DNA of 64,000 nucleotides, taken from Lepidodermella squamata (taxonomy: Eukaryota; Animalia; Gastrotricha). The notes beneath the pieces are model-generated. The model did not search any database. It worked only from the letters and a program-made list of their open reading frames with translations, and was not told the DNA's origin. The stretch's first letter is position 1. Every line of letters begins with the position of its first letter. Made by a program: the position numbers and the translations under genes. Location: the NCBI GenBank assembly GCA_047495785.1, contig JBLDXI010000012.1:558001-622000 (forward strand), in the 5' to 3' direction. Shown here piece after piece: positions 1 to 64,000 of the stretch.

Positions 1-836
1 ACACACAAGGCTACCCTAACACCATCTTCCCATACAGGTTTAGTGGCCCATAAAACCGAACCGAGCCCTGATCCGATGTCAAGCAAGTACTCTGGTTTGA
101 AACTTTGGTCCACCGCTCGAATTTCTTCGAATATTTTGACCAAAACCGCATATTCAGCTGGCAATCTCTCAAACATATACAAATAGCAATTGTAAGCGTC
201 GAATTCCATAGGCTTCCAATGATAGACAGTTTTTCTCAGCTTCGAATAAAGTCTGTTTTTGATATTTTCCTCGTAGATTTCTTCCTCTTCAGGTGTCGGG
301 TTTTGGCTACCAATATCAATCTTTGAGCGCAGTTTTTCTTCGATTTTCATTGCTCTCTCCCGTAATTCAGTGTTGTCAGTGGGGGGCAGTCGAGATTTTA
401 GATTATGAACAAACTCCGCACTAGCGCGCTTTATATCTTCCAACTTGTATTCTAAATGACAGGCTATAGTTTTGTTGCTATGGTTGCGCGAACTTACTCC
501 CTATTAGCGAAAACACAGCCGTTTGAACAGTTTCGGGAACGTTTACGACTTTGTGATTCCTCAGACCAGGGTGACGCTTGGCTTTCAGTTCCGCGGCAGC
601 CAGGCGAGATTCCAAAGCAGCATCCAGCTTCAAAGTAACATCTCTTTCTTGCGGTTGAGGAACGTGTACTTCTTGCTGTTATTTACAAATCAACTCGAAA
701 TTTCACAATTCCAAGTGCTAACTAAACTCACTGGAATTTCTTCCTCCTCTGGAGCAACGCTTTCAGGGTTAACCCTCCTTGCATTTGGCGCGCCCCTCAA
801 GGAACGGCTGAAAAACGCAACCAATTTCCGCGACAT
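1..836 (-). CDS. METTL17: Mitochondrial small-subunit assembly factor / methyltransferase-like 17 (Rsm22 family), 5' part; runs off the window start
   Basis: Hand-spliced exons 836-732, 675-498, 451-<1 (GT-AG introns of 56 and 46 nt) give MSRKLVAFFSRSLRG...RHPGLRNHKVVNVPE...LRKTVYHWKPMEF...YMFERLPAEYAVLVKIFEEIRAVDQSFKPEYLLDIGSGLGSVLWA. This matches recalled METTL17 motifs (LRKTTYHW, F(Q/K)P..L(M/L)DFGSG.GSV.WA). Arg-rich mitochondrial-type presequence. Confidence 0.9.
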
Positions 837-978
837 TTTTAATAATAATCTTTAATAATCAGTGGTTTCTACACATAACATAGAGTGTACATGCAAATTA
901 TCACATTCGGGTAAATCACGCAGTGACTTTCAAAGCATTTGCATATTTATTCGCGAGAAATGTTGAGCAAGTTTTTGA

Positions 979-1374
979 CTAGTCGTCCGCATCTTCCTCC
1001 AAGTTGATTTTCGAACCAAACTTAGCATAGAGACGAGCCTTAAGCTCAGTTAGCGACGCCGTGTAATCTTTCAGCGTTAGTTCCAATTCAGCAATTCGTT
1101 TATTCGTGACAGCTTTGTCAACTTCAAGGCGCTTTTGTACTTGCACAGGTGATAATTCGAAGAAAACTTCCCCGAGTTGATATGGAACCTTGCTATCCTC
1201 ATCAAGCAGTGCGATTTCATCGACAGATTCGTAAGCATCCTCCAAAGCTTTCAAGTAGGACTTCTTAGCATCGAGTTCACCCTTTGCCTCCTTGAAATTT
1301 GCATTTGTTGTGGCAAATTTATTGATACACTGCTGATCTTCGAAGGTGACTGCAGCATCGCCTGTTTGAGCCAT
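979..1374 (-). CDS. PFDN4: Prefoldin subunit 4
   Basis: Single-exon 131 aa ORF with VTFEDQQ.INKF, VPYQLGEVF and LKARLYAKFG.KINLE motifs. Confidence 0.95.
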   Translation of the reverse strand: MAQTGDAAVTFEDQQCINKFATTNANFKEAKGELDAKKSYLKALEDAYESVDEIALLDEDSKVPYQLGEVFFELSPVQVQKRLEVDKAVTNKRIAELELTLKDYTASLTELKARLYAKFGSKINLEEDADD

Positions 1375-3476
1375 AGTCGGTATAATTTAACGAAAATCTA
1401 AAAATCATAGGCAGAACTAATCAGAAAACGCACGATAATCGTGTCAAATCCTACGAGTCGTACACAATAGCTTCCAGAAATGGCACAGGTAAACTCAAAT
1501 ATAACACGAAGCATTTCGAGCACTGTCGATCGTCGCGTGTCACTTCGATAATAGTTAAGCGGTAGAGCAAATTGAATTATGCGAATAGAATTTATCCTTT
1601 CGCTTGACACACAGCTGAATTCTACCAGCATGCTCTAGAGCAAGGATTAAATAATTGGGAAGCAATAGATAGAACGATAGCGTCAAAATAATGCAGGTTT
1701 AAGGTTTCCCAAAATCCTTATATCAATTATAAAAGTAAGAAATTAACGACGACCACATAATGGAGTGTGGATAAACGAATACATCTGGCCTCCGGGTATT
1801 ATTCTTCTCTTTCTTGATCATTATTTTTACCTTCACGCTTGCACATTCATCACTGACAAACAAGCTAAAATAAAGTGCTCATGCTGAGGCGTCCGAGATT
1901 AAAGGGTTTATTTCTGTTCTGGGATTGAATTCTGCAGAAGATAGTGAAAGAAAAAATTGAAGAAAATGCTAAAAATGCAGAAACTCTTTATGAAGTCGAG
2001 CAATTTGATCACGAAAACACCTTTATACATCCGTGTGATGCCCCGACTTCCTGGCTAAGATCGGTAAGATTAAAACAAAACTGCCAGTTATTTGGCATTT
2101 ACTAAATAACTAATAACTCTTCAAAATTCCCGAGTCAAAGTTGCGAAGATTATTTAGCAGGTTTGTAGTATTCAGAATGGACTCGTCGTAAAATCATTAA
2201 AACAAGAGAAGCGCAATTGTAACCATCTGGGAGCTGGGAGGACAAAAAGCTCCCAATGCTGGTAACTCTATGCCAATGGCTCAAAATCTTAGTCTTTTCA
2301 ATAAACTGCACCTGCACAAGGTAAGCAAAAAGGGCATGACATCAACCTCCAAAAATAGAAAGGTCGCCTGTCGCCTGCGCTGTTGTTGGAAAATCGGCTG
2401 ACAAGATGAACAGCAGATGTTGTGAGATGCGTTGCGCGGCAATCGTCTCCATAAAATTTAGACCTATAATAAATAGAAAATTTACTATTTGATCTTATTT
2501 GCTAGCAAGATTGAATTTAGTATATCGCGCAATGGTATTTAAAAATTATATTTTTTCTATATTGCAGGGTAACAATCCGCATCGAATGAAAATCACAGGG
2601 ACTCCGTTCTCTTCAATAAAGATGTTCGGGTATGAAGTTCACCTTTTTTCCTACCACTCAAAAATGCTCTCAATGCAAATGCACTAATGCTTTGCCGTTT
2701 GCATCGTAGGTTCCCCAGAACCAGAACTGAAAGGCAATCAAAAAGTAAGAAGGGATAGGAGATGGGAGATATGTTTGGGCATGTTGTCCTTTGCCCTTTG
2801 TTCCGAGTGCTAAGCGCTGAATGTTCTTGACTCTTTTTCCGACTGTGAATCCACCGGAGCAGCCTTCAAGCTAAATAAGTTACGCAATGAAAGCTCTTGT
2901 AGCTTGCAGGAGTACTTGAATCGCCTCCTCCATCCTCCAATTTCGTTGGTAGAAGTGCCCTCTCAGATGACTCAACACCCCACCCCCAACTAAACCTAAC
3001 CCTAACCATATCGGAAAGTCCTCATCGGAAGTTATTATGTCTACCGATGTCCCGTTTTGGGCGATTTGATGAAAACGGGGTTTCTGTACATTGCTACTGC
3101 ATTCTGACATCAGAATCGTTATCTACGTGGTCGATTTACCCTAACCAGGCCATTTTCAGGTCAAAATCGTGAGTTATGCATATTGGGGGAGGAAAATTTG
3201 GAGCTATGCATCAAAGGGGCACGGCCTCAATGGTGCATAATCGTGGCACACTTCGGCTGATCAACAATGGCTCATCGGCCACATGTTGCATAATCGTGAG
3301 CTTTTGTGGGGTGACTAAGGGGACCCTAAGACACATCCCAGCGCAAACCGCTTCGAAAAAGACCCAACGGCTGATGAGAAACAAATTTTTAAAATTTTGA
3401 CCCCTCATTTATGCATCATTAGAAGACTGGTTAAAAAAATTGTATTTTTTTCAAAAAATGTTATTCTCTACAGAAA

Positions 3477-3926
3477 TATATGTCGTATCGTATAAGGCAA
3501 TCCCTCCAATGGCCGATAGAGATATCTCAATGAGCAATCCGAATTGTTCCCAACGTCATTTTCAGTTATTTTAATCATTTTTTTAAATTTGGAAACCAAG
3601 CAAGATTACAGAATAGCCCTTCGCCTATCTAGCAGAGCCCACTTTCCCTAATAACTTGTTCCGCATCTGTGTGTTTCATGAGTTTCTAAAAAGCTAGCGC
3701 ATTTTCACTGTAACTGTCTTCTGGCCTTCTGGGTCCATTTAAACTCTCTATTAATCAATTAGAAGTCTAATCGATAGGGCTATTCGGGCTCTTTAATATG
3801 TGATGGATTATAATTCAATAACCTGAAGGCGGATGAAAACATCAGTCAAAAAGTAAATTTCCGATTGCTCATTGAGATATCTTTATCGGCCATTGGAGGG
3901 ATTGCCTTATACGATACGACATATAT
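3477..3926. mobile_element. MITE (non-autonomous DNA transposon, probably Tc1/mariner-type with TA target)
   Basis: Near-perfect ~65 bp terminal inverted repeats (tatatgtcgtatcgtataaggcaatccctccaatggccgata... at 3477-3543 and its reverse complement at ~3860-3926), TA-rich junctions, non-coding interior. Confidence 0.85.
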
Positions 3927-4234
3927 ATTCAATTTATTGGAAAGGTCGCGTGAAATTAGCACAAATGCAGTTTAAGCCGAAAAGTGCCAATTTTACCGTT
4001 ACAACCTCCCTTGTGCAAATTTAGGGTTGCCTATTAATTTAATCAACATAGAGGGAACATGAAGAGAATCGTTTCTACTTAATTTTAGACAAAAGGGCTT
4101 CGAAAAATCAGCTTTCTGCTAGCGTCCACCATCTAGTATATTTGTTATCCGATGGCCTGCGAATGTTGAAGTAGCTAGAATATATTCAATGAATTACACA
4201 CTTATTTCTAGACGCTTAACCCTTCGTTTCTTAA

Positions 4235-4552
4235 ATGGCAATCAAAGTTATTCTCGAAGTGATGGTCGGCATCCTGGCTTTTAGCTGGAGAGTACAAGGT
4301 CACGGCGGTGAACACGAAGGACATTCCATGAACATGGCCTCCATGAACGCTAGCGATGTCATGGTCGATAAGCCTCCCATGAAAATGAGTTTCTGGCCAG
4401 ATGTTTTCGCCTTCCTCGGAACTCTCATGGTTACCGCAGCAATTGCTGTACCATGTGCCATTTTCGCTAGCCGTTGCCAACGTGTTGTCGGCGTCGCAGG
4501 GGTGGCTGGCGGTCCTGAATATCACCGACTCAAAACTACTTCAGTCAAGTGA
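4235..4552 (+). CDS. Uncharacterised 105-aa type I membrane microprotein with His/Met-rich ectodomain (putative Cu-binding)
   Basis: Intronless ORF: signal-peptide-like N-terminus (to VQG), HGGEHEGHSMNMASMNAS...MKMSF, one hydrophobic helix (VFAFLGTLMVTAAIAVPCAIFA), tail with YHRL. Acceptor ttctAG (4210-4211) before the ATG, AATAAA at ~4752. Confidence 0.7.
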   Translation: MAIKVILEVMVGILAFSWRVQGHGGEHEGHSMNMASMNASDVMVDKPPMKMSFWPDVFAFLGTLMVTAAIAVPCAIFASRCQRVVGVAGVAGGPEYHRLKTTSVK

Positions 4553-4808
4553 TATGGACGGCAAATGTAAACATGTCATCATTTGTTCAAGTTTATTGTT
4601 TTATATCGACTATTCGCCACCTATGGAATTTTAAATTTTCAAAAGCTGTGAGCTGCACTAATGGGGTTTTGTTATAGTCACGAGTGCTTAATGTAAATTT
4701 TTATGATCACTTATTGTAACTCAAAGAAGCAAAGAAAACGTGATTATTTTTAATAAATATGCAAAATGGATTTCAGGAAACATGTAGAGTCTCATTATCA
4801 ATTTAAAT

Positions 4809-6277
4809 ATGCCAGCAAAATCAACCTGTTGCGCTTCTATAAATTTGGCTCTGGTGAAATACTGTAAGCTAAATTATTGCATTGTCATCGATATAAATAA
4901 AATGGTTTCCATGGACTTCCAAGGGGGCAAAGCTGACGATGTAAACATGCTGCCGCTAAATGACTCGCTGAGTATTACGCTGCAAAACCCGGAGGTAAGA
5001 TGTTGCTGGCTTTGAGTCTTCAAAATAATACTGAGCGTTTTTCTAAAGGTTATTACTACGTGTGAAATTGAGTTAACTGCCATTTCATCTGGGCATAAAT
5101 TTGTCGTCAACGGAATAGAAAATAATAATGATAAACGAATTCTGAAAATGATTCAAAAAGGTAAGCCACCGTTTTTAGTTTTTAGCTATCAACTATTAAC
5201 CCGGCGACTTCACTGCTCACACCTCAGCGAAAGAACTGTCAAAGGGCGAATCAGTATTCCAGTCACACTGTGTATCAGTTGATTCGTCGAATTCTTTTCC
5301 GACCGGAGCAGGAATGGCTTCAAGTGCGTCTGGATGTGCTGCTGTTGGTACTTGCCTCGTTTGTTTCCAAGTATTAAATTCGAATTATTTTGTTGTTTAG
5401 CGTTATGCCTGGCGAAACTAGCAAAGCTTTCCATTAGCGATGCTGGAATAATAGCCCGGTATTTTATTTTGCAGTGGAAAACGATCAGTGGAGAATATTG
5501 ATAAATAACATTTCAGGATTGGCTCTGGAAGTGCATGCCGAAGTGTTTACGGCGGATTTGTACACTGGTCAGCTGAAACTGGCTTACCGCAGCAGATTTT
5601 TCCGAACAATCATTGGCCAGAACTGAAAGTCATTATGCTTATAGTGAGTGCCGTTTCCAATTATTTGATGGCTATTAAAAATCGCCCAAAATTTAGCATT
5701 CCGAGTCGCCAAAAAATACAAGCAGTCGAGATGGTATGGCTGTGAGTGTCGCAACTTCAAAATTAATGGCTAGCCGCTTGGAATGTGTGAAAGAACGCAT
5801 CGAAGAGATGAAATCGGCCATCGCACGAAAAGATTTCCCAACCGTTGCAAAAATTACTATGCAAGAAAGCAACCAACTCCATGCGATATGCCTAGATACC
5901 TGGCCGCCTCTTGTTTATCTCAACAATACATCATTCGAAATTATTCGCTTTGTTCATTTCTTGAACGATTTAGCGGGGAAAACAATGGTAGGTGTAATTA
6001 ATAAAATGTATTCGTATACAATTTTTTGTTGTATTTCAAGGCTGCGTATACTTTTGACGCTGGTCCGAATGGCTTCATCCTCACCTTGGAACAAGATATT
6101 CCCGTGATGATGAGCTGTTTGAAGGCATGTTTTTTATCTCCAGCAGAGAACATCAAAGAACGGTATGAAGAGCCTACTTTCATTCAAAATTTATCTGCTC
6201 AATTTCCGGAAAAGTCGAAAATTACCCGGGTTGTTGTTGCTGATGTGGCTTCGGATCCATTGGTGTCTATTAATTGA
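4809..6277 (+). CDS. MVD: Diphosphomevalonate decarboxylase
   Basis: Multi-exon: NLALVKY|WGK..., [15 protein letters not shown] (GHMP ATP loop), [47 protein letters not shown]. Confidence 0.95.
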
Positions 6278-6317
6278 TGATTAAAAATGGTTGATGTAGG
6301 CGTTTTATTGAGTTGAA

Positions 6318-7855
<1,538 letters not shown>

Positions 7856-8132
7856 TTCATGTTGTACATTTTATTCGGGAGGATTTTCAAAACATTTTGG
7901 CAATCTGTTGTTCGAATTTTTCTGAATTTATTACCGCGCAGATCTATAAATCGTTCCACGCTACTTCTCACGGTTCTAGCTATGTTTTACGACTAATTTT
8001 ATCCGCTTCAACTTTTTCAATAAACCGGCGTGTTTGTTGACTTCGGTATTTTGTATGGGTAATTGTATAATATTCTATTCGAGTATTTGCCAACGAAAGC
8101 TATCAATTCACACAGATTAGGCATAAAGTTAG

Positions 8133-8663
8133 TCAAGATCGATCCATAATGAAGCCTCGCTCGTCCATCTCATTCATCAATCTAGAACAAAAACTGTAAT
8201 ACGAAGCCATCTTATTATCACAAAATTTACCGCATCAAGAAGCAACTAAACGGAAAATAGAAGTTCGAATGAAAACAGGTTACATAGCGGAAATCAAAAC
8301 ATACCGGTAACAGCAGAGGTATTCGCAACCTTCTGTGCACATGTTCTTCTGTATACCAACGATTGTTCGAAATCTAGTGGCCATAGGTAGCTCTCCAAAC
8401 CAGTATGGAAAGCAGCAGTTTTCTCCAAGTCGGGTTGATATTCGACACGAGAGAATGACAGGTACGCAGAGGGCGCAACAAGTGTTAGCTGTATTGTGAC
8501 CAAAGCTAAAAAGACCAACCTGGTACGAATCGTACGATTCTCCGTACCTGCCCATGCTCGTACCCGGTTGTTGACCAATGATTGTGCTAGGTGCGGGTGA
8601 AGCCGCGTTCCGCATTGGTCCAACCGCTGTTGGAGGTCGGTGATGTCGATGGTTTCGGCCCAT
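8133..8663 (-). CDS. PLAC8/cornifelin-family Cys-rich protein
   Basis: YQVGLFS...CCALCVPVILSCRISTRLGENCC...RFRTIVGIQKNMCTEGCEYLCCY, spliced to a short last exon 8193-8133 (FCSRLMNEMDERGFIMDRS*). Confidence 0.8.
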
Positions 8664-8920
8664 TTTACAGATCTAGGTATTTTATCGAATCGCAGCGAAA
8701 AATCTCAGCGCCGTTTGAACTAGAGTAGTTTTTATTCGACTGCGTTTCGTGATATCAATCGATATTAGAACGTATTGCTTCGACTGATTAAAATTCAATT
8801 ATCCGTATCAAGCATGATCAATTCTTACGGATTACGGAATACGAATTCTTACACCAAATATAAATAATTACTCAACATGAGTTCATTTTGCGTTTTCAAA
8901 TACCGTCAACTGGGGTGACT

Positions 8921-8965
8921 TTGGTGGCGGGGGTCACTTTGGCGTACAAAAATGGGGCGACTTTA
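8921..8965. mobile_element. Terminal fragment of a pogo/Tc1-like DNA transposon
   Basis: TA-CCGTCAACTGGGGTGACTTTGG with internal repeats of ggggt(g/c)actttgg; resembles the end at 29421 (taccgtcatttggggtaaaatgg). No matching opposite end found. Confidence 0.4.
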
Positions 8966-11024
8966 TTATCATAACGTGACCTATAAAAAATGTAAATATA
9001 ATGAATTTATTCAATATTCATTCACATTATTTTATTATTTTATCAGCTAATAATTTTGAACGTTCATTTGACCCTAATTTCCTAGCTGAATGTGAGCCTG
9101 ACTGTGTGTGGATAAAATTAAATTGGTAGACAGCAATTCTTTCACCGGATTCCAGTCACCTAATTATAATTTATTTCCCTACACATTTGTCGCATGATAA
9201 ATCTGGATTCATGAGGAGAGAGCTATGGTTGTAGGTATGGTTGTAGGTATTGCCAGCTTTCGATTGACATCCATATACTGCTCATCGTATGGTATGCGTC
9301 GTTTTTTCCCCCCTCTCTGCTGGTTGACAACTACAGCTGCCGCCGAGACCCGAGACATTTAGTCGTATCTCCAACAGTCTCTCCAATTTTCGGCCATCAG
9401 CTCGCTACAGCATTGTACATCCGCTTCCATATTAACATCATTTCAGAATAAAACCATGTGTTGTGAAAGCCTGGCCATTAGTGATTAGGCACGCTCTCGA
9501 GGAAAATCGCCAATAAACAACGCCATTAAAAGTTAAGCCTCTGTTTTGCAAAAACTTAATCTCATCGCAAAATGCAGGACTTCAATGAAAATATAAAGAG
9601 GTTAATGCCCTATTTTGACATTATTTTAGCGGTTTATTCAACGACAGTATGTATCTAGAGAATCAAGAGACAGTATGCAAAAAGGTAATATTTAGAGTTG
9701 CAATTTTGCGAAATGTTCCGCCACCGTCAACATCATATTCCACCACCACGTCACAGGAAAGGTGTCGCTCATTATATAAATACACGACAAGTGGTTTTGA
9801 CGAGAACGGCACGAAATTGCCCCGCATGCGCTCATACTTTGCGCACAAAGACAATATTACCTATAGCAATACAATTAAAGAGCGCTTGTTAGATTAAAAT
9901 TTCTAATTTTCCGCCTGTTATCTATCAACCGCACGAACCACATTTTGATGCGCGTCGCGCCTGCGCTAGCACTGTCCCTGCGTCTCTAGGCCGAAAGTTG
10001 ACCCTGGGATGTTTACGCGACGCGTTATAGCTCACTCGTGATTTTTCAAAAGCTTTCTGTCTGCATTTTCAATAACATCGTCGAAGCCAGGCGTTTATAA
10101 AGGCAAGCCGGGTCGCGGCCGGGTTTTAATTTGTCAACTTTTTTCTCGGCGGCGACATTGTGGCGCGCCTGATTGCTTTCGATGAATCATTCTTTGCGCG
10201 AAAAGGTAGCGCTAATTACAAGTAGTTTTGCCGCGCGTCGGCGTCACTTGCGATAACATATATTGTCTGGCATGGCAGAAGCCGCTGAACAATACGTGCC
10301 ATCTCGTCTAGCGAAAAAAGTTCGTCGGCGCAACAATGGCAAAAATAATTCCGTCAATTCGCGCGCGCGCAAAAACAATAGTTGAATTTGCAATAATGGC
10401 GTCATTCGGTACTGCCTTCCTGGCGGTTTTATTTAGTTTAACATTGTTGGCGGTTCTTCTGCTGTCAACAACATTCTAAAATTTGGTGCTAGCTGCAGAC
10501 GCCACTGCTTAAACAGCGCCTTACGTGTGGCCAGTAGTCGCTGGCTGTTAATTGACGTTGGTGGCGCTTAAGACAGCGCGCAAATCTGTTTCTTTATTTC
10601 GTTGTCACACGCGTCACTACCTTTTTAACGCCAGTGTCTGCATTCGATGGTCTATTAGACGCGTCTTAGCCGGTATCTATCGCGATGGCAGACAATGCGC
10701 GCGCACAAGCTTTTTCGCATATTTGTTCGCTTTTGTTTTCAGATTGAAACCGTTTTGTGAATTAAGCTATTTAAATTTATATTATTTCAGCGCAACAACA
10801 AAACGAGTTCCATTTTATCTCCAATTATAACAACATTATAACGCAAAAAAGTTTTATTACCTGCGGCGCCAGTTAACTTTAAAATCTTAATGTTTCTCGC
10901 GTTAAGCACAACAGAGAGACGACGTTTTACAAGAATCGATTTTACAACCACTTGTGTTTTCTCGACCACTTGTAGGCATAGCAGATTTTTTCCGACTGAA
11001 GTTACACTCTGACGACGGTCAACT

Positions 11025-14000
11025 ATGCATCGTTGGCTGTCAACTGTGCTCATAGCGAGCACCTTAGGATCCAGCAGCCTCGTATCGGGTAAATCTCGTT
11101 AACCTTATTGAAATTCGAATATGTTTAACTATAACCGTGTTTTCAAACAGCCGTCGTTAAGGAGTCTTGCAACGGCCAAGTTAAGGTGTTTACAGCCGCG
11201 TCCGGATACTTCAACACACCTAATTATGGTTTCGGCAACTATGCGCCAAATGATAGATGCTTCTGGCAAATTCTCATCAATCCCGGCCAGAGGATCAAGT
11301 TTGTTCATTTTTACATTTGAAATTCAAATTTTCTTATCAAACATTATTCAGGCTCGAATTCAAAGCTTTTGGAACTCCGTCGTTTGCCGACTGCTCAATG
11401 GGTGACCGAGTCGCTATTTACGATTCGGACCAAGAAAACCCGGAGAGCCTCCTGGGAACTTTCTGCGGAACTTCCATTCCAGGGCCGTTGATCTCACGGA
11501 GTAACAAACTGTTCGTGAAGTTCGTTTCTGACCGCGAGAGCGAAGGTCTTGGCTTCTATTGTCTCTACAGCGCTATCAGCGGTAACTTGAATGCGTCAGA
11601 GCTAAATTTGACTTGATTTCGCTTTCTGTTAACTAGACCGGCCTCAAACCATTCCACCGGCAAATGCGGGTTTTAGGGCAGGCGTGACGCCTTCTGGCGC
11701 CCACGACGTCGCCCCGCCGATGGAGCGAGTTGGTCCGAAGTGTAACGGGAAAGTGTCTGTCCTTACAGCGCCGTCTGGCATCATTCAATCGCCCAACTAC
11801 GGCATCGGCTCTTACTTCCCGGACGATACCTGCTATTGGCAGATCATCGCCATTCCGGGCAAGATCATTCGCCTGCAGTTGATTGTGATGTCGTTGGAAG
11901 AGGGCACTGGCTGCCATAACGATTACACCACAATCTACGACGGAGCGACTGAATCTGCGCCACTGCTTCAGGCCTATTGCGGTCGCAAAAGTGTCCCATC
12001 GGAATTGCTCACAACTGGCAGTGCCATGTTCATCAAGTTCCGAAGTGACCCCAAGAGCCAAAGGGATGGTTTCCGCTTCTTGTACAGCCTTGTCGGTAAG
12101 TAACAGCTAGGTAACAACGAGGACCTTGGAATTCAAATTAAATTGTCAAAATACGGGGGAATGGGGGGAACTTTTGAAACTTTTTGACCTAGTTTTCCGA
12201 AAGGCACTTCGAGTTATTTTATAGATGACTGATTTTCTTTTGTTTTAAGACCGGCCATCTTCGCCCACCCCTCCTCCAAAGCCTCCAACAACCCCAGTTC
12301 CCAAGGATAAGTGCGCAGGTCGCCACCAAATTTTCACCACCAAGTCTGGCTTCATAATTTCGCCCAATTTCGGCTACGGTGAGTACTACGCCAACGATGT
12401 CTGCTTCTGGCAGGTGCTCTCGCCCGATGGCAACAAAGTCAAGTGAGTTACTTGCAATGCTTTATTCATTCTTACTCATGACTTCACCTGTTTTCAGACT
12501 GAGCTTCCAAACTTTTGAAGTTGAGGATGGATTTGCTTGCCCGAAGGACGAACTCGTGATCTACGACGGTCCTTCGGAAATGTCTCCTCTGATCGGCTCT
12601 TTCTGCGGTTCGAACAAGCCCGCGACCATCATCTCCAGCAGCAACGGCCTGTACTTGAAATTCTCCACGGACGCCCATGCGCAATACATCGGCTTCAAGA
12701 TCTTCTACGAATTTGTTGAACCGCCGAAGAAGGAACGCTGCAATGGTGAAATGAACACGTTGACCGAAACATCCGGCTTCATCTTCTCGCCGAATTACGG
12801 CAAGGGCGACTACCCCGAGGACGATATTTGCCACTGGCAGATCATTGGGCAGGAGAACACGCGTGTTCGTCTCAAGGTCGAAAGTCTCGTCATGGAGCAA
12901 AGCCCGGATTGCACAAAGGACTATCTCTCAGTTTGGGATGGACCTGGTGAAAACGCTAACAAGATGAAAGTTTTCTGCGGATCTGTTGCTCAGGAGGTTC
13001 TGCTTAGCACCGGATCTTACATGTATCTGAAGTTTAAGGCGAACGGTGACGGTAACTATCCAGGTTTCAAGTTGTACTACGAGGTAGTCGAAGCCCCGCC
13101 CAAGGACAAATGCAACGGAAAAACTGAGGTATTGCACGACCTGCAAGGCTACTTCCAGTCACCCAATCTTGGCAACGGCCTCTACTACAACAACGACCTC
13201 TGTTTCTGGGACGTTCGCGCCCCACCAGGCCAGCATATTCGCATGATTTTCGAAAAGTTCGACCTCGAGGACGCTGACAACTGCCCGCTGCACGATCATC
13301 TCGCAATCTACGACGGCCAGAGCGAAGATTCGGCGCAGGTCGCTGATCTTTGCGGTCATGATTTGCCGAAAACAATCGAATCAAGCGACAACGCCATGTT
13401 CGTCAAGTTCCAAACCGACGCTGCGAGACGTGCGGCTGGTTTCCGCATCTTCTACGAATTCTTCCAACCGGCTAAGACTGAACCCATCCTGCCACCCCCG
13501 CCAGAGCCTTGCAACGGAAAAGAGTTCCTCCTAACCGGCACTTTTGGCTCATTCAACTCGCCAAACTTTGGCAGCGGTGAATACTTCCCAGATGATAACT
13601 GCTATTGGCTGGTATCCAGTGATTACTTCAACCGGATCAAGCTGACATTTGACTCTTTTGACGTCGAAGCTGACCCTCAATGCTTGCGCGATCGCGTTAT
13701 TGTCTATGACGGCCCGACCGAACAAGCCCCTGTCCTGGGAACTTTCTGCGGCTATTCGCTCCCGAATCCGATCGAATCGACAGCGGCTCAACTGCTGGTC
13801 AAGTTTGAGTCTGACTCGTCCGCTCAACGAACTGGCTTCAAGGCAAGTTACGACACAGAACCAGTAGCGCCAACTTCGGCCTTAGCGGATCCAAGGTTCA
13901 TGTTCTACCGAGGCGCTCCATGGGCGCCGCCCCCAGTTCAGCCTCCTGTTGTCGCCAGCATGCCCGGCCTCAAGCCAGTACCTGTTGACACGTCTGTCCC

Positions 14001-16236
14001 GCTGGTTCGAAACGACCAAATCGACCCTGCTGGCCATGTTGGAACACAGATGTCGGCGAGCGCCGCTAACCGCCCGGCTAAATGCAACGGTGCAGTCACC
14101 CTGGTCAAAGCTACGGCCTTCCCGATGTACGCGCAATCGCCCAACTTCGGCAGCGGCAACTACTTCCCTCAGGACACATGCTACTGGTTGATTCAGTCTG
14201 ATCTTGGCACAACGATTCGCGTCAATTTCTTGTCGTTTGATCTGGAAAATGGCGGCCGTAACTGCCCGAACGACTACGTTGCGTTGTACGATGGCGAGGG
14301 TGATCAATCGCCGTCTCTTGGTCGTTTCTGCGGCTCGAACCTGCCGAGAACTATTCAGAGCCATGGCCGCTCGATGTTGGTCGAATTCAACAGCGACCAG
14401 TCGAACGAGAAGGGCGGTTTCAAGTTCGCATACGAAGCTGTTCAGGCGCAAGGTCAAGCTCCAGCTGCTGCAGGTTTCGGCGGCTCGGCTTTCAACCATT
14501 CAGATGCGGAGAATTCGTGGCTACGACACAGTTTGAACTCTCTGGGAGTTGGAGCTGCCGGGGTTTCTGGTCTCAATCTACCTCGTCTCCCGAACGTCGG
14601 CGCTGCTGGTGGTGTCGACATTCCGATCCCAGGCGTGCCGCCGGTACCTGAGGTGCCAGGCATCCCTCAACTTTCTCAGCTGCAATTAGCTGGTGCAGGT
14701 CACCAGGGCGGAGCTGGCTTCGCTCAACAGGCGCAACAACATCAACAAGCCCAACGCCAACAACCTCAACAGCAGCAACAGCAGCAACAGCAACCACAAC
14801 AACAGCAGCAGCAGCATCAACAACAACAACAACAACAGCAACAGCAACAGCAACAACAGCAAAATTTCAACCAACAGCGGGTCAACAATAACCAACAAGG
14901 CGCAGGCGCCGGCCAAGGTATGGCTAACTTCCCAGCCAACCCCGCTCAACAATTCGTGCAGCAATTTGTCCAACAACAATTCACTGGCCCAACTTCAATG
15001 CCAGTTGTTGCCGGTAACAGCTTCAACAACTTCGCCGGCGGTATCTTGAACCAACGGCCTAGGAGTAGCCGGAAGGCGAACGGAAATTTCGAAGCGGGTA
15101 ACTACGAAGGTGGCGCTGAGGGCGACGAGAACGAGGCTGATGGTGAGTTTAGTGAGGATGAGCAAAATGCGGAGAGTGAATTCGAAAATAACCAACAAGG
15201 CCAGAACCAAGGTCAGGAGACTGGTAATTTCGAAGATTCCGGCTCGACTTTCATGAGCGTTCCAACTGGCCCGCAGCATGAAGAGGTCGCCCACAACAAC
15301 CGCCTCGTTTCGAACAAAGCCTGCCGCGGCCGTATCGTCTCGTTAGTCGCGCCATCAGACGGCGCTTTCTTCCGTCTCGCGTCGTCAAACGGCGAGGATG
15401 GCAACTATCTGGCGAACGATAACTGCAACTGGTTCTTATCTGCCGCTGCTGGACAGGTGTTGCAGATCAAGTTCTCGTCGTACGAAATCTCCGGCTCGGA
15501 CACGTCGGCCTGCGAAAATGACTACATCGCCATTTTCAACGGCGTCAATCGCAAGGCGCCGCTCATCGGCCGTTACTGCACGCGAAACCCGCCACCATCC
15601 GTTGTCGTCACCAATGGCTCTTATGCCTTCATCGAATTCAGCGCTGCCAGCAAATCGCCGCAGCGAGGCCACGGCTTCGTTCTCGATTTCAAACAGCTCG
15701 ACACGCCCGAACATGGTATGCGAAAAATCCTTCAATTTTGTCAATTTTTTAATGGAATTTTTTTAGCTCATACCGAAAATGCTACTACAACCACGACTAC
15801 AACAACAGAGAAGGCGCCTGAAGCCACTGAGCCAGCGCCAACTGCCGCTGCCTCTCAGGCCCAGCCGCGTTGCCTCGGCCGTCAGATGCTGTTGACCGCT
15901 GAACGTGGGGCTATCGAAGCGCCAGTCAACGAAGTTGGCAACTACTACCCTCTCGACACCTGCATCTGGCGGTTATCAGTCGACGCCGGCAAGAAAATTC
16001 TGTTCCACTTCGACCGGCTCGCAATCGAGGAAACGCCTCAGTGCCAGTATGACGCGGTTCGCATCTACGACGGCCCATCATCGCAAGGCCAGCAAGCGCC
16101 GTTGATCGGCGGCTTCTGCGGTGCCGTGCTGCCCGTCAACCCAATCACCACCTCGTCGAACCAGGCTGAAATCGTCTTCAGTTCAGATTCAACCGTTGAA
16201 GACAAGGGCTTCCTTCTAACCTATCGTGTTGTTTGA
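11025..16236 (+). CDS. Secreted multi-CUB protein (9 CUB domains) with a Q/N/G-rich low-complexity insert
   Basis: Signal peptide exon 11025-11088 (MHRWLSTVLIASTLGSSSLVS). Nine C.G....SPN(Y/F)G.G.Y...D.C.W...C..D....YDG...FCG...F.SD...GF units, short introns (e.g. 15716-15766). No protease, EGF or TM segment seen. Confidence 0.9.
14725..14880 (+). repeat. Coding CAA/CAG repeat (polyglutamine tract)
   Basis: Imperfect (CAR)n tract encoding QQAQQHQQAQRQQPQQQQ...QQNFNQQ. Confidence 0.95.
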
Positions 16237-16896
16237 GTTTTTTACGCTATCACTCAATGTGCAATGGAGGTCGTTTCCATCGTCATCCCAATGAGATCTG
16301 CAAATCAATTTATGCCTGTTTTCAAAGAACACTAAATATCATCTTATTTATGACAAATTTTACTCGCTAAATTTACTATCGAGAACTGTTTTGTACAGTA
16401 ACATCACCAACTGAATCAAATACCTGTCGATTGCTGCGTGAAACACAACGCTGCGGAAAAATGAACGGCGAATTCGCTTTTTTACTCGAATTAACCCCGA
16501 ACTTGTTGTTTCATCTTTTTCGTATGAATCAAAAAGAAGCAGTGCTGTCTTTGTTGTGTTCTCTCGATTGCAATTGAGAAATATTTATTGCATTATATTA
16601 TGTATGTTCATGGACTGTACTATTCATGGTTCATTTGCGATGGATCTTCGAACTGGGACAATTATAATTATAGAAAAACGAACTGCAAAAAATGAAGATT
16701 AAATAATACCGAAAAACGTTTTTATCAAAATTGGTTTTGTCATCCTCAATTTTATTATAAAGCGTAATAACCACTGCGTTGCGTGCCTTATCGCAGTTTT
16801 TCGCACATCCTGCCAGATGGTTGGAAAATTTAGAGCGTAGCCAAAATGACCGGCTATTTAGTCATTTTTTATTAGTTTTCCGCGTACCAAGCTACC

Positions 16897-19758
16897 ATGG
16901 AATCGGTAACGAGCGAAAAGCGCGCTTTGTTAACTCCCGAGGTCATGTCAACTCATACGAATCAAGAAGCCGATGAGCCGGGTGACGCAAATAGCAGTGG
17001 CTACGTCAGCAATAATCATAAGGGAGCCAGGGAGAGTTTTTTGATGGACAGCCTCAATAATCACAGTAGTACGGCTCTGATGCGCTCGCGACCGTCAATG
17101 AACCATAGCAATAGATTCGTCAAACGAGGATCACTCACTATCAATAGCCTGCCACAGCAGTTTAGTTATAACGAAGAATCAGCAATAGCCGGCTCGCCGT
17201 TAATGGAACGCAGAAGTCAGGTTAGCACGCTGTGCCTCTCATGCGTGACATTTAAAATACGGCTTATATGCACTACGAGCTAAAAAATGATCATTAGAAT
17301 AGTACTAATGTTAAGACCACGGAAATTGTCTTTTTCGAGACGCTATTCTTTAGATTGTCCTGCTTCTGTTTTGCAACCCCAGGAAACCCTGCTTCAAAGG
17401 TCAAGCAATCCGAACAACCCGGTAACGTCTAGCAATCGCGGCTCGCAAAATGAGGAGAACGCAAGTGATGCTGAAATGTTAGATGACGATCCGTCGAATC
17501 GGCAGTCGTCTTCTTCTTATCAAAGTTCGCATGCACAATCTTGGCGGCCTTGGTTCGACAAAACTTGCTGCTTCGGTTTAATTCGCTTACGATGCACTTG
17601 GATCTTTCACCCGCAAGGACCATTGAGCTATATGTGGCTGCTGATCGTTAGCATAGCTGTTATCCATAACATAATCGTAAGCCATCAATTCTATGGTAGC
17701 TGCTATTACTCATGATTTTATTGTTCGTAGCATATTCCTCTTCGGTACGCATTCTGCGGGTGGAATATGAACTTTGCAATGGCTGCTACGACAGAAAGCA
17801 TCATTCGAGGCTCCTCGAATATATCATCTGCCTTGAAGGCCATCCCGGCAATGTTTCCACCACAGGATATCGCATTTTGGATGATACCAGATTATTTTTT
17901 TGATACAATTTATGCTGTCGATATTTTAAAGTCGATGCGAACTGGTTATTTCGAAGAAGGCTTTATGAATGCCCATCCTCAAGCTATTTTTTCTCACTAC
18001 GTCGGTTCGGCTTCTTTTTATGCCGACGTTTTATCTCTACTTCCCCTTGACTTCCTGTATTTATCATTTGGATTGAATTCGCTTCTCAGAATGCCAAGGA
18101 TAATAAAAATCTATCGATGGTTTCAGTTTATCAACTGGACGGAGAGACACACGAGCTGGCCCAATGTTGCGAGATCAATCAAAATGTTCATATACGTCCT
18201 CATTATTTGTCACTGGAACGCAGCTTTAGCCAAAACAGCCTTGCAAGGGTAAGAATAATTATTCATTAATTAGTGCGGCATTTTTCAACCCAATCTCATA
18301 GATACGAAACTATCTGGTTTATTAAGGAAAACAATACAGTGATAACGACTGGATTCAGCGAAATTAAGCCCTCCAATCAAACCATGTTTTTGTCCTCAGC
18401 TGAAGACCTTCCAACCTACTGGGCATGGCTTTACGTCTCCGTGTCAACCTTGTGCACTCTTGGCCTGTCCGCCACAAATGGGCTGAAATTCAACGAACCG
18501 CCTTTCATCTTCATTTTTCTCATCTCACAAATGATGGTTGGCCTCGTGCTTTTCGCTGTGACCATTGGCGAAATATTGCTCATCGTTGATAGCTTAGGAG
18601 CTGGTCGGCGAGAGTTCCAAAGTAAGGCGGTAATCATTTTTTAATTCGATTTTATTTCGCTCACATTTTATCTCAGTGCATCTTGACGCTGTGAAAAATT
18701 ACATGGTGAAGCAGGACATTCCTAAGCCGGTTTGCTCTAAAGTAATACGCTGGTTTGATTACATTTGGGAGTCCAAGCGCGGATTCGACGAAGAGCGCCG
18801 CCACCTTATGGTGTTGCCAGATTGCCTGCAAGCGGACATATCTCTTCACGCTTATTTACACACATTGAAGCAAGTCGAATTTTTCCGCAACACCGAGGCT
18901 GGTTTCTTGAAAGAACTGGTTCTAAAACTTAAGCCAATCCTATTCAGCCCCGGAGAGTACATTTGTCGAAAGGGAGAAATCGGCCGCAACATGTTTATCA
19001 TTGAAGTTGGCCTGCTTCAAGTTTACAGTGGAAAGCATGTTAATTCCAAGCCGGTTGCTTTGCTGAAAAAGGGGCAATACTTCGGTGAGCTGAGTATTTT
19101 AAATATGGGCAAAGCTGGCAATAGAAGAACAGCCACGATTCGCTCGGTTGGCTACTCTCATTTGCTATCCCTTTGCAAGGACGATTTGTTCAGCGTTCTT
19201 CAAGATTTTCCGAAAGAACGAGCTCGCTTAGAATATTTCGCAGCAAAGCGAAGCGAAAAATATCACCAAGAGAAAGTTCAAGAAAAGCTTCGGCGCCAGC
19301 AAAGCCGCGAAACTATTAATCAACTCATCCTTAATGAGGGCAACCCGGAAATGACGGAATGGTGCAGCAGCAATAATTTAGAACAAAGTCCGATTGCGAA
19401 CGGTGCGTTGGGGCATACCGCTACATTCGAAACATCTTCATCATCGTCGAGCGAAGTTGAAGCGATTGGAAATTCTGCAAGAGATAATATTGCAAGATGG
19501 CAAAATGCCGAGGCTTCAGTTTCGCAAAGTGAATTGTTCGCAAGTGAAGGCAATTTGCCGCGAATTCCTGCGAGCGAAACTAATCACATTGATCAGATAG
19601 AACCGAGACCATCATGCACCACGGCTTCAACGCCTCGTGAGCGAGCTCGGCGAAGTAATTTAGTGGCGAGAATAACAGCCGTCAACACTGGTTCGCCTCT
19701 TCTTTCCAGAGTGGCGCGATCGATGGAGACAATAACTGGTCGTGAATCTGTACTTTGA
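16897..19758 (+). CDS. Cyclic-nucleotide-gated channel, alpha (CNGA)-like subunit
   Basis: Exons approx. 16897-17220, 17353-17676, 17730-18249, 18302-18620, 18676-19758. DVLSLLPLDFLY, S4 LLRMPRIIKIYR, HWNA, C-linker VIRWFDYIW, CNBD FSPGEYICRKGEIG...YFGELSILNMGKAGNRRTATIRSVGYS. Confidence 0.9.
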
Positions 19759-19868
19759 TAAAACGAAGCTTGCGTTTGCGAGAGCAGTCATTTTTATTAT
19801 TTGCAATCAATTTTAACAAATTATCCAAAATAAAATCGGTGTTATAACTTGGATGGCATTTCTGGGTG

Positions 19869-21181
19869 TTACTTTTTCTTTCCAGACTTCTTTCCCTTTC
19901 CCTTCCTTCCTTTCTTTTTCGGCGCATAGAGACCAATGCCTCGTCGAGCCATGATCGTGCGCCACCACGACTGAATTTTGAGGGTCGCTCGCATTTCGGC
20001 AGCCTCGCGCTCGGCCTTTTTACGAGCGCGTTCCTTCTCAATTTTATCTTGGAGCACAACCTTTTCGTATTCTTCGTAGGTTCTTGTCATTCGTTCCAAT
20101 TTGTCGAGATCTCGAGCTTTATCAGACTTGAGCTGGTCAAGTTTTATCTGCAATGCGTCAACGTCCTTCTCGTATTTGGCCATCCAGAAGTCTCGCTTCT
20201 CCTCGAGTTCTTTCTCGTGCACGCGAAGATAATTCTCGATTTCATTATTGACGCGCTGTTCTTCCTCGAGTCGTACTGTCAAGAGCTGAAAATGAAATCA
20301 ATTCAACAGTCAATTCATGATATTTTCTGATCAACTCTTCTTACTTTCTTCTCTTCTTCCAATTCTTCCTCGGATAAGCGACATTTGTGTTGAGTCTGGG
20401 CAACGTTGACGTCGGTCAGTTTTTTCACATACTTTTCTTCCATGTTTGTTTTGGCTTTAGTTTCCTGAAGCTGGTCTTTCAAGTGAGCGTGATACTCAGC
20501 TCGTTGTTGCAATTCAATTTCTTTCTGACGGTTGACTTCAACGATTTGCTTTTGCAAACCTTTGATACGTTTTTTCAGGTCTTCTTCTCTGTATGAACAT
20601 TGGAAAAAGTTATGAATGAGCTTTATGTTAGTAAGTAAGTTTAAACCTGTGGATATATACCTTCAGCATAGACATTCGCTTATTTTCAGACGTCACAGCA
20701 TCAACTAGACATTGAAACGATCCATTTAATCTAAGATCACCTGTGAGACGCGTGAGAACGTTTTGACAGAATTCCCTGTTGTAGAAGGGACAGACAGTTG
20801 GTTTAAAAATTCCGATAATGAATTCTTGTCAGCATACCTGTCTGCCTTAATTTTCTCGAGGTTCTCAGGAGTCAGTGGATTCTGGCTCAGCCCTCTCTCA
20901 TATTTGTGCATGCCGTCACGCACATCTTTCCCAATTGCAGGGTCGCGTTTCCCAGGTTTGACGTCACGCGAAAATGACTTATCCTCAATCGCCCGCTGAT
21001 TCTCCACGACTTGTCCGATTTGCTCCGCAAGAAAGTCTTGAACGTTTGGCCGAGACTCGAAACTTTTGGGCATAATGCTGCCCAAAATATTGAGTTGGTC
21101 AATACAGTCGTCCACCACGCTGGAAACCTGGCAAGCTTCCAGGTTATTAAGCTGGTAGAGATATTGTAAGGTATGAGACAT
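19869..21181 (-). CDS. IQCG: Dynein regulatory complex subunit 9 (IQ motif containing G)
   Basis: Spliced coiled-coil protein with DCIDQLNILG, LKDQLQETKAKT, FWMAKYEKD, IQ motif KIQSWWRTIMARRG and a Lys-rich tail. Confidence 0.9.
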
Positions 21182-21263
21182 CCTTAAAATGGGTATCTAA
21201 AAATAAAACACGCTGATTCACAAAATTTATATTTAATTTAACTATAAATTGATGGAAAGATAT

Positions 21264-21542
21264 TCAGTACGCCTCGGCCACAGCGATAACAGCTTTGCTA
21301 CAGTTTTCATCGAGCTGGCCATCGGATGCGAACTCGAGGTCTTGTATGTCGCAAGAATACACTTTCTCACCATGAACCCATATCTCGACGACATTCCAGT
21401 CATCAAGCTTTTCAAGGATCACTTTGTGACCAGCCTGCGTGAGCTGATTAATAAGACCTTCAAGCCGTTCCTCTCGATACTCTACTATTCCAGCCTGCCG
21501 ATATGGTCCATACCTTAAGACAGCGGTCGTATTTTGTGGCAT
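21264..21542 (-). CDS. C10orf53: UPF0728 protein (C10orf53 homologue)
   Basis: 92 aa: LRYGPY..G.VEYR..RLEGL...DWNVVEIWVHGEKVY.CDI.DLEF..DG.LD..C..A..AV..AY. Confidence 0.9.
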   Translation of the reverse strand: MPQNTTAVLRYGPYRQAGIVEYREERLEGLINQLTQAGHKVILEKLDDWNVVEIWVHGEKVYSCDIQDLEFASDGQLDENCSKAVIAVAEAY

Positions 21543-21979
21543 TTTATTACGCAGATATAGTTTCTACAATGAGAGCACTTGTATGAATTTAAAATGATTA
21601 GCTAAGCCTAAAACATGGTATCGGGAGAGAGGATGTTAGCTGCTGAACCCAAAAACACTTAGAAATGATTATTTGTGAGAAGGAGACTAATCCTGAGAAA
21701 GAATGAAAAGTTTGATGGCCATCGACTAGCACCGAATACATTAGCCACAGTCAATAAATGTGCTCGAGTACAAGGAGTAAAAAAACCCGTGAATCACAAA
21801 ACAAATTGTAGCAATCGACTTGTGATTCGAGAAAGGAGGTTACTCATAAGCCATGTCAAACTAGGCACAAAAATTACAAATCTAGCCAGTATTTTCAGAC
21901 GTTTATACAGAATACCTGTCAGTCACGTCTAAGTGATCGATATTAGCCTATTGAAAGTCCGGAAAAGCTTATTTGGAAA

Positions 21980-22160
21980 ATAGGTGGAATTAAGCGGGAT
22001 ACAAAATTATCGGGTGACTGATGTTTATCCATTCAGAGCATCAGATGGATGGATGCAAGGATAGATTTTGGACCCAGACACAAGACCCTGACATAAGATT
22101 GGAGATTTCTTATCAGCAGAATCGCCTGTTGCGAGGGACGCATGCATGGTTGTTAAGCGT
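21980..22160 (+). mobile_element. Possible decayed pogo/Tigger (CENP-B-type HTH) transposase remnant
   Basis: One frame reads PFRASDGWMQG* (F.AS.GW is characteristic of the CENP-B/Tc5 HTH), interrupted by in-frame stops. Confidence 0.25.
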
Positions 22161-23103
22161 ATTAATTTTATGAAAAATTCCACTGTCAAATTTATTAGTT
22201 ACATTAATATATTTATATGATTTTCAGTTGAAGTTTTGTTTGGAAGTGAAAATTTTCATGTTGTCCCTATCGCCGGTAAACTGACCGCACTCTGTGCTGT
22301 GCGCCCGCCGGATCCTGTCTTCTGCCTCAAGCAGCCTTTGCCGGTAGCCAGTGCCCAGTGCACCCTGAGAGCAGCTAGCATCCTGATTACAGAGTTAAGA
22401 AAAATTAGTTTAAAAATTCCGACTTGAGGGTTGAGGGATTTTCAGTATTGCAAATTGCAATGCACGATCTCAGTAGTGCAAGAAAGCATGTGAACGAACA
22501 TATTTTGGGGCTGGCAGATGAGGCCAAAACACCCGCTACAACCACCTTCCTGCCTTATACTGCTCAAGGTCGGCTGTGGCGTTCTTCAGGCGAGTTAGAT
22601 CAACGAGGCAATCGAAACCAGCATGTACTGCGGAATCAGGCCAAAAATCCACTTGGGAGTAGGTGTCATAACTGTTTCATGTTCATATCGATTTTTTTCA
22701 GCAGGTATTCTTGGTTAGCTTACCCATATAGTGAAGTAATTGTGGCACTGCCAAAAATAGTTCCATGTATCCCGAAAACTCGCCAGTGACTAGTTATGAA
22801 ATTAATTGTCTTTAGAAAACGAGCCTTTATTCTCCGCATCATAGCCCTTAGCGTGTTCTTCGATGGCCCCCAGAGGAGAATGAGTTACTGAACGAATAGC
22901 TGATGCTGTTTAAATGTTGAGGATGGGTTAAGCATCCGCAATTTATTGAAGCTTCTTGTAGAAAATCTTTTCTATCTAAGGAACTTGTTTCTACGCTCAT
23001 GTATTGCTCTGTTGATTTACCAATTATCTACATCTTCAATTCCTATATTGCGTAACAAATCCCGTACCTATTTTTTATTATTTTTTAGATGCTTAAGACA
23101 TAA

Positions 23104-26100
23104 ATGACGGCCCTATTTTGTGCCCCAGCTGCTGTCGAGATCGACAGCCCATTGACCGCTAGTGAGAAAGATGAGTTATTGTCATATGACAGCGTCATGT
23201 TCGGATTTTGGAATCCTTGTGATCCAATCGAAGCTCATCGAAAACGACTGATAACGAGAGTTTGTGCTTCCACTTTTACGTTTGGATTATGAGATTGATT
23301 GCAATATTTTTCAGGGAATTCAACATTACGAGCGACAATTGCAAGAGAACAAAGCCAAAAATATTTTGAGTGAGGCGGAGTTGACTAAATCTTTTCTTAT
23401 TTTGGGACATCTGAACTTGCTGGTCGGCGATTTCGCTAAAGGTTAGTACATCATCGGAATAAACTCAATTGAGTTCGATTTTTCGCATAAATAGTTGTTA
23501 CTTATATGGTTGTGAGAGAAAACATACTAGTATTTCGTCTTTGTCACTTGATATTAGGTAGAATTTCTAAATTTTTTTGTTTTGCAGCATTGTCAGCTTA
23601 TCAGCATCATTTTCGCCGCCAGCCAGATTATTGGAAAGACAGCGCGTTTCTATACGGCCTTGGTTTAGTCTATTTTTACTACAATTTATTGGAATGGTAA
23701 TCTATTTTTCTTTAATATCAACTCTTAATAGAGACCTTTGCTTTCAGGGCTACGAGGGCATTCGTTCAACTGAGATCTACCGATCCTCATTTTGTTCGGA
23801 TCAAAGAGGTCAACTTGAGACTCGGCATGGCGTACAAATTATTGGGAGATTATCCAAAGAGCTTGATGGTTTGTTTCAGAGATTTTATAAATGCTTGCGT
23901 AAAAGATTATTTTCTTTTCAGTACTTTCAACTTGCTCTCGATGATCCCAGCCCCTGCACATTATCAAAATATGAAAGTGAGTGATGCGATTTAGTTGAAA
24001 TCATTTAGCTTTATTGTTCTTAACCTCATGTAGTTGACTTTCACATATGCCATCTGCACGAAAGCCAAGGCGAAGCGGTGAAGGCGAAAGATTTCTATTT
24101 ACTTCTGCTGTCACACGAAGATCTCCCATCGCAGCTACGAACTTCTGTTTTACGCCAACTAAGCTGGCTTTACATGTGCGGCGAACAACTCGGCGAAGTT
24201 AATCAGAGAAATCAGATTGCCCATCAGTACTTGCAAGAAGCTGTTCGTATAGACGCTAATGACCCTCAAAATTATTATTTGTTGGGTCGCAATTTCGCTG
24301 CCCTTGGCATGGTGCAGCAAGCGTTTCATTGCTATAGAAGTGCAATAGACAAGTCCGAAAGTAACGCCGATACGTGGTGTTCTATCGGAGTTTTGTACCA
24401 GCAGCAATGCCAGCCGATGGATTCGTTACAGGCTTACGTATGCGCTATCCAACTCGACCCTCAGCACATCGCGGCGTGGACGAATTTGGGAATTCTCTAC
24501 GATCAGCACCAACAGTTTCGCGACGCCCTGCGTTGTTATCAAAACGCGCTGCAGTTCGGCCGCTCCGCGCCGAAAAATGCAGCGTTGGAGGAACGTCATC
24601 GCGCTTTGGACGATACTCTTCAGCGCGTTCCATCCGATTGCCTTGATACCACCAACCGAACCTTGCCAACCCTAGACGAAGCGTGGAATTTGCCGATACC
24701 CAGTGATCTCAATCATCGCCAGCAACAGAAGCAGACACCGAATGGCCCTAACGTTATGATGCCTGGGCAGAGCCTGCAAAACCCAATGTATCCAGCTTGG
24801 TGGCCATCGCCTCAAAACCGGCTACAAAACGGCCCTCCAACTGTACCAGGCGGGCCTAATAACAGCGTTCATCTCGGGTCGGCATCTAGCGTTACCCGGG
24901 CAATGCAAATTGCGGCTGTTCAAATGAATGAGCGAAAGAAAAAGCGTAAAAAGAAGGATAGCATGAGTGCTTCGAACAACCCAGAATCAGTTTCACCTGC
25001 CTTGGGTAACAATAGCTCAGCCACACCTTTGCCAACCGAGCCCATTCAGTCGCAAATGTTGCCGAACCAGGAAATGATGACTGGTACTGAAAATAATTTG
25101 ACGGCCTCGGCAAATAATCACCAGGTTGCAAATGATAGCGTTCAGCCTGAACCTGGCAGCACAAATAATAACAATAATAACGGAGATATTTCAGGACAAG
25201 CAGCTCCGATGGAAATCGACATTCATCGTCCTGATATGGGCGGATCTCGCTGTGGCTTCGGCGGTTCGAACAAAACGCCTGAAGAAAGGGCGAGCTCTTT
25301 ACAGAAAGAAGAAGAGCAAAACGCTGTGAAAGCTAGCAATGGCGGAAAAAGCGACGCGTTATGCGAATTAGTGGGGCAGCCCCACGACTTGCCTGAAGAG
25401 AGCAAGCGGCCGGTTATTTCGATCGAAATGACTGCCGAACAGATTTTCAATGTATGTAAAACCAGCCTGCCTTTCAGTCGGCACCACGCTATCTACCTCC
25501 GCGACACTCTGCCAAAAATCGCGCGACCTCCTGGACCTACATTGCCGAAAGACCAATTAGTTCCGCCGATACCTACCCTTATTGTTGAAACTAAGCGTGA
25601 TGCGTTGTCTGTTGAACTGCGTGATTCGTGTCTTGCCCAACCGATTTGCATTATCCGCGGCTTGACTAATGCGCTGAAAATGGACTTGTCGCTGTTTTCG
25701 ACAAAACGGCTTGTCGAGTTGCATCCAGATTTTCCCGTCGAAGTGCGCACTCAATTTTTACAACACGCCGACGATAACCGCGACTCGACAGGGGTGAGAA
25801 CGTGGCGGTGTGAAAGCGCTAGATCTTTCACGACCATTCAACGTTACGCTGTCTATCAGGCTCAAACCTTTCAAGACTCGTTGAATGACGAGAAGGCGAC
25901 AGTGTTTAAGACGTTGGGCAATGGAGGCGTGAAAAGTGAACCTCACGATCACATGACCTCACCTACTTCGCATTCCTTAGGCGGGCCGCTGCTACCTAAC
26001 CACACAGGTCAGGTCCGGAAGCAAATCAAATTTGGAACCAATGTAGATTTGTCGAATGAGGAGAAGTGGCGAATTCATATCCACGAATTGACCAAATTGC

Positions 26101-27017
26101 CGACCTTTTTGCGCGTTCAATCGGCGTCGAATATGCTGAGCCATGTAGGTTATACCGTGCAGGGCATGAATTCGATTCAGCTATACATGAAAGTGCCTGG
26201 TTGTCGGACACCTGGTCATCAAGAGAATTTAAATTATGCAAGTATCAACATCAATATCGGCCCTGGCGAATGCGAGTGGTTCGGGGTCGCGGAGGAATAT
26301 CTCGGCCCATTTTATGCGCTGTGCAAGGAGCAAGGTGTTGACTTCGCTAGTGGGTCCTGGTGGCCCCTACTCGAGCATTTGTACCGAGAAAACATTCCTG
26401 TTTGTCGCTTCATTCAACGCCCGGGCGATATCGTATGGGTCGGTCCGGGCACTATTCACTGGGTGCAGTCAAACGGCTGGTGCAATAACATTGCGTGGAA
26501 CGTCGGCCCGCTGACCGTCGAGCAGTACAACTCGATGGTTGATCGTTACGAATTCAACAAAAGTGTGCATTACAAGTCGCTGGTGCCTATTGTTCAGTTG
26601 ACGTGGAATTTGGCGCAGAATTTGCGCATATCTGACGCGGCCTTACACCGGGCGATGAAAACTCTTCTTGCTCAAAGCATCCGGCAACTAGCACTATGCC
26701 ACCAGTTCGTCGAAGGGTTAAGCAAGAAAATTGTACCCTATCCACGGAAAGAAAACGAACCAGCTCACTATTGCGTCAACTGTGAAGCCGAAGTCTTCAA
26801 CATGCTATTGGTGCGCGAACGCGAGAAGAAGTACCTTGTTTTCTGCTTGGACTGTGCCATCAAGCTGGACGCTAAACTGAACACATTTACGGTCTTGAGC
26901 CAATATGAGCTACGCGACTTGTTCGTCGCATTCGATGGATTCCAATTAAAGGTAAAAGACTTTAATATCTTTGAATAATTGATTCAATAATTTTTGTCAT
27001 TTCAGCCTCAAAACTGA
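23104..27017 (+). CDS. KDM6A: H3K27 demethylase UTX/KDM6A
   Basis: N-terminal TPR exons ([48 protein letters not shown]), JmjC with TPGHQEN...[18 protein letters not shown], Zn finger [12 protein letters not shown]...CLDCA. Final micro-exon 27006-27017. Confidence 0.97.
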
Positions 27018-27744
27018 GCGGATACCTGCATTTTCCAAAAATTGTTGCCGTTGTGTGAACTGTATATATGAAATATTAATTTGATCGAAATGTTCGATGA
27101 CTATCTTGTGTTATTATTACTCTTCGGTCGATTTTCAATAATAATACTATTATTAAAGGTGTCGTTGCGATGTTATTATATTAATAATATTATTACCATT
27201 ATTATTATGTAAAACCGCGTCTTCTAATTTTTTCTGAAAATTTTGCATTTATTATATTGATAGCGTATTGTGCTATAAATTCGTTTCCTGTAACAAGCAG
27301 GCGTCCTGTCGTTCGAATTCAATAATTTTTGTTGAATTTTTTCGTGTTTTCATACGTAATCACCATCAGTGTGTCACTCAACAACCAAAATAATGCAGTT
27401 AGGCGGAATCATTTTATAATTCGCTCACGTAATGGTATTTTCGAACAAAATTTGCCCTCTAGGATTCATTCGTAATTCCATGCTGGAAACTTGATAAGAT
27501 CAACATTCAGGCTCAAATGTATACACCTGCCCAACTCAATTAACGTCACACGTAAGGCTGAGGTCTTAAGCTCGGCATAATAGCGTAAATCGTCACTGAT
27601 GTGAAAGTAACGTTATGCTCACGCGATTCTTTTATTTGTGTCTGAAATGAAGGCATTAATAAAGTAGAACTGCTGGAACGGCGTGTCTTTTGTCACTGAA
27701 TCAAATTTAATGTAATTTTTCAAATGGACACATCATAAAAAGTA

Positions 27745-27788
27745 TGAACACTGTTGCAACAACTTGTGGCCCTGAAAAGGGCCGGTTC
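27745..27788 (-). promoter_or_regulatory. Histone mRNA 3' stem-loop plus conserved downstream element (H2B)
   Basis: GGCCCT-TTTC-AGGGCC stem-loop (27768-27783) followed by ACAAGTTGTTGCAACAGTGTTCA. Confidence 0.95.
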
Positions 27789-27824
27789 GGAGTCAGAAGA
27801 CGGTGTTGATGTCTTCAGAGCAGC

Positions 27825-28199
27825 TTATTTCGAGCTGGTGTACTTGGTGACGGCCTTGGTGCCTTCCGAGACGGCGTGCTTGGCGAGCTCACCAGGCAGC
27901 AGGAGACGCACAGCTGTTTGTACCTCTCGACTGCTGATGGTGGCCTTCTTGTTGTAGTGGGCCAGGCGCGACGACTCGAGGGCGATGCGCTCGAAGATGT
28001 CGTTGACGAACGAGTTCATGATGGCCATGGCCTTGCCGGAGATGCCGGTGTCCGGGTGGACCTGTTTCAACACCTTGTAGATGTAGATGTTGTACGACTC
28101 GCGGCGGCGATGGCGCTTCTTCTTCTCGCCGGCGGTCTTCGGCTTCGCGGCCTTCTTCGAACCCTTCGACGCGACTTTACCAGTAACTTTGGGCGACAT
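27825..28199 (-). CDS. H2B: Histone H2B (replication-dependent type)
   Basis: Intronless; [22 protein letters not shown]...[26 protein letters not shown]; 3' stem-loop. Confidence 0.99.
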
Positions 28200-28586
28200 G
28201 ATCGATTGAAATCAAGCGAGGATTGATAAGCAAATAATTATTATAAGCTTCCGAACACCGATGCACGCACTTCCGCTCTCATTTTAACATCCGGCCGGCA
28301 TTAGTGCGCGCACCCTGGCGCATCCGGTATTCAAATTATTTATGGCGCGTGCCTGGGTGACCAATGAAAGTGGAGCGCGTGTCGTAATGAGGCGCGCGCT
28401 TTTATGACTCGCGCCTTGATTGGTTAGTAAAGCAGTAAACAGATTATGAGAATTTCAAAGATAATCAAAAGGCGCGAAATAAATGCCAAAGCGGGGTATA
28501 TAAGGAAAAATCAGGTGTCGGCAAAATTGTTCGTGCTCAGACTGCAAATTTCGCATTCTTTCCGCTTTTAAAACTCAACAACAAAA
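28200..28586. promoter_or_regulatory. Bidirectional H2A/H2B promoter
   Basis: 387-bp divergent spacer with CCAAT (~28361), ATTGG (~28419) and TATATAA (~28497) elements. Confidence 0.7.
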
Positions 28587-29030
28587 ATGTCCGCCCCAGC
28601 TGCTGGTCGTGGTAAGGGAGGCAAGGCCAACCGCCAGAAGGCGAAGACCAAGTCGTCGCGTGCCGGTCTCCAGTTTCCGGTCGGTCGTATCACCCGTCTG
28701 TTGAAGCGCGGTAACTACGCCGAGCGTGTCGGTGCGGGTGCGCCCGTGTACCTCGCCGCCGTCATGGAGTACCTGGCCGCTGAAGTGCTCGAGTTGGCCG
28801 GCAACGCCGCTCGTGACAACAAGAAGACGCGCATCGTGCCTCGCCACATCCAACTGGCGATCCGCAACGACGAGGAGTTGAACAAGCTGCTGTCGCACGT
28901 TACGATTGCCCAAGGCGGTGTTCTGCCCAACATCCAGACCGTCTTGCTGCCGAAGAAGACCGCCGAGGCACCCGCTGCCAAGCCGGCGTCTGGTGGCAAG
29001 AAAAAGGCCGCCGCTAGCCAGTCTCAATAA
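28587..29030 (+). CDS. H2A: Histone H2A with H2A.X-like extended C-terminal tail
   Basis: Canonical core ([12 protein letters not shown]...GGVLPNIQ) plus tail [25 protein letters not shown]. Confidence 0.97.
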
Positions 29031-29068
29031 GCGACTCTCTTCCATCCATCGCAGCTTTTAAAAAGCAT

Positions 29069-29112
29069 GAACCGGCCCTTTTCAGGGCCACAAGTTGTTG
29101 CAACAGTGTTCA
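29069..29112 (+). promoter_or_regulatory. Histone mRNA 3' stem-loop plus conserved downstream element (H2A)
   Basis: Stem-loop 29074-29089; the 44 nt are identical to the H2B element. AATAAA at 29131 and 29143. Confidence 0.95.
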
Positions 29113-29442
29113 ATAGAATTCCATAAATATAATAAATGAATGAATAAATGAATTATAAGAATAACTTCCGCATTGGCAAAAAGTTGGCAAACGATTGGAT
29201 TTGGAACAACTAAAATCATTCAAGTCTAAACACGGTAATTGATTCATTAATTCCTTATGCTTTTTCTCAAAAACAGTTGTCGTATATCATTAAGTAATTC
29301 TCCCAATAGCCTTTTGAGTTACCGTATTAACCAATCGGTCTTAGATGACCGCATCGGTTATTAGGGTTCATCATTTCCAATAATTCCTTGCTTATTAAGA
29401 TATCGTATTGAGCAATAACGTACCGTCATTTGGGGTAAAATG

Positions 29443-30606
29443 CCCTCGACGCATGCCTGCGTGAAAACCAGGCCAGGCGGCCTTTCGATCTGGCCGACGT
29501 TGCACTGACATGATTTTTGCCCTGCGGAACATAGTCGAGCAATGTGTCGAGTGGAACGCGGACGTATGGGTAAATTTTGTCGACATTAAAAAAGCTTTCG
29601 ACAGTATCCACAGGTCCACGCTCTGGGCAATCTTGCGTTCTACCGAACCTTTTCTACCGAAAATTCGTATGCTCGGTCTTAGTCGATGGTAAAGAAACGG
29701 AGCCATTTGCCGTAGCCTCGGGTGTCAGTCAGGGCTGTATCCTATCACTCCTGCTCTTCAATGTCGCCATCGACTTCGTCATGCGGCAGACGACCGCCGA
29801 AGGTCGCAGGGGTATCAATTGGGGCGTTTTCCGTCATCTTGATGACCTCGACTTTGCGGACGATCTTGCGCTCCTCGCCACATGCGCCAGACATCTACAA
29901 GAGAAGACAAGCTACGAGCGGCCGCGAGTCAAGTCGGATTAGCGATCAATGAAAAGAAGACTAAGATTTTCACAACACAAAGAAGCGACGATACAGTTCG
30001 GCTCGGCGATGAGAGCTCGAGAAAGTGGACGATTTTACCTACCTAGGCAGTGTTATTAGCAAAGACGGGACAAGCAGTGACGTAGTGACGTGACTGAAGA
30101 AGGCAAAAGCGGCCTTAGCGATGCTAGGGAAAGTCTGGCGATATCGGCGAGTCGACACAAAATTCAAAATATACTTCAGCACGGTGGTATCAGTCCTTCT
30201 ATACGGTGCCGAGTATTGGAGCATGACGGAGTCAGACCGGCGATCTATCGACGTGTTCCACAACAAAAGCCTAAGGCGCATTGTTGGAATTTTCTGGCCT
30301 CAACTTATCTCGAATGGCGAATTATACCGCCGAACAAACAGCGAACCGATGTCTGTCATCGTCTCCGCTGGCTAGGGCATGTGCTGCGAATGCCTGACTA
30401 CCGGATTCCCAGAACGGCCCTGTTCTGGAGACCCGCTATTGGAAAGCGGAAGGTCGGGCGTCCTAAACTCACTTGGAGAACGGCCATCGAGCGAGACCTA
30501 TCGGAACTCGGCATGTCCTGGATAGAGGCTAAAAAGCGCGCGCGAGTGGAGATGAGTGGAGAAGCACGGTCGCAGGATGCCCCATGGGACCAACCTAAAC
30601 CTACTA
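29443..30606 (+). mobile_element. 5'-truncated, frameshifted RTE-clade non-LTR retrotransposon
   Basis: RT motifs across frames (FVDIKKAFDSIHR, GVSQGCILS.LLF, LDFADDLALL, F.YLGS, LLYGAEYW, RLRWLGHVLRM...GKRKVGRPK.TW). Flanked by a perfect 16-bp direct repeat catttggggtaaaatg (29427-29442, 30607-30622); short acctaa/cta tail. Confidence 0.92.
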
Positions 30607-31827
30607 CATTTGGGGTAAAATGGACCTAGGAAAAAATATGACCCCTGTTTTTTGTTTTTTTTCGCATTTTTACACGTTTCAGAGGGTCCTGATCCCGATT
30701 TTATAAGGAGCTCAATTTAGCCAAGAGAGGTCCAACGCCGGGTTTTCGCACGCAGTCAGCGTTGTGGTAAAGGCGGATCATCCTCTCCTATACTCGCGAC
30801 TCGCGCATAATCATGCTGATTTCATGATCTGAACATCGAGCTAGGACAAGGTGACTGGCTAATTTTAATGCCACAAACACTTTATTGCAGCTGGACTCAA
30901 TTTCAAGAAATGAGTGGTCATTTTCGAGCTTCGGTCATTCCATTTTTCGAGACGATGAGTTGACAGCCCGTCAATCGTGTGGCGTCGCCCCGAAAAGAGA
31001 ATAGAACGAATGAAAACTGATATTCCAATCTAATAAGAGAATTGAGAATTTACACAAAAATACTCTATGTTATTCAACCGATCAAACTAGTGGTGTCAAT
31101 TAACGCTGCAAAAGTGCAGGTTGCAATGGCCAGATTTTCAAACAAAACTCTTACATCATGCGGCAGTAAAATATTTATTAAGCACACAATTTTTATCAAA
31201 ATTTGTTGAGAATTTACTAACTTATAAAATAAATGTATAAAAATATTATTTATACGAATCATATGATGAGTCCGCGTGGTTGATCGATTGCTGGAGCTTG
31301 TCATGACCCCGAGCAGTTCTTCGATTGAGATTTTCAAGAAATGTTCTCGAAAATCGTGCCACTCTAAGTTACCTAAATTCCCGCTTAGTGTCCACACCGC
31401 TGTTACCTTGATTTTTTTTCGCTTTGAATTCCGAAAAATTGCAGTAGGCATTTTTCCAGGGTCTCTGATTTTCCGGCTTGGATTTACTTATGCAAAGGCG
31501 ACCTATTTTCTGTTACTTTCTTTTTTGCTTTCTTTCAGAGGGTTGGTTTTGCAGGTTAAGATTTTCTTATCGTTATTTTCGTACCGCGTTCATGAACAAG
31601 AGGCGGGTTTACTGACTGACGCGGTTTTTTTTTATGCCACTAATCCATTTCCAATGATTAGGCTCTGCCATTTTCGGATTTGGAGGCGGGTGGTTGAATC
31701 GTTTTGGTTTGTCTTTCCTTCGCCTTCCTGAGAATTTGGAAGGGCATAGAAGCCTAGTCAAGAGGTAACAGAACTGTCATTTCCAATTTTCTAGGCTCTT
31801 ATCTGTTAGCTTTCGCCAACATCAGCC

Positions 31828-32448
31828 ATGTCTGACAGCGGAGATGATGTTCAACAAAACGATGCGCAACATGACGAGGAATTCGAAGTTGCGGAATCTG
31901 GTGCCTCGGAAACCTATCCCATGCAGTGCTCTGCTCTGCGCAAGGGCGGATTCGTCATGATTAAGGATCACCCGTGCAAGATTATGGAAATGTCAACCTC
32001 CAAGACCGGTAAACACGGTCACGCCAAGGTTAACTTGGTCGGACTTGACATCTTCACCAATAAAAAATACGAAGATATGTGCCCGTCAACCCACAACATG
32101 GATGTTCCTAACGTCTCCCGCAAGGAATTGTCCCTTTGCGACGTTTCAGATGATGGCTTCATGTCTTTGATGGATGACAGCGGAAACGTAGGCCCGCTGA
32201 ATTTCAGAATAATGTTTTATAACATGTGGCATTGATTTCAGATGCGTGACGATCTTAAGATTCCCGAAGGCGATCTTGGCAAGCAGATTCAGGAAAAATT
32301 CAAGTCTGGCGAATCCCTTCTGGTTAGTAATAAGCTGATTTTGCCATATAATATCTGAAATTCCATATTTTCATAGATTACCATCTTGAAGGCGTGCAAA
32401 CAGGAAATGGCGATTGGCTTCAAGAACGAGCCCAAGGGAGGTAACTAG
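31828..32448 (+). CDS. EIF5A: Translation factor eIF5A
   Basis: Hypusine motif [12 protein letters not shown]; three exons, approx. 31828-32187, 32242-32322, 32378-32448. Confidence 0.97.
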
Positions 32449-33112
32449 AGCTGCTCGAAATCCAGGCGGTCAGTAGTATTGTGTCAAGTGGCCTTATTTC
32501 TGATGTGCCATGTTGGCGATAAAACAAAACTGATCAATAAAATGAATAGTGTCATTCCGCTTTTTGATTCGGAAAATAGTCTTTATTCATCTGAGGTTAT
32601 TCCTAATATTCGATTTTTCACTATTAAAAATGGTTGCACGCAATACAGCTCGAAGTTATCGCTGCTTTTCAGCGCGTGAGTAATATAGTCGAGGTTTTGT
32701 GCATTCGCTCCGTGAAGCTAGAATCAGTGGTCCATGCTTCTCGTCACATTATTCTATTAATTAATGTATGATAAAGACATGATTTCTGCTGGCATTTGAT
32801 GTGTCTTGCCTTTTAAATTCTATTCTACCAATATTAGTTAGGCGCAACTTGAAACTTTCGGATAGATAATATTGTATATCTGCTCTTGTTCTCTGGTTTC
32901 TTAAAAGATGCAAGTTTTGAAGGCATTATGAGTTATGAATGGTAAGAGGTGAATTGAGACGAGGTGTGCTGTTCTCATTCAATGACTATTGTGCTGGGTT
33001 TCTTTCCCGTGATAATGTTACAACATATTTGTCGATGAAAAAGTTGTTCAATCATATTAAAAGAGGAATTTTGAACGGTGTTCAGCCTTTTATTGCATAA
33101 ATTGTCATCGAG

Positions 33113-33882
33113 TTAACTTATGTCAAAAGTAGCTCCTTTCGCTGATCGGACTTTTAATTTCTGCTTCTGATTGACAACTAGAGGTGGAAAGTGAGAGACG
33201 CTCGTGAAAAGTTTGAAAGATACAATTGACCTTACCGCGAAGTACATCGGCCATCGTGCTGTAATCGTTGCCTAAAAATCAAATGTATCTCTTCGTGCAG
33301 TGGCATTCTGAAGAAATTATTACTATTCAAACAGACGTAGTTCGTTTGCGCGTAAGGTTGTTGATTCATGTTGCATGTTGAAGCACTAGGCGATAGGGGC
33401 AACTCACCCCAGCGCGCTCGACATTGGTTTTTCCCAAAGCAGTTACGATCTACAAAATTGAGCATATTTGGCGTCGAGCAAGTAGTGTAGGCTGTAAAGT
33501 TGTAGCCTTCTTCGTTACAAATATCGTTCCGCAGTCTCCAAACATCACCTATATCAAAATATTTACCAATATTGGATAATTGGTAACTGAGAGCTTACTC
33601 TGGCAAACGAAGACGAATTCTTCTGGTAATTCACACCACAATCGGAAGAGACCTTTGTAGCAAACGCGCGATTTTCGGGTAACGCGCTCATTTTCTGTGC
33701 AAACTACAAAACCGAGCTATATTTAAACTGGATCTCTCGCTTATTTATCATTTACGTGCTATTCGATTTTGGGATGTCAGAGAGTCTAGTTGCGTATAAT
33801 CGCTTGCGCCAAAGGTTATCCCTTCTACATCGTCAAGAGCAAATGAAACGATATAAAGAGCCAAAATTTGGTAAAATTTCAT
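33113..33882 (-). CDS. Secreted protein with divergent SUEL/galactose-binding-lectin-like domain (185 aa)
   Basis: Five exons (33882-33756, 33703-33599, 33548-33324, 33271-33236, 33177-33113) join in frame. Signal peptide MKFYQILALYIVSFA, then VC...LWC...IC...TC...V.RNCFGKNQC...TC...PY...NYVC, the 8-Cys SUEL spacing. Confidence 0.7.
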
Positions 33883-34591
33883 CTAGATGCTTTTCAGTAT
33901 TACACGATAATGAATATTATCCATGCGTCAGCGTATTTTCACAAAAGGCTGTGCAGGATGAATGGTTGCCCCTGGAAGCAGATAAAACACGGTTTTCTGC
34001 ACAAATGTGAATTACTCTGAATTTATTCCTTTTTTGAGTGACAAAGCTGAGAAAAAGCAAGCACAACATATTATCACTCTCTTGTTTGCGTTGATTCCTT
34101 GTTCCCTCGAAAGTTTCGCAACAAGGTTGAACGTAAGTAAATACACATAATCTAGTTGAGGATAACTGTTCAGCGGCACGATAAGCGATAAAATAAATGA
34201 TATAATTTGAGTTGATGACAATCAGGTATTGATATAACGATTTACTTTCAGGCAGTGAGTTACATTGTTAGTTGGAATAGAACATTTACTAAGGGAAAAA
34301 CCAGTCAGGTTTTCATAAATAATATCAATAAACATGAGTCACCGTAGAGCGAGTGGTCGTCGCTTGAAAACACGCTTCGCTCGATATGAACAAAAATTCG
34401 TGATGTAAAATTGGCAGTTGCTTTTCCTTGATGGCACTCAAAGTAAAGACATCACGAACCGACGGCACAATTAATTTGATAAACAAAAGCGCATGAGACA
34501 ATCTGGCAAAATGATAACATAAATTTTGAATTGTGTTTTTTTTAGAAATTTCGCGCTAAAAACATGAAGAGCTTTAAGACTTTGTTTCAGT

Positions 34592-37500
34592 TCAATAATC
34601 ATTATTTGCGTTGGCGATGTTGAAGCCAAGCTGGAAGCCCTTGCCGTGAGCCGACGCGAGCCACGTCCTCCAGTCCGCCTTAAACTGTACAGTTACGGCT
34701 TGCGACGTCGAGTAAATGGGTCGTCTATCCGGGTAGTTACCAGAGCAGAACTGGCCGAGCGCTGGCGAGTTGGCCGACGAACCGTCGCGAAGGGCAACAA
34801 AGCTGCCTAAGCACTGATCGTTATCGCCGGGGATGTCCATGATAGTGAAGACCATTCTGAAAAAAATGTTATACTTGAATAAGAGAATTCAAACTTTTGG
34901 GAACGAGCTTACTGAATGCGCTGATCGCTGCGTGGGGCAACAAGCACCCATGTGCAAGTATCGCCAGCTTGGTAGCCACCGAAATCGAAGTTGGGCGAGT
35001 GAAGGATCTTTTATAAAAGATGCTTAAATCATGCTTGCACTTCGGAAATAATTCTTTATGTTACCTGGACAGTTTCGGTAGCGGCAATTGCGAAGGTTTG
35101 ACCACTGCAACGACCACGGAGTTGGAAGTTGGCGTTAGGCTGGGGTCCGGTGGGCGTTCCAGGAACACGGATGGCCTTGTATTGGAGAGTGAAACCAGCC
35201 CATTGGTTCTGAGCATCACTGGCGAAGCGAACAACGGCAAAGCGTTGGCTGGTCTTGATTTCAGTGAGACCAAGCTGAGCTTCTGGTGGCGTGTTGCCGC
35301 AGAAACGGCCGACGCGGGTTGTGTTCGGCCGGGTGTCATCTTCACCGTTGTAGATTTCAACGAAGTCAGGGCAGTCATCACCATCAGCCGGCGAGGCTTG
35401 ACCAGTGCGGGCGAGCGGGCTCTCGAGACGGAAGGTTGGGAAGCGGATGCGGAGGACAAAGCCGAGAGGAGCTTCAATCTGCCACTTGCATGAGTCGCTA
35501 GGTGCGTAAGTTGTCATGTTGGAGTCAGAAGCTGGCATGTAGACTGTCGACCAGTCCTTGTCGTTGGCGATGACGCGGTAACTGACGCCGTTGCACTTGG
35601 GCACTGGCGGCTTGGTCGGCTGAGGTGCTGGCGATGAAGTGTAGGCAAGGGCGATGTTCTTCATTGCCTCTGCTTCCGCCTTGAAGCTGATCTTGAAACC
35701 TCGGCCGGTTCCGCGAGCATTAGCGGCGAACTGGATGAAGATGGAAGATCCAGAAGAAATGATGCGCTGGTAGTAGAAGTCACCGCAGAAGCGACCGAGC
35801 TCCGGCGCGGAGGGTGATGAGCCATCGAAAACTTGAACGAAGTTCTGCGGGCAAGAGTGGTTCGGTCCAGCGGGTCCGACGTCGAAGTCCTCGACAACAA
35901 GGTGGATGCGTTCGTTGCCGCGGGTATCGCCATGGGAAGTGATCAGCCACGCGCAGGTGTCCGAAGTTGTGCCAGTGCCGTAGTTGGGAGACGTCAGCGA
36001 GCCCATGCGGAACTGGTCAGCTGTGAGGGTGTTGATCTTTCCGGAACAAGGCGATGGTGCCGCGAAGTTGGTGAACGGAGCAATTGTCGACGCTTCGGGG
36101 GCCGTTGGACTAGTTTGTTTAAACGAGAGGCGGAAACCAGAGTACTGTGTATCGGTATCAGATCGGAAGACAATCGTCGCGCTATTTGTCGTCGTGCGGA
36201 TAGACTTGCTGCGAAGCAGACGATCGGGTCCGCACATCGTGGCTTTAAGGTCGCGGAAGAAGTTATTCTCGGTGGTGACGTCGATCTCGCGATTGTAGAT
36301 CTTGAGCGAATCGCCGCCGCAAGTCGGCAGAGCGCCGTCGAGCTCCATCTCAATAACATTGATCTCAATAACCATGCCAGCGTCAGCTTGGATGATCCAG
36401 TAGCACTGGTCATTGGCAGCGTACATCGCAACGCCGTAATTCGGCGAGGTGACGTACTGCTCTGTGGCCAACGCCTTGATCTTCTTGGTCTCACCACCGC
36501 AGCTCTGTGGACCCGGGCGCTGGGCTTGGCCAATAGAGGGCGCCTGGATAGCTGGAGCAGCGGTCTTATCCTGAACTTGGAAGGAGAGCACGAATCCACC
36601 GAATTCGTTGGTCGAGTCCGAACGGAAGTTGATCAACAGACGGCTGGTACGGCTGTAAAACATTTTTCCGACGTTTTCACTGCTGCCGCAAAGGTGAGCA
36701 AGAACAGCGGGCGGAACTGGGACATCACCATCATAAACATCGAGGTAATCATAGGGGCAAGGATCGCTGCGAGGATTGCGAACACCTGGCGCCGGAGCTT
36801 CGATGTTCATAGATGTAATAGTAACACGAATCTAAAGATAATAGGAACCTAAAAAATCGAATAATCAACTTTTTAAAGATAAATTACGGTGAGTCCTGGA
36901 TCAGTCCACAGTCTCCATGTGCAGTTATCGCTGGAGAAGTACTTTCCGTTGTTGAAGTTCGGGCTGCGGATGGTGCGGGACACAGAATCAGCGCGGAGAA
37001 CCATAACGTTACCGTTGCAGCGGGTGTCAAGGGCGCTGGGGACCAAGTCAGTGCTACCAGGCGCGCCGACATCGACACGCATGTTCTGAAGAACTTCCTG
37101 TCTGTCAATCGGAAGGGTGTCGAGGGGTGAATCCGGGCCGGTGGTTGGGGCATCTGCGACACTAACTTAAAATCTGTTGAACTCATCGAAAAAAGTCTGA
37201 CTTACCGACGGCTTGGTAATTGATACGGAAACCACGGAAATGTCTGAAAGCATCGCTGCTGAACACGACAAGAGCCAGGCGGCCAGGGGTGGTAATGGCT
37301 GGCGGGATGATGCTGCCGCAGTATTTACCAAGCTGACCAGCGCCGGCTGACACACCGCTGAAGACTTGAACGTTGTCATCAGCGCAGACGCTGCTGCCAG
37401 TTCCGACCTCGAAAACGTCGAAAACGATCTTGATGCGTTTGTTAGGATCGGCAGCGATCAGCCAATAGCACTTGTCCGATGGGTAGTATTCGCCGAATCC

Positions 37501-38373
37501 GAAGTTCGGCGACAGGATAGTTCCGGTTTCGTTCGACGCCTGCAACATGTCGAGACGACCGTTGCACTTGGGCGACGGCTTTGACGAGGCAAGAACGCTA
37601 GCTGGGGCGTTGATGCGCTGTTGCTGCTGTTGAACCTGAACCGCGGTGGGGAACAGCGATTCGGGCTCGATCGGCTTCGGAGCCGGAACAGCAACTGGCG
37701 GGATGGGAGTCGGTCTTGACCCATCACCCCTAAGGTCTAAAAAAGTCGTGAATAACAAGGTCAAATTTTAGTTCGGTAGCGAAAATGGGTAAAATTACAG
37801 CTGACGACGTCGAATTTGAGCCTGAAACCAGTCCTAACAAATGGAGCATCAGAAACGAATTTGAGCAGCAAGTCGCCGTTTGGCGTCAAGAAGTCTTGGC
37901 TCTTCGTGGCGTTGCCGTTGAGCGTGCCACAGAAGACGGACAGCATGTTGGCGCGGTTTTCGAAGCTGCCCTGGTAGACTTCAAGGCGATCCTTGACGCA
38001 GCCAGGCGACCATTCAACGTCGAAGCGCAAGAACGAAATGCGAACGACGGTGCCGCGGGTGTTAATCACCCAATAGCACGTGTCGAGGTTGGGGTAGACA
38101 ACGGTGGCGCCATTGCTGGCCTGGCGCTGTGTGGCTTCATCCACAGCCGGGTACAAGACTTCGGCCGAGGTGCCTGATACGGTCACCTGTCGGCCACCGC
38201 AAGCCGGCGCGTAGGCCACATTCGGCAGCATTTGTGCGTTTGTGAGGCATAAGGAAACTAAAACCGCGAATGCCTATAAACAACGTTGATTTCTAAAAAA
38301 TCGATCAAAGCTGATATTGGAAGTGGCTTACCACGTGCGGAATAGAACGGCCAAGAGCCGCAGTGGTTGTCAT
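34592..38373 (-). CDS. Secreted multi-CUB protein (7 CUB domains)
   Basis: Signal peptide across exons 1-2 (MTTTAALGRSIPHVAFAVLVSLCLTNA), seven CUB units with Pro-rich linkers, no TM. Same C(N/G/S)G...SPN(F/Y)G...D.C.W style as the 11025-16236 gene. Confidence 0.9.
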
Positions 38374-40445
38374 GGTCCGATGTTCGTTTTTCTCCCTTGC
38401 TATCAAATGCTTCAGCTTAAAAACGAACCCTACAAAAAATGTTAATCCTTTGTCATTAAATGTGGCCCGCGCATCTCGGCGGCAATTAATAATCGGCTGT
38501 AAATAAAACCGCAGTTGTCAGCTGTTACAATCGTTGGTCACCTTTATCTCAGGCAAGTGGAGCGAGCGAGAGAGAGAGCGGGCTGAGAATATTTGTCGGA
38601 CAAAATTGTTCAATGTCGTTTTAACGAAGCGGAAAAACTAGTCCATTGCAGCAGTATTGCAGACAAAGCGCCGCGCAGCTCTGAACAACTGCGAGCTTTG
38701 TCGCGAAAAAAGCGCGGAAAAAAGTCGCGAAAAAGCGAGCGAACCCTGGTCAATTATGTCCATTATAATGCCGCTATTTTCCGCCGCTCATGCGCTAATA
38801 TAATATTATTACTGCTACCTTCGCTACTAATATTAATGATATTACTAAAGCAAAAATTGATGCGCTTATTAATGATGTTATGATCAGCATTGTTATTGCA
38901 GCATGCCGAGGCGTTATTATGCCGGTTATTATTAACTAGACGGTTAAAAACTTATCGCGATTATACATACAATTTATCATTTATATTGGTATATATTATG
39001 ATTTTAATAACTAGCCGGTCTGAACGTTGTCAGTGCGTTTTTGCGGCGAGCATTAACGGCGCTAAAAAATTACCTGCAGTTTATTAAATGTCAATAAAAA
39101 AAGACCATCCATCGCGTTAATAAATGATGGTCAGAAGTTGAATAAGAGGCCGTTTGTCAACTCGTGATGTGAGTGTGGTGGCGGCTTGAGGCGAAAAAAA
39201 ATTGCTTAAAAAGCGAGCGGTTTATAAGTAGAGTATTGAATAACCGCCACTGGCTAATGGCTAAGTGTTTTGCGTCGCGTACACCATAGGCGACACGCTC
39301 GTGTCTAGCAGCACAGCACCTGCCTAGGCACCGTGTCGCCGGCCGTTTTACGTTGAAATGGTCAGTCCTCGAACGAATTACACGGCTCATCAGCTCCGAG
39401 AATTTTACTATGAAAGATTGTATGATTGAACCTACACGAATGTGATAATAGGGTGTTGTATAAATACAATAACTACATTATACTAACCCATGATATATTT
39501 GAGCATATCGACGGGGTAATACATAAGCCGACTCTCTCATGTTCTACAAGATTCTACATAGTATAGCGTTGACCGATGAGGCGATGACAGGCAGACGGAG
39601 ACATTACAGCTTTACGCTAAAAGCCAAGAAACTCGGATGAATATGAATGCTGTATCAACTAACCTGCGTTATTAAACGTTGTTAAAGGTTACTCGTGTTA
39701 TTTTTTCGACGCAAAAAACTACAGGTGCGCGTGGCCGTCATTATCATCCGCGCAAACCTCGGTCCAGCTTGGTGTGTGGGCATCTCGGCCGCTCGCAGCT
39801 CGATGGGGTTGGTCAGACACGGGCCGCAGCGATGGTAAATTAAAAAGCCGGGTGTATTTGATTATCACCTTAAAAAAAACATCTCTATATCAACAAAATT
39901 TACACACAAGACGCAATAGACATGCGCGACCCGCGCTAACCAGCATAAAAATAAACAACATTTATCCCTGAATAATTCATAGGCGCTGATTTATTATTTT
40001 CGTGTTGCTTTCAACTACATCGGCCGGCCTGGTTTCATCTCGTAATTTGCCTCTTCAATCGCGTCTTTTCATGCTCCTTGAACTGTAATCTTTGAATTAG
40101 ATTAATACCCAATTGCTAGAACGCCTGTTTTTGATAGGCGGAATGATATGAAGCTTAAAAACAAAGCATGAATATCGGTCAACTTCGTTTTATTTTCGTC
40201 ATTTCATCTCGCGCGCATACATTTCATACAAAAATGACATAATGTATCAACGGCATAATTGCTTTAAACGCTACGTTAGAACTCTCTCAACACCCGACTA
40301 GCACTTTGCGGTGTTTTTGAAGTCGAAACGGCGAACGGGACAATGCACTTTTAACATATAGAGAGCACATGGATCAAAACAGCTTTTCATCATTTTATTA
40401 AATAAAAAACAAACTGGCCAACATAAACTAGTTTCTATTATTTAC

Positions 40446-43444
40446 TCACTGCCAGGCTTTTTTCAGCTCCTTAAGCTGGACTAGGTACCGGAATACGAAT
40501 GTAGCAGCCAGTAGGCCGACTGTGATCATAATAATGAATGCGTAATCGAAGTCTTCTTTGAGCATGTCGAACATTTTCGAGGGCCAAACGCGGGCAAAGT
40601 ACAAGTCCAAGCCCGAGACGAATAACAGGCTGGTTGATTCGAGGCCGGAAGATGCCGTATACATGTAGGAGATGCGGTCCAAACTCCGGTTGTAGTTGAC
40701 AAACGACTCGGGGTGCATGAGGACCTCAGGAATGTAAGGCGGAATGCCTTCCTCTGCGTGCTCCTGCGTGGCGGTGAGCAAACGCCGTGGGTTGAGCAGC
40801 AACTTCGGCACCTCTAGAATGCGACCCGAGGCCAGACCGAGAAGGACTGATCGCGAAGTAATCCCGCGCCGTGAGGTGGTGATCACCATCGATCGAACCA
40901 CATCATTGAGCACGTACGCCTGTTTCAGCACCATCGGAACATCCGGACCGTAATAGTCGAACGAAGAAAACATGGTGGCGTTGCGTTCTTCTTTGCCTTC
41001 GAATAGCTCGATTACTGCGACTTCAGTTCTGCGCATTTGCGAGTTCCAATAGCTGTAGGTTACGAAATTTTCCGCATTCACAGCAAACACAGGGCCTCGA
41101 GCGTGGCGATGCTGACCTTGGTAGTAGAACCGACCAGAGACAGAGTCGACAAGGTACAGAGAAATCACGTCTGGAAAAATTACCCACAATTAGTTGTCGA
41201 AATATGAAATCATTATTTATTTTTACCTTTATCAGTGTCCTTCCGATCTGTGGAAAGTGTAGAAGTGACGACGAAAACGAGATTCGGATTCAAATATCGA
41301 TATAGCACGGTTCGGTCGGCTAGTACGACAGCTTTCGAATAGACTCGCTCGTCCGGCCTGCGCTCAGCCACAGTCACTATATGCTCGCCAGCCGGTAACT
41401 TCACAGACCAGGTTTTGGCAAGGTTTATGAAATCATTTGTCGAGGTCTGTCCAATCTGAAAACCGGTTATCTCAGGGTTGTTGATAATTTTCTCCGTAAT
41501 CAGGTACAAATACACGTCGCTGGAGGTAGTTTTCACGAAATTTGTCAACGATTGCGGATACACATAGACCGAAGACCGAGTCGGTAGAATGAACAAAATA
41601 GGAATAATCTTCTGCTCAGGATGAGAATGCGTAAATGGCCGAATAACACCCGGCAAAAACGGCAGGGTCAACCGTTCGTCAACTTTGCCAGTCAAACCAT
41701 CAAACGTCACTAAGCAAACTTGGTCGTTAGAAGACGCATCTTGACCTACAACCGCGACTAGTGACGTCATGCCAGTGACGTCTGTGCCACGGAGAGGGAA
41801 AATTGACAGAGGTCTACAATCGCCGAGAAGAAGGTCCCAAACCACTACACCAGTCAGCGAGTGAATAGCGTAGACCTTGCCAGGTGTTGTTAGAACTATA
41901 ATCAACTTTTCTAGGCCGAATTTATCACGATGGAGCTCCACCGAAACGTCACGCCCATCACCAGTGTGTCGGCTGATTTGATGATGCAGAAGGCTGTGCT
42001 TAGTATCCTTATGAAAATGAAGTAAAGCCCCGAAACCTCCGTTAGAAAATGTGTCGATCAAGTCGAAGACAGTTGAGAACAGAATGTCACTTTCAAACCG
42101 AACTCGCCGGGCGAACGACACGAATATATTAGAACTCTGAGACACAACTTCGTCGGCGATATCGGCGAGATACCCTGGAAGAGGGAGGTCGAAGAAAATC
42201 GATGAGACAGCTTGACCGAGGCCTTCGTCGCGAGTCCATTTGACCGCGCCAGCCTGGACAAAAACCAGAGTATCGTACTTGGTTCGGATGAGGCTCCTGA
42301 GAATAGGAGCGTTGCCGCCTGCAGCTGCTCCTCGTTTTTTGAGAACGATCGGGAACAAATTTGCAATTCCTTCATTCATCAGCTCTCGAGACGTGAAAGC
42401 CGAATCGCCCACTTGGCTGGTAGTTTGTTCGTCGAGGAGAGCGAGTCTGTAGCTAAAGCCGCCGTCATTCAGCAGGGCAAAGGCCGCATCTTTCCCGTTA
42501 TAATCCACCGTGGAAGCATCAACGACAGCAGCGCCTGATTCAAATTTGAAGCGACCTTGATTGAGTAAGTTGCAAAGGATCTTTTTGCCGTTTTCATAAG
42601 TGAGCAAAGCGGTATTCGAGACAACTTTCATGTCAGCAATTTTATTGCCAGGTGTCTGAGTCAGCGCGCATGACTCACCATCCACATATCCAGCAGTTGA
42701 CGACGCAGAAAATTCGCGGAAGGTGACTGGGCCAAGCATTTTTCCGCTCTCGAGTAAGCAAACGAATGACTGGCCATTGGAAAGACTTCCACAGCTGACG
42801 ATTTGATCATTTAAATTACCGCTAGATAACTTGACCAATTTTGCGCTGTTTTCAACAGCAGCTTGGTAAACAGTCACAGCTCCAGAGATATCCTGGGAAA
42901 TGATGCAGCCAGTAATTGCGTCGTTACATCCGACAATGAATTGAGCAGCATTTTGGTTGGAAGGGATCGGCATGCACTTGTAATTGTTCCCCCTCAGCAA
43001 ACACATATTGCCATCAGTTGCGAATAATATAGTGTCTTCGGTAGTTCTAGTAAGTTTAATAGACTCGCTGTCGCTGATTGGTAGAACGAGTTGAGTTTTC
43101 AATATGCCCTCGGGATAAAAACACCGAGCAACATTCCCCGAAAGAACAAAAACGCAATCACTGTACAATGTGACCAGCGAAACTCGTTCACCCTGACTTA
43201 ACGAGTGGCGCCATATCACACTGCCGTCTTTCGCAGCAAGAGCTCCAATTACACCGGTTTCGGCTGCGGCGACGAAAATCGCTCTGCTTCCGGTACCATC
43301 AGGCACAGCATCATAAGAGGCAAACGATACTCGACCGACGTAAGACTGCTTCCAATCAAAAATACCAACCTGGTCTTCGTAAAGAGCTAATGAATAACCG
43401 AATAATAGCCCGAAGAATAAGCTCTTTAATGCAGTTAAATTCAT
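40446..43444 (-). CDS. EMC1: ER membrane protein complex subunit 1
   Basis: Signal peptide then ALYEDQVGIFDWKQ; WTRDEGL; RDKFGLEK; VLADRTVLYRYLNPN; SGLESTSL...FDMLKEDFDY plus C-terminal TM ending LKKAWQ. One intron at ~41172-41227. Confidence 0.97.
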
Positions 43445-43725
43445 ATCTAAAAATGAAAAATACACACATCGTCAAATAAATATTTAATTGATTATGTCGT
43501 TAACATAGTGGTAAATAGCACCAATCGGATGCACAACTCGTGGTAGAAATTGGAATAACAAAAACTATTTGGGGTAGTGTAAATTTCAAGGTAATCAAAA
43601 CTGGAGAGCATTGTGATTTTAAAAAGCTATGAGACGCAAAGCAGCAGTGTTGCACAACAAAGACAGCTGAGAGTTCAGCAGGATTATAAGATCAGATTCG
43701 ATGGTAAATATTGCGAAGAAAACGA

Positions 43726-44451
43726 TCAGGCTCGCGATACACCATCATTCAACTCGTTTTTCAAACGATTAATGACATGGCGTATTCCACCAGCAGGATC
43801 TCCCGGGAACATGCCACGAACATTCACCAAAATATTTTTCAACTTGTCATTTGGAACTTTGGCACTAGCGGCAGGTCCGGAGGAAACATACAGCATGTTA
43901 TCTTCGGCTGAATAAAGAATGAGGAAATGCTCGCCGCAATGCGTAGCGCCTCGGAACCATTTTCTTTTGAGCTGTTCAGCAAATGACCGGGAAGCTCGAA
44001 GGCGAGCATCAGCATTTTCCTCGCGGCCGAATTCTTGAATATGCGACTTTCCCATTTTGCGTAAAACAGCGACAGCAATCAAAAAGTTTTTGTCGCCATT
44101 GTCCGGAGGGCAGACTCGTCGAAAAGCAGGAGCGCCAGGATGAGCTAAGTCTTGAACTGATGAGCACGGGCACTCGAAGTCGACCTGCTGGCTAAGTACT
44201 TCTCGCAGCTCTTTCTCCAGTGAAAGCGCCTCTTCAATAGTCAGCAGCTGATCTGGATCGCAAACCAAAGCCGAGAAACCTTTTTCTGAGCTCAGCTGAC
44301 GACCAGCAACACGAGAGCATCGAGCAACATCGTGCTTTAGATGGGGGTATGAGTCGGGCAGCCAAGTTTTAGGCTCATCTGCTTTTCTGGCGTTCTCCGC
44401 GCAGCCTCCACAGACAGCCAGCGATAAAACAATGCACACTTTAAGATGCAT
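43726..44451 (-). CDS. MOLO-1-like TPM-domain protein, apparently secreted
   Basis: Signal peptide; W.PDSYP...C.R...VCDPDQLL; IAVAVLRKM; FAEQL...W...C...LILYS.ED..LY.S.G pattern recalled for the MOLO1/TPM family. No C-terminal TM. Confidence 0.7.
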   Translation of the reverse strand: MHLKVCIVLSLAVCGGCAENARKADEPKTWLPDSYPHLKHDVARCSRVAGRQLSSEKGFSALVCDPDQLLTIEEALSLEKELREVLSQQVDFECPCSSVQDLAHPGAPAFRRVCPPDNGDKNFLIAVAVLRKMGKSHIQEFGREENADARLRASRSFAEQLKRKWFRGATHCGEHFLILYSAEDNMLYVSSGPAASAKVPNDKLKNILVNVRGMFPGDPAGGIRHVINRLKNELNDGVSRA

Positions 44452-44966
44452 ATTTCTAGCAAAAAAGTTGACAATGGAAATCGGTCAGGAGAGCGATTGA
44501 AAGTAGGTTGAGAGTTGATAGGGAAAGTTATGCAGCCTTGTTGATCATGAGCATAAAGCAGAAAGGGCGCGGAGCTTCCAAAGAGCGAAGAGCTAGGAGC
44601 AAGAGGTACCAAGCAAGGGATGATGAAGAAATGGAATAAGGAATAAGATCGAATAAAGCTCACGCTCAATGTGGCCTTTGCCCTTTGTCAGAATTTTTGG
44701 CCTAAAATATCTGCAAACGCGACTGGCATTCGAAATTTAGCAACCTGTTTCGAGAGCTAAAAGCAAGGATCAAGAAGCAAGGGAGTATGAGATCATCATT
44801 CAGATTTCCGCGTCGGGAGTTTAGCTCATCCGTGAGTTATGCAGCTCAGCTTCTTTTGGAACTTTTGATCAATCAATTTTATGCTCCATTTTCCCAATGA
44901 TGCTTATAAAATAAAAATACATAAGAAAATATTTTCTACGTAATGGATTTTAATTTCAAAAAATAT

Positions 44967-44980
44967 GTTTCCATAGCAAC
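44967..44980 (+). promoter_or_regulatory. RFX X-box
   Basis: GTTTCCATAGCAAC matches the GTTNCCATRGNAAC consensus, ~690 bp upstream of the ciliary gene CFAP119. Confidence 0.7.
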
Positions 44981-45655
44981 AGAAGATTGCATTGTTAACC
45001 ATTAACCGATGATTTCATTAACCATTAACCATGAGTCGCGATTCTCATCCAAGTCAAAATCTTGGGTTCTGTGTCGTCTGAGGGTTGACAAACCTTGACA
45101 CTGTTGCTTACATCTGCCCAATGATTGAATTTGCTTCCTAAGAAATCTCGATGTGCGCATGCAGGCAGGCTCTTTGCTGGCACGTACAACTCTTTTACTA
45201 ACTCGCATTTCTAGTTGATTGCACTTAGCAGTTAGAACTTCTAATCAAGTTATTGCCAGGGTGCTGAGCTTCTTCATCATTTTATTTGTAAATTGTTATT
45301 TACAGGATTAGAAGGGCACGCCACTTACACTAAACCGATTAGCTGTCATATAGCGTACTATTTTTTGATAAAGCTTGAGATAAGATATTGCGATCTGACT
45401 TTGGTGTTTGGCCATGAGCACAGATACAGAGCAAGCAAATAGCTCCTATATTTATCGATCTTTAGATCGACCAATATATAACTGTTATACATAATTATTT
45501 AGTATCTATGTGATAGATGCATACATATGTCTATCGTGTATATGGAACAAAATGCAACTAAACTAGGTAGATTTCACGAGAATCGTTGAAATCATAGACA
45601 CATGAGCCTTTCATACAAATTACCTACTTTGATTTTAGAGAAAATTATTACAAAA

Positions 45656-46597
45656 ATGCTGGAGAAGTTGAAGGCTCGTGAATTCACACCTGTGGCAAAC
45701 GAAGTATTACCGCTGCCGACGTATCACAAAGCTGAGTTGGCGCTATGGGTTGACCTTGCTGTTGATGATTGCGACAGATTAGAGGAATTGTCGTCATCCG
45801 ATGAAGTAAAACAGTTTCTAGCTACTCGCTTTCAGCTGGAAAATTTTGAGAGTGATATACGAGTTGCTATTCTGTTGGATCTTTATCTATACACTGTTCA
45901 ATACGCGAAGTCGAATGGCTTTGACAAGCCTCAGCTTTCAGCTCTATTTACCATCATCAAAAACACCCATGAGATCGCCACCGAGACTTCGTTCGGGAAT
46001 CTACAACAAACATTTGCATATTTCAGAGATGCGTTGCTGAGACATTCAGTGAACAGGCCACCGTTTTCTGTCGGAGTTTTTACCCCTGAGCAGGCTCGCC
46101 TGATCACAGAATACGTAATCACAAGCTACTTTAGGCACTTCAAGTTATACAAGTAACGTTGTGATGATCTAGCATTGATGATTTTTATTTTGGCTAAATA
46201 TCATTGCAGGTATGCATTCACTCCGCTTGTCAAGCTCGACATTCGCTTCGATTATCCCGCTATTCCAGAAACCGCCGAAGAGCAGGCGGCTCGGGAAGTG
46301 TCGTTTGCCGCGGATCCCAGTCGAATCGGGTCTGCTCTCAAAGCTGAGGAGCCACCGAAGTCAGGCTCGAAGCAGAAGTCGACTCTCTCCGAGCCTCAGC
46401 CAGAGAAAGAAAAGGAGGAAGAAGGCGTCTCGGCTTTAAAGCAAATCGTTAGGGAGGAGATTGTTACCGAAGTCGAGAAAATCAAGTCATCTTTGCAACA
46501 AGCCCTGAAGGAGACTGAAGAGCGACTATCCGAACGTCTTGCAAAAGCTGGCGTCGGAAGTGAGAAAGGAGGAAAATCTCCGCAAAAGAGAAAATAA
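45656..46597 (+). CDS. CFAP119: Cilia- and flagella-associated protein 119 (CCDC189, CLAMP domain)
   Basis: ILLDLY.Y...F...Q.SALF.I...H; F...LL.HSV.RPPFS..VF...YF.HFKLYK|YAFTP; one intron at ~46153-46209. Confidence 0.88.
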
Positions 46598-46730
46598 AAT
46601 AAAATAATGTGACGTTGAAATGGTATTTCTGTTAATTAGAAGCATACCCATTGTTTACAAAATGAATAGAAATCAATATATTCTATCACTGTTTTTGTGA
46701 AATGATTTCGTAGGTAATGACTTTGAATTA

Positions 46731-47299
46731 ATGTCTTCAAAGAAAACCGAGGGCTTCTTTTTTCGGCTATTCATGGGTGGCCGACGCCGTGATGACAAAG
46801 CGAGTAAGCTTATCGCTGCTATCTACATTATTGATGCACAAGATTTGATTGTTCTAGAAACTGACGAGAAAAAGAAATCAGCGAAACCTGTAACTTCAGC
46901 CATTTCTCACGACTCTGTCGATGTTGATGGAGGCAAAATGAAGTCAGGTCTGTAATAGTATGCTTTCAATGTATTCTAATAAGTTTGATCCACATGCAGC
47001 GAGATCTCATATGCAGCTGCCAGCTCTAATGCAATCTAGCTTGGGCAAAAGCAGCAAATATTTCCCATCAACAATCTCAATTCCTGTCAGAGAAATAGAC
47101 TCGACAAAACAGCAGCAACGTCGAGAGGTACATACTGCTGAAATTTGCTGACCTTGAATACCTAACTGATAATCTGATCTTCCAGATTTATGCGCTGAAC
47201 CGGATAATGACCGAATTCGAGAATGAAAACTTTTTGAGATTTTGCGAAGAGAATGGAATCGAGCTACCCATGCAAGGACACAAGTTTTCTGAAAAATGA
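46731..47299 (+). CDS. SVBP: Small vasohibin-binding protein homologue with N-terminal extension (134 aa)
   Basis: Exons 46731-46803, 46858-46947, 47000-47127, 47186-47299 join in frame. C-terminus KQQQRREIYALNRIMTEFENENFLRFC matches SVBP [27 protein letters not shown]. Confidence 0.85.
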
Positions 47300-47721
47300 T
47301 AATTGCTCAATAAATCAAAATGAAATTGAAAACAGCGTTACTTAATTTACGTTTTATTTGCTTACAAAACGACTACGTTTTGAACGACATTTTAATGAGG
47401 ATGAACCGTGCTTTAGAGAAATTATAGTCCACAAAAATAGTCTGAAGGACGTTCATAAAAAAGGGATTTCATATGCGACTCGATAACGATAGTGACAACG
47501 CTTGGTAATACTAAGTGGCAGCGCGATCTTTGGATTACAAGATAATTTCACAGACCAAAGCTTTTAAACTAGCATTTAAGTTAGCTCTACAGAAAGAGAT
47601 GTCTAAACAAATCACTGGAAACAGGAACGATGATCCTGCGTTGTGCAAAAGTCAATTTCTTTCTAAAATTAACAACATTCGGCAAGTCTTTTGAACGTCC
47701 ATAAATACGGCTTTTTAGCCT

Positions 47722-50059
47722 TTACTCGAGCTCGACAATGACAGCTCCTTCGGGCATAGTCTCGCCAACTTTTCCATTGATTTTCTTGACTTTGCCCTGC
47801 TTGGGAGCCACCAAACTGTTTTGCATTTTCATGGCTTCCAAAACACAGATTTCTTGGTTTTCAGCGACCGTCTGGCCAACTTGAACAGAGATAACCTTGA
47901 TGACGCCGGGCATTGGGGCGATAATAGCACCAGCCGAGTACTTCGGTTTGGGATCACGCACAAACTTTCTCAGCTCTCCAGCTCGGCCAGAGATGACGTC
48001 GAGATTGAACTAGAAAGCGAAAAAGTAATTGGAGCATTCCTAAGAGAACCGAAGTAACATACGATAGTGCCCAGATACTGCATCTGGATATCACCGTGGA
48101 AGCCGTAATTAACAAGCTGCAGCACTTGCGGAGCGTTATTAACGGTGATGTTAGTGGTACGTTGTCCGATCAGGTGCGGAAGGTTGATGCTCACTTTGGC
48201 GCCATCATCGAAAGAAACATGCACTTCGTCGTTAGCTCCAGCATCTATCTTGACATTGAACGGTTTCTTGTCTTTGTAGACAGTGAAATCATGCGTTTGA
48301 GCGAAATCAAGCGTTGATACGCGACGGCTGTTTTCGATCGAATTGGCAGCTTGCTGCTTTCTCAGGTGAACAGCTGCAGCGAGAGCGATCGTCTCTTTGA
48401 GGTCGCTCGGGGTCAAGGTTTTTCCCTTGAATCCATCAGGGTAAATTTCGGGAAGGTATTTCGTGCTGATATTTCCCGAGACGAATCGCTTTTCAGTCAA
48501 AATATCGCGCAGTAGGGAGATGTTGTGAGTAACGCCGCGGATAACATATCGGTCAAGTGCTTCAACCATGCGATTCAGGCAAAATTGTCGATCCGGGCCA
48601 TAAGTTGACAGCTTAAGAAACAAAATTCCATTAACTAAAACAAGGAACTACCAAATGAGATTACCTTGCAGATGAGCGGATCGTAAAAGATGCTGATTTC
48701 ACTACCCTCGCGGATGCCGCTGTCACAACGAACTCCTGACAGCGTATCGGCAGGCTCTTCATAAGCGTGCAGGCGACCAATTGAAGGGAGACCGAAGTTC
48801 TTGGTTGGATCTTCGGCGTATACACGACATTCGACAGACCACCCCTTGATAGGAATGTCCTCTTGTTTGTGTAAAATTTTGTGACCTTTACCAACGCGGA
48901 GCATTTGGTGAACAATATCAACTCCAGTAATGCACTCGGTGATAGGATGTTCCACTTGAAGACGAGTGTTCATCTCCAAAAAGTAGAAATTACGCTTTGA
49001 GTCGACGAGAAATTCGACAGTTCCAGCGGAATGATATTTTACAGCCTTAGCAAGCATGACAGCTTGACGACCCATTTCTTTCCTAGTTTTTTCGTCCAAA
49101 AAGGTACTTGGAGCTTCCTCGATGACCTTTTGGTTGCGGCGCTGAATAGAACACTCACGCTCGTTCAAATATACAACATTTCCGTGAGTATCACCGAGAA
49201 TTTGGATTTCGATGTGGCGAGGATTGTCGATGTATCGCTCGACCAACATACGATCATCTCCAAAGCTTGACTTGGCTTCTGATTTCGACATTCTATACCC
49301 TTCACGAAGCTCTTTTGCATTCCATGCAATACGCATTCCTTTACCGCCGCCACCAGCTGAGGCTTTGATCATTACAGGATAACCGATACTTTCCTCCACG
49401 ATTTTTACGGCATGGTCAGCGTCAGTGATTTCACCCTTGTAACCAGGAATAGTGCTGACATTTGCAGCATGAGCAAACTTTTTGCTCTCAATTTTATCAC
49501 CCATCGCTTTCATTGCGTAAGAATTCGGCCCAAGGAAGACAACCCCTGCATCTTCCAGACATTTAGCAAAGAGAGTGTTTTCCGACAGAAATCCGTATCC
49601 TGGATGAACAGCCTCAGCACCGGTTTTCCTGACCGCTTCCAAAATGGCATCCATGCGCAGGTAGCTCTGAGAAGTGGGCGCCGGGCCAATACAAACAGCT
49701 TCGTCGGCCAATTTCACGAACTTAGCATCGTGATCAACATCACTGTGAACAGCCACAGTTTTAATTCCCAAGCGCTTGCATGTTTGGAAAACACGGCAGG
49801 CTATTTCTCCTCGGTTTGCGACTAGGATTTTGTTGAAACGCTAAAAAAACAGCAAATTATTGCATTTCAATTTCCGTGGATCAAAAGCTTACAGCCTCGC
49901 CCTGAGTAAACTTGTCATTCCAGTAAAGTTCTTTTAATTGCTGTTGATTCAAAAATCGGCGAGTGATGGTCTGCAACAATAACAAATTATTCAGGATTCC
50001 ATTTAAGTAGAGATACTCACATTGATTTGAGGCGCAAGCGCACGATTGAATCGAAACAT
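47722..50059 (-). CDS. PCCA: Propionyl-CoA carboxylase alpha chain, mitochondrial
   Basis: [69 protein letters not shown], biotinyl motif EAMKMQN; short presequence exons at 50059-49890. Confidence 0.95.
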
Positions 50060-50261
50060 TATTAATAAATAAAGTAGCTATTTCAAAATCAACAATTGCC
50101 TATTTGTAATGTACATATACGGTTTTTCTAAGCCTTCATTTCTGTAACCGCGAAGTGATCTTGTTATGTCAATGTCCAATGCTAGACTAATAGCTCATAA
50201 AACTTATGAATCAAGCGTTTCTCGCTTCCCGCTTCCATAGAGAATTTCTATGAAGGAAAAT

Positions 50262-50435
50262 ATTGGGGGTTATTTTCGAAGCCGTCTCTATCCCATAAGT
50301 TAACTTTATCCCATAATGTCGATTTTATCGCCCGAAAATAAAGTCGACTCTATGACCAGGATGATTTTCAAACATAAAATCTTTATCCATAGAGTCGACT
50401 TTATAATAAAGACGGCTTCGAAAATAACCCCCAAT
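50262..50435. mobile_element. Short MITE (~174 bp)
   Basis: Perfect 26-bp TIRs attgggggttattttcgaagccgtct / agacggcttcgaaaataacccccaat; internal agtcgact and tatcccata sub-repeats. Confidence 0.85.
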
Positions 50436-51094
50436 GCTTTAGTACTGCTTTAGTACTAACCTCTCTGACTGAGGTGCGTTGTGTTGGTAAGTTATGGACC
50501 TTGCATAAGAGGGCTCACTACTCACTACAAAATTCCATCATCTCATTAAGTCTAAAACAGAAAAAGCAAATGAACCTCTTACCTCTTGCTACTTGCTACA
50601 ACGTCGCAAGATTATAACTCTGCTATTTTTGACAGTGGAATATAAAATTGTTGGTATGAGCTATAAAAATGCTGGCTCTTGACACATAATTTTGAGACTC
50701 AGTGTATTCTTAAATTCTAGAATCTGAATGGGGAAGCGTGTCCTATTGTTTGTAGAGCACTGAAACTAGCAAATCAAAGGCAACCGCATAGCGCCTAGTT
50801 TCGGACAGTCCCGTGTTAGAATCATGCAGCCGGTAAACATGCCCCTAATACTGCGCACGCGCCCAGGGGTTTTATTTAGCGTCAAGTTTATTCCTTATTC
50901 AAGGTCATTTAAAAAAGTGCTTTCAATCCGTGGTAACTATTAAATATCAATTCTTTGCTAGAAATTACAAAATTCAAAATGAAAAATTCAAAATTTGAAT
51001 ATTCCCGCCTTCCTTCGATCCGAGCGAAAAGCAACCTGTTTTAGCGGCGTCCTTCATTGAAACTACTCTTTGTCAAACGTTATGGTAAACTACC

Positions 51095-51138
51095 CCCGCG
51101 GACATGATATTTTGAAGGCGCGATATCATGTCCGCGGG
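51095..51138. repeat. Perfect 16-bp inverted repeat (hairpin)
   Basis: cccgcggacatgatat - 12-nt loop - atatcatgtccgcggg. Confidence 0.9.
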
Positions 51139-53644
51139 AAACCTAATGTTGAATTTTTGAGCAACTTGAATTTTGCGCGACTAATTACTACCAAACTTAT
51201 TTAACTGTTTGCTTTATTGCTTTCAACTTTCATTTTAATCCAAACATATTTATATCCTCATACGACCTCGGATGTGAGACATGATTTATGTGTTTTAGAA
51301 GTTAAAAGTCATTTGCCTTCTTGCCAGTAGGGACTCTATTACTCTCTTTTACAGGAATTTTAGTTGTCAGTGGCTGGGATATATCTAGGTTTTGGAAACA
51401 AGGAGCTGTCCACTTGAAAATCGGTAGAAGTCATGTAGCGAAGAGATAGTCGACAATTTCAATTTCCGCCAAGTTGGGGTATAGGGGTGTGTAGATTGTT
51501 CATCTAAGGACTAAGGCATTTCAGAATGGAAGCTATACTCTGTGTGCAATTATAACAGTGCCGCCGTGAAGATTTCCTTAACTCGAATCCATGTTGAGAT
51601 TGCCCGATTGTTTAATGTACAAAGGGTATTCCTTATGGCACGGTTATTTTTGAAAATTCCACTTCTAGTAGGAAACAGGAAATTACAAATAATAGCTGGC
51701 TGAGTGCCGACACTGAACTTGAGCCAAAATCAGTCTTATATGACTTTGGCCATGTTACAAGTTACAGATGGATGGGTATATGAAGCCATCGCACATGGCT
51801 TGACAGTTCAGTTCATCTTCCAGTGCTACGGCATATGTGTCGTAGAGGATTATCGTCGCCTAGTTGGCGTCTATAAGGCGGATCAGTGACAACAGAATTG
51901 TCAGCTTTTATCTAATCTCATTTTATATTTTTCTGGCCACTCATAACAGACAGGTTTATCTTGTTCTGAGGGATCTATTTCGTTGATCCAGAAAATACTG
52001 ATAGCATATTATGTCTTTTGGCATCCTAAGACGAGGGAAACCGAAATATCTGGATTTGTTATCATACTACAAAGTGCGGCTTTGAACTTTATTGGTCGAT
52101 GTTATAAACGATGGTTATATGAGGCTCGCCAAGCGATTTCAGCCCCATCTTCATCTGAGCAGTCATTTGAACAGGCAACAGCAAATGTATGAGTAATCGC
52201 TATTGCGTAATACGTAATTTCAAATGCCCGTATAGAGACGAAATCGCTTGACGAGTCTCGTATACAATTGATCCGTGGATCCAAATGGTGGGAAACATAC
52301 GAAATTGTGTACATTCTCCCGTCCCAAACATCGTTTACAGTACTATCCGCAAAAAAGTAAGTCTTTCGAGCCTCGGATAAATATCAGATTAGGAGTAGGT
52401 AAATTTTGAAATCTTTTATCCTGAGCGTTTCTCAGTAGACCCGTCAACTTTAGTCGCTCACTTCCAATTCGGGCGTTACGGTGCTTATCTGATATCTTCA
52501 TTTTCCTTTTAGAATCAGCTGGGCATCAGTAGTCGCTGTGTCAGCTGCATCAGCTTGATGACTATTTTGCATTGAGTATAATTTTTCGATCGCTATGATT
52601 TTTAATTATTATATAACAAGCGAGTCAGATAAATTTAGGTATTTGGACGAGAACTTGTCAATCGTTTTCGCTCCACGTTCTAATCCTACAACTGTGAAAC
52701 ACAGCGCCGCTGGTTTCTTTGATGTTTACTCTCGCTTTGGAAATGTTTCCTCTCTGGGTTTACGCAATAGGTGCGAGCTCGTGTGCTTGACAGACTTCTC
52801 GTATTAGCTAGGAATTCCTTTATTAGAGTGGCTTGCGGTTACGTTGTTCCACTAAGGAGCATTTTCTTAAATTGTAAGTATATATGCATTTCTTTTCACT
52901 TGCATCTTCATGGGAATCATTCATCTTTCTTTGTGCCTAGTTTATTTTTGTTGTTTATAAGATAAACACGGATACATTTACACGTCTAATTAAGTTCCAT
53001 ACATGAATATTGCGTTACATTTTAGAAAACACATGAGTAGACTTTTGCTGTCGTTGAAGTTATTCTGTCATGACTGCAGCCGTACTAGTCAGGCAAGTAA
53101 CACGTTTGCGTCAGTTAAATGCATTATCTAGGCTTAGTATATATATTTTGAGCTTTGACACTAAATCAAATGAGTTTTATATGCGTGCAGTTTTGTTAAG
53201 CCATGTCTGCGTTTGTTGTTCATCGCGCGTCAGAAAAATGTTTTGTTATCAGCCTGAGATTTGACTGTGTTGTACTATTTAATGGAAGTATGCCTGTGCA
53301 TGGCAGATAAACAACCGCCCCGGAGCAAGGTGTTGGAAGATATTCGTCGCTCGGCGGTCCTGCAGGGTAACGTGAGCGCTGAAAGTCTCGGTGGGCACGT
53401 TTTATAACACGACTGCAAGAGTCCGCACTTCGTGTTTGTGAGACCGTTATAAACACGGTTGTGTGCGTTTTTACGGCTCTTTACGGTTTGGTTGGCACTC
53501 GACGGCGTTTCATCGCACTGTTTTGCCGCTTGCGCTGTTTGTTATCGTCGGTTTTATATTTCTAGCATTGTTTTTTTGTTTTTTTTTCTCGCGCGTTATT
53601 AGTATTACCTATTTGTTAACCGCATTTGCGAAACCGACAACGAA

Positions 53645-55295
53645 ATGCCCAGCGGTTCGTTGCTTGTGACAGACGACCAGAAGAACGCTCTTGCATTACT
53701 GGCCGAACTGGAAGATGCGGGTTCGTGTTTTTTATTTATGTATAGTGTTTGCTTTGTTAATTTCAACAGGGCTCTTTAATTATACGAAATGGTTAAAAAT
53801 ATTATTTTGATACCTATCGTTGTTGTTTTTTGATGGGTGTTCATGTTATACGCTGTAGGGAAACACGAGTTTATCGCGCAAGCTGCCAACTTCCTGAGCG
53901 CCGGAATCAACCGCAAGCTGATTTCAGTTGCGAGCAAGAAACTGAACCGGGACACTGCCGACGTGGAAGCGTGCATGTTTGCCATTATGAAGTTGTTTAC
54001 GGATTCTGCGAGGCTTGAGGTTTGCGCTTACGCAGATACTCGTTGATTACACGCTGCATAAGTAGACAATGCGACCCGTGCCGCTGGTGTCTGTCGTCAG
54101 CTGGCCGGTTTCGGTGTCGTCCTTCACCGTGCCCATGCTATTGTCCATAGGCACTTCTGTTTAATGTCGTATTTTCCCATACCTGCCTGTGCTTTAGCGA
54201 CGGCGGCGGGTTGTTTGCACATTTTCCTACATTATCTCGTGAACCCGCTATTTCCCTTTTCATCGTGTGTCACTATCATAATAGTAATGCGAGTATTATA
54301 CCGCATTTAGTAGGTGTCTACACCTTGATCATGATCCAAGCTGCGATTTGCCTATTGACGCTCTTTTGTCACACCGTCCCTAGAAGAAACCAAGTGGTGG
54401 CATTAACTATGCAGTAGAGCATGCCTTCACTGACCACCCTCTATCTAAGAGTATTCCGATATATTGACATTTGCCTCTCTCATCCTTTAGTCGAAAGTGG
54501 ACGGTGTGTTGTGAAACACCACGAATTGTGTAGCATGTTTGCGTTTGTGCGCCTCTTTCAAGAGAGAAGACCGATCCTTGGCGAGATGCGGCGTCGTATT
54601 CAGGGCATTCAATTTTTCGCAAGGCTCGTAATAATGAAATTATTATTGTTATTACTACGTTCATCATTATTACCGCAGATTTATAGCGCGCGCACGTCTC
54701 ACGTCGTAAATTTGATGCGACGCCTAGCGTTTAATCGTGTAATTTATCGTTTTTTAATTACGACAGCTATCTGGTGAGGACGTCGAACGCTCACTCTCCG
54801 ACCAGCTCGGCGACATTTGGCTCCAGTCTGGCTGCGTCGCCAAGTTTTGTCAGGTTTATTCGTCGGCCTTATCCGGCATCCGACTCATGCTGAAAGCCAA
54901 GGCCGAGCGCGTCTCGCTGCTTCAATTCCATGATTTAGATTGGCGTTTAGAGGCCGAGGTGTGTTTCGTTTTATAGTCGCTGCTGTTGATTATAATAGGA
55001 GATTTATTATTATTATTATTATTTCACTACTGGCGCCATGTGTTTTCGTATTACATAGGTCGCGAACCGGTTTGCCCAAGACTTACAGCCGCCTAATGTT
55101 AAACTGTCGATTCTTCTCGAGCTTAATGGGCCCGTTGACAACAGCATTACTGATGCAAACACTAATTGTGGCGCCGCTGCTCGCCACGTTTTAGAAACCG
55201 ATGTACCTACCCTTGCTCACATTACAAAAACTCTTGAGCAAGCCCTGCAACACGGCAAGGACAGGCATTCCAGGAGGCTTGCGAAAAACCTGTAA
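53645..55295 (+). CDS. COMMD2: COMM domain-containing protein 2
   Basis: Exons approx. 53645-53720, 53859-54019, 54767-54958, 55059-55295: A.NFL..G.N.K....A.KKLN, FHDLDWRLEAEVA.R, LETD.PTL.H....LEQAL...K..H.RR. Confidence 0.88.
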
Positions 55296-55484
55296 TTAGA
55301 CCCAGACACGCGAAATATGTTAATTGCTTGCTAAATTTTTGACTCGTGGACAAACCAAATCTAGTCAATGATTATACTTTTATTACCTAAACTGATTCTC
55401 GATTAATAATCATTCAATTCTTTCCGCATCTAGATATTATAAAAATGAATTATGTTATTAAATAATTAATTGATTGCTCAACTC

Positions 55485-58400
55485 ATGACTCGGATCCGGG
55501 GTGAATCTCATCCTGCTATGTCAGCCATGACCGACAAAAAATCTCAGCAGTATTCTTCTGGTCTCATGTCGCTATTTATTAGCAATCGGCCTTTCATCTC
55601 ATCTTATTCACGAAATTTGGCTTTGCTCATCGTGTTCGGCTCATTATTACCCTGTTTGGTATCCTGCGCTGGCCCAGTGATGCTTAATATCAAACAGGAC
55701 CCAGTCAACCCCATCAGATTGAACCTCGTATCAGCGGCGAATGACCCGCCGTTCACTGTTATGTTTGCGTTTAAAACGTGTCGAAACGTCGATATTGTTC
55801 GATTTTATCGAGGTGCTGGGAATATTTTAATCGGCACTGTCTCTTTAAGAGATTCCTTCCTCGGATTTTGCATGGAGCGACCGAAACGGTGCGAAAATTC
55901 CGAGGTGAAATTGGCGCTCAACGAGTGGCATATAGTCCGAATTTCACCGTACGGAACTTCAAATGACCAGCTGCTCTTCCAGACTTTTAGGCCAGACGGA
56001 GCTTTTCGCACCCCGACGGCGCTGGAAAGTCGTTTAATTTCATTTTCATCGTCATTTGCCGTCACAATATCAACAGCGCTATACGCAGAAGTGCCAGCAT
56101 CATTTCGCGGCTGCTTCTCGCCATCGTTGGGCTTCGATCTAGGCCTCATTTCGTCTTCTGACGACGCTCAGTCTTTCTTGGTCGGCGATGGCAGTTGTTA
56201 CATGGATGTTGCATGGCCGTCGAAATCTGGGCGCAGGGTTTACGCTGGCGAGTGTTTCATCAACGTTACGTGTCCTGATGGCAATGTGTGCCAGAGGTGT
56301 TCGGTGGACGAGCCCGATTACTGCACTTGCGTGCCGCCCTACTCGTCGTCATCTCAGATTCAAGATAACGGCGCAGTTATCACTCAATGTCGCATGATGC
56401 GGCTCAACTCGCCGTGCCGTTCGAACCCGTGCCGGTCGGGCGGGACCTGCCTCACGCAAGTCGACGCGGCCACAAATCAGACGACTTTTTCGTGCCTCTG
56501 CCCGCCCTTATACACCGGGCAGTTGTGCGACGTGGCGATCGACGCGTGCCAGCCTAACCCGTGCCTGAACGGCGGCATTTGCATGAAAGACAGCGCAACA
56601 GGCCAGGCGACGTGCCAGTGCCACGGAACAGGTTTGTTTTTGTTCACGCAAGACAGCCGTTAAGATGCGCGCGTTGTTTGTTTAACATGCGACCCGATTT
56701 TCATTCACAACATACTCGCTACTAATTACAAATTCCAATCGTCGGTCGTCGGCAGCCTGTGTCTCTAATGAGATGTTGCGTCAAGCCAAGTAGCAATAGG
56801 TACACAGCGTGTTGTTGTCTCAGCGGTCTCTGCCTACCTACCAATTTTTAATTCATAGCGTTTTTCACTCGATTATTTTTCAGCGTCGTCGATGATTGAA
56901 TGAGCTAAGTGATTTGCGGCGTCCAGGTGCGCGCGGCTTTTCTTTAAATAACGCGGAAAAATTCAAGAGCTACGATCGTTGATCGCTGCTTATTGCGATT
57001 ATTTATAGCTTTAAAACGTAGCCCTCATTTTGTAAAATACAAACGGATAGCGGAAAGAAAACACAGCGAGCGGGCCTGTAAACAAAGATGAAATTTAGCA
57101 ACAGCAGCAGCTGCTATTTATTTATTCGCATTATGATGATTATTATTGTTATTCTATGGCGACTAAATTATTGTTGTTGTTTCGTGCGGCGCTGTTGTTT
57201 GTTGAAATGTTGTTTCCTCTCGCTGATCGACGACGACGGCGAGCTGCTCCCTTTTATCGATTTCCTATTTTTAAGCGCCCTGGCATTTTGACTCTACCTA
57301 AGTGACTGTTTTTAGCAGCAGCAGCGTCGCCCTCAGGTGTTATCACCTTTCAAAACAATAATGACAATAACAGCAGCAGAAAATAATAATAACAGCACGC
57401 GTGCCTTAATAAGCTTATAGTCAGCGCACAAATTTTGCGGCACATCGGCAAATTAATAAAAAAACACTTTGAAACTCGGCCTAGTAAACACGCCGCCTAT
57501 TTTTCGTCGCCCGCACGCCCCTTCGGTCAATGGCTACTTGTCGGAAAAATAGCCGTATGATGACAAATGAAAAATCATTAAAAGTGTGCAGTGGCCTGTA
57601 GCAGCGGCGCCTCTGTGTTTGTCCGACAGTAGTTGGCCATTGTACGGCGATGGCGATAGCGGTGGGAAGAAAACCTCGTCGTTTTCAGCGTTGCTATAGC
57701 GCTTGGCCATCAGTTATCATCATGACATGTGTCAACAACGCGTAAAAAAGGACAGAATGTGCGAGCGCGTGGTAAACAATAAAATACCGTCCGAGTTACC
57801 TGTGCGCTATATAGCTGGCTTGTTTGTTTGTCAGTTGGTCGGATTCGGCTGCTGGTGTTGGTGGCAATGTCTTTGAGCGCGTAAATACATGCATAGATGA
57901 TAGAAATTACCGCTAGCTATTTATTACCGCGGCGCGCTTTTCGGCTTGAAAGCTCGAATCATTGGTCTTGGTGATGATAGTCTCGTGGCCTTTGTTGAGA
58001 ATAAACGAGCCGTGTATTGCTACATTCGCTCGCGTGCGGTCGGGCCATGATGATAATAATAGCGATAATAATGATAAAGAAATTTGAACTCGGCAGAAAT
58101 TAATTTCGCTTCATTTCTCAGGCTTTGATGGACCGCAGTGCGAGCACGACATCGACGAGTGCTCAGTTCCTAACGTAACGCCGTGTGCGAGACCGAATGC
58201 CGACAGGTGCTTCAATTTGCCGGGCTCGTACTGGTGCAGCTGCAAGACCGGCTTCACAAACCAGACGTGCGCTGACCCCGTTAACCCGTGCGAAAAATCT
58301 ATGTGCCGCAATGGCGCCACTTGCGTGCCACTCTGGCCGCCGCAGCAAGGCCGTAAGATCGGCGACATTCCGCTCTCGGTGTCGCGCTACATTTGCACGT

Positions 58401-61400
58401 GCCCGCCTGGCTTTGGCGGCGAGTACTGCGAAATCAGCTACTCGACGTGTAACAACTTTACGTGTCCGTTCCCTAATTCTGTCTGTTTTTCATCGGCCTT
58501 GGGTTCGACAACGTGCATGTGCTCGTCAAACACCTTCCAGCTATCGTGAGTGGAAAAGAAAATTCTTAAAAGAAGCGAAATTTCGCGTAAAATTGAGGAA
58601 AATAAGAATTCGATCAATTATAAGGAATAAGGATTATAATTAAGATCTGGCGCATAATATGATATTCAAGGTAAAATTCGAAAAAACCTGAGCCGTAATT
58701 TAATTTTCAACATTGGAGAAAATGACGTCCTATTCATCTACCGCGAATTCGTGCTGCCGGCCGTGGTATTTTATATTGTAAGATTTTCAAAGAAATTATT
58801 TTCTCGTCCGAGTCTCCGGAAAAACTGGCCCTGGCATATTGAACTAGTTCTAACCCTACTCATTAGGGTCCATCCTTATATTTCGGTTTATTTGATATTT
58901 TATTTGCAACACAATGTTTTAGAGAAAGAATTTTTTAAACGAATATACAGTTTATGAGATAGCTTAATGAGTGAGAGGTTTGAAAACTACCTGTTCTGAT
59001 ACTAGAAATTGACTCAATTTTGTGCGGAATTTCGTTTCTTCTCCTATTTTAAATATTATTATCGGTAACTGATCGCTTTTTCTTTAGGAAAGAGAAGAAC
59101 TTGTGCTATGCCGCTGATCCCTGTGCAAGCATGCCTTGCAGGCGAGGCCTGTGCCGTGCCGTTAATCCTTTCTCATCAAATGAAGTGGTTTGCGAATGCC
59201 CAGCCGGCTACACGGGGCGTTACTGCGAATCTCTAGTCGATACGTGCCAGCAACGGCCGAATGCTTGCCGAAACGGTGGAACTTGCGTCCCAGCTGGTAA
59301 TACCCCCTTAATCGCCCTGATCCGCTTTATCTTTCTTCTTATCTGTGTACAGTCGGTTCGTTCTCGTGTAGCTGCCCGGCCGGTTACGAGCCCCCGTTCT
59401 GCGACCCAATTGACTACTGTTCGCTCGGAGTCTGTCGCCTCAATGGCTCGCAAAGCCTCGGCTGTGTCAACGAACCGCCCGGCTACCGATGCATGTGCAA
59501 GACCGGCTGGACCGGACTCACGTGTTCGTCGCCGATAGACGCCTGCGCAAACAAACCCTGTAAAAACGGCGGCTTCTGCCAAGTAACAAAACCTGGCGTT
59601 TTCAAATGCGTCTGCCCGTGAGTTGCATATTGCAGAAATCCGCCGCTTGCTGATCATATTGACACGAATTTTGTTGTTGATAGGGCTGGTTACACTGGGC
59701 GGCTATGTGACGAAATAGCGATCGCTTCGCTTTGCGAAAACAACAAATGTCTGAACGGCGGCACTTGTCGCGCGGGCTACGGCCCATACGAAGTTTGCAT
59801 ATGTAAACCAGGCTGGATTGGCCTCGCGTGTGAGACACGCGATCCTTGTTACCCGAATCCATGCGGATCCAATGGTCAATGTTACGAGGTAATAACTTGC
59901 AGTCAATCGGCACGACTGCTTTGGCGTGAATCAAGCTTAAAAAATTAATTAAAAAATATTGATGAAAAATATTAATTGTATCCCATTGCGATGTTCGTTT
60001 TGCAAGGTGCTACCTTCATCACCACTCCAGTACTTGGTTGGTTTTCACCGAAATTTTCCACATAAGTTATTCCGTTTTCCCGCGTTGGAAATTGGTTCTT
60101 TTGTGGTTGATTATTATTACTTGATAACATACGCGAGTTTAAATCGTAGAGTAGCGTGGGGTTGGCATTTTAGCCTCACGATTTTCATATAGTCATTCAT
60201 ACGTGAACTTATGGTGGCAGCGCTGCTTTTTGTGTCGAAAAATTAGCGCATCTGTTACAGCTTAACGGAAGCAGCCTAGTCTTTCACCAAGTGTTGAAAA
60301 ATTGAGCAATTTCACCGACTGTCAATTTTCTTTGGTTTCTCGATTTGACGATCTGACTTATACTTTGGCTCCGGTTTTTTCGCTGAAATTTCCGGATGTT
60401 GAGCTCTACTTCGAAGCTTTACCCTATCGGCTATTCGTCTGTTAGACACGCAATTACCCCCAAATAACGCTTTTATTTGTTATCCACACCGATATAGAAT
60501 TATGTTCTAAGTGTTGTTTGTCACTAACAAATCGTCGCGTCGATGAGAAAAGTTACGGTTTAAATTAGTCAATAGATATACCTGAGCTGAGTGATATTTT
60601 GAATTGTAGTTTCGACTTGCATAGGATACTTTCACAGCATAAGCGCGAGGCAATTTTAATGACTTTGTTCCATTGTGTAATTTAAAGGACGTCGTTTTTT
60701 CGTCGCTGTTCACGGTACGGCCTTTTCGCTTAAAAATCAAGGCAGCTTATCGTTATTACCCCGTATCCTGAGCTTGCGTTTATTTATAATAATTAGCGTC
60801 AATCTGTTAGTCTTTGTATTTCAAGAATACTTTGCATGATGTAGACCTTTACTTTCGATATTAACAGTGTAACTTTCGTCACAGTGTATTACGTTCATTT
60901 TAACCAACTGCATGTCCGTTAAAAATCGCTACTTGTAATCATATTTTTGTGTTGTAAAAATTATCATACCCGAACACGCTGTTTCCTAATACGGTCCAAG
61001 GTGTTCACTACATTTCTCAAATTTGCTTTTTATTTCAGTGTGCGCCTTTTGAAATTATGTTGAAATTGAAAACAATCCTTAATTGTTTTGCTTCTTTCTA
61101 TCTTTGTCGTAGGCAGACTAACTCGAGTCATTTTGAACTAATTTCGAAGCTAACGTATCCCTTTATCTTTTTTTATAGCTTCAAGATCCAAAAGCGAGCC
61201 ATAGGTGTCGATGCCATGACGGCTGGAGTGGACCAAACTGCACCGTTAGAAACCCAGGAGTCGTCAGCTCAATTTCAACTGGTTGTGTCAACGATTCTGT
61301 ATGCGAACCCGGAGGCCGTTGCCAAGACGGCCGTTGTGTATGCAATAAAGCCAGTTTCAACCTTACAACCCCATTCAATTCAACGTTACCTGCGAGATTA

Positions 61401-64000
61401 ATCGAGGTCGGCTGGAGAGGCGATCGTTGTCAGGAACCGATTATCCCAGACCCGTGCGCTGAGTATCCCCCAATTTGCAAGAACGGAGCTCGATGCACAC
61501 GACACGACCCGGAAAATTCGCTCGGATTTTTCTGCAACTGCGGTCGAGTCATGTCAAACACTGAATTTCAGTATACTGGAGGACGTTGCGAGGCTATTAT
61601 GGGTCAGTATTGTTACTTATCGCTATGCCAAAACGGTGGAACCTGTGTTCCAAGTGGCGATGGTGCATCTTGTCTTTGCCCGTCTGGATACACCGGCAAA
61701 AATTGCGAGGGACAGATTAATATATGCGCCGGCAATGGTGGCGCGTCACCGTGCTTTAACGGGGGAACTTGCTTACAAACGGTCAGTGGTGATCCGAGTA
61801 ACTTCACGTGCCAATGCGCGCCTGGTTTTTCGGGAACTTTCTGCGAAGCTCGGAAGGACCTGTGCAACCCGAATCCGTGCAGAAATGACGGACTTTGCTC
61901 AATTAAAACAGTTGCTGGTCAAGGAATCGCCACTTACTCATGTGATTGCTCCCAGACTGGTTTCACCGGCCCGACCTGTGAGACTCAAACGAATTTATGC
62001 TCAAGTCAAACCTGTCAAAATGGCGGAAATTGCGTGCAAAGCGGCGGCAGAATTACTTGCAGGTGCCCGGAGGGATTCGGAGGCGCGTTTTGTCAAAATC
62101 CGTTGAACCCCTGCGAATTGACTCCTAACCCGTGTCAATCGGGTTCAACGTGCGTCCAACCGGATCCGGTCCGCAGTCCGCTGGCGTATGCTTGCTTGTG
62201 CCCACCTGGCATGACCGGGCAATTCTGTGAGCAAGAGATAAATTATTGCGCGAATGTTTCTTGCCACCACGGCGGATCTTGCGTGAATCACGGCACTTCG
62301 TTCCAGTGCATCTGCCAGACCGGATTTACGGGTGCTTACTGCGAGTTGGACATTGTAAGTTGCGACTAATCATCTACTTATGATTATTTCATGATCCCAC
62401 GCGTTTTTCTTCCAGGACGAATGCAAGCTGTTTGCGCCATGTGCGCAGTCGGGGGCACCGTGTCGAAACACGATGGGCTCGTACGAATGTGATTGCCGTG
62501 CTATTACCAGCCGCTGGGTAGACGGCAAAAATTGCACCGTGCCTCTTACAGGTATAACAAGAATCTGTTATTTTTTCGTAGTATCATAGCATAAAGCCGT
62601 AGAAAAATCGCGCCAGACTAGACGGGTGTTTTATATTCTGCGTAGCACTCGCGTATGTGCACAGCTGGTTCTCATTGCTGGGCGAAAAAAGTATCGTAAA
62701 TTAATAATAATTTCACCCCCAACTCTGGCCCACTATCTCTAGTGATTTAATTGCCAGACTAGCACCTAGAACTCCGAATGAACTTCTGTCATTTGGCGAC
62801 GTCAGTTTTTATTGGCTTATTAACAATTGGTATTAGATAGACGCAAGATTTATTCATTCTTGTAATTTGCTATTCTTCTAGGCTGCTCGGGCAAGAATCT
62901 GTGTCAGAATGGCGGTACCTGTCATCCGATTTTACAAGACGAGGCGCGCAATGTCCACGATTTCTACTGCATTTGCCCTCAAAGCTGGACAGGAACTTAT
63001 TGCGAAATCGCTAATACAATCAGTTTATATGGAAATGGGTCGATGAAGTACAGCCGGCCTGTTAGAGACATGCCTATATTCCTTACTTTCGACTTCAGAA
63101 CTACGATACCGGAGGGATCACTTCTCGATATCGTCCTAGCAAAAGATCGGTTAGATGACGGCAGATCGAGTTCACCGGCGTTAATTTCGCTGAATTTATT
63201 GCGCGGCTATCTTCGCATCAACTTTTTCCAGCGTAAACAATTTGCATATCCTTATTCGGCTGCTAATGACGACTGGACTTCGGTTGAACTCGCAGTTTAC
63301 CAGAACGGAACCAGCAAAATTAAGGTCAAGCAATCGATGTGCGATTTTCCATTCTGCATGTCCTCCTTCGAGGCCGTTGCTCCGGCTGGTTTAATTTCGC
63401 AAGATTCTGACCAGATGATGCATTTCTTCTTCGGATCTCGATCGAAGCCGACATCATCAGGTTTCATTGGCTGTGTCAGAAATGCGACATTGAACACTGA
63501 TATTGTCATTAATTCGCTGTTAACTGAAAAGTTGAACACTTATCACGGATGCCGCCAGACCAGTCCATGTTCCGAGCCTTCGAACCAGTGCAGCGGGAAT
63601 GGAGTTTGCGTCGATCGTTGGATTCGAACTGATTGCAAGTGCTCGCCTGGCTTCGATGGTCCCACCTGTTCTCAGCGCTTGCCAAAATACACCCTTGGTT
63701 ATGTTGATTCGATGCCGAAATCGATAAAACTAACCCCTACACCGGCTTTCAAGTACCCACTAGACATGACAATCGCGTTCAGACCATCACCGACCAATGG
63801 TAACATGACAACTCAGCTACTCATGGTCAGCTTCAATTCATCTGGTCAATCGAATGTCGGATTTTTATTCACCCTGTCGAATAACTGGTTATTTATGAAT
63901 GCGAAACAAGTCAGCGGCCGGGTTGAGCCAGGTAATCAGCATCTTCTGTCGTTGTCTGTCACGCCTGATAACCAGAGAAATAGCTTGGTGGTTCAGGTTA
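55485..64000 (+). CDS. crb: Crumbs apical polarity protein (EGF repeats + laminin-G domains), 5' part; continues beyond window
   Basis: Signal-like segment, N-terminal LamG-like module, roughly 20 EGF repeats across many exons. LTGC....CQNGGTCHP.L.DE...H.F.C.CP....G..CE...T.S directly before a LamG (FDFRTT...GFIGC), then EGF (C.DRW...C.C...G.TC) and another LamG, the crumbs arrangement. Start Met uncertain. Confidence 0.8.

What the first reader, a model, noticed from the sequence alone, without database searches (positions are those of the whole stretch)
836..55485. Window-wide signature of operons resolved by spliced-leader trans-splicing
Seen: same-strand stop-to-ATG gaps of 142 nt (PFDN4>METTL17), 256 (microprotein>MVD), 40 (MVD>CCDC102), 82 (C10orf53>IQCG), 281 (MOLO-like>EMC1), 133 (CFAP119>SVBP) and ~190 (COMMD2>crumbs). 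Most non-histone genes have a yAG acceptor 0-52 nt before the ATG (e.g. 869, 1398, 4211, 6299, 8673, 21197, 23088, 33883, 43447, 44456, 45638, 46713, 55433), often just after an AATAAA/ATTAAA. First genes are preceded by long U/pyrimidine-rich stretches (21570-21850, 44460-44700, 31400-31790) resembling outrons. Known: this is the layout of SL-resolved operons in nematodes, tunicates and flatworms. Inference: this lineage has polycistronic transcription, which may be undescribed for it.
Basis: partly seen in the sequence, partly recalled or inferred. Interest (0 to 1): 0.8.

Follow-up and report, generated by a model that had tools for sequence, protein, structure and literature searches.

The report
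Operon-like gene pairs with unpaired splice acceptors
In this very compact animal genome most genes carry a lone intron-end signal just before their start codon, and seven neighbouring gene pairs are packed too tightly for a separate promoter. This is the layout of operons resolved by spliced-leader trans-splicing, but no RNA evidence or leader gene could be found.

Summary
All seven stop-to-ATG gaps are exact (142, 256, 40, 82, 281, 133, 189 nt), and all 13 cited acceptors exist, one of them 3 nt off.

"Any yAG within 52 nt" is a weak criterion, because 76% of shuffled sequences meet it. A matrix built from the window's own 50-62 nt introns gives a real signal. Start-proximal sites score above the antisense strand (p=3e-5) and above random intergenic windows (p=1e-9).

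These acceptors mostly lack an upstream 5' splice site. In 8 of 13 downstream genes they sit 18-40 nt after AATAAA or ATTAAA. Six lie 0-4 nt from the ATG, which argues against their being transcription starts.

The same layout recurs in the only related species found, known from ENA metagenome contigs (55-83% protein identity). Its intergenic DNA does not align with the window's.

The sites are almost all UAG followed by a purine, unlike cis introns.

Spliced-leader trans-splicing with tight operons is the best reading (about 0.6), but it is unproven. No SL RNA gene or transcript was available. The lineage is a fast-evolving, unplaced animal, so whether this is new for it cannot be settled.

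Verdict: probably a new member of a known kind, of moderate interest.

The parts
979..1374 (-). PFDN4 coding sequence, single exon. It is the upstream member of pair 1. Its own acceptor-like site TTTTTAG|A ends at 1398, 23 nt before the ATG.
   Evidence: Prefoldin_2 E=5e-15. The relative's orthologue is 70% identical. Acceptor.
837..978 (-). PFDN4>METTL17 spacer, 142 nt. AATAAA is at 951-946, ATTAAA at 856-851 and 843-838. The best matrix site is AAG at 850 (5.8 bits). This is the weakest of the seven pairs.
1..836 (-). METTL17 (Rsm22), 5' part. The ATG is at 836 and the gene runs off the window.
   Evidence: Rsm22 E=8e-10. Synteny with L002.
4235..4552 (+). 105-aa 'microprotein' gene. Its acceptor-like site TTTCTAG|A ends at 4211, which is also a TCTAGA. 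A TATATT lies about 30 nt upstream of that site.
   Evidence: 50% identical orthologue in L002..
4553..4808 (+). micro>MVD spacer, 256 nt. AATAAA is at 4752-4757. Acceptor TTTCAG|G ends at 4776, with an alternative TGTAG|A at 4787. A strong donor-like GT (9.2 bits) is at 4693.
   Evidence: The chance rate of donors at this score is 0.44 per kb.
4809..6277 (+). MVD (mevalonate diphosphate decarboxylase), multi-exon.
   Evidence: MDD_C E=3e-37. tblastn to L002.
6278..6317 (+). MVD>CCDC102 spacer, 40 nt. ATTAAA is at 6280-6285. Acceptor TGATGTAG|G ends at 6299. The ATG follows 18 nt later.
6318..7855 (+). CCDC102-like coiled-coil gene.
   Evidence: 48-75% identical exons in L002. Coiled-coil Pfam hits only.
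21264..21542 (-). C10orf53/UPF0728 gene. Acceptor-like ATTGTAG|A ends at 21564.
   Evidence: UPF0728 E=4e-32..
21182..21263 (-). UPF0728>IQ-motif gene spacer, 82 nt. ATTAAA is at 21237-21232. Acceptor TTTTATTTTTAG|A ends at 21197 (10.4 bits), 15 nt before the ATG.
19830..21181 (-). The 3' end is approximate.
   Evidence: IQ motif. DRC10_N (weak) in the L006 orthologue. 56-84% identical exons.
43726..44451 (-). MOLO1-domain gene. Acceptor TTTTTTGCTAG|A ends at 44456, 4 nt before the ATG.
   Evidence: MOLO1 E=1.5e-11..
43445..43725 (-). MOLO1>EMC1 spacer, 281 nt. ATTAAA is at 43488-43483. Acceptor TTTCATTTTTAG|A ends at 43447 (11.7 bits), 2 nt before the ATG. No donor-like site in the spacer.
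   Evidence: The relative has the same layout.
40446..43444 (-). EMC1.
   Evidence: Beta-prop_EMC1_N E=1e-22. 55-56% identical to P0001.
45656..46597 (+). CFAP119 (CLAMP / C1a-32). Acceptor TTGATTTTAG|A ends at 45638 (11.2 bits).
   Evidence: CLAMP E=1.6e-29..
46598..46730 (+). CFAP119>SVBP spacer, 133 nt. AATAAA is at 46598-46603. Acceptor TTTCGTAG|G ends at 46713, 17 nt before the ATG.
   Evidence: In the relative the gap is 66 nt, with AATAAA 30 nt before TTTTAG|G.
53645..55295 (+). COMMD2-like gene (identity not confirmed). It has longer, atypical introns. Acceptor-like TTATTAG|T ends at 53602.
   Evidence: The last exon gave no Pfam hit.
55296..55484 (+). COMMD2>crumbs spacer, 189 nt. Acceptor CATCTAG|A ends at 55433, which is also a TCTAGA, 51 nt before the ATG. 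A short uORF lies between them. Only a non-canonical AATAAT lies upstream of the acceptor.
55485..64000 (+). Crumbs-like gene with EGF repeats. It runs off the window.
   Evidence: EGF domains
23068..23103 (+). The strongest lone acceptor: TTATTATTTTTTAG|A ends at 23088 (15.4 bits), 15 nt before the KDM6 ATG at 23104. Comparable lone acceptors precede other genes: ion channel (16875), eIF5A (31794), g33910 (33886), CUB2 (38430, minus strand) and PCCA (50100, minus strand).
27744..29110 (.). Divergent H2B/H2A pair with 3' stem-loops. This is an internal control: there are no acceptor-like sites (scores -5.9 and 3.2), and H2A has a TATATAA-type promoter.

Best explanation
The window is a gene-dense stretch of a compact, fast-evolving animal genome with introns of 50-62 nt.

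Shown: most non-histone genes carry a U-rich tract ending in UAG followed by a purine, 0-56 nt upstream of the start codon. In nearly all cases this acceptor has no partner 5' splice site upstream.

Inferred: these are outron acceptors that receive a spliced leader in trans, and the leader supplies the 5' UTR.

Shown: seven tandem pairs are packed so tightly that the upstream gene's poly(A) signal lies about 18-40 nt before the downstream gene's acceptor. The start codon follows a further 2-32 nt on. No room is left for a promoter between the 3' end of one gene and the start of the next.

Inferred: each pair, and the triple micro-MVD-CCDC102, is transcribed as one pre-mRNA. [quoted passage not shown] Upstream genes and stand-alone genes also have the acceptor, so a single leader type would serve both, as in tunicates and flatworms.
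For: 1. Gaps and stop codons are exact.
2. Start-proximal sites match the window's own cis-intron acceptor matrix far better than antisense, random intergenic or shuffled sequence. Six of 21 genes have a site of at least 9 bits within 60 nt, against 4.4% expected (p=2e-4).
3. The acceptors are unpaired.
   - The best donor at cis-intron distance (40-80 nt) is below 5 bits for 28 of 31 sites. Seed donors have a minimum of 5.4 and a median of 8.6.
   - Within 30-410 nt upstream of 19 first-gene acceptors there are 7 sense donors of at least 6 bits, against 15.3 expected and 17 on the antisense strand (Poisson p=0.015).
   - No donor of at least 5 bits occurs in the spacers, apart from a 5.7-bit site in the window's PFDN4>METTL17 spacer and the donors in micro>MVD in both species.
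4. Six acceptors lie 0-4 nt from the ATG: EMC1 in both species, MOLO in both, and the relative's micro and METTL17. A transcription start there would give a leaderless mRNA.
5. A canonical poly(A) hexamer lies 18-40 nt upstream of the acceptor in 8 of 13 downstream genes, against 1 of 20 first genes (Fisher p=7e-4).
6. The layout is conserved in the only relative (55-83% protein identity, collinear over three blocks). Intergenic DNA does not align, yet the median acceptor score at its 12 orthologous starts is 7.9 bits.
7. Histone genes lack the signal and have ordinary TATA promoters and 3' stem-loops.
8. Published rule: SL trans-splicing occurs at unpaired acceptors (PMC1488885). In Oikopleura the trans-splice AG is usually followed by A (PMC6389100). 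Here 23 of 26 TAG sites are followed by a purine, mostly A.
Against: - No leader sequence, SL RNA gene, trans-spliced read or polycistronic transcript was seen.
- Nothing like an SL RNA is conserved between the window and about 103 kb of the relative.
- Much of the matrix score comes from sense-strand T-richness. Mononucleotide shuffles reach a median of 6.0 bits against 7.3 observed.
- Strong acceptor-like sites are common in the window. There are 93 at 9 bits or more, and only 6 are start-proximal.
- The sites are TAG in 26 cases, CAG in 2 and AAG in 3. Cis introns are TAG 25, CAG 15, AAG 5 (Fisher p=0.005). Shared spliceosomal recognition does not obviously predict this difference, so a different signal is possible.
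- Divergent spacers in the relative are only 365-383 nt for two promoters. Short distance alone therefore does not exclude promoters in the 130-280 nt gaps.
- micro>MVD has a strong donor in the spacer in both species.
- uATG depletion between acceptor and start is not significant.
- Four weak sites (METTL17, g8663, CUB1, C10orf53) score below 6 bits.
Confidence: 0.6

Rival explanations
1. The acceptors are real but are used in cis. Each gene would have a short non-coding 5' exon farther upstream, for downstream genes inside or before the neighbouring gene. The 5' UTR intron would end at the start-proximal AG. Transcription units would overlap, with no leader added in trans.
For: - micro>MVD has a donor-like GT of 9.2 bits in the window and 10.4 bits in the relative inside the spacer. 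The chance rate is 0.44 per kb.
- The relative's micro has a GGTACATT donor 54 nt upstream of its TAG|ATG.
- The relative's KDM6 has an 8.6-bit donor 146 nt upstream, and the window's micro has a 10.1-bit donor 359 nt upstream.
- The COMMD2-like gene shows that introns of 100-790 nt with weak donors exist here.
Against: - Donors are depleted, not enriched, on the sense strand upstream of first-gene acceptors: 7 against 15.3 expected.
- Eleven of 13 spacers contain no donor of at least 5 bits.
- For the 40, 41, 66 and 82 nt gaps, the 5' exon would have to lie within the upstream gene.
Confidence: 0.15
2. The T-rich TAG|R motif is a core-promoter or initiator element, not a splice site. It could be a lineage-specific Inr of the TTA(+1)GA type, or a TCTAGA-like element as in Oikopleura testis promoters. 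Every gene would then be transcribed on its own from a very compact promoter.
For: - The near-exclusive use of TAG followed by a purine differs from cis acceptors.
- The sequence fits the pyrimidine-purine start rule and resembles the arthropod TCAGT initiator (my own knowledge).
- TATA-like hexamers sit 28-33 nt upstream at micro, g33910, C10orf53 and the relative's MOLO.
- Three of the nine TCTAGA sites in the window lie within 52 nt of an ATG (p=8e-4).
- TCTAGA is a known promoter element in Oikopleura, and its AGA can coincide with a trans-splice site (PMC6389100).
- Divergent promoter pairs fit in 365-383 nt in the relative.
Against: - Six sites are 0-4 nt from the ATG. Transcription starting there would give leaderless mRNAs, which animal ribosomes initiate on poorly (established knowledge).
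- Only 4 of 20 first genes have a TATA-like element at the right distance.
- The long U tracts abutting the AG (up to 15.4 bits) are what 3' splice sites look like.
- TCTAGA is not enriched overall: 9 observed against 11 expected.
Confidence: 0.12
3. Chance and composition. Compact genomes have short tandem gaps, and AT-rich, T-skewed 5' flanks produce AG sites after T runs with no function.
For: - Any yAG within 52 nt is expected in 76% of shuffles.
- Shuffles reach a median of 6.0 bits.
- There are 71 other strong sites in the window with no donor of at least 6 bits at 40-80 nt.
- Starts taken from a prokaryotic gene caller in further relative loci show no clear pattern.
Against: - The observed sites exceed antisense, intergenic and shuffle controls.
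- The TAG and purine bias is not explained by composition. Best hits in random intergenic windows are CAG 357 against TAG 298 (p=5e-7).
- The poly(A) signal to acceptor spacing and the conservation in a second species also argue against chance.
Confidence: 0.08

Closest known systems
Caenorhabditis elegans SL1-type operons (little or no intercistronic sequence)
   Same: - Same-strand genes.
- Canonical AAUAAA in the upstream cistron.
- The trans-splice acceptor almost abuts the 3'-end formation site (described in PMC1488885).
- Short introns with U-rich acceptors.
- A very short distance from acceptor to AUG.
   Different: - Here this is the common form (seven pairs in 64 kb), not a rare class.
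- The acceptor is UAG|R rather than UUUUCAG.
- The organism has motile-cilium genes (UPF0728, CLAMP, a DRC10-like gene), so by my knowledge of nematode biology it is not a nematode.
- The leader is unknown.
Tunicate operons (Ciona intestinalis, Oikopleura dioica)
   Same: - Compact genome.
- One acceptor type for both operonic and stand-alone genes.
- Tiny intercistronic regions: 0 nt in Ciona and 23-30 nt in Oikopleura (PMC1488885).
- The AG is usually followed by A in Oikopleura, and TCTAGA overlaps some trans-splice sites there (PMC6389100).
   Different: - Upstream cistrons in tunicate operons mostly lack AAUAAA (PMC1488885). Here 8 of 13 have it.
- No tunicate appears among the 120 listed KDM6 hits or the 14 named of the 20 EMC1 hits looked up.
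C. elegans SL2-type operons
   Same: Tandem clusters of functionally unrelated genes. Stop-to-ATG gaps are 40-281 nt. Downstream cistrons have acceptors.
   Different: The distance from poly(A) signal to acceptor is about 18-40 nt here, against about 100 nt with a U-rich element in C. elegans. There is no evidence for a specialised second leader. First and downstream genes carry the same kind of acceptor.
SL trans-splicing lineages with no operons reported as of 2021 (rotifers, copepods, amphipods, ctenophores, hexactinellid sponges; PMC7986045)
   Same: The KDM6 tree puts the window's long branch weakly (SH-aLRT 82) beside rotifers and a copepod. Both of those groups trans-splice.
   Different: That placement is probably long-branch attraction. 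Protein identity to rotifers is no higher than to molluscs or spiders. Operon-like pairs are present here.

Membership tests
SL-resolved operon | Two or more genes on one strand separated by a very short spacer | tested here: met
   Seven pairs have gaps of 40-281 nt. The relative's orthologous gaps are 41-377 nt.
SL-resolved operon | An unpaired 3' splice acceptor upstream of each downstream cistron | tested here: met
   Matrix scores are 5.0-11.7 bits for the seven window genes. No donor of at least 5 bits occurs in five of the seven spacers. The exceptions are micro>MVD and a weak one in PFDN4>METTL17.
SL-resolved operon | The upstream cistron's 3'-end signal lies upstream of the acceptor, leaving no room for a promoter | tested here: met
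   AATAAA or ATTAAA lies 18-40 nt before the acceptor in 8 of 13 downstream genes.
SL-resolved operon | An SL RNA gene in the genome (leader exon, GU donor, Sm site) | tested here: inconclusive
   None was found in 64 kb plus about 103 kb of the relative. The tests were Rfam, a scan for a donor followed by an Sm site and a search for conserved non-coding DNA. The rest of the genome was not available.
SL-resolved operon | Mature mRNAs of different genes share a non-genomic 5' leader joined at the acceptor AG | not testable with these tools
   No transcripts of this species or its relative are in the collections.
SL-resolved operon | A polycistronic primary transcript spans the spacer | not testable with these tools
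   No RNA data.
Oikopleura-type TCTAGA promoter element | TCTAGA enriched at a fixed distance (22-52 nt) upstream of transcription starts (PMC6389100) | tested here: inconclusive
   There are nine TCTAGA in the window against 11 expected. Three lie 0-52 nt before ATGs. Transcription start positions are unknown.
TATA + initiator core promoter at the TAG site | A TATA-like element about 28-33 nt upstream of the putative start, and a workable 5' UTR length | tested here: not met
   Only 4 of 20 first genes have a TATA-like hexamer at that distance. Six sites lie 0-4 nt from the ATG.

The most novel reading that the evidence does not exclude
A fast-evolving animal lineage has SL trans-splicing and abundant tight operons. 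It has essentially no representation in public protein data: one metagenome-derived relative among 15 billion proteins. Its trans-splice acceptor code (UAG followed by a purine) differs from its own cis introns. Unlike tunicate operons, the upstream cistrons keep canonical AAUAAA signals that abut the trans-splice site. This would be another lineage with SL trans-splicing and operons, and a case where trans and cis 3' splice sites are told apart by sequence.
Probability: 0.35. Interest if true: 0.6.

Novelty: new member of a known kind. Interest (0 to 1): 0.45.

Why it matters
Spliced-leader trans-splicing and operons have a patchy distribution across animals. Whether they arose many times or were lost many times is still debated (PMC7986045).

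A further lineage with tight operons would add a data point. This one branches so far from sampled proteomes that its EMC1 is only 27-36% identical to any named sequence.

A trans-specific UAG|R acceptor would be a handle on how the spliceosome distinguishes outrons from introns.

There is also a practical consequence. Gene predictors that ignore this layout will fuse or mis-start genes in this genome.

If RNA data instead show independent promoters, the window becomes an example of extreme promoter compaction with a TAG-type initiator.

Tried and rejected
- **Transcripts by exact protein.** I looked up PFDN4 by exact sequence to find transcripts. It is not on record.
- **Homologue searches.** PFDN4, EMC1 and KDM6 gave only one related species, from ENA metagenome assemblies, and no RNA-derived contigs.
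- **JGI metagenome scan** with an EMC1 alignment found no close relative.
- **Lineage placement failed.**
  - The KDM6 tree puts the window on a 2.27-substitution branch, weakly beside other long branches.
  - The best named EMC1 hits are a moth, a millipede, a tick, echinoderms, a nemertean, an ostracod, Schistosoma, and even algae and a fungus.
  - Sample identifiers are not in the literature library.
- **SL RNA hunt found nothing.**
  - Rfam on the window and on seven relative loci.
  - A scan for a donor followed by an Sm site gave 11 hits, none in a stretch that blastn finds conserved between the window and the relative. An example is window 52357.
  - blastn for conserved non-coding DNA found only histone stem-loops.
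- **More gene starts.** I tried extending the start set using prokaryotic gene-caller starts in relative loci L019-L027. The starts are unreliable and no clear pattern emerged, so I did not use them.
- **TATA position test.** Only 4 of 20 first genes fit.
- **uATG depletion** between acceptor and ATG is not significant (p=0.19).
- **Intron finding from ORFs alone** was too noisy. I replaced it with 29 seed introns, then 45 filtered introns on coding strands.
- **Intergenic distance as an argument** was rejected. Divergent spacers shrink to 365-383 nt in the relative.

Full report
**What the window is.** It is a compact animal genome segment with about 44% GC. It has no tRNA genes and no Rfam matches. 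Its introns are tightly sized at 50-62 nt. Pfam identifies these genes:
- PFDN4
- METTL17 (Rsm22)
- MVD
- two large CUB-domain proteins
- a channel with a cyclic-nucleotide-binding domain
- an IQ-motif axonemal gene
- UPF0728 (C10orf53)
- KDM6/UTX
- an H2A/H2B pair
- eIF5A
- EMC1
- MOLO1
- CLAMP/C1a-32 (CFAP119)
- a propionyl-CoA-carboxylase-type biotin carboxylase
- a crumbs-like gene with EGF repeats

SVBP and COMMD2 could not be confirmed.

**Checking the observation.** All seven stop-to-ATG gaps have exactly the stated lengths, and each follows a correct stop codon. All 13 cited acceptors exist; 33883 is really 33886. All 13 are TAG, and 11 are TAGA.

It is met by 21/21 genes, but also by 18/21 antisense strands and 76% of shuffles. 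The claimed 'outrons' are only mildly T-rich, at 0.35-0.40 against 0.31.

**A stricter test.**
- I built donor and acceptor matrices from introns chosen by reading-frame constraints on coding strands. There were 29 seeds, then 45 filtered introns. Their acceptors are TAG 25, CAG 15 and AAG 5.
- I made the matrix blind to C versus T at position -3 and took the best acceptor within 80 nt upstream of each ATG.
- For 31 non-histone ATGs (21 in the window, 10 in the relative) the median is 7.3 bits.
- The comparisons are 4.6 bits for antisense (paired Wilcoxon p=3e-5), 4.1 for random intergenic windows (p=1e-9) and 6.0 for mononucleotide shuffles. 24/31 sites reach 6 bits, against 50% expected (p=0.002).
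- Six of 21 window genes have a site of at least 9 bits within 60 nt, against 4.4% expected from the window-wide density (p=2e-4).

The signal is real. It is partly compositional, and such sites are not rare: there are 93 at 9 bits or more in the window.

**Are the acceptors paired?**
- At the cis-intron distance of 40-80 nt, the best upstream donor is below 5 bits for 28 of 31 sites. Seed donors have a minimum of 5.4 and a median of 8.6.
- Over 30-410 nt upstream of 19 first-gene acceptors, sense-strand donors of at least 6 bits are depleted. There are 7, against 15.3 expected and 17 on the antisense strand (p=0.015).
- Eleven of 13 spacers in the two species hold no donor of at least 5 bits. 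The window's PFDN4>METTL17 spacer has one weak site, at 5.7 bits.
- The main exception is micro>MVD. It has a 9.2-bit donor in the window, at 4693, and a 10.4-bit donor in the relative. The chance rate is 0.44 per kb. That pair may use a cis intron.

Unpaired acceptors are what defines a trans-splice site (PMC1488885).

**Position relative to neighbouring signals.**
- In 8 of 13 downstream genes, a canonical AATAAA or ATTAAA lies 18-40 nt upstream of the acceptor. This holds for 1 of 20 first genes (p=7e-4).
- Where the 3' UTR is long (micro, MOLO1), the poly(A) signal sits at the far end of the spacer. The stretch from 3'-end signal to next ATG is then only about 40-60 nt.
- Six acceptors lie 0-4 nt from the ATG: EMC1 and MOLO in both species, and the relative's micro and METTL17. 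This is normal for trans-spliced genes. It is hard to reconcile with a transcription start at that point.
- Histone genes are a clean negative control. They have no acceptor, a TATA box, and conserved 3' stem-loops.

**Comparative evidence.**
- Only one related species exists in the searchable data. It is known from ENA metagenome assemblies of one BioSample.
- Its proteins are 55-83% identical to the window's.
- Gene order and orientation are collinear over window 1-7800, 19150-26950 and 33300-46600. Six of the seven pairs are covered, and all six are conserved. Their gaps are 129, 201, 377, 41, 269 and 66 nt.
- Non-coding DNA does not align at all. Even so, the U-tract plus TAG sits 0-35 nt before 11 of the 12 orthologous ATGs (65 nt for the relative's CFAP119), with a median of 7.9 bits. 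The poly(A) signal lies at the same distance for MVD, EMC1, IQCG and SVBP.

**An unexpected feature.** The start-proximal sites are TAG 26, CAG 2 and AAG 3. This differs from cis introns (p=0.005) and from the best hits in random intergenic windows, which are CAG 357 against TAG 298 (p=5e-7). The next base is a purine in 23 of 26 (p=0.002).

In Oikopleura the trans-splice AG is 'usually followed by an adenine'. A TCTAGA promoter element there can overlap trans-splice sites (PMC6389100). In the window, three of the nine TCTAGA copies coincide with start-proximal acceptors.

The bias keeps the initiator or promoter rival alive. I rate that rival lower because of the sites 0-4 nt from the ATG, the long U tracts, and the lack of a positioned TATA in 16 of 20 first genes.

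**What could not be done.**
- No transcripts of either species are in the collections.
- No SL RNA gene was found in the DNA at hand.
- The lineage could not be placed. It is an animal with motile-cilium genes, so by my knowledge of nematode biology it is not a nematode.
- Its EMC1 has a single 56% relative among 1.84 billion cluster representatives. After that, hits are 27-36% identical and taxonomically scattered.
- The KDM6 tree puts it on a very long branch.
- Whether trans-splicing is 'undescribed for it' therefore stays open.

**Comparison with known systems.** The layout works like operons with very short intercistronic regions.
- The closest match is the C. elegans SL1-type operon, which keeps AAUAAA.
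- It also resembles tunicate operons, which mostly lack AAUAAA (PMC1488885).
- The poly(A)-signal-to-acceptor distance is shorter than the roughly 100-nt intercistronic region of C. elegans SL2-type operons.
- SL trans-splicing is known in many animal groups. As of 2021, operons had been reported only in some of them (PMC7986045).

**Verdict.** The architecture is real and conserved, and spliced-leader trans-splicing with operons explains it best. I put confidence at about 0.6, and for now the case rests on sequence inference only. If confirmed, it is a new member of a known kind with one unusual detail, the UAG|R acceptors.

Noticed in passing
window 3476-3543 / 3859-3926 and 50257-50291 / 50406-50440: Two MITE-like elements, defined by inverted repeats. 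The arms are 68 nt (97% complementary) and 35 nt (91%). Both lie in the long gene-poor spacers.
   Followed up: partly
window 29577-29939 (+): An ORF with a weak reverse-transcriptase (RVT_1) match. It is probably a retroelement remnant between the histone pair and eIF5A.
   Followed up: no
window 27744-27789 and 29069-29110: Histone 3' stem-loop regions after H2B and H2A. Apart from a low-complexity repeat inside the CUB1 gene (14758-14866), they are the only DNA outside protein-coding sequence that aligns with the relative. The matching element in the relative is Rfam RF00032. The H2A protein ends in ...SQSQ, which is H2A.X-like.
   Followed up: partly
window 4693 (micro>MVD spacer); L002 minus strand, 65 nt after the micro stop: A strong 5' splice-site-like GT sits inside the spacer in both species, at 9.2 and 10.4 bits. 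It suggests a conserved intron in the micro 3' UTR or the MVD 5' UTR.
   Followed up: partly
window 23086-23103 and 33884-33909: The KDM6 and g33910 acceptors share the string TAG|ATGCTT. Each opens a short upstream ORF before the real start.
   Followed up: no
window 53645-55295: The COMMD2-like gene has introns of about 140, 790 and 100 nt, with GTTCGT, GTTTGC and GTGTGT donors. Introns elsewhere are 50-62 nt with GTAAGT-type donors. Its last exon gave no Pfam hit.
   Followed up: no
loci L019-L027 (relative species): The relative carries at least 30 dispersed divergent H2A-H2B pairs, set among unrelated genes. The window's exact H2B sequence also occurs on a 526-nt ENA metagenome contig.
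   Followed up: partly
window 7856-8279 versus L002 1-4790: Synteny with the relative breaks right after the CCDC102 3' end. This is the only breakpoint seen in about 37 kb of comparison, and it lies outside the putative operons.
   Followed up: no
A strong lone acceptor, TTTTTTATTAG|T at 16875 (11.2 bits), lies 21 nt before the ATG.
   Followed up: partly

Follow-up and report, generated by a model that had tools for sequence, protein, structure and literature searches.

The window, the 64-kb stretch of Lepidodermella squamata DNA analysed here, contains an open reading frame of 105 aa at 4235-4552 on the plus strand, running from ATG to TGA (open reading frame list and sequence). An in-frame TAA directly precedes ATG 4235, so no upstream extension of the frame is possible. 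The initial annotation had described the product as a microprotein resembling the CTR1 ectodomain and as a possible endocytic copper receptor. The open reading frame and the motifs that it listed (VQG/H, the slash marking predicted cleavage, HGGEHEGH, MNMASM, MKM, NAS and YHRL) were present in the sequence as described. The features of the locus are given below with their coordinates in the window, their strand and their basis.

From position 3, minus strand: Rsm22 gene, upstream
982-1365, minus strand: prefoldin gene, upstream
4196-4211, plus strand: pyrimidine-rich tract and AG splice acceptor (AG 4210-4211), with no partner donor in the window (RNA contigs X2 and X3)
4212-4234, plus strand: short 5′ untranslated region without ATG, with the in-frame TAA at its end (sequence)
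4235-4552, plus strand: complete, intronless coding sequence of 105 codons plus stop (open reading frame list, RNA contig X3, orthologue lengths of 105 and 97 aa)
4235-4300, plus strand: predicted cleavable signal peptide, residues 1-22, ending VQG/H (hydropathy, −3/−1 rule)
4301-4402, plus strand: ectodomain, residues 23-56, predicted disordered (composition, AlphaFold2)
4346-4354, plus strand: N-glycosylation sequon NAS (each family member has one mid-ectodomain sequon)
4388-4480, plus strand: invariant core, residues 52-82, running from SFWPD through the transmembrane helix to SRCQ and including intramembrane Pro73-Cys74 and juxtamembrane Cys81 (codon comparisons with the relatives' contigs L001 and L002)
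4403-4471, plus strand: single transmembrane helix, residues 57-79 (hydropathy, AlphaFold2 helix 54-85)
4472-4549, plus strand: cytosolic tail, residues 80-105, with GPEYHRLK at 4511-4534 and YHRL, a YxxΦ motif, at 4520-4531
4553-4776, plus strand: 3′ untranslated region, with AATAAA at 4752-4757 and the TTTCAG acceptor of the next gene (4771-4776) 19 nt later
4809-6300, plus strand: mevalonate-diphosphate decarboxylase (MVD) gene, ATG at 4809, introns of ~53-75 nt (GT..AG joints in RNA; Pfam MDD_C, 1.5e-32)

Hydropathy analysis placed the strongest hydrophobic stretch at residues 58-78 (best 19-residue Kyte-Doolittle mean, 2.14). Both hydropathy and AlphaFold2 bear out the single transmembrane helix proposed in the initial annotation, with one strongly hydrophobic stretch after the signal region. 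The AlphaFold2 model was of low confidence (pLDDT 53) and held two helices only, at residues 2-21 and 54-85, with the remainder unstructured; the ectodomain formed no secondary structure (pLDDT below 50). The cleavage site VQG/H is a rule-based prediction from the −3/−1 rule. The 34-residue ectodomain beginning at this site (residues 23-56) has a predicted His1, 3 His, 6 Met and 5 Asp/Glu, and includes the motifs HGGEHEGH, MNMASM and MKM. On the cytosolic side, YHRL lies 16 residues past the helix end. Among 38,046 open six-frame stretches in the 64-kb window, we observed a density of at least 9 His plus Met per 30 residues in one place only, the microprotein open reading frame. The His plus Met density of the microprotein is far above chance (binomial P ~6e-6).

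Four public runs were compared over positions 1500-7400 of the window. Two RNA-like runs, X2 and X3, came from different studies, and we consider them RNA assemblies because they carry GT..AG joints at which the ~50-75-nt introns of the following gene have been taken out. Contigs from these two independent studies spanned 4210 to ~4850. Run X3 gave a 290-nt contig that was gapless over 4210-4488. Run X2 covered 4258-4848 at a contig depth ~10x that of the neighbouring gene, but contig depth is a poor measure. The RNA contigs showed no splice joint inside 4210-4862 and no further coding exon. They cover the gene in both studies and lack the splicing to further transmembrane exons by which, according to the initial annotation, it might have turned out to be an ordinary transporter. 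The microprotein gene is real, transcribed and unspliced in its coding part.

The genome sequence at the acceptor upstream of the coding sequence is TTATTTCTAG, with AG at 4210-4211, 25 nt 5′ of the ATG. Contigs from X2 and X3 diverged from the genome at the same point (4209/4210), where they are preceded by identical foreign letters (24 in X2, 11 in X3) that end ...TTTGTGTCTA. These letters were absent from the whole 64-kb window, even with three mismatches, and an ordinary upstream 5′-UTR exon within 4.2 kb is ruled out because they are missing from it. With introns as short as 53 nt in this genome, a cis exon at a distance of over 4.2 kb would be unlikely, and we therefore prefer a trans-spliced leader. 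The foreign 5′ letters are most likely a trans-spliced leader ending ...CTA(AG), and the exon starts at 4212 provided that the leader itself ends in AG. A literature search found no paper on leader trans-splicing in gastrotrichs.

Relatives were sought with word-index searches, with a HMMER two-sequence profile over 1.84 billion protein representatives and with a profile word search. Only two credible relatives were found among the 1.84 billion representatives. The word-index search recovered P0001 (105 aa, 64% identity over the aligned part), which is encoded on a 1-kb Logan contig, L001. The HMMER profile pass recovered P0002 (97 aa, E 2.8e-22), whose locus is represented by two near-identical environmental contigs, L002 and L003. 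A 672-aa repeat protein, P0003, matched through 'TAAIAIP' on the helix (E 7.8e-4) and was rejected as a low-complexity chance match. Metagenome DNA scans and the profile word search gave no further members, and tblastn found no paralogue within the 64-kb window. The window protein itself had no self match in a public collection of 5.8 billion protein clusters. The family is very narrow, with three members found, probably all of them gastrotrichs.

Gene order was common to the window and L002/L003, with Rsm22 and prefoldin on the minus strand followed by the microprotein, MVD and a coiled-coil gene on the plus strand. The neighbour proteins were 41-70% identical between the window and these contigs. 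At the 3′ end of the microprotein gene, the acceptor AG of MVD is found at 4775-4776, and RNA-contig depth remained high across the 4652-4848 bin. The same layout occurs at 5440-5500 of L002 (AATAAA, ~24 nt, TATTTAG, then ATG). Judged from this arrangement, the microprotein and MVD genes look like a conserved operon-type pair. We also observed an X2 contig that begins at 4659 and is preceded by 22 T. These may represent the poly(A) tail of a transcript from the minus strand that ends in the microprotein 3′ UTR, or they may have arisen as an artefact of assembly or priming; near 4659, AATAAA was not evident on the minus strand.

Several other features were observed in the window and in the contig of the relative. 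High-copy repeats occupy 2879-4060, between the prefoldin and microprotein genes, with a contig depth of up to ~5,300 in a genomic-DNA-like run; loose ends and inverted joints are frequent there, and many of the copies have diverged. Multi-CUB proteins lie in very long uninterrupted open reading frames at 12379-16236 on the plus strand (7 CUB domains in 1285 aa) and at 35056-36810 on the minus strand (4 in 583 aa). A KDM6/UTX-type histone demethylase with TPR repeats and JmjC, KDM6 helical and GATA-like domains is encoded in a single 966-codon frame at 24078-26978 on the plus strand. At 41213-44451 on the minus strand, an open reading frame for an EMC1 N-terminal propeller adjoins one for MOLO1 (modulator of levamisole receptor). 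In L002, the intergenic region 5′ of the microprotein gene (4700-4830) contains several copies of a GTGGGTGGGT-type motif with no counterpart in the window, and the flanks of these two loci do not align with each other.

Comparison of the three members distinguished features that are kept from features that have drifted, as follows; conservation in 3/3 members has limited weight, since it comes from three sequences only.

Predicted cleavage before His1: window VQG/H; P0001 VFG/H; P0002 GLA/H; the −3/−1 rule holds in 3/3
Ectodomain His: window 3; P0001 3; P0002 2; kept
Ectodomain Met: window 6; P0001 4; P0002 4; kept, with MxM in all and MxMxxM in the window protein only
Ectodomain Asp/Glu: window 5; P0001 4; P0002 8; kept
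N-glycosylation sequon, mid-ectodomain: window NAS; P0001 NAT; P0002 NST; kept in 3/3
Juxtamembrane stretch: window MKMSF; P0001 ERLSF; P0002 SKLSK; not conserved
Phe-Trp before Pro-Asp: present in the window protein and P0001, absent from P0002; not conserved

All three members also share Pro-Asp before the helix, Pro-Cys inside it and SRCQ at its cytosolic end, as well as GPEYHRLK, a C-terminal Lys and a net acidic ectodomain. Ectodomain length across the family is 30-36 residues. Going by these alignments, the ectodomain sequence drifts freely while its composition and first residue are preserved. Preservation of composition rather than sequence is typical of CTR1 N-termini. The initial annotation had proposed a search for orthologues that conserve its motifs; the predicted His1, the Met clusters, the sequon, the transmembrane helix and YHRL are shared, and MxMxxM is not found outside the window protein. 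The CTR-like juxtamembrane MxMxF that it read in MKMSF did not hold up in the relatives. Overall, its interpretation is partly supported: its structural claims hold, and the copper function that it proposed is plausible.

Selection was assessed by codon comparisons. The 31-codon core from SFWPD to SRCQ had 16 synonymous-only differences and 0 amino-acid changes between the window and L001, with 16/17 base differences at third positions. Between the window and L002, 18/28 core codons differed synonymously only and 5 were changed, mostly conservatively (V/I, F/L, M/G, V/I and A/V). Synonymous sites were saturated (pS 0.74-0.83), and the flanks of the window and L001 did not align (~52% identity). 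GPEYHRLK was identical in 3/3 members although up to 5/8 of its codons differed synonymously. In the ectodomain, dN was ~0.9 and positions besides His1 aligned poorly. Strain variants in the C-terminal part were all synonymous (4/4), and one in the signal peptide was V11I. These data show that the coding sequence is under strong purifying selection, and that the strongest selection falls on the membrane helix, not on the ectodomain. A partner-binding helix is suggested first because of this distribution.

An antisense open reading frame of the same length (105 aa) lies at 4208-4525 on the minus strand. We rejected it as a gene because stops interrupt the frame in L001, and consider it a by-product of the sense frame.

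Family and structure searches agreed with the initial annotation, which had been unable to assign the protein to any family. Pfam gave no family for the window protein at E up to 10, including Ctr (PF04145) and FXYD (PF02038), and no Ctr or FXYD match for any of the three members. Vps55 matched one of the three members only (E 0.026) and was taken as chance transmembrane similarity; a pteridine reductase match in NCBIfam (15 bits against a cut-off of 322) was likewise due to chance. No PDB chain was matched at E 10, with a single sequence or with a profile, in a search that covered the FXYD chains in Na,K-ATPase structures. The best ESM Atlas matches (0.80-0.81) were to unnamed arthropod clusters and fell below a useful level; no named cluster was matched.

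The protein is not a CTR because it has one transmembrane helix, no MxxxM and no GxxxG. It is also not a histidine-brace domain protein (LPMO, CopC or Bim1) because its ectodomain is 30-36 residues long and predicted to be disordered. By these searches the microprotein belongs to an orphan family, and a literature search turned up no account of a similar copper microprotein with a single membrane pass. We suggest that it represents a new, very narrow protein family in which known copper-ectodomain chemistry would be reused on a new scaffold.

The reading that we tentatively favour, at somewhat less than even confidence, is that of a lineage-restricted type-I membrane glycoprotein with an outer segment that captures a copper-type metal, a helix that docks with a partner and a YxxΦ trafficking signal. 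Under this proposal, a small intronless gene, probably leader-trans-spliced, would encode a type-I single-pass membrane glycoprotein. Removal of the signal peptide would leave a mature protein exposing a disordered, acidic, N-glycosylated segment of 30-36 residues. This segment would begin with His and bear HxxH and MxM clusters, with chemistry like that by which the CTR1 N-terminus captures Cu(II) and Cu(I), and at the cell surface it may bind copper or another metal of similar soft or borderline character. The near-invariant helix (AFLGTLxVTAAIAxPCAIFxSRCQ) would most likely pack against a partner membrane protein or against its own copies, and the invariant tail GPEYHRLK would contain a YxxΦ signal through which adaptors sort or internalise the protein. 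We infer the cleavage site, glycosylation, metal binding, the partner and internalisation.

Published work on copper proteins is consistent with parts of this proposal. In hCTR1, the His-Met-Asp clusters of the N-terminus bind both Cu(II) and Cu(I) and drive endocytosis of the protein (PMC8867124), and the motif MxMxxM is selective for Cu(I) (PMC9117721). MNMASM of the window protein fits MxMxxM. In the copper 'histidine brace', an N-terminal His acts together with a second His (PMC10952591, PMC7529816). The predicted His1, the MxM clusters, the acidic ectodomain and the single sequon in 3/3 members speak for the proposal. Several observations speak against it: neither relative retains MKMSF, two His only are left in the third member, and Pfam analysis of the window showed no copper gene among the neighbours. 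The helix is also the most constrained part of the protein, which a copper-independent function explains equally well. For the tail, a distance of 16 residues from the helix is typical of endocytic YxxΦ signals.

The most substantial rival explanation dispenses with copper altogether. The microprotein could be a single-helix protein that serves a pump, channel or transporter as a regulatory or accessory subunit, like FXYD/phospholemman, KCNE or sarcolipin, with an ectodomain that serves as a tolerant spacer or as a pH or Zn sensor. We consider this doubtful, though a possibility to be taken seriously. It accounts for the concentration of constraint in the helix and its flanks (no change across 31 residues, with dS saturated) beside a drifting ectodomain, and for the loss of MKMSF. 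FXYD proteins have a comparable layout, in which a short ectodomain with a juxtamembrane motif is followed by a transmembrane helix and by Ser-Arg-Cys on the cytosolic side, a likeness that we treat as a lead only. The searches above gave it no sequence match to FXYD, to another Pfam family or to a PDB chain. In addition, a spacer does not predict that His1, MxM and acidity would survive in 3/3 members while the surrounding residues changed. A chance open reading frame or a non-coding transcript would fit the short length, the lack of a known domain and the equal-length antisense frame. This has next to no chance of being correct, as it is refuted by the third-position differences, the conserved length, the synteny and the RNA contigs, and the antisense frame is broken in L001.

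Two further rivals retain a link to copper. The protein may be a self-assembling minimal metal conduit, in which bundled helices would form thiolate rings from Cys74 (of Pro-Cys) and Cys81 that pass Cu(I) inwards from the ectodomain, a reading that we rate as highly unlikely. Its appeal lies in the invariance of Pro73-Cys74 and Cys81 in 3/3 members and in a helix rich in small residues (G, A, T and S) that is suited to tight packing; the CPx site of P1B-type ATPases offers a comparison for an intramembrane Pro-Cys. The five helix substitutions fall within one arc of ~160 degrees, a weak signal that would arise by chance at ~0.2. One Cys per helix, however, is a thin basis for a conduit, and Cys81 may merely be a palmitoylation site. 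The gene could instead be a remnant of a CTR gene, its ectodomain and first helix retained as a separate gene, as the His/Met-rich N-terminus and the resemblance of MKMSFW to MxMxF[YW], with which the Ctr domain begins, would suggest. That origin is very improbable: no member gave a Ctr signal at E 10, the likeness of MKMSFW vanishes in the relatives (ERLSFW and SKLSKV), and in CTR1 the MxMxF motif does not stand directly before the helix.

The metal-capturing glycoprotein with a partner-docking helix also admits a stronger form, which we regard as improbable. In this form the microprotein, of 10 kDa, would be a stand-alone minimal copper-uptake device, whose ectodomain captures Cu, which either delivers it to a CTR channel through the helix or passes it through an oligomeric Pro-Cys ring of its own, and which is internalised by the YxxΦ tail. 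If true, no dedicated endocytic copper receptor or accessory subunit of CTR would have been described in a metazoan before it. Animal copper uptake is generally ascribed to CTR1 alone, and we know of neither a CTR accessory subunit nor a distinct surface receptor for copper in metazoa. The microprotein is a simple, testable candidate that would combine CTR1-ectodomain chemistry with its own helix and an endocytic motif. The peptide is short enough for synthesis, and the whole protein could be expressed in yeast or cultured cells. The reach of the finding is limited by an obscure host without genetic tools and by a family of three members only, and it is modest unless function is shown. Even without a copper role, the gene is a clear case of a membrane microprotein that is confined to one lineage, strongly constrained and missed by gene callers and protein databases.

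Four known systems bear comparison with the microprotein. Like FXYD/phospholemman proteins, it is a type-I protein of about 100 aa or less, in which a short ectodomain with a conserved juxtamembrane motif precedes a strongly conserved helix and Ser-Arg-Cys at the cytosolic membrane face. In contrast to them, it shows no sequence or profile similarity, and its motif is (SF)WPD/VPD (SFWPD, SKVPD) rather than FXYD. To our knowledge, FXYD proteins are known from vertebrates only. With the type-I receptors that are sorted by YxxΦ signals (AP-2 cargo), the microprotein shares an invariant YHRL 16 residues past the helix, a likeness of the motif alone.

The predicted ectodomain resembles the N-terminus of CTR1/SLC31A1, which is short, disordered, glycosylated and acidic, with His clusters and MxM/MxMxxM just outside the membrane. 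The two proteins differ in their membrane parts. Ctr proteins cross the membrane with three helices and carry MxxxM in TM2 and GxxxG in TM3, whereas the microprotein has one helix and lacks both the MxxxM pore and GxxxG. The microprotein also has a predicted cleaved signal peptide, unlike CTR1, and its MxMxF-like stretch is unconserved within the family.

A mature N-terminal His, here predicted, is shared with Cbi1/Bim1 (LPMO-like X325), CopC and LPMOs, and with Cbi1/Bim1 the microprotein also has a cell-surface tether in common. Those proteins have folded beta-sandwiches of more than 100 residues in which the fold holds the second His, whereas the microprotein ectodomain has 30-36 residues and is predicted to be disordered. 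Bim1 is GPI-anchored, whereas the microprotein would be anchored by a transmembrane helix with a cytosolic motif. Cbi1/Bim1 is a fungal surface copper binder that acts in copper uptake through Ctr1 (PMC9258870). By analogy, this fungal protein would be the closest functional counterpart of the role that we propose for the microprotein.
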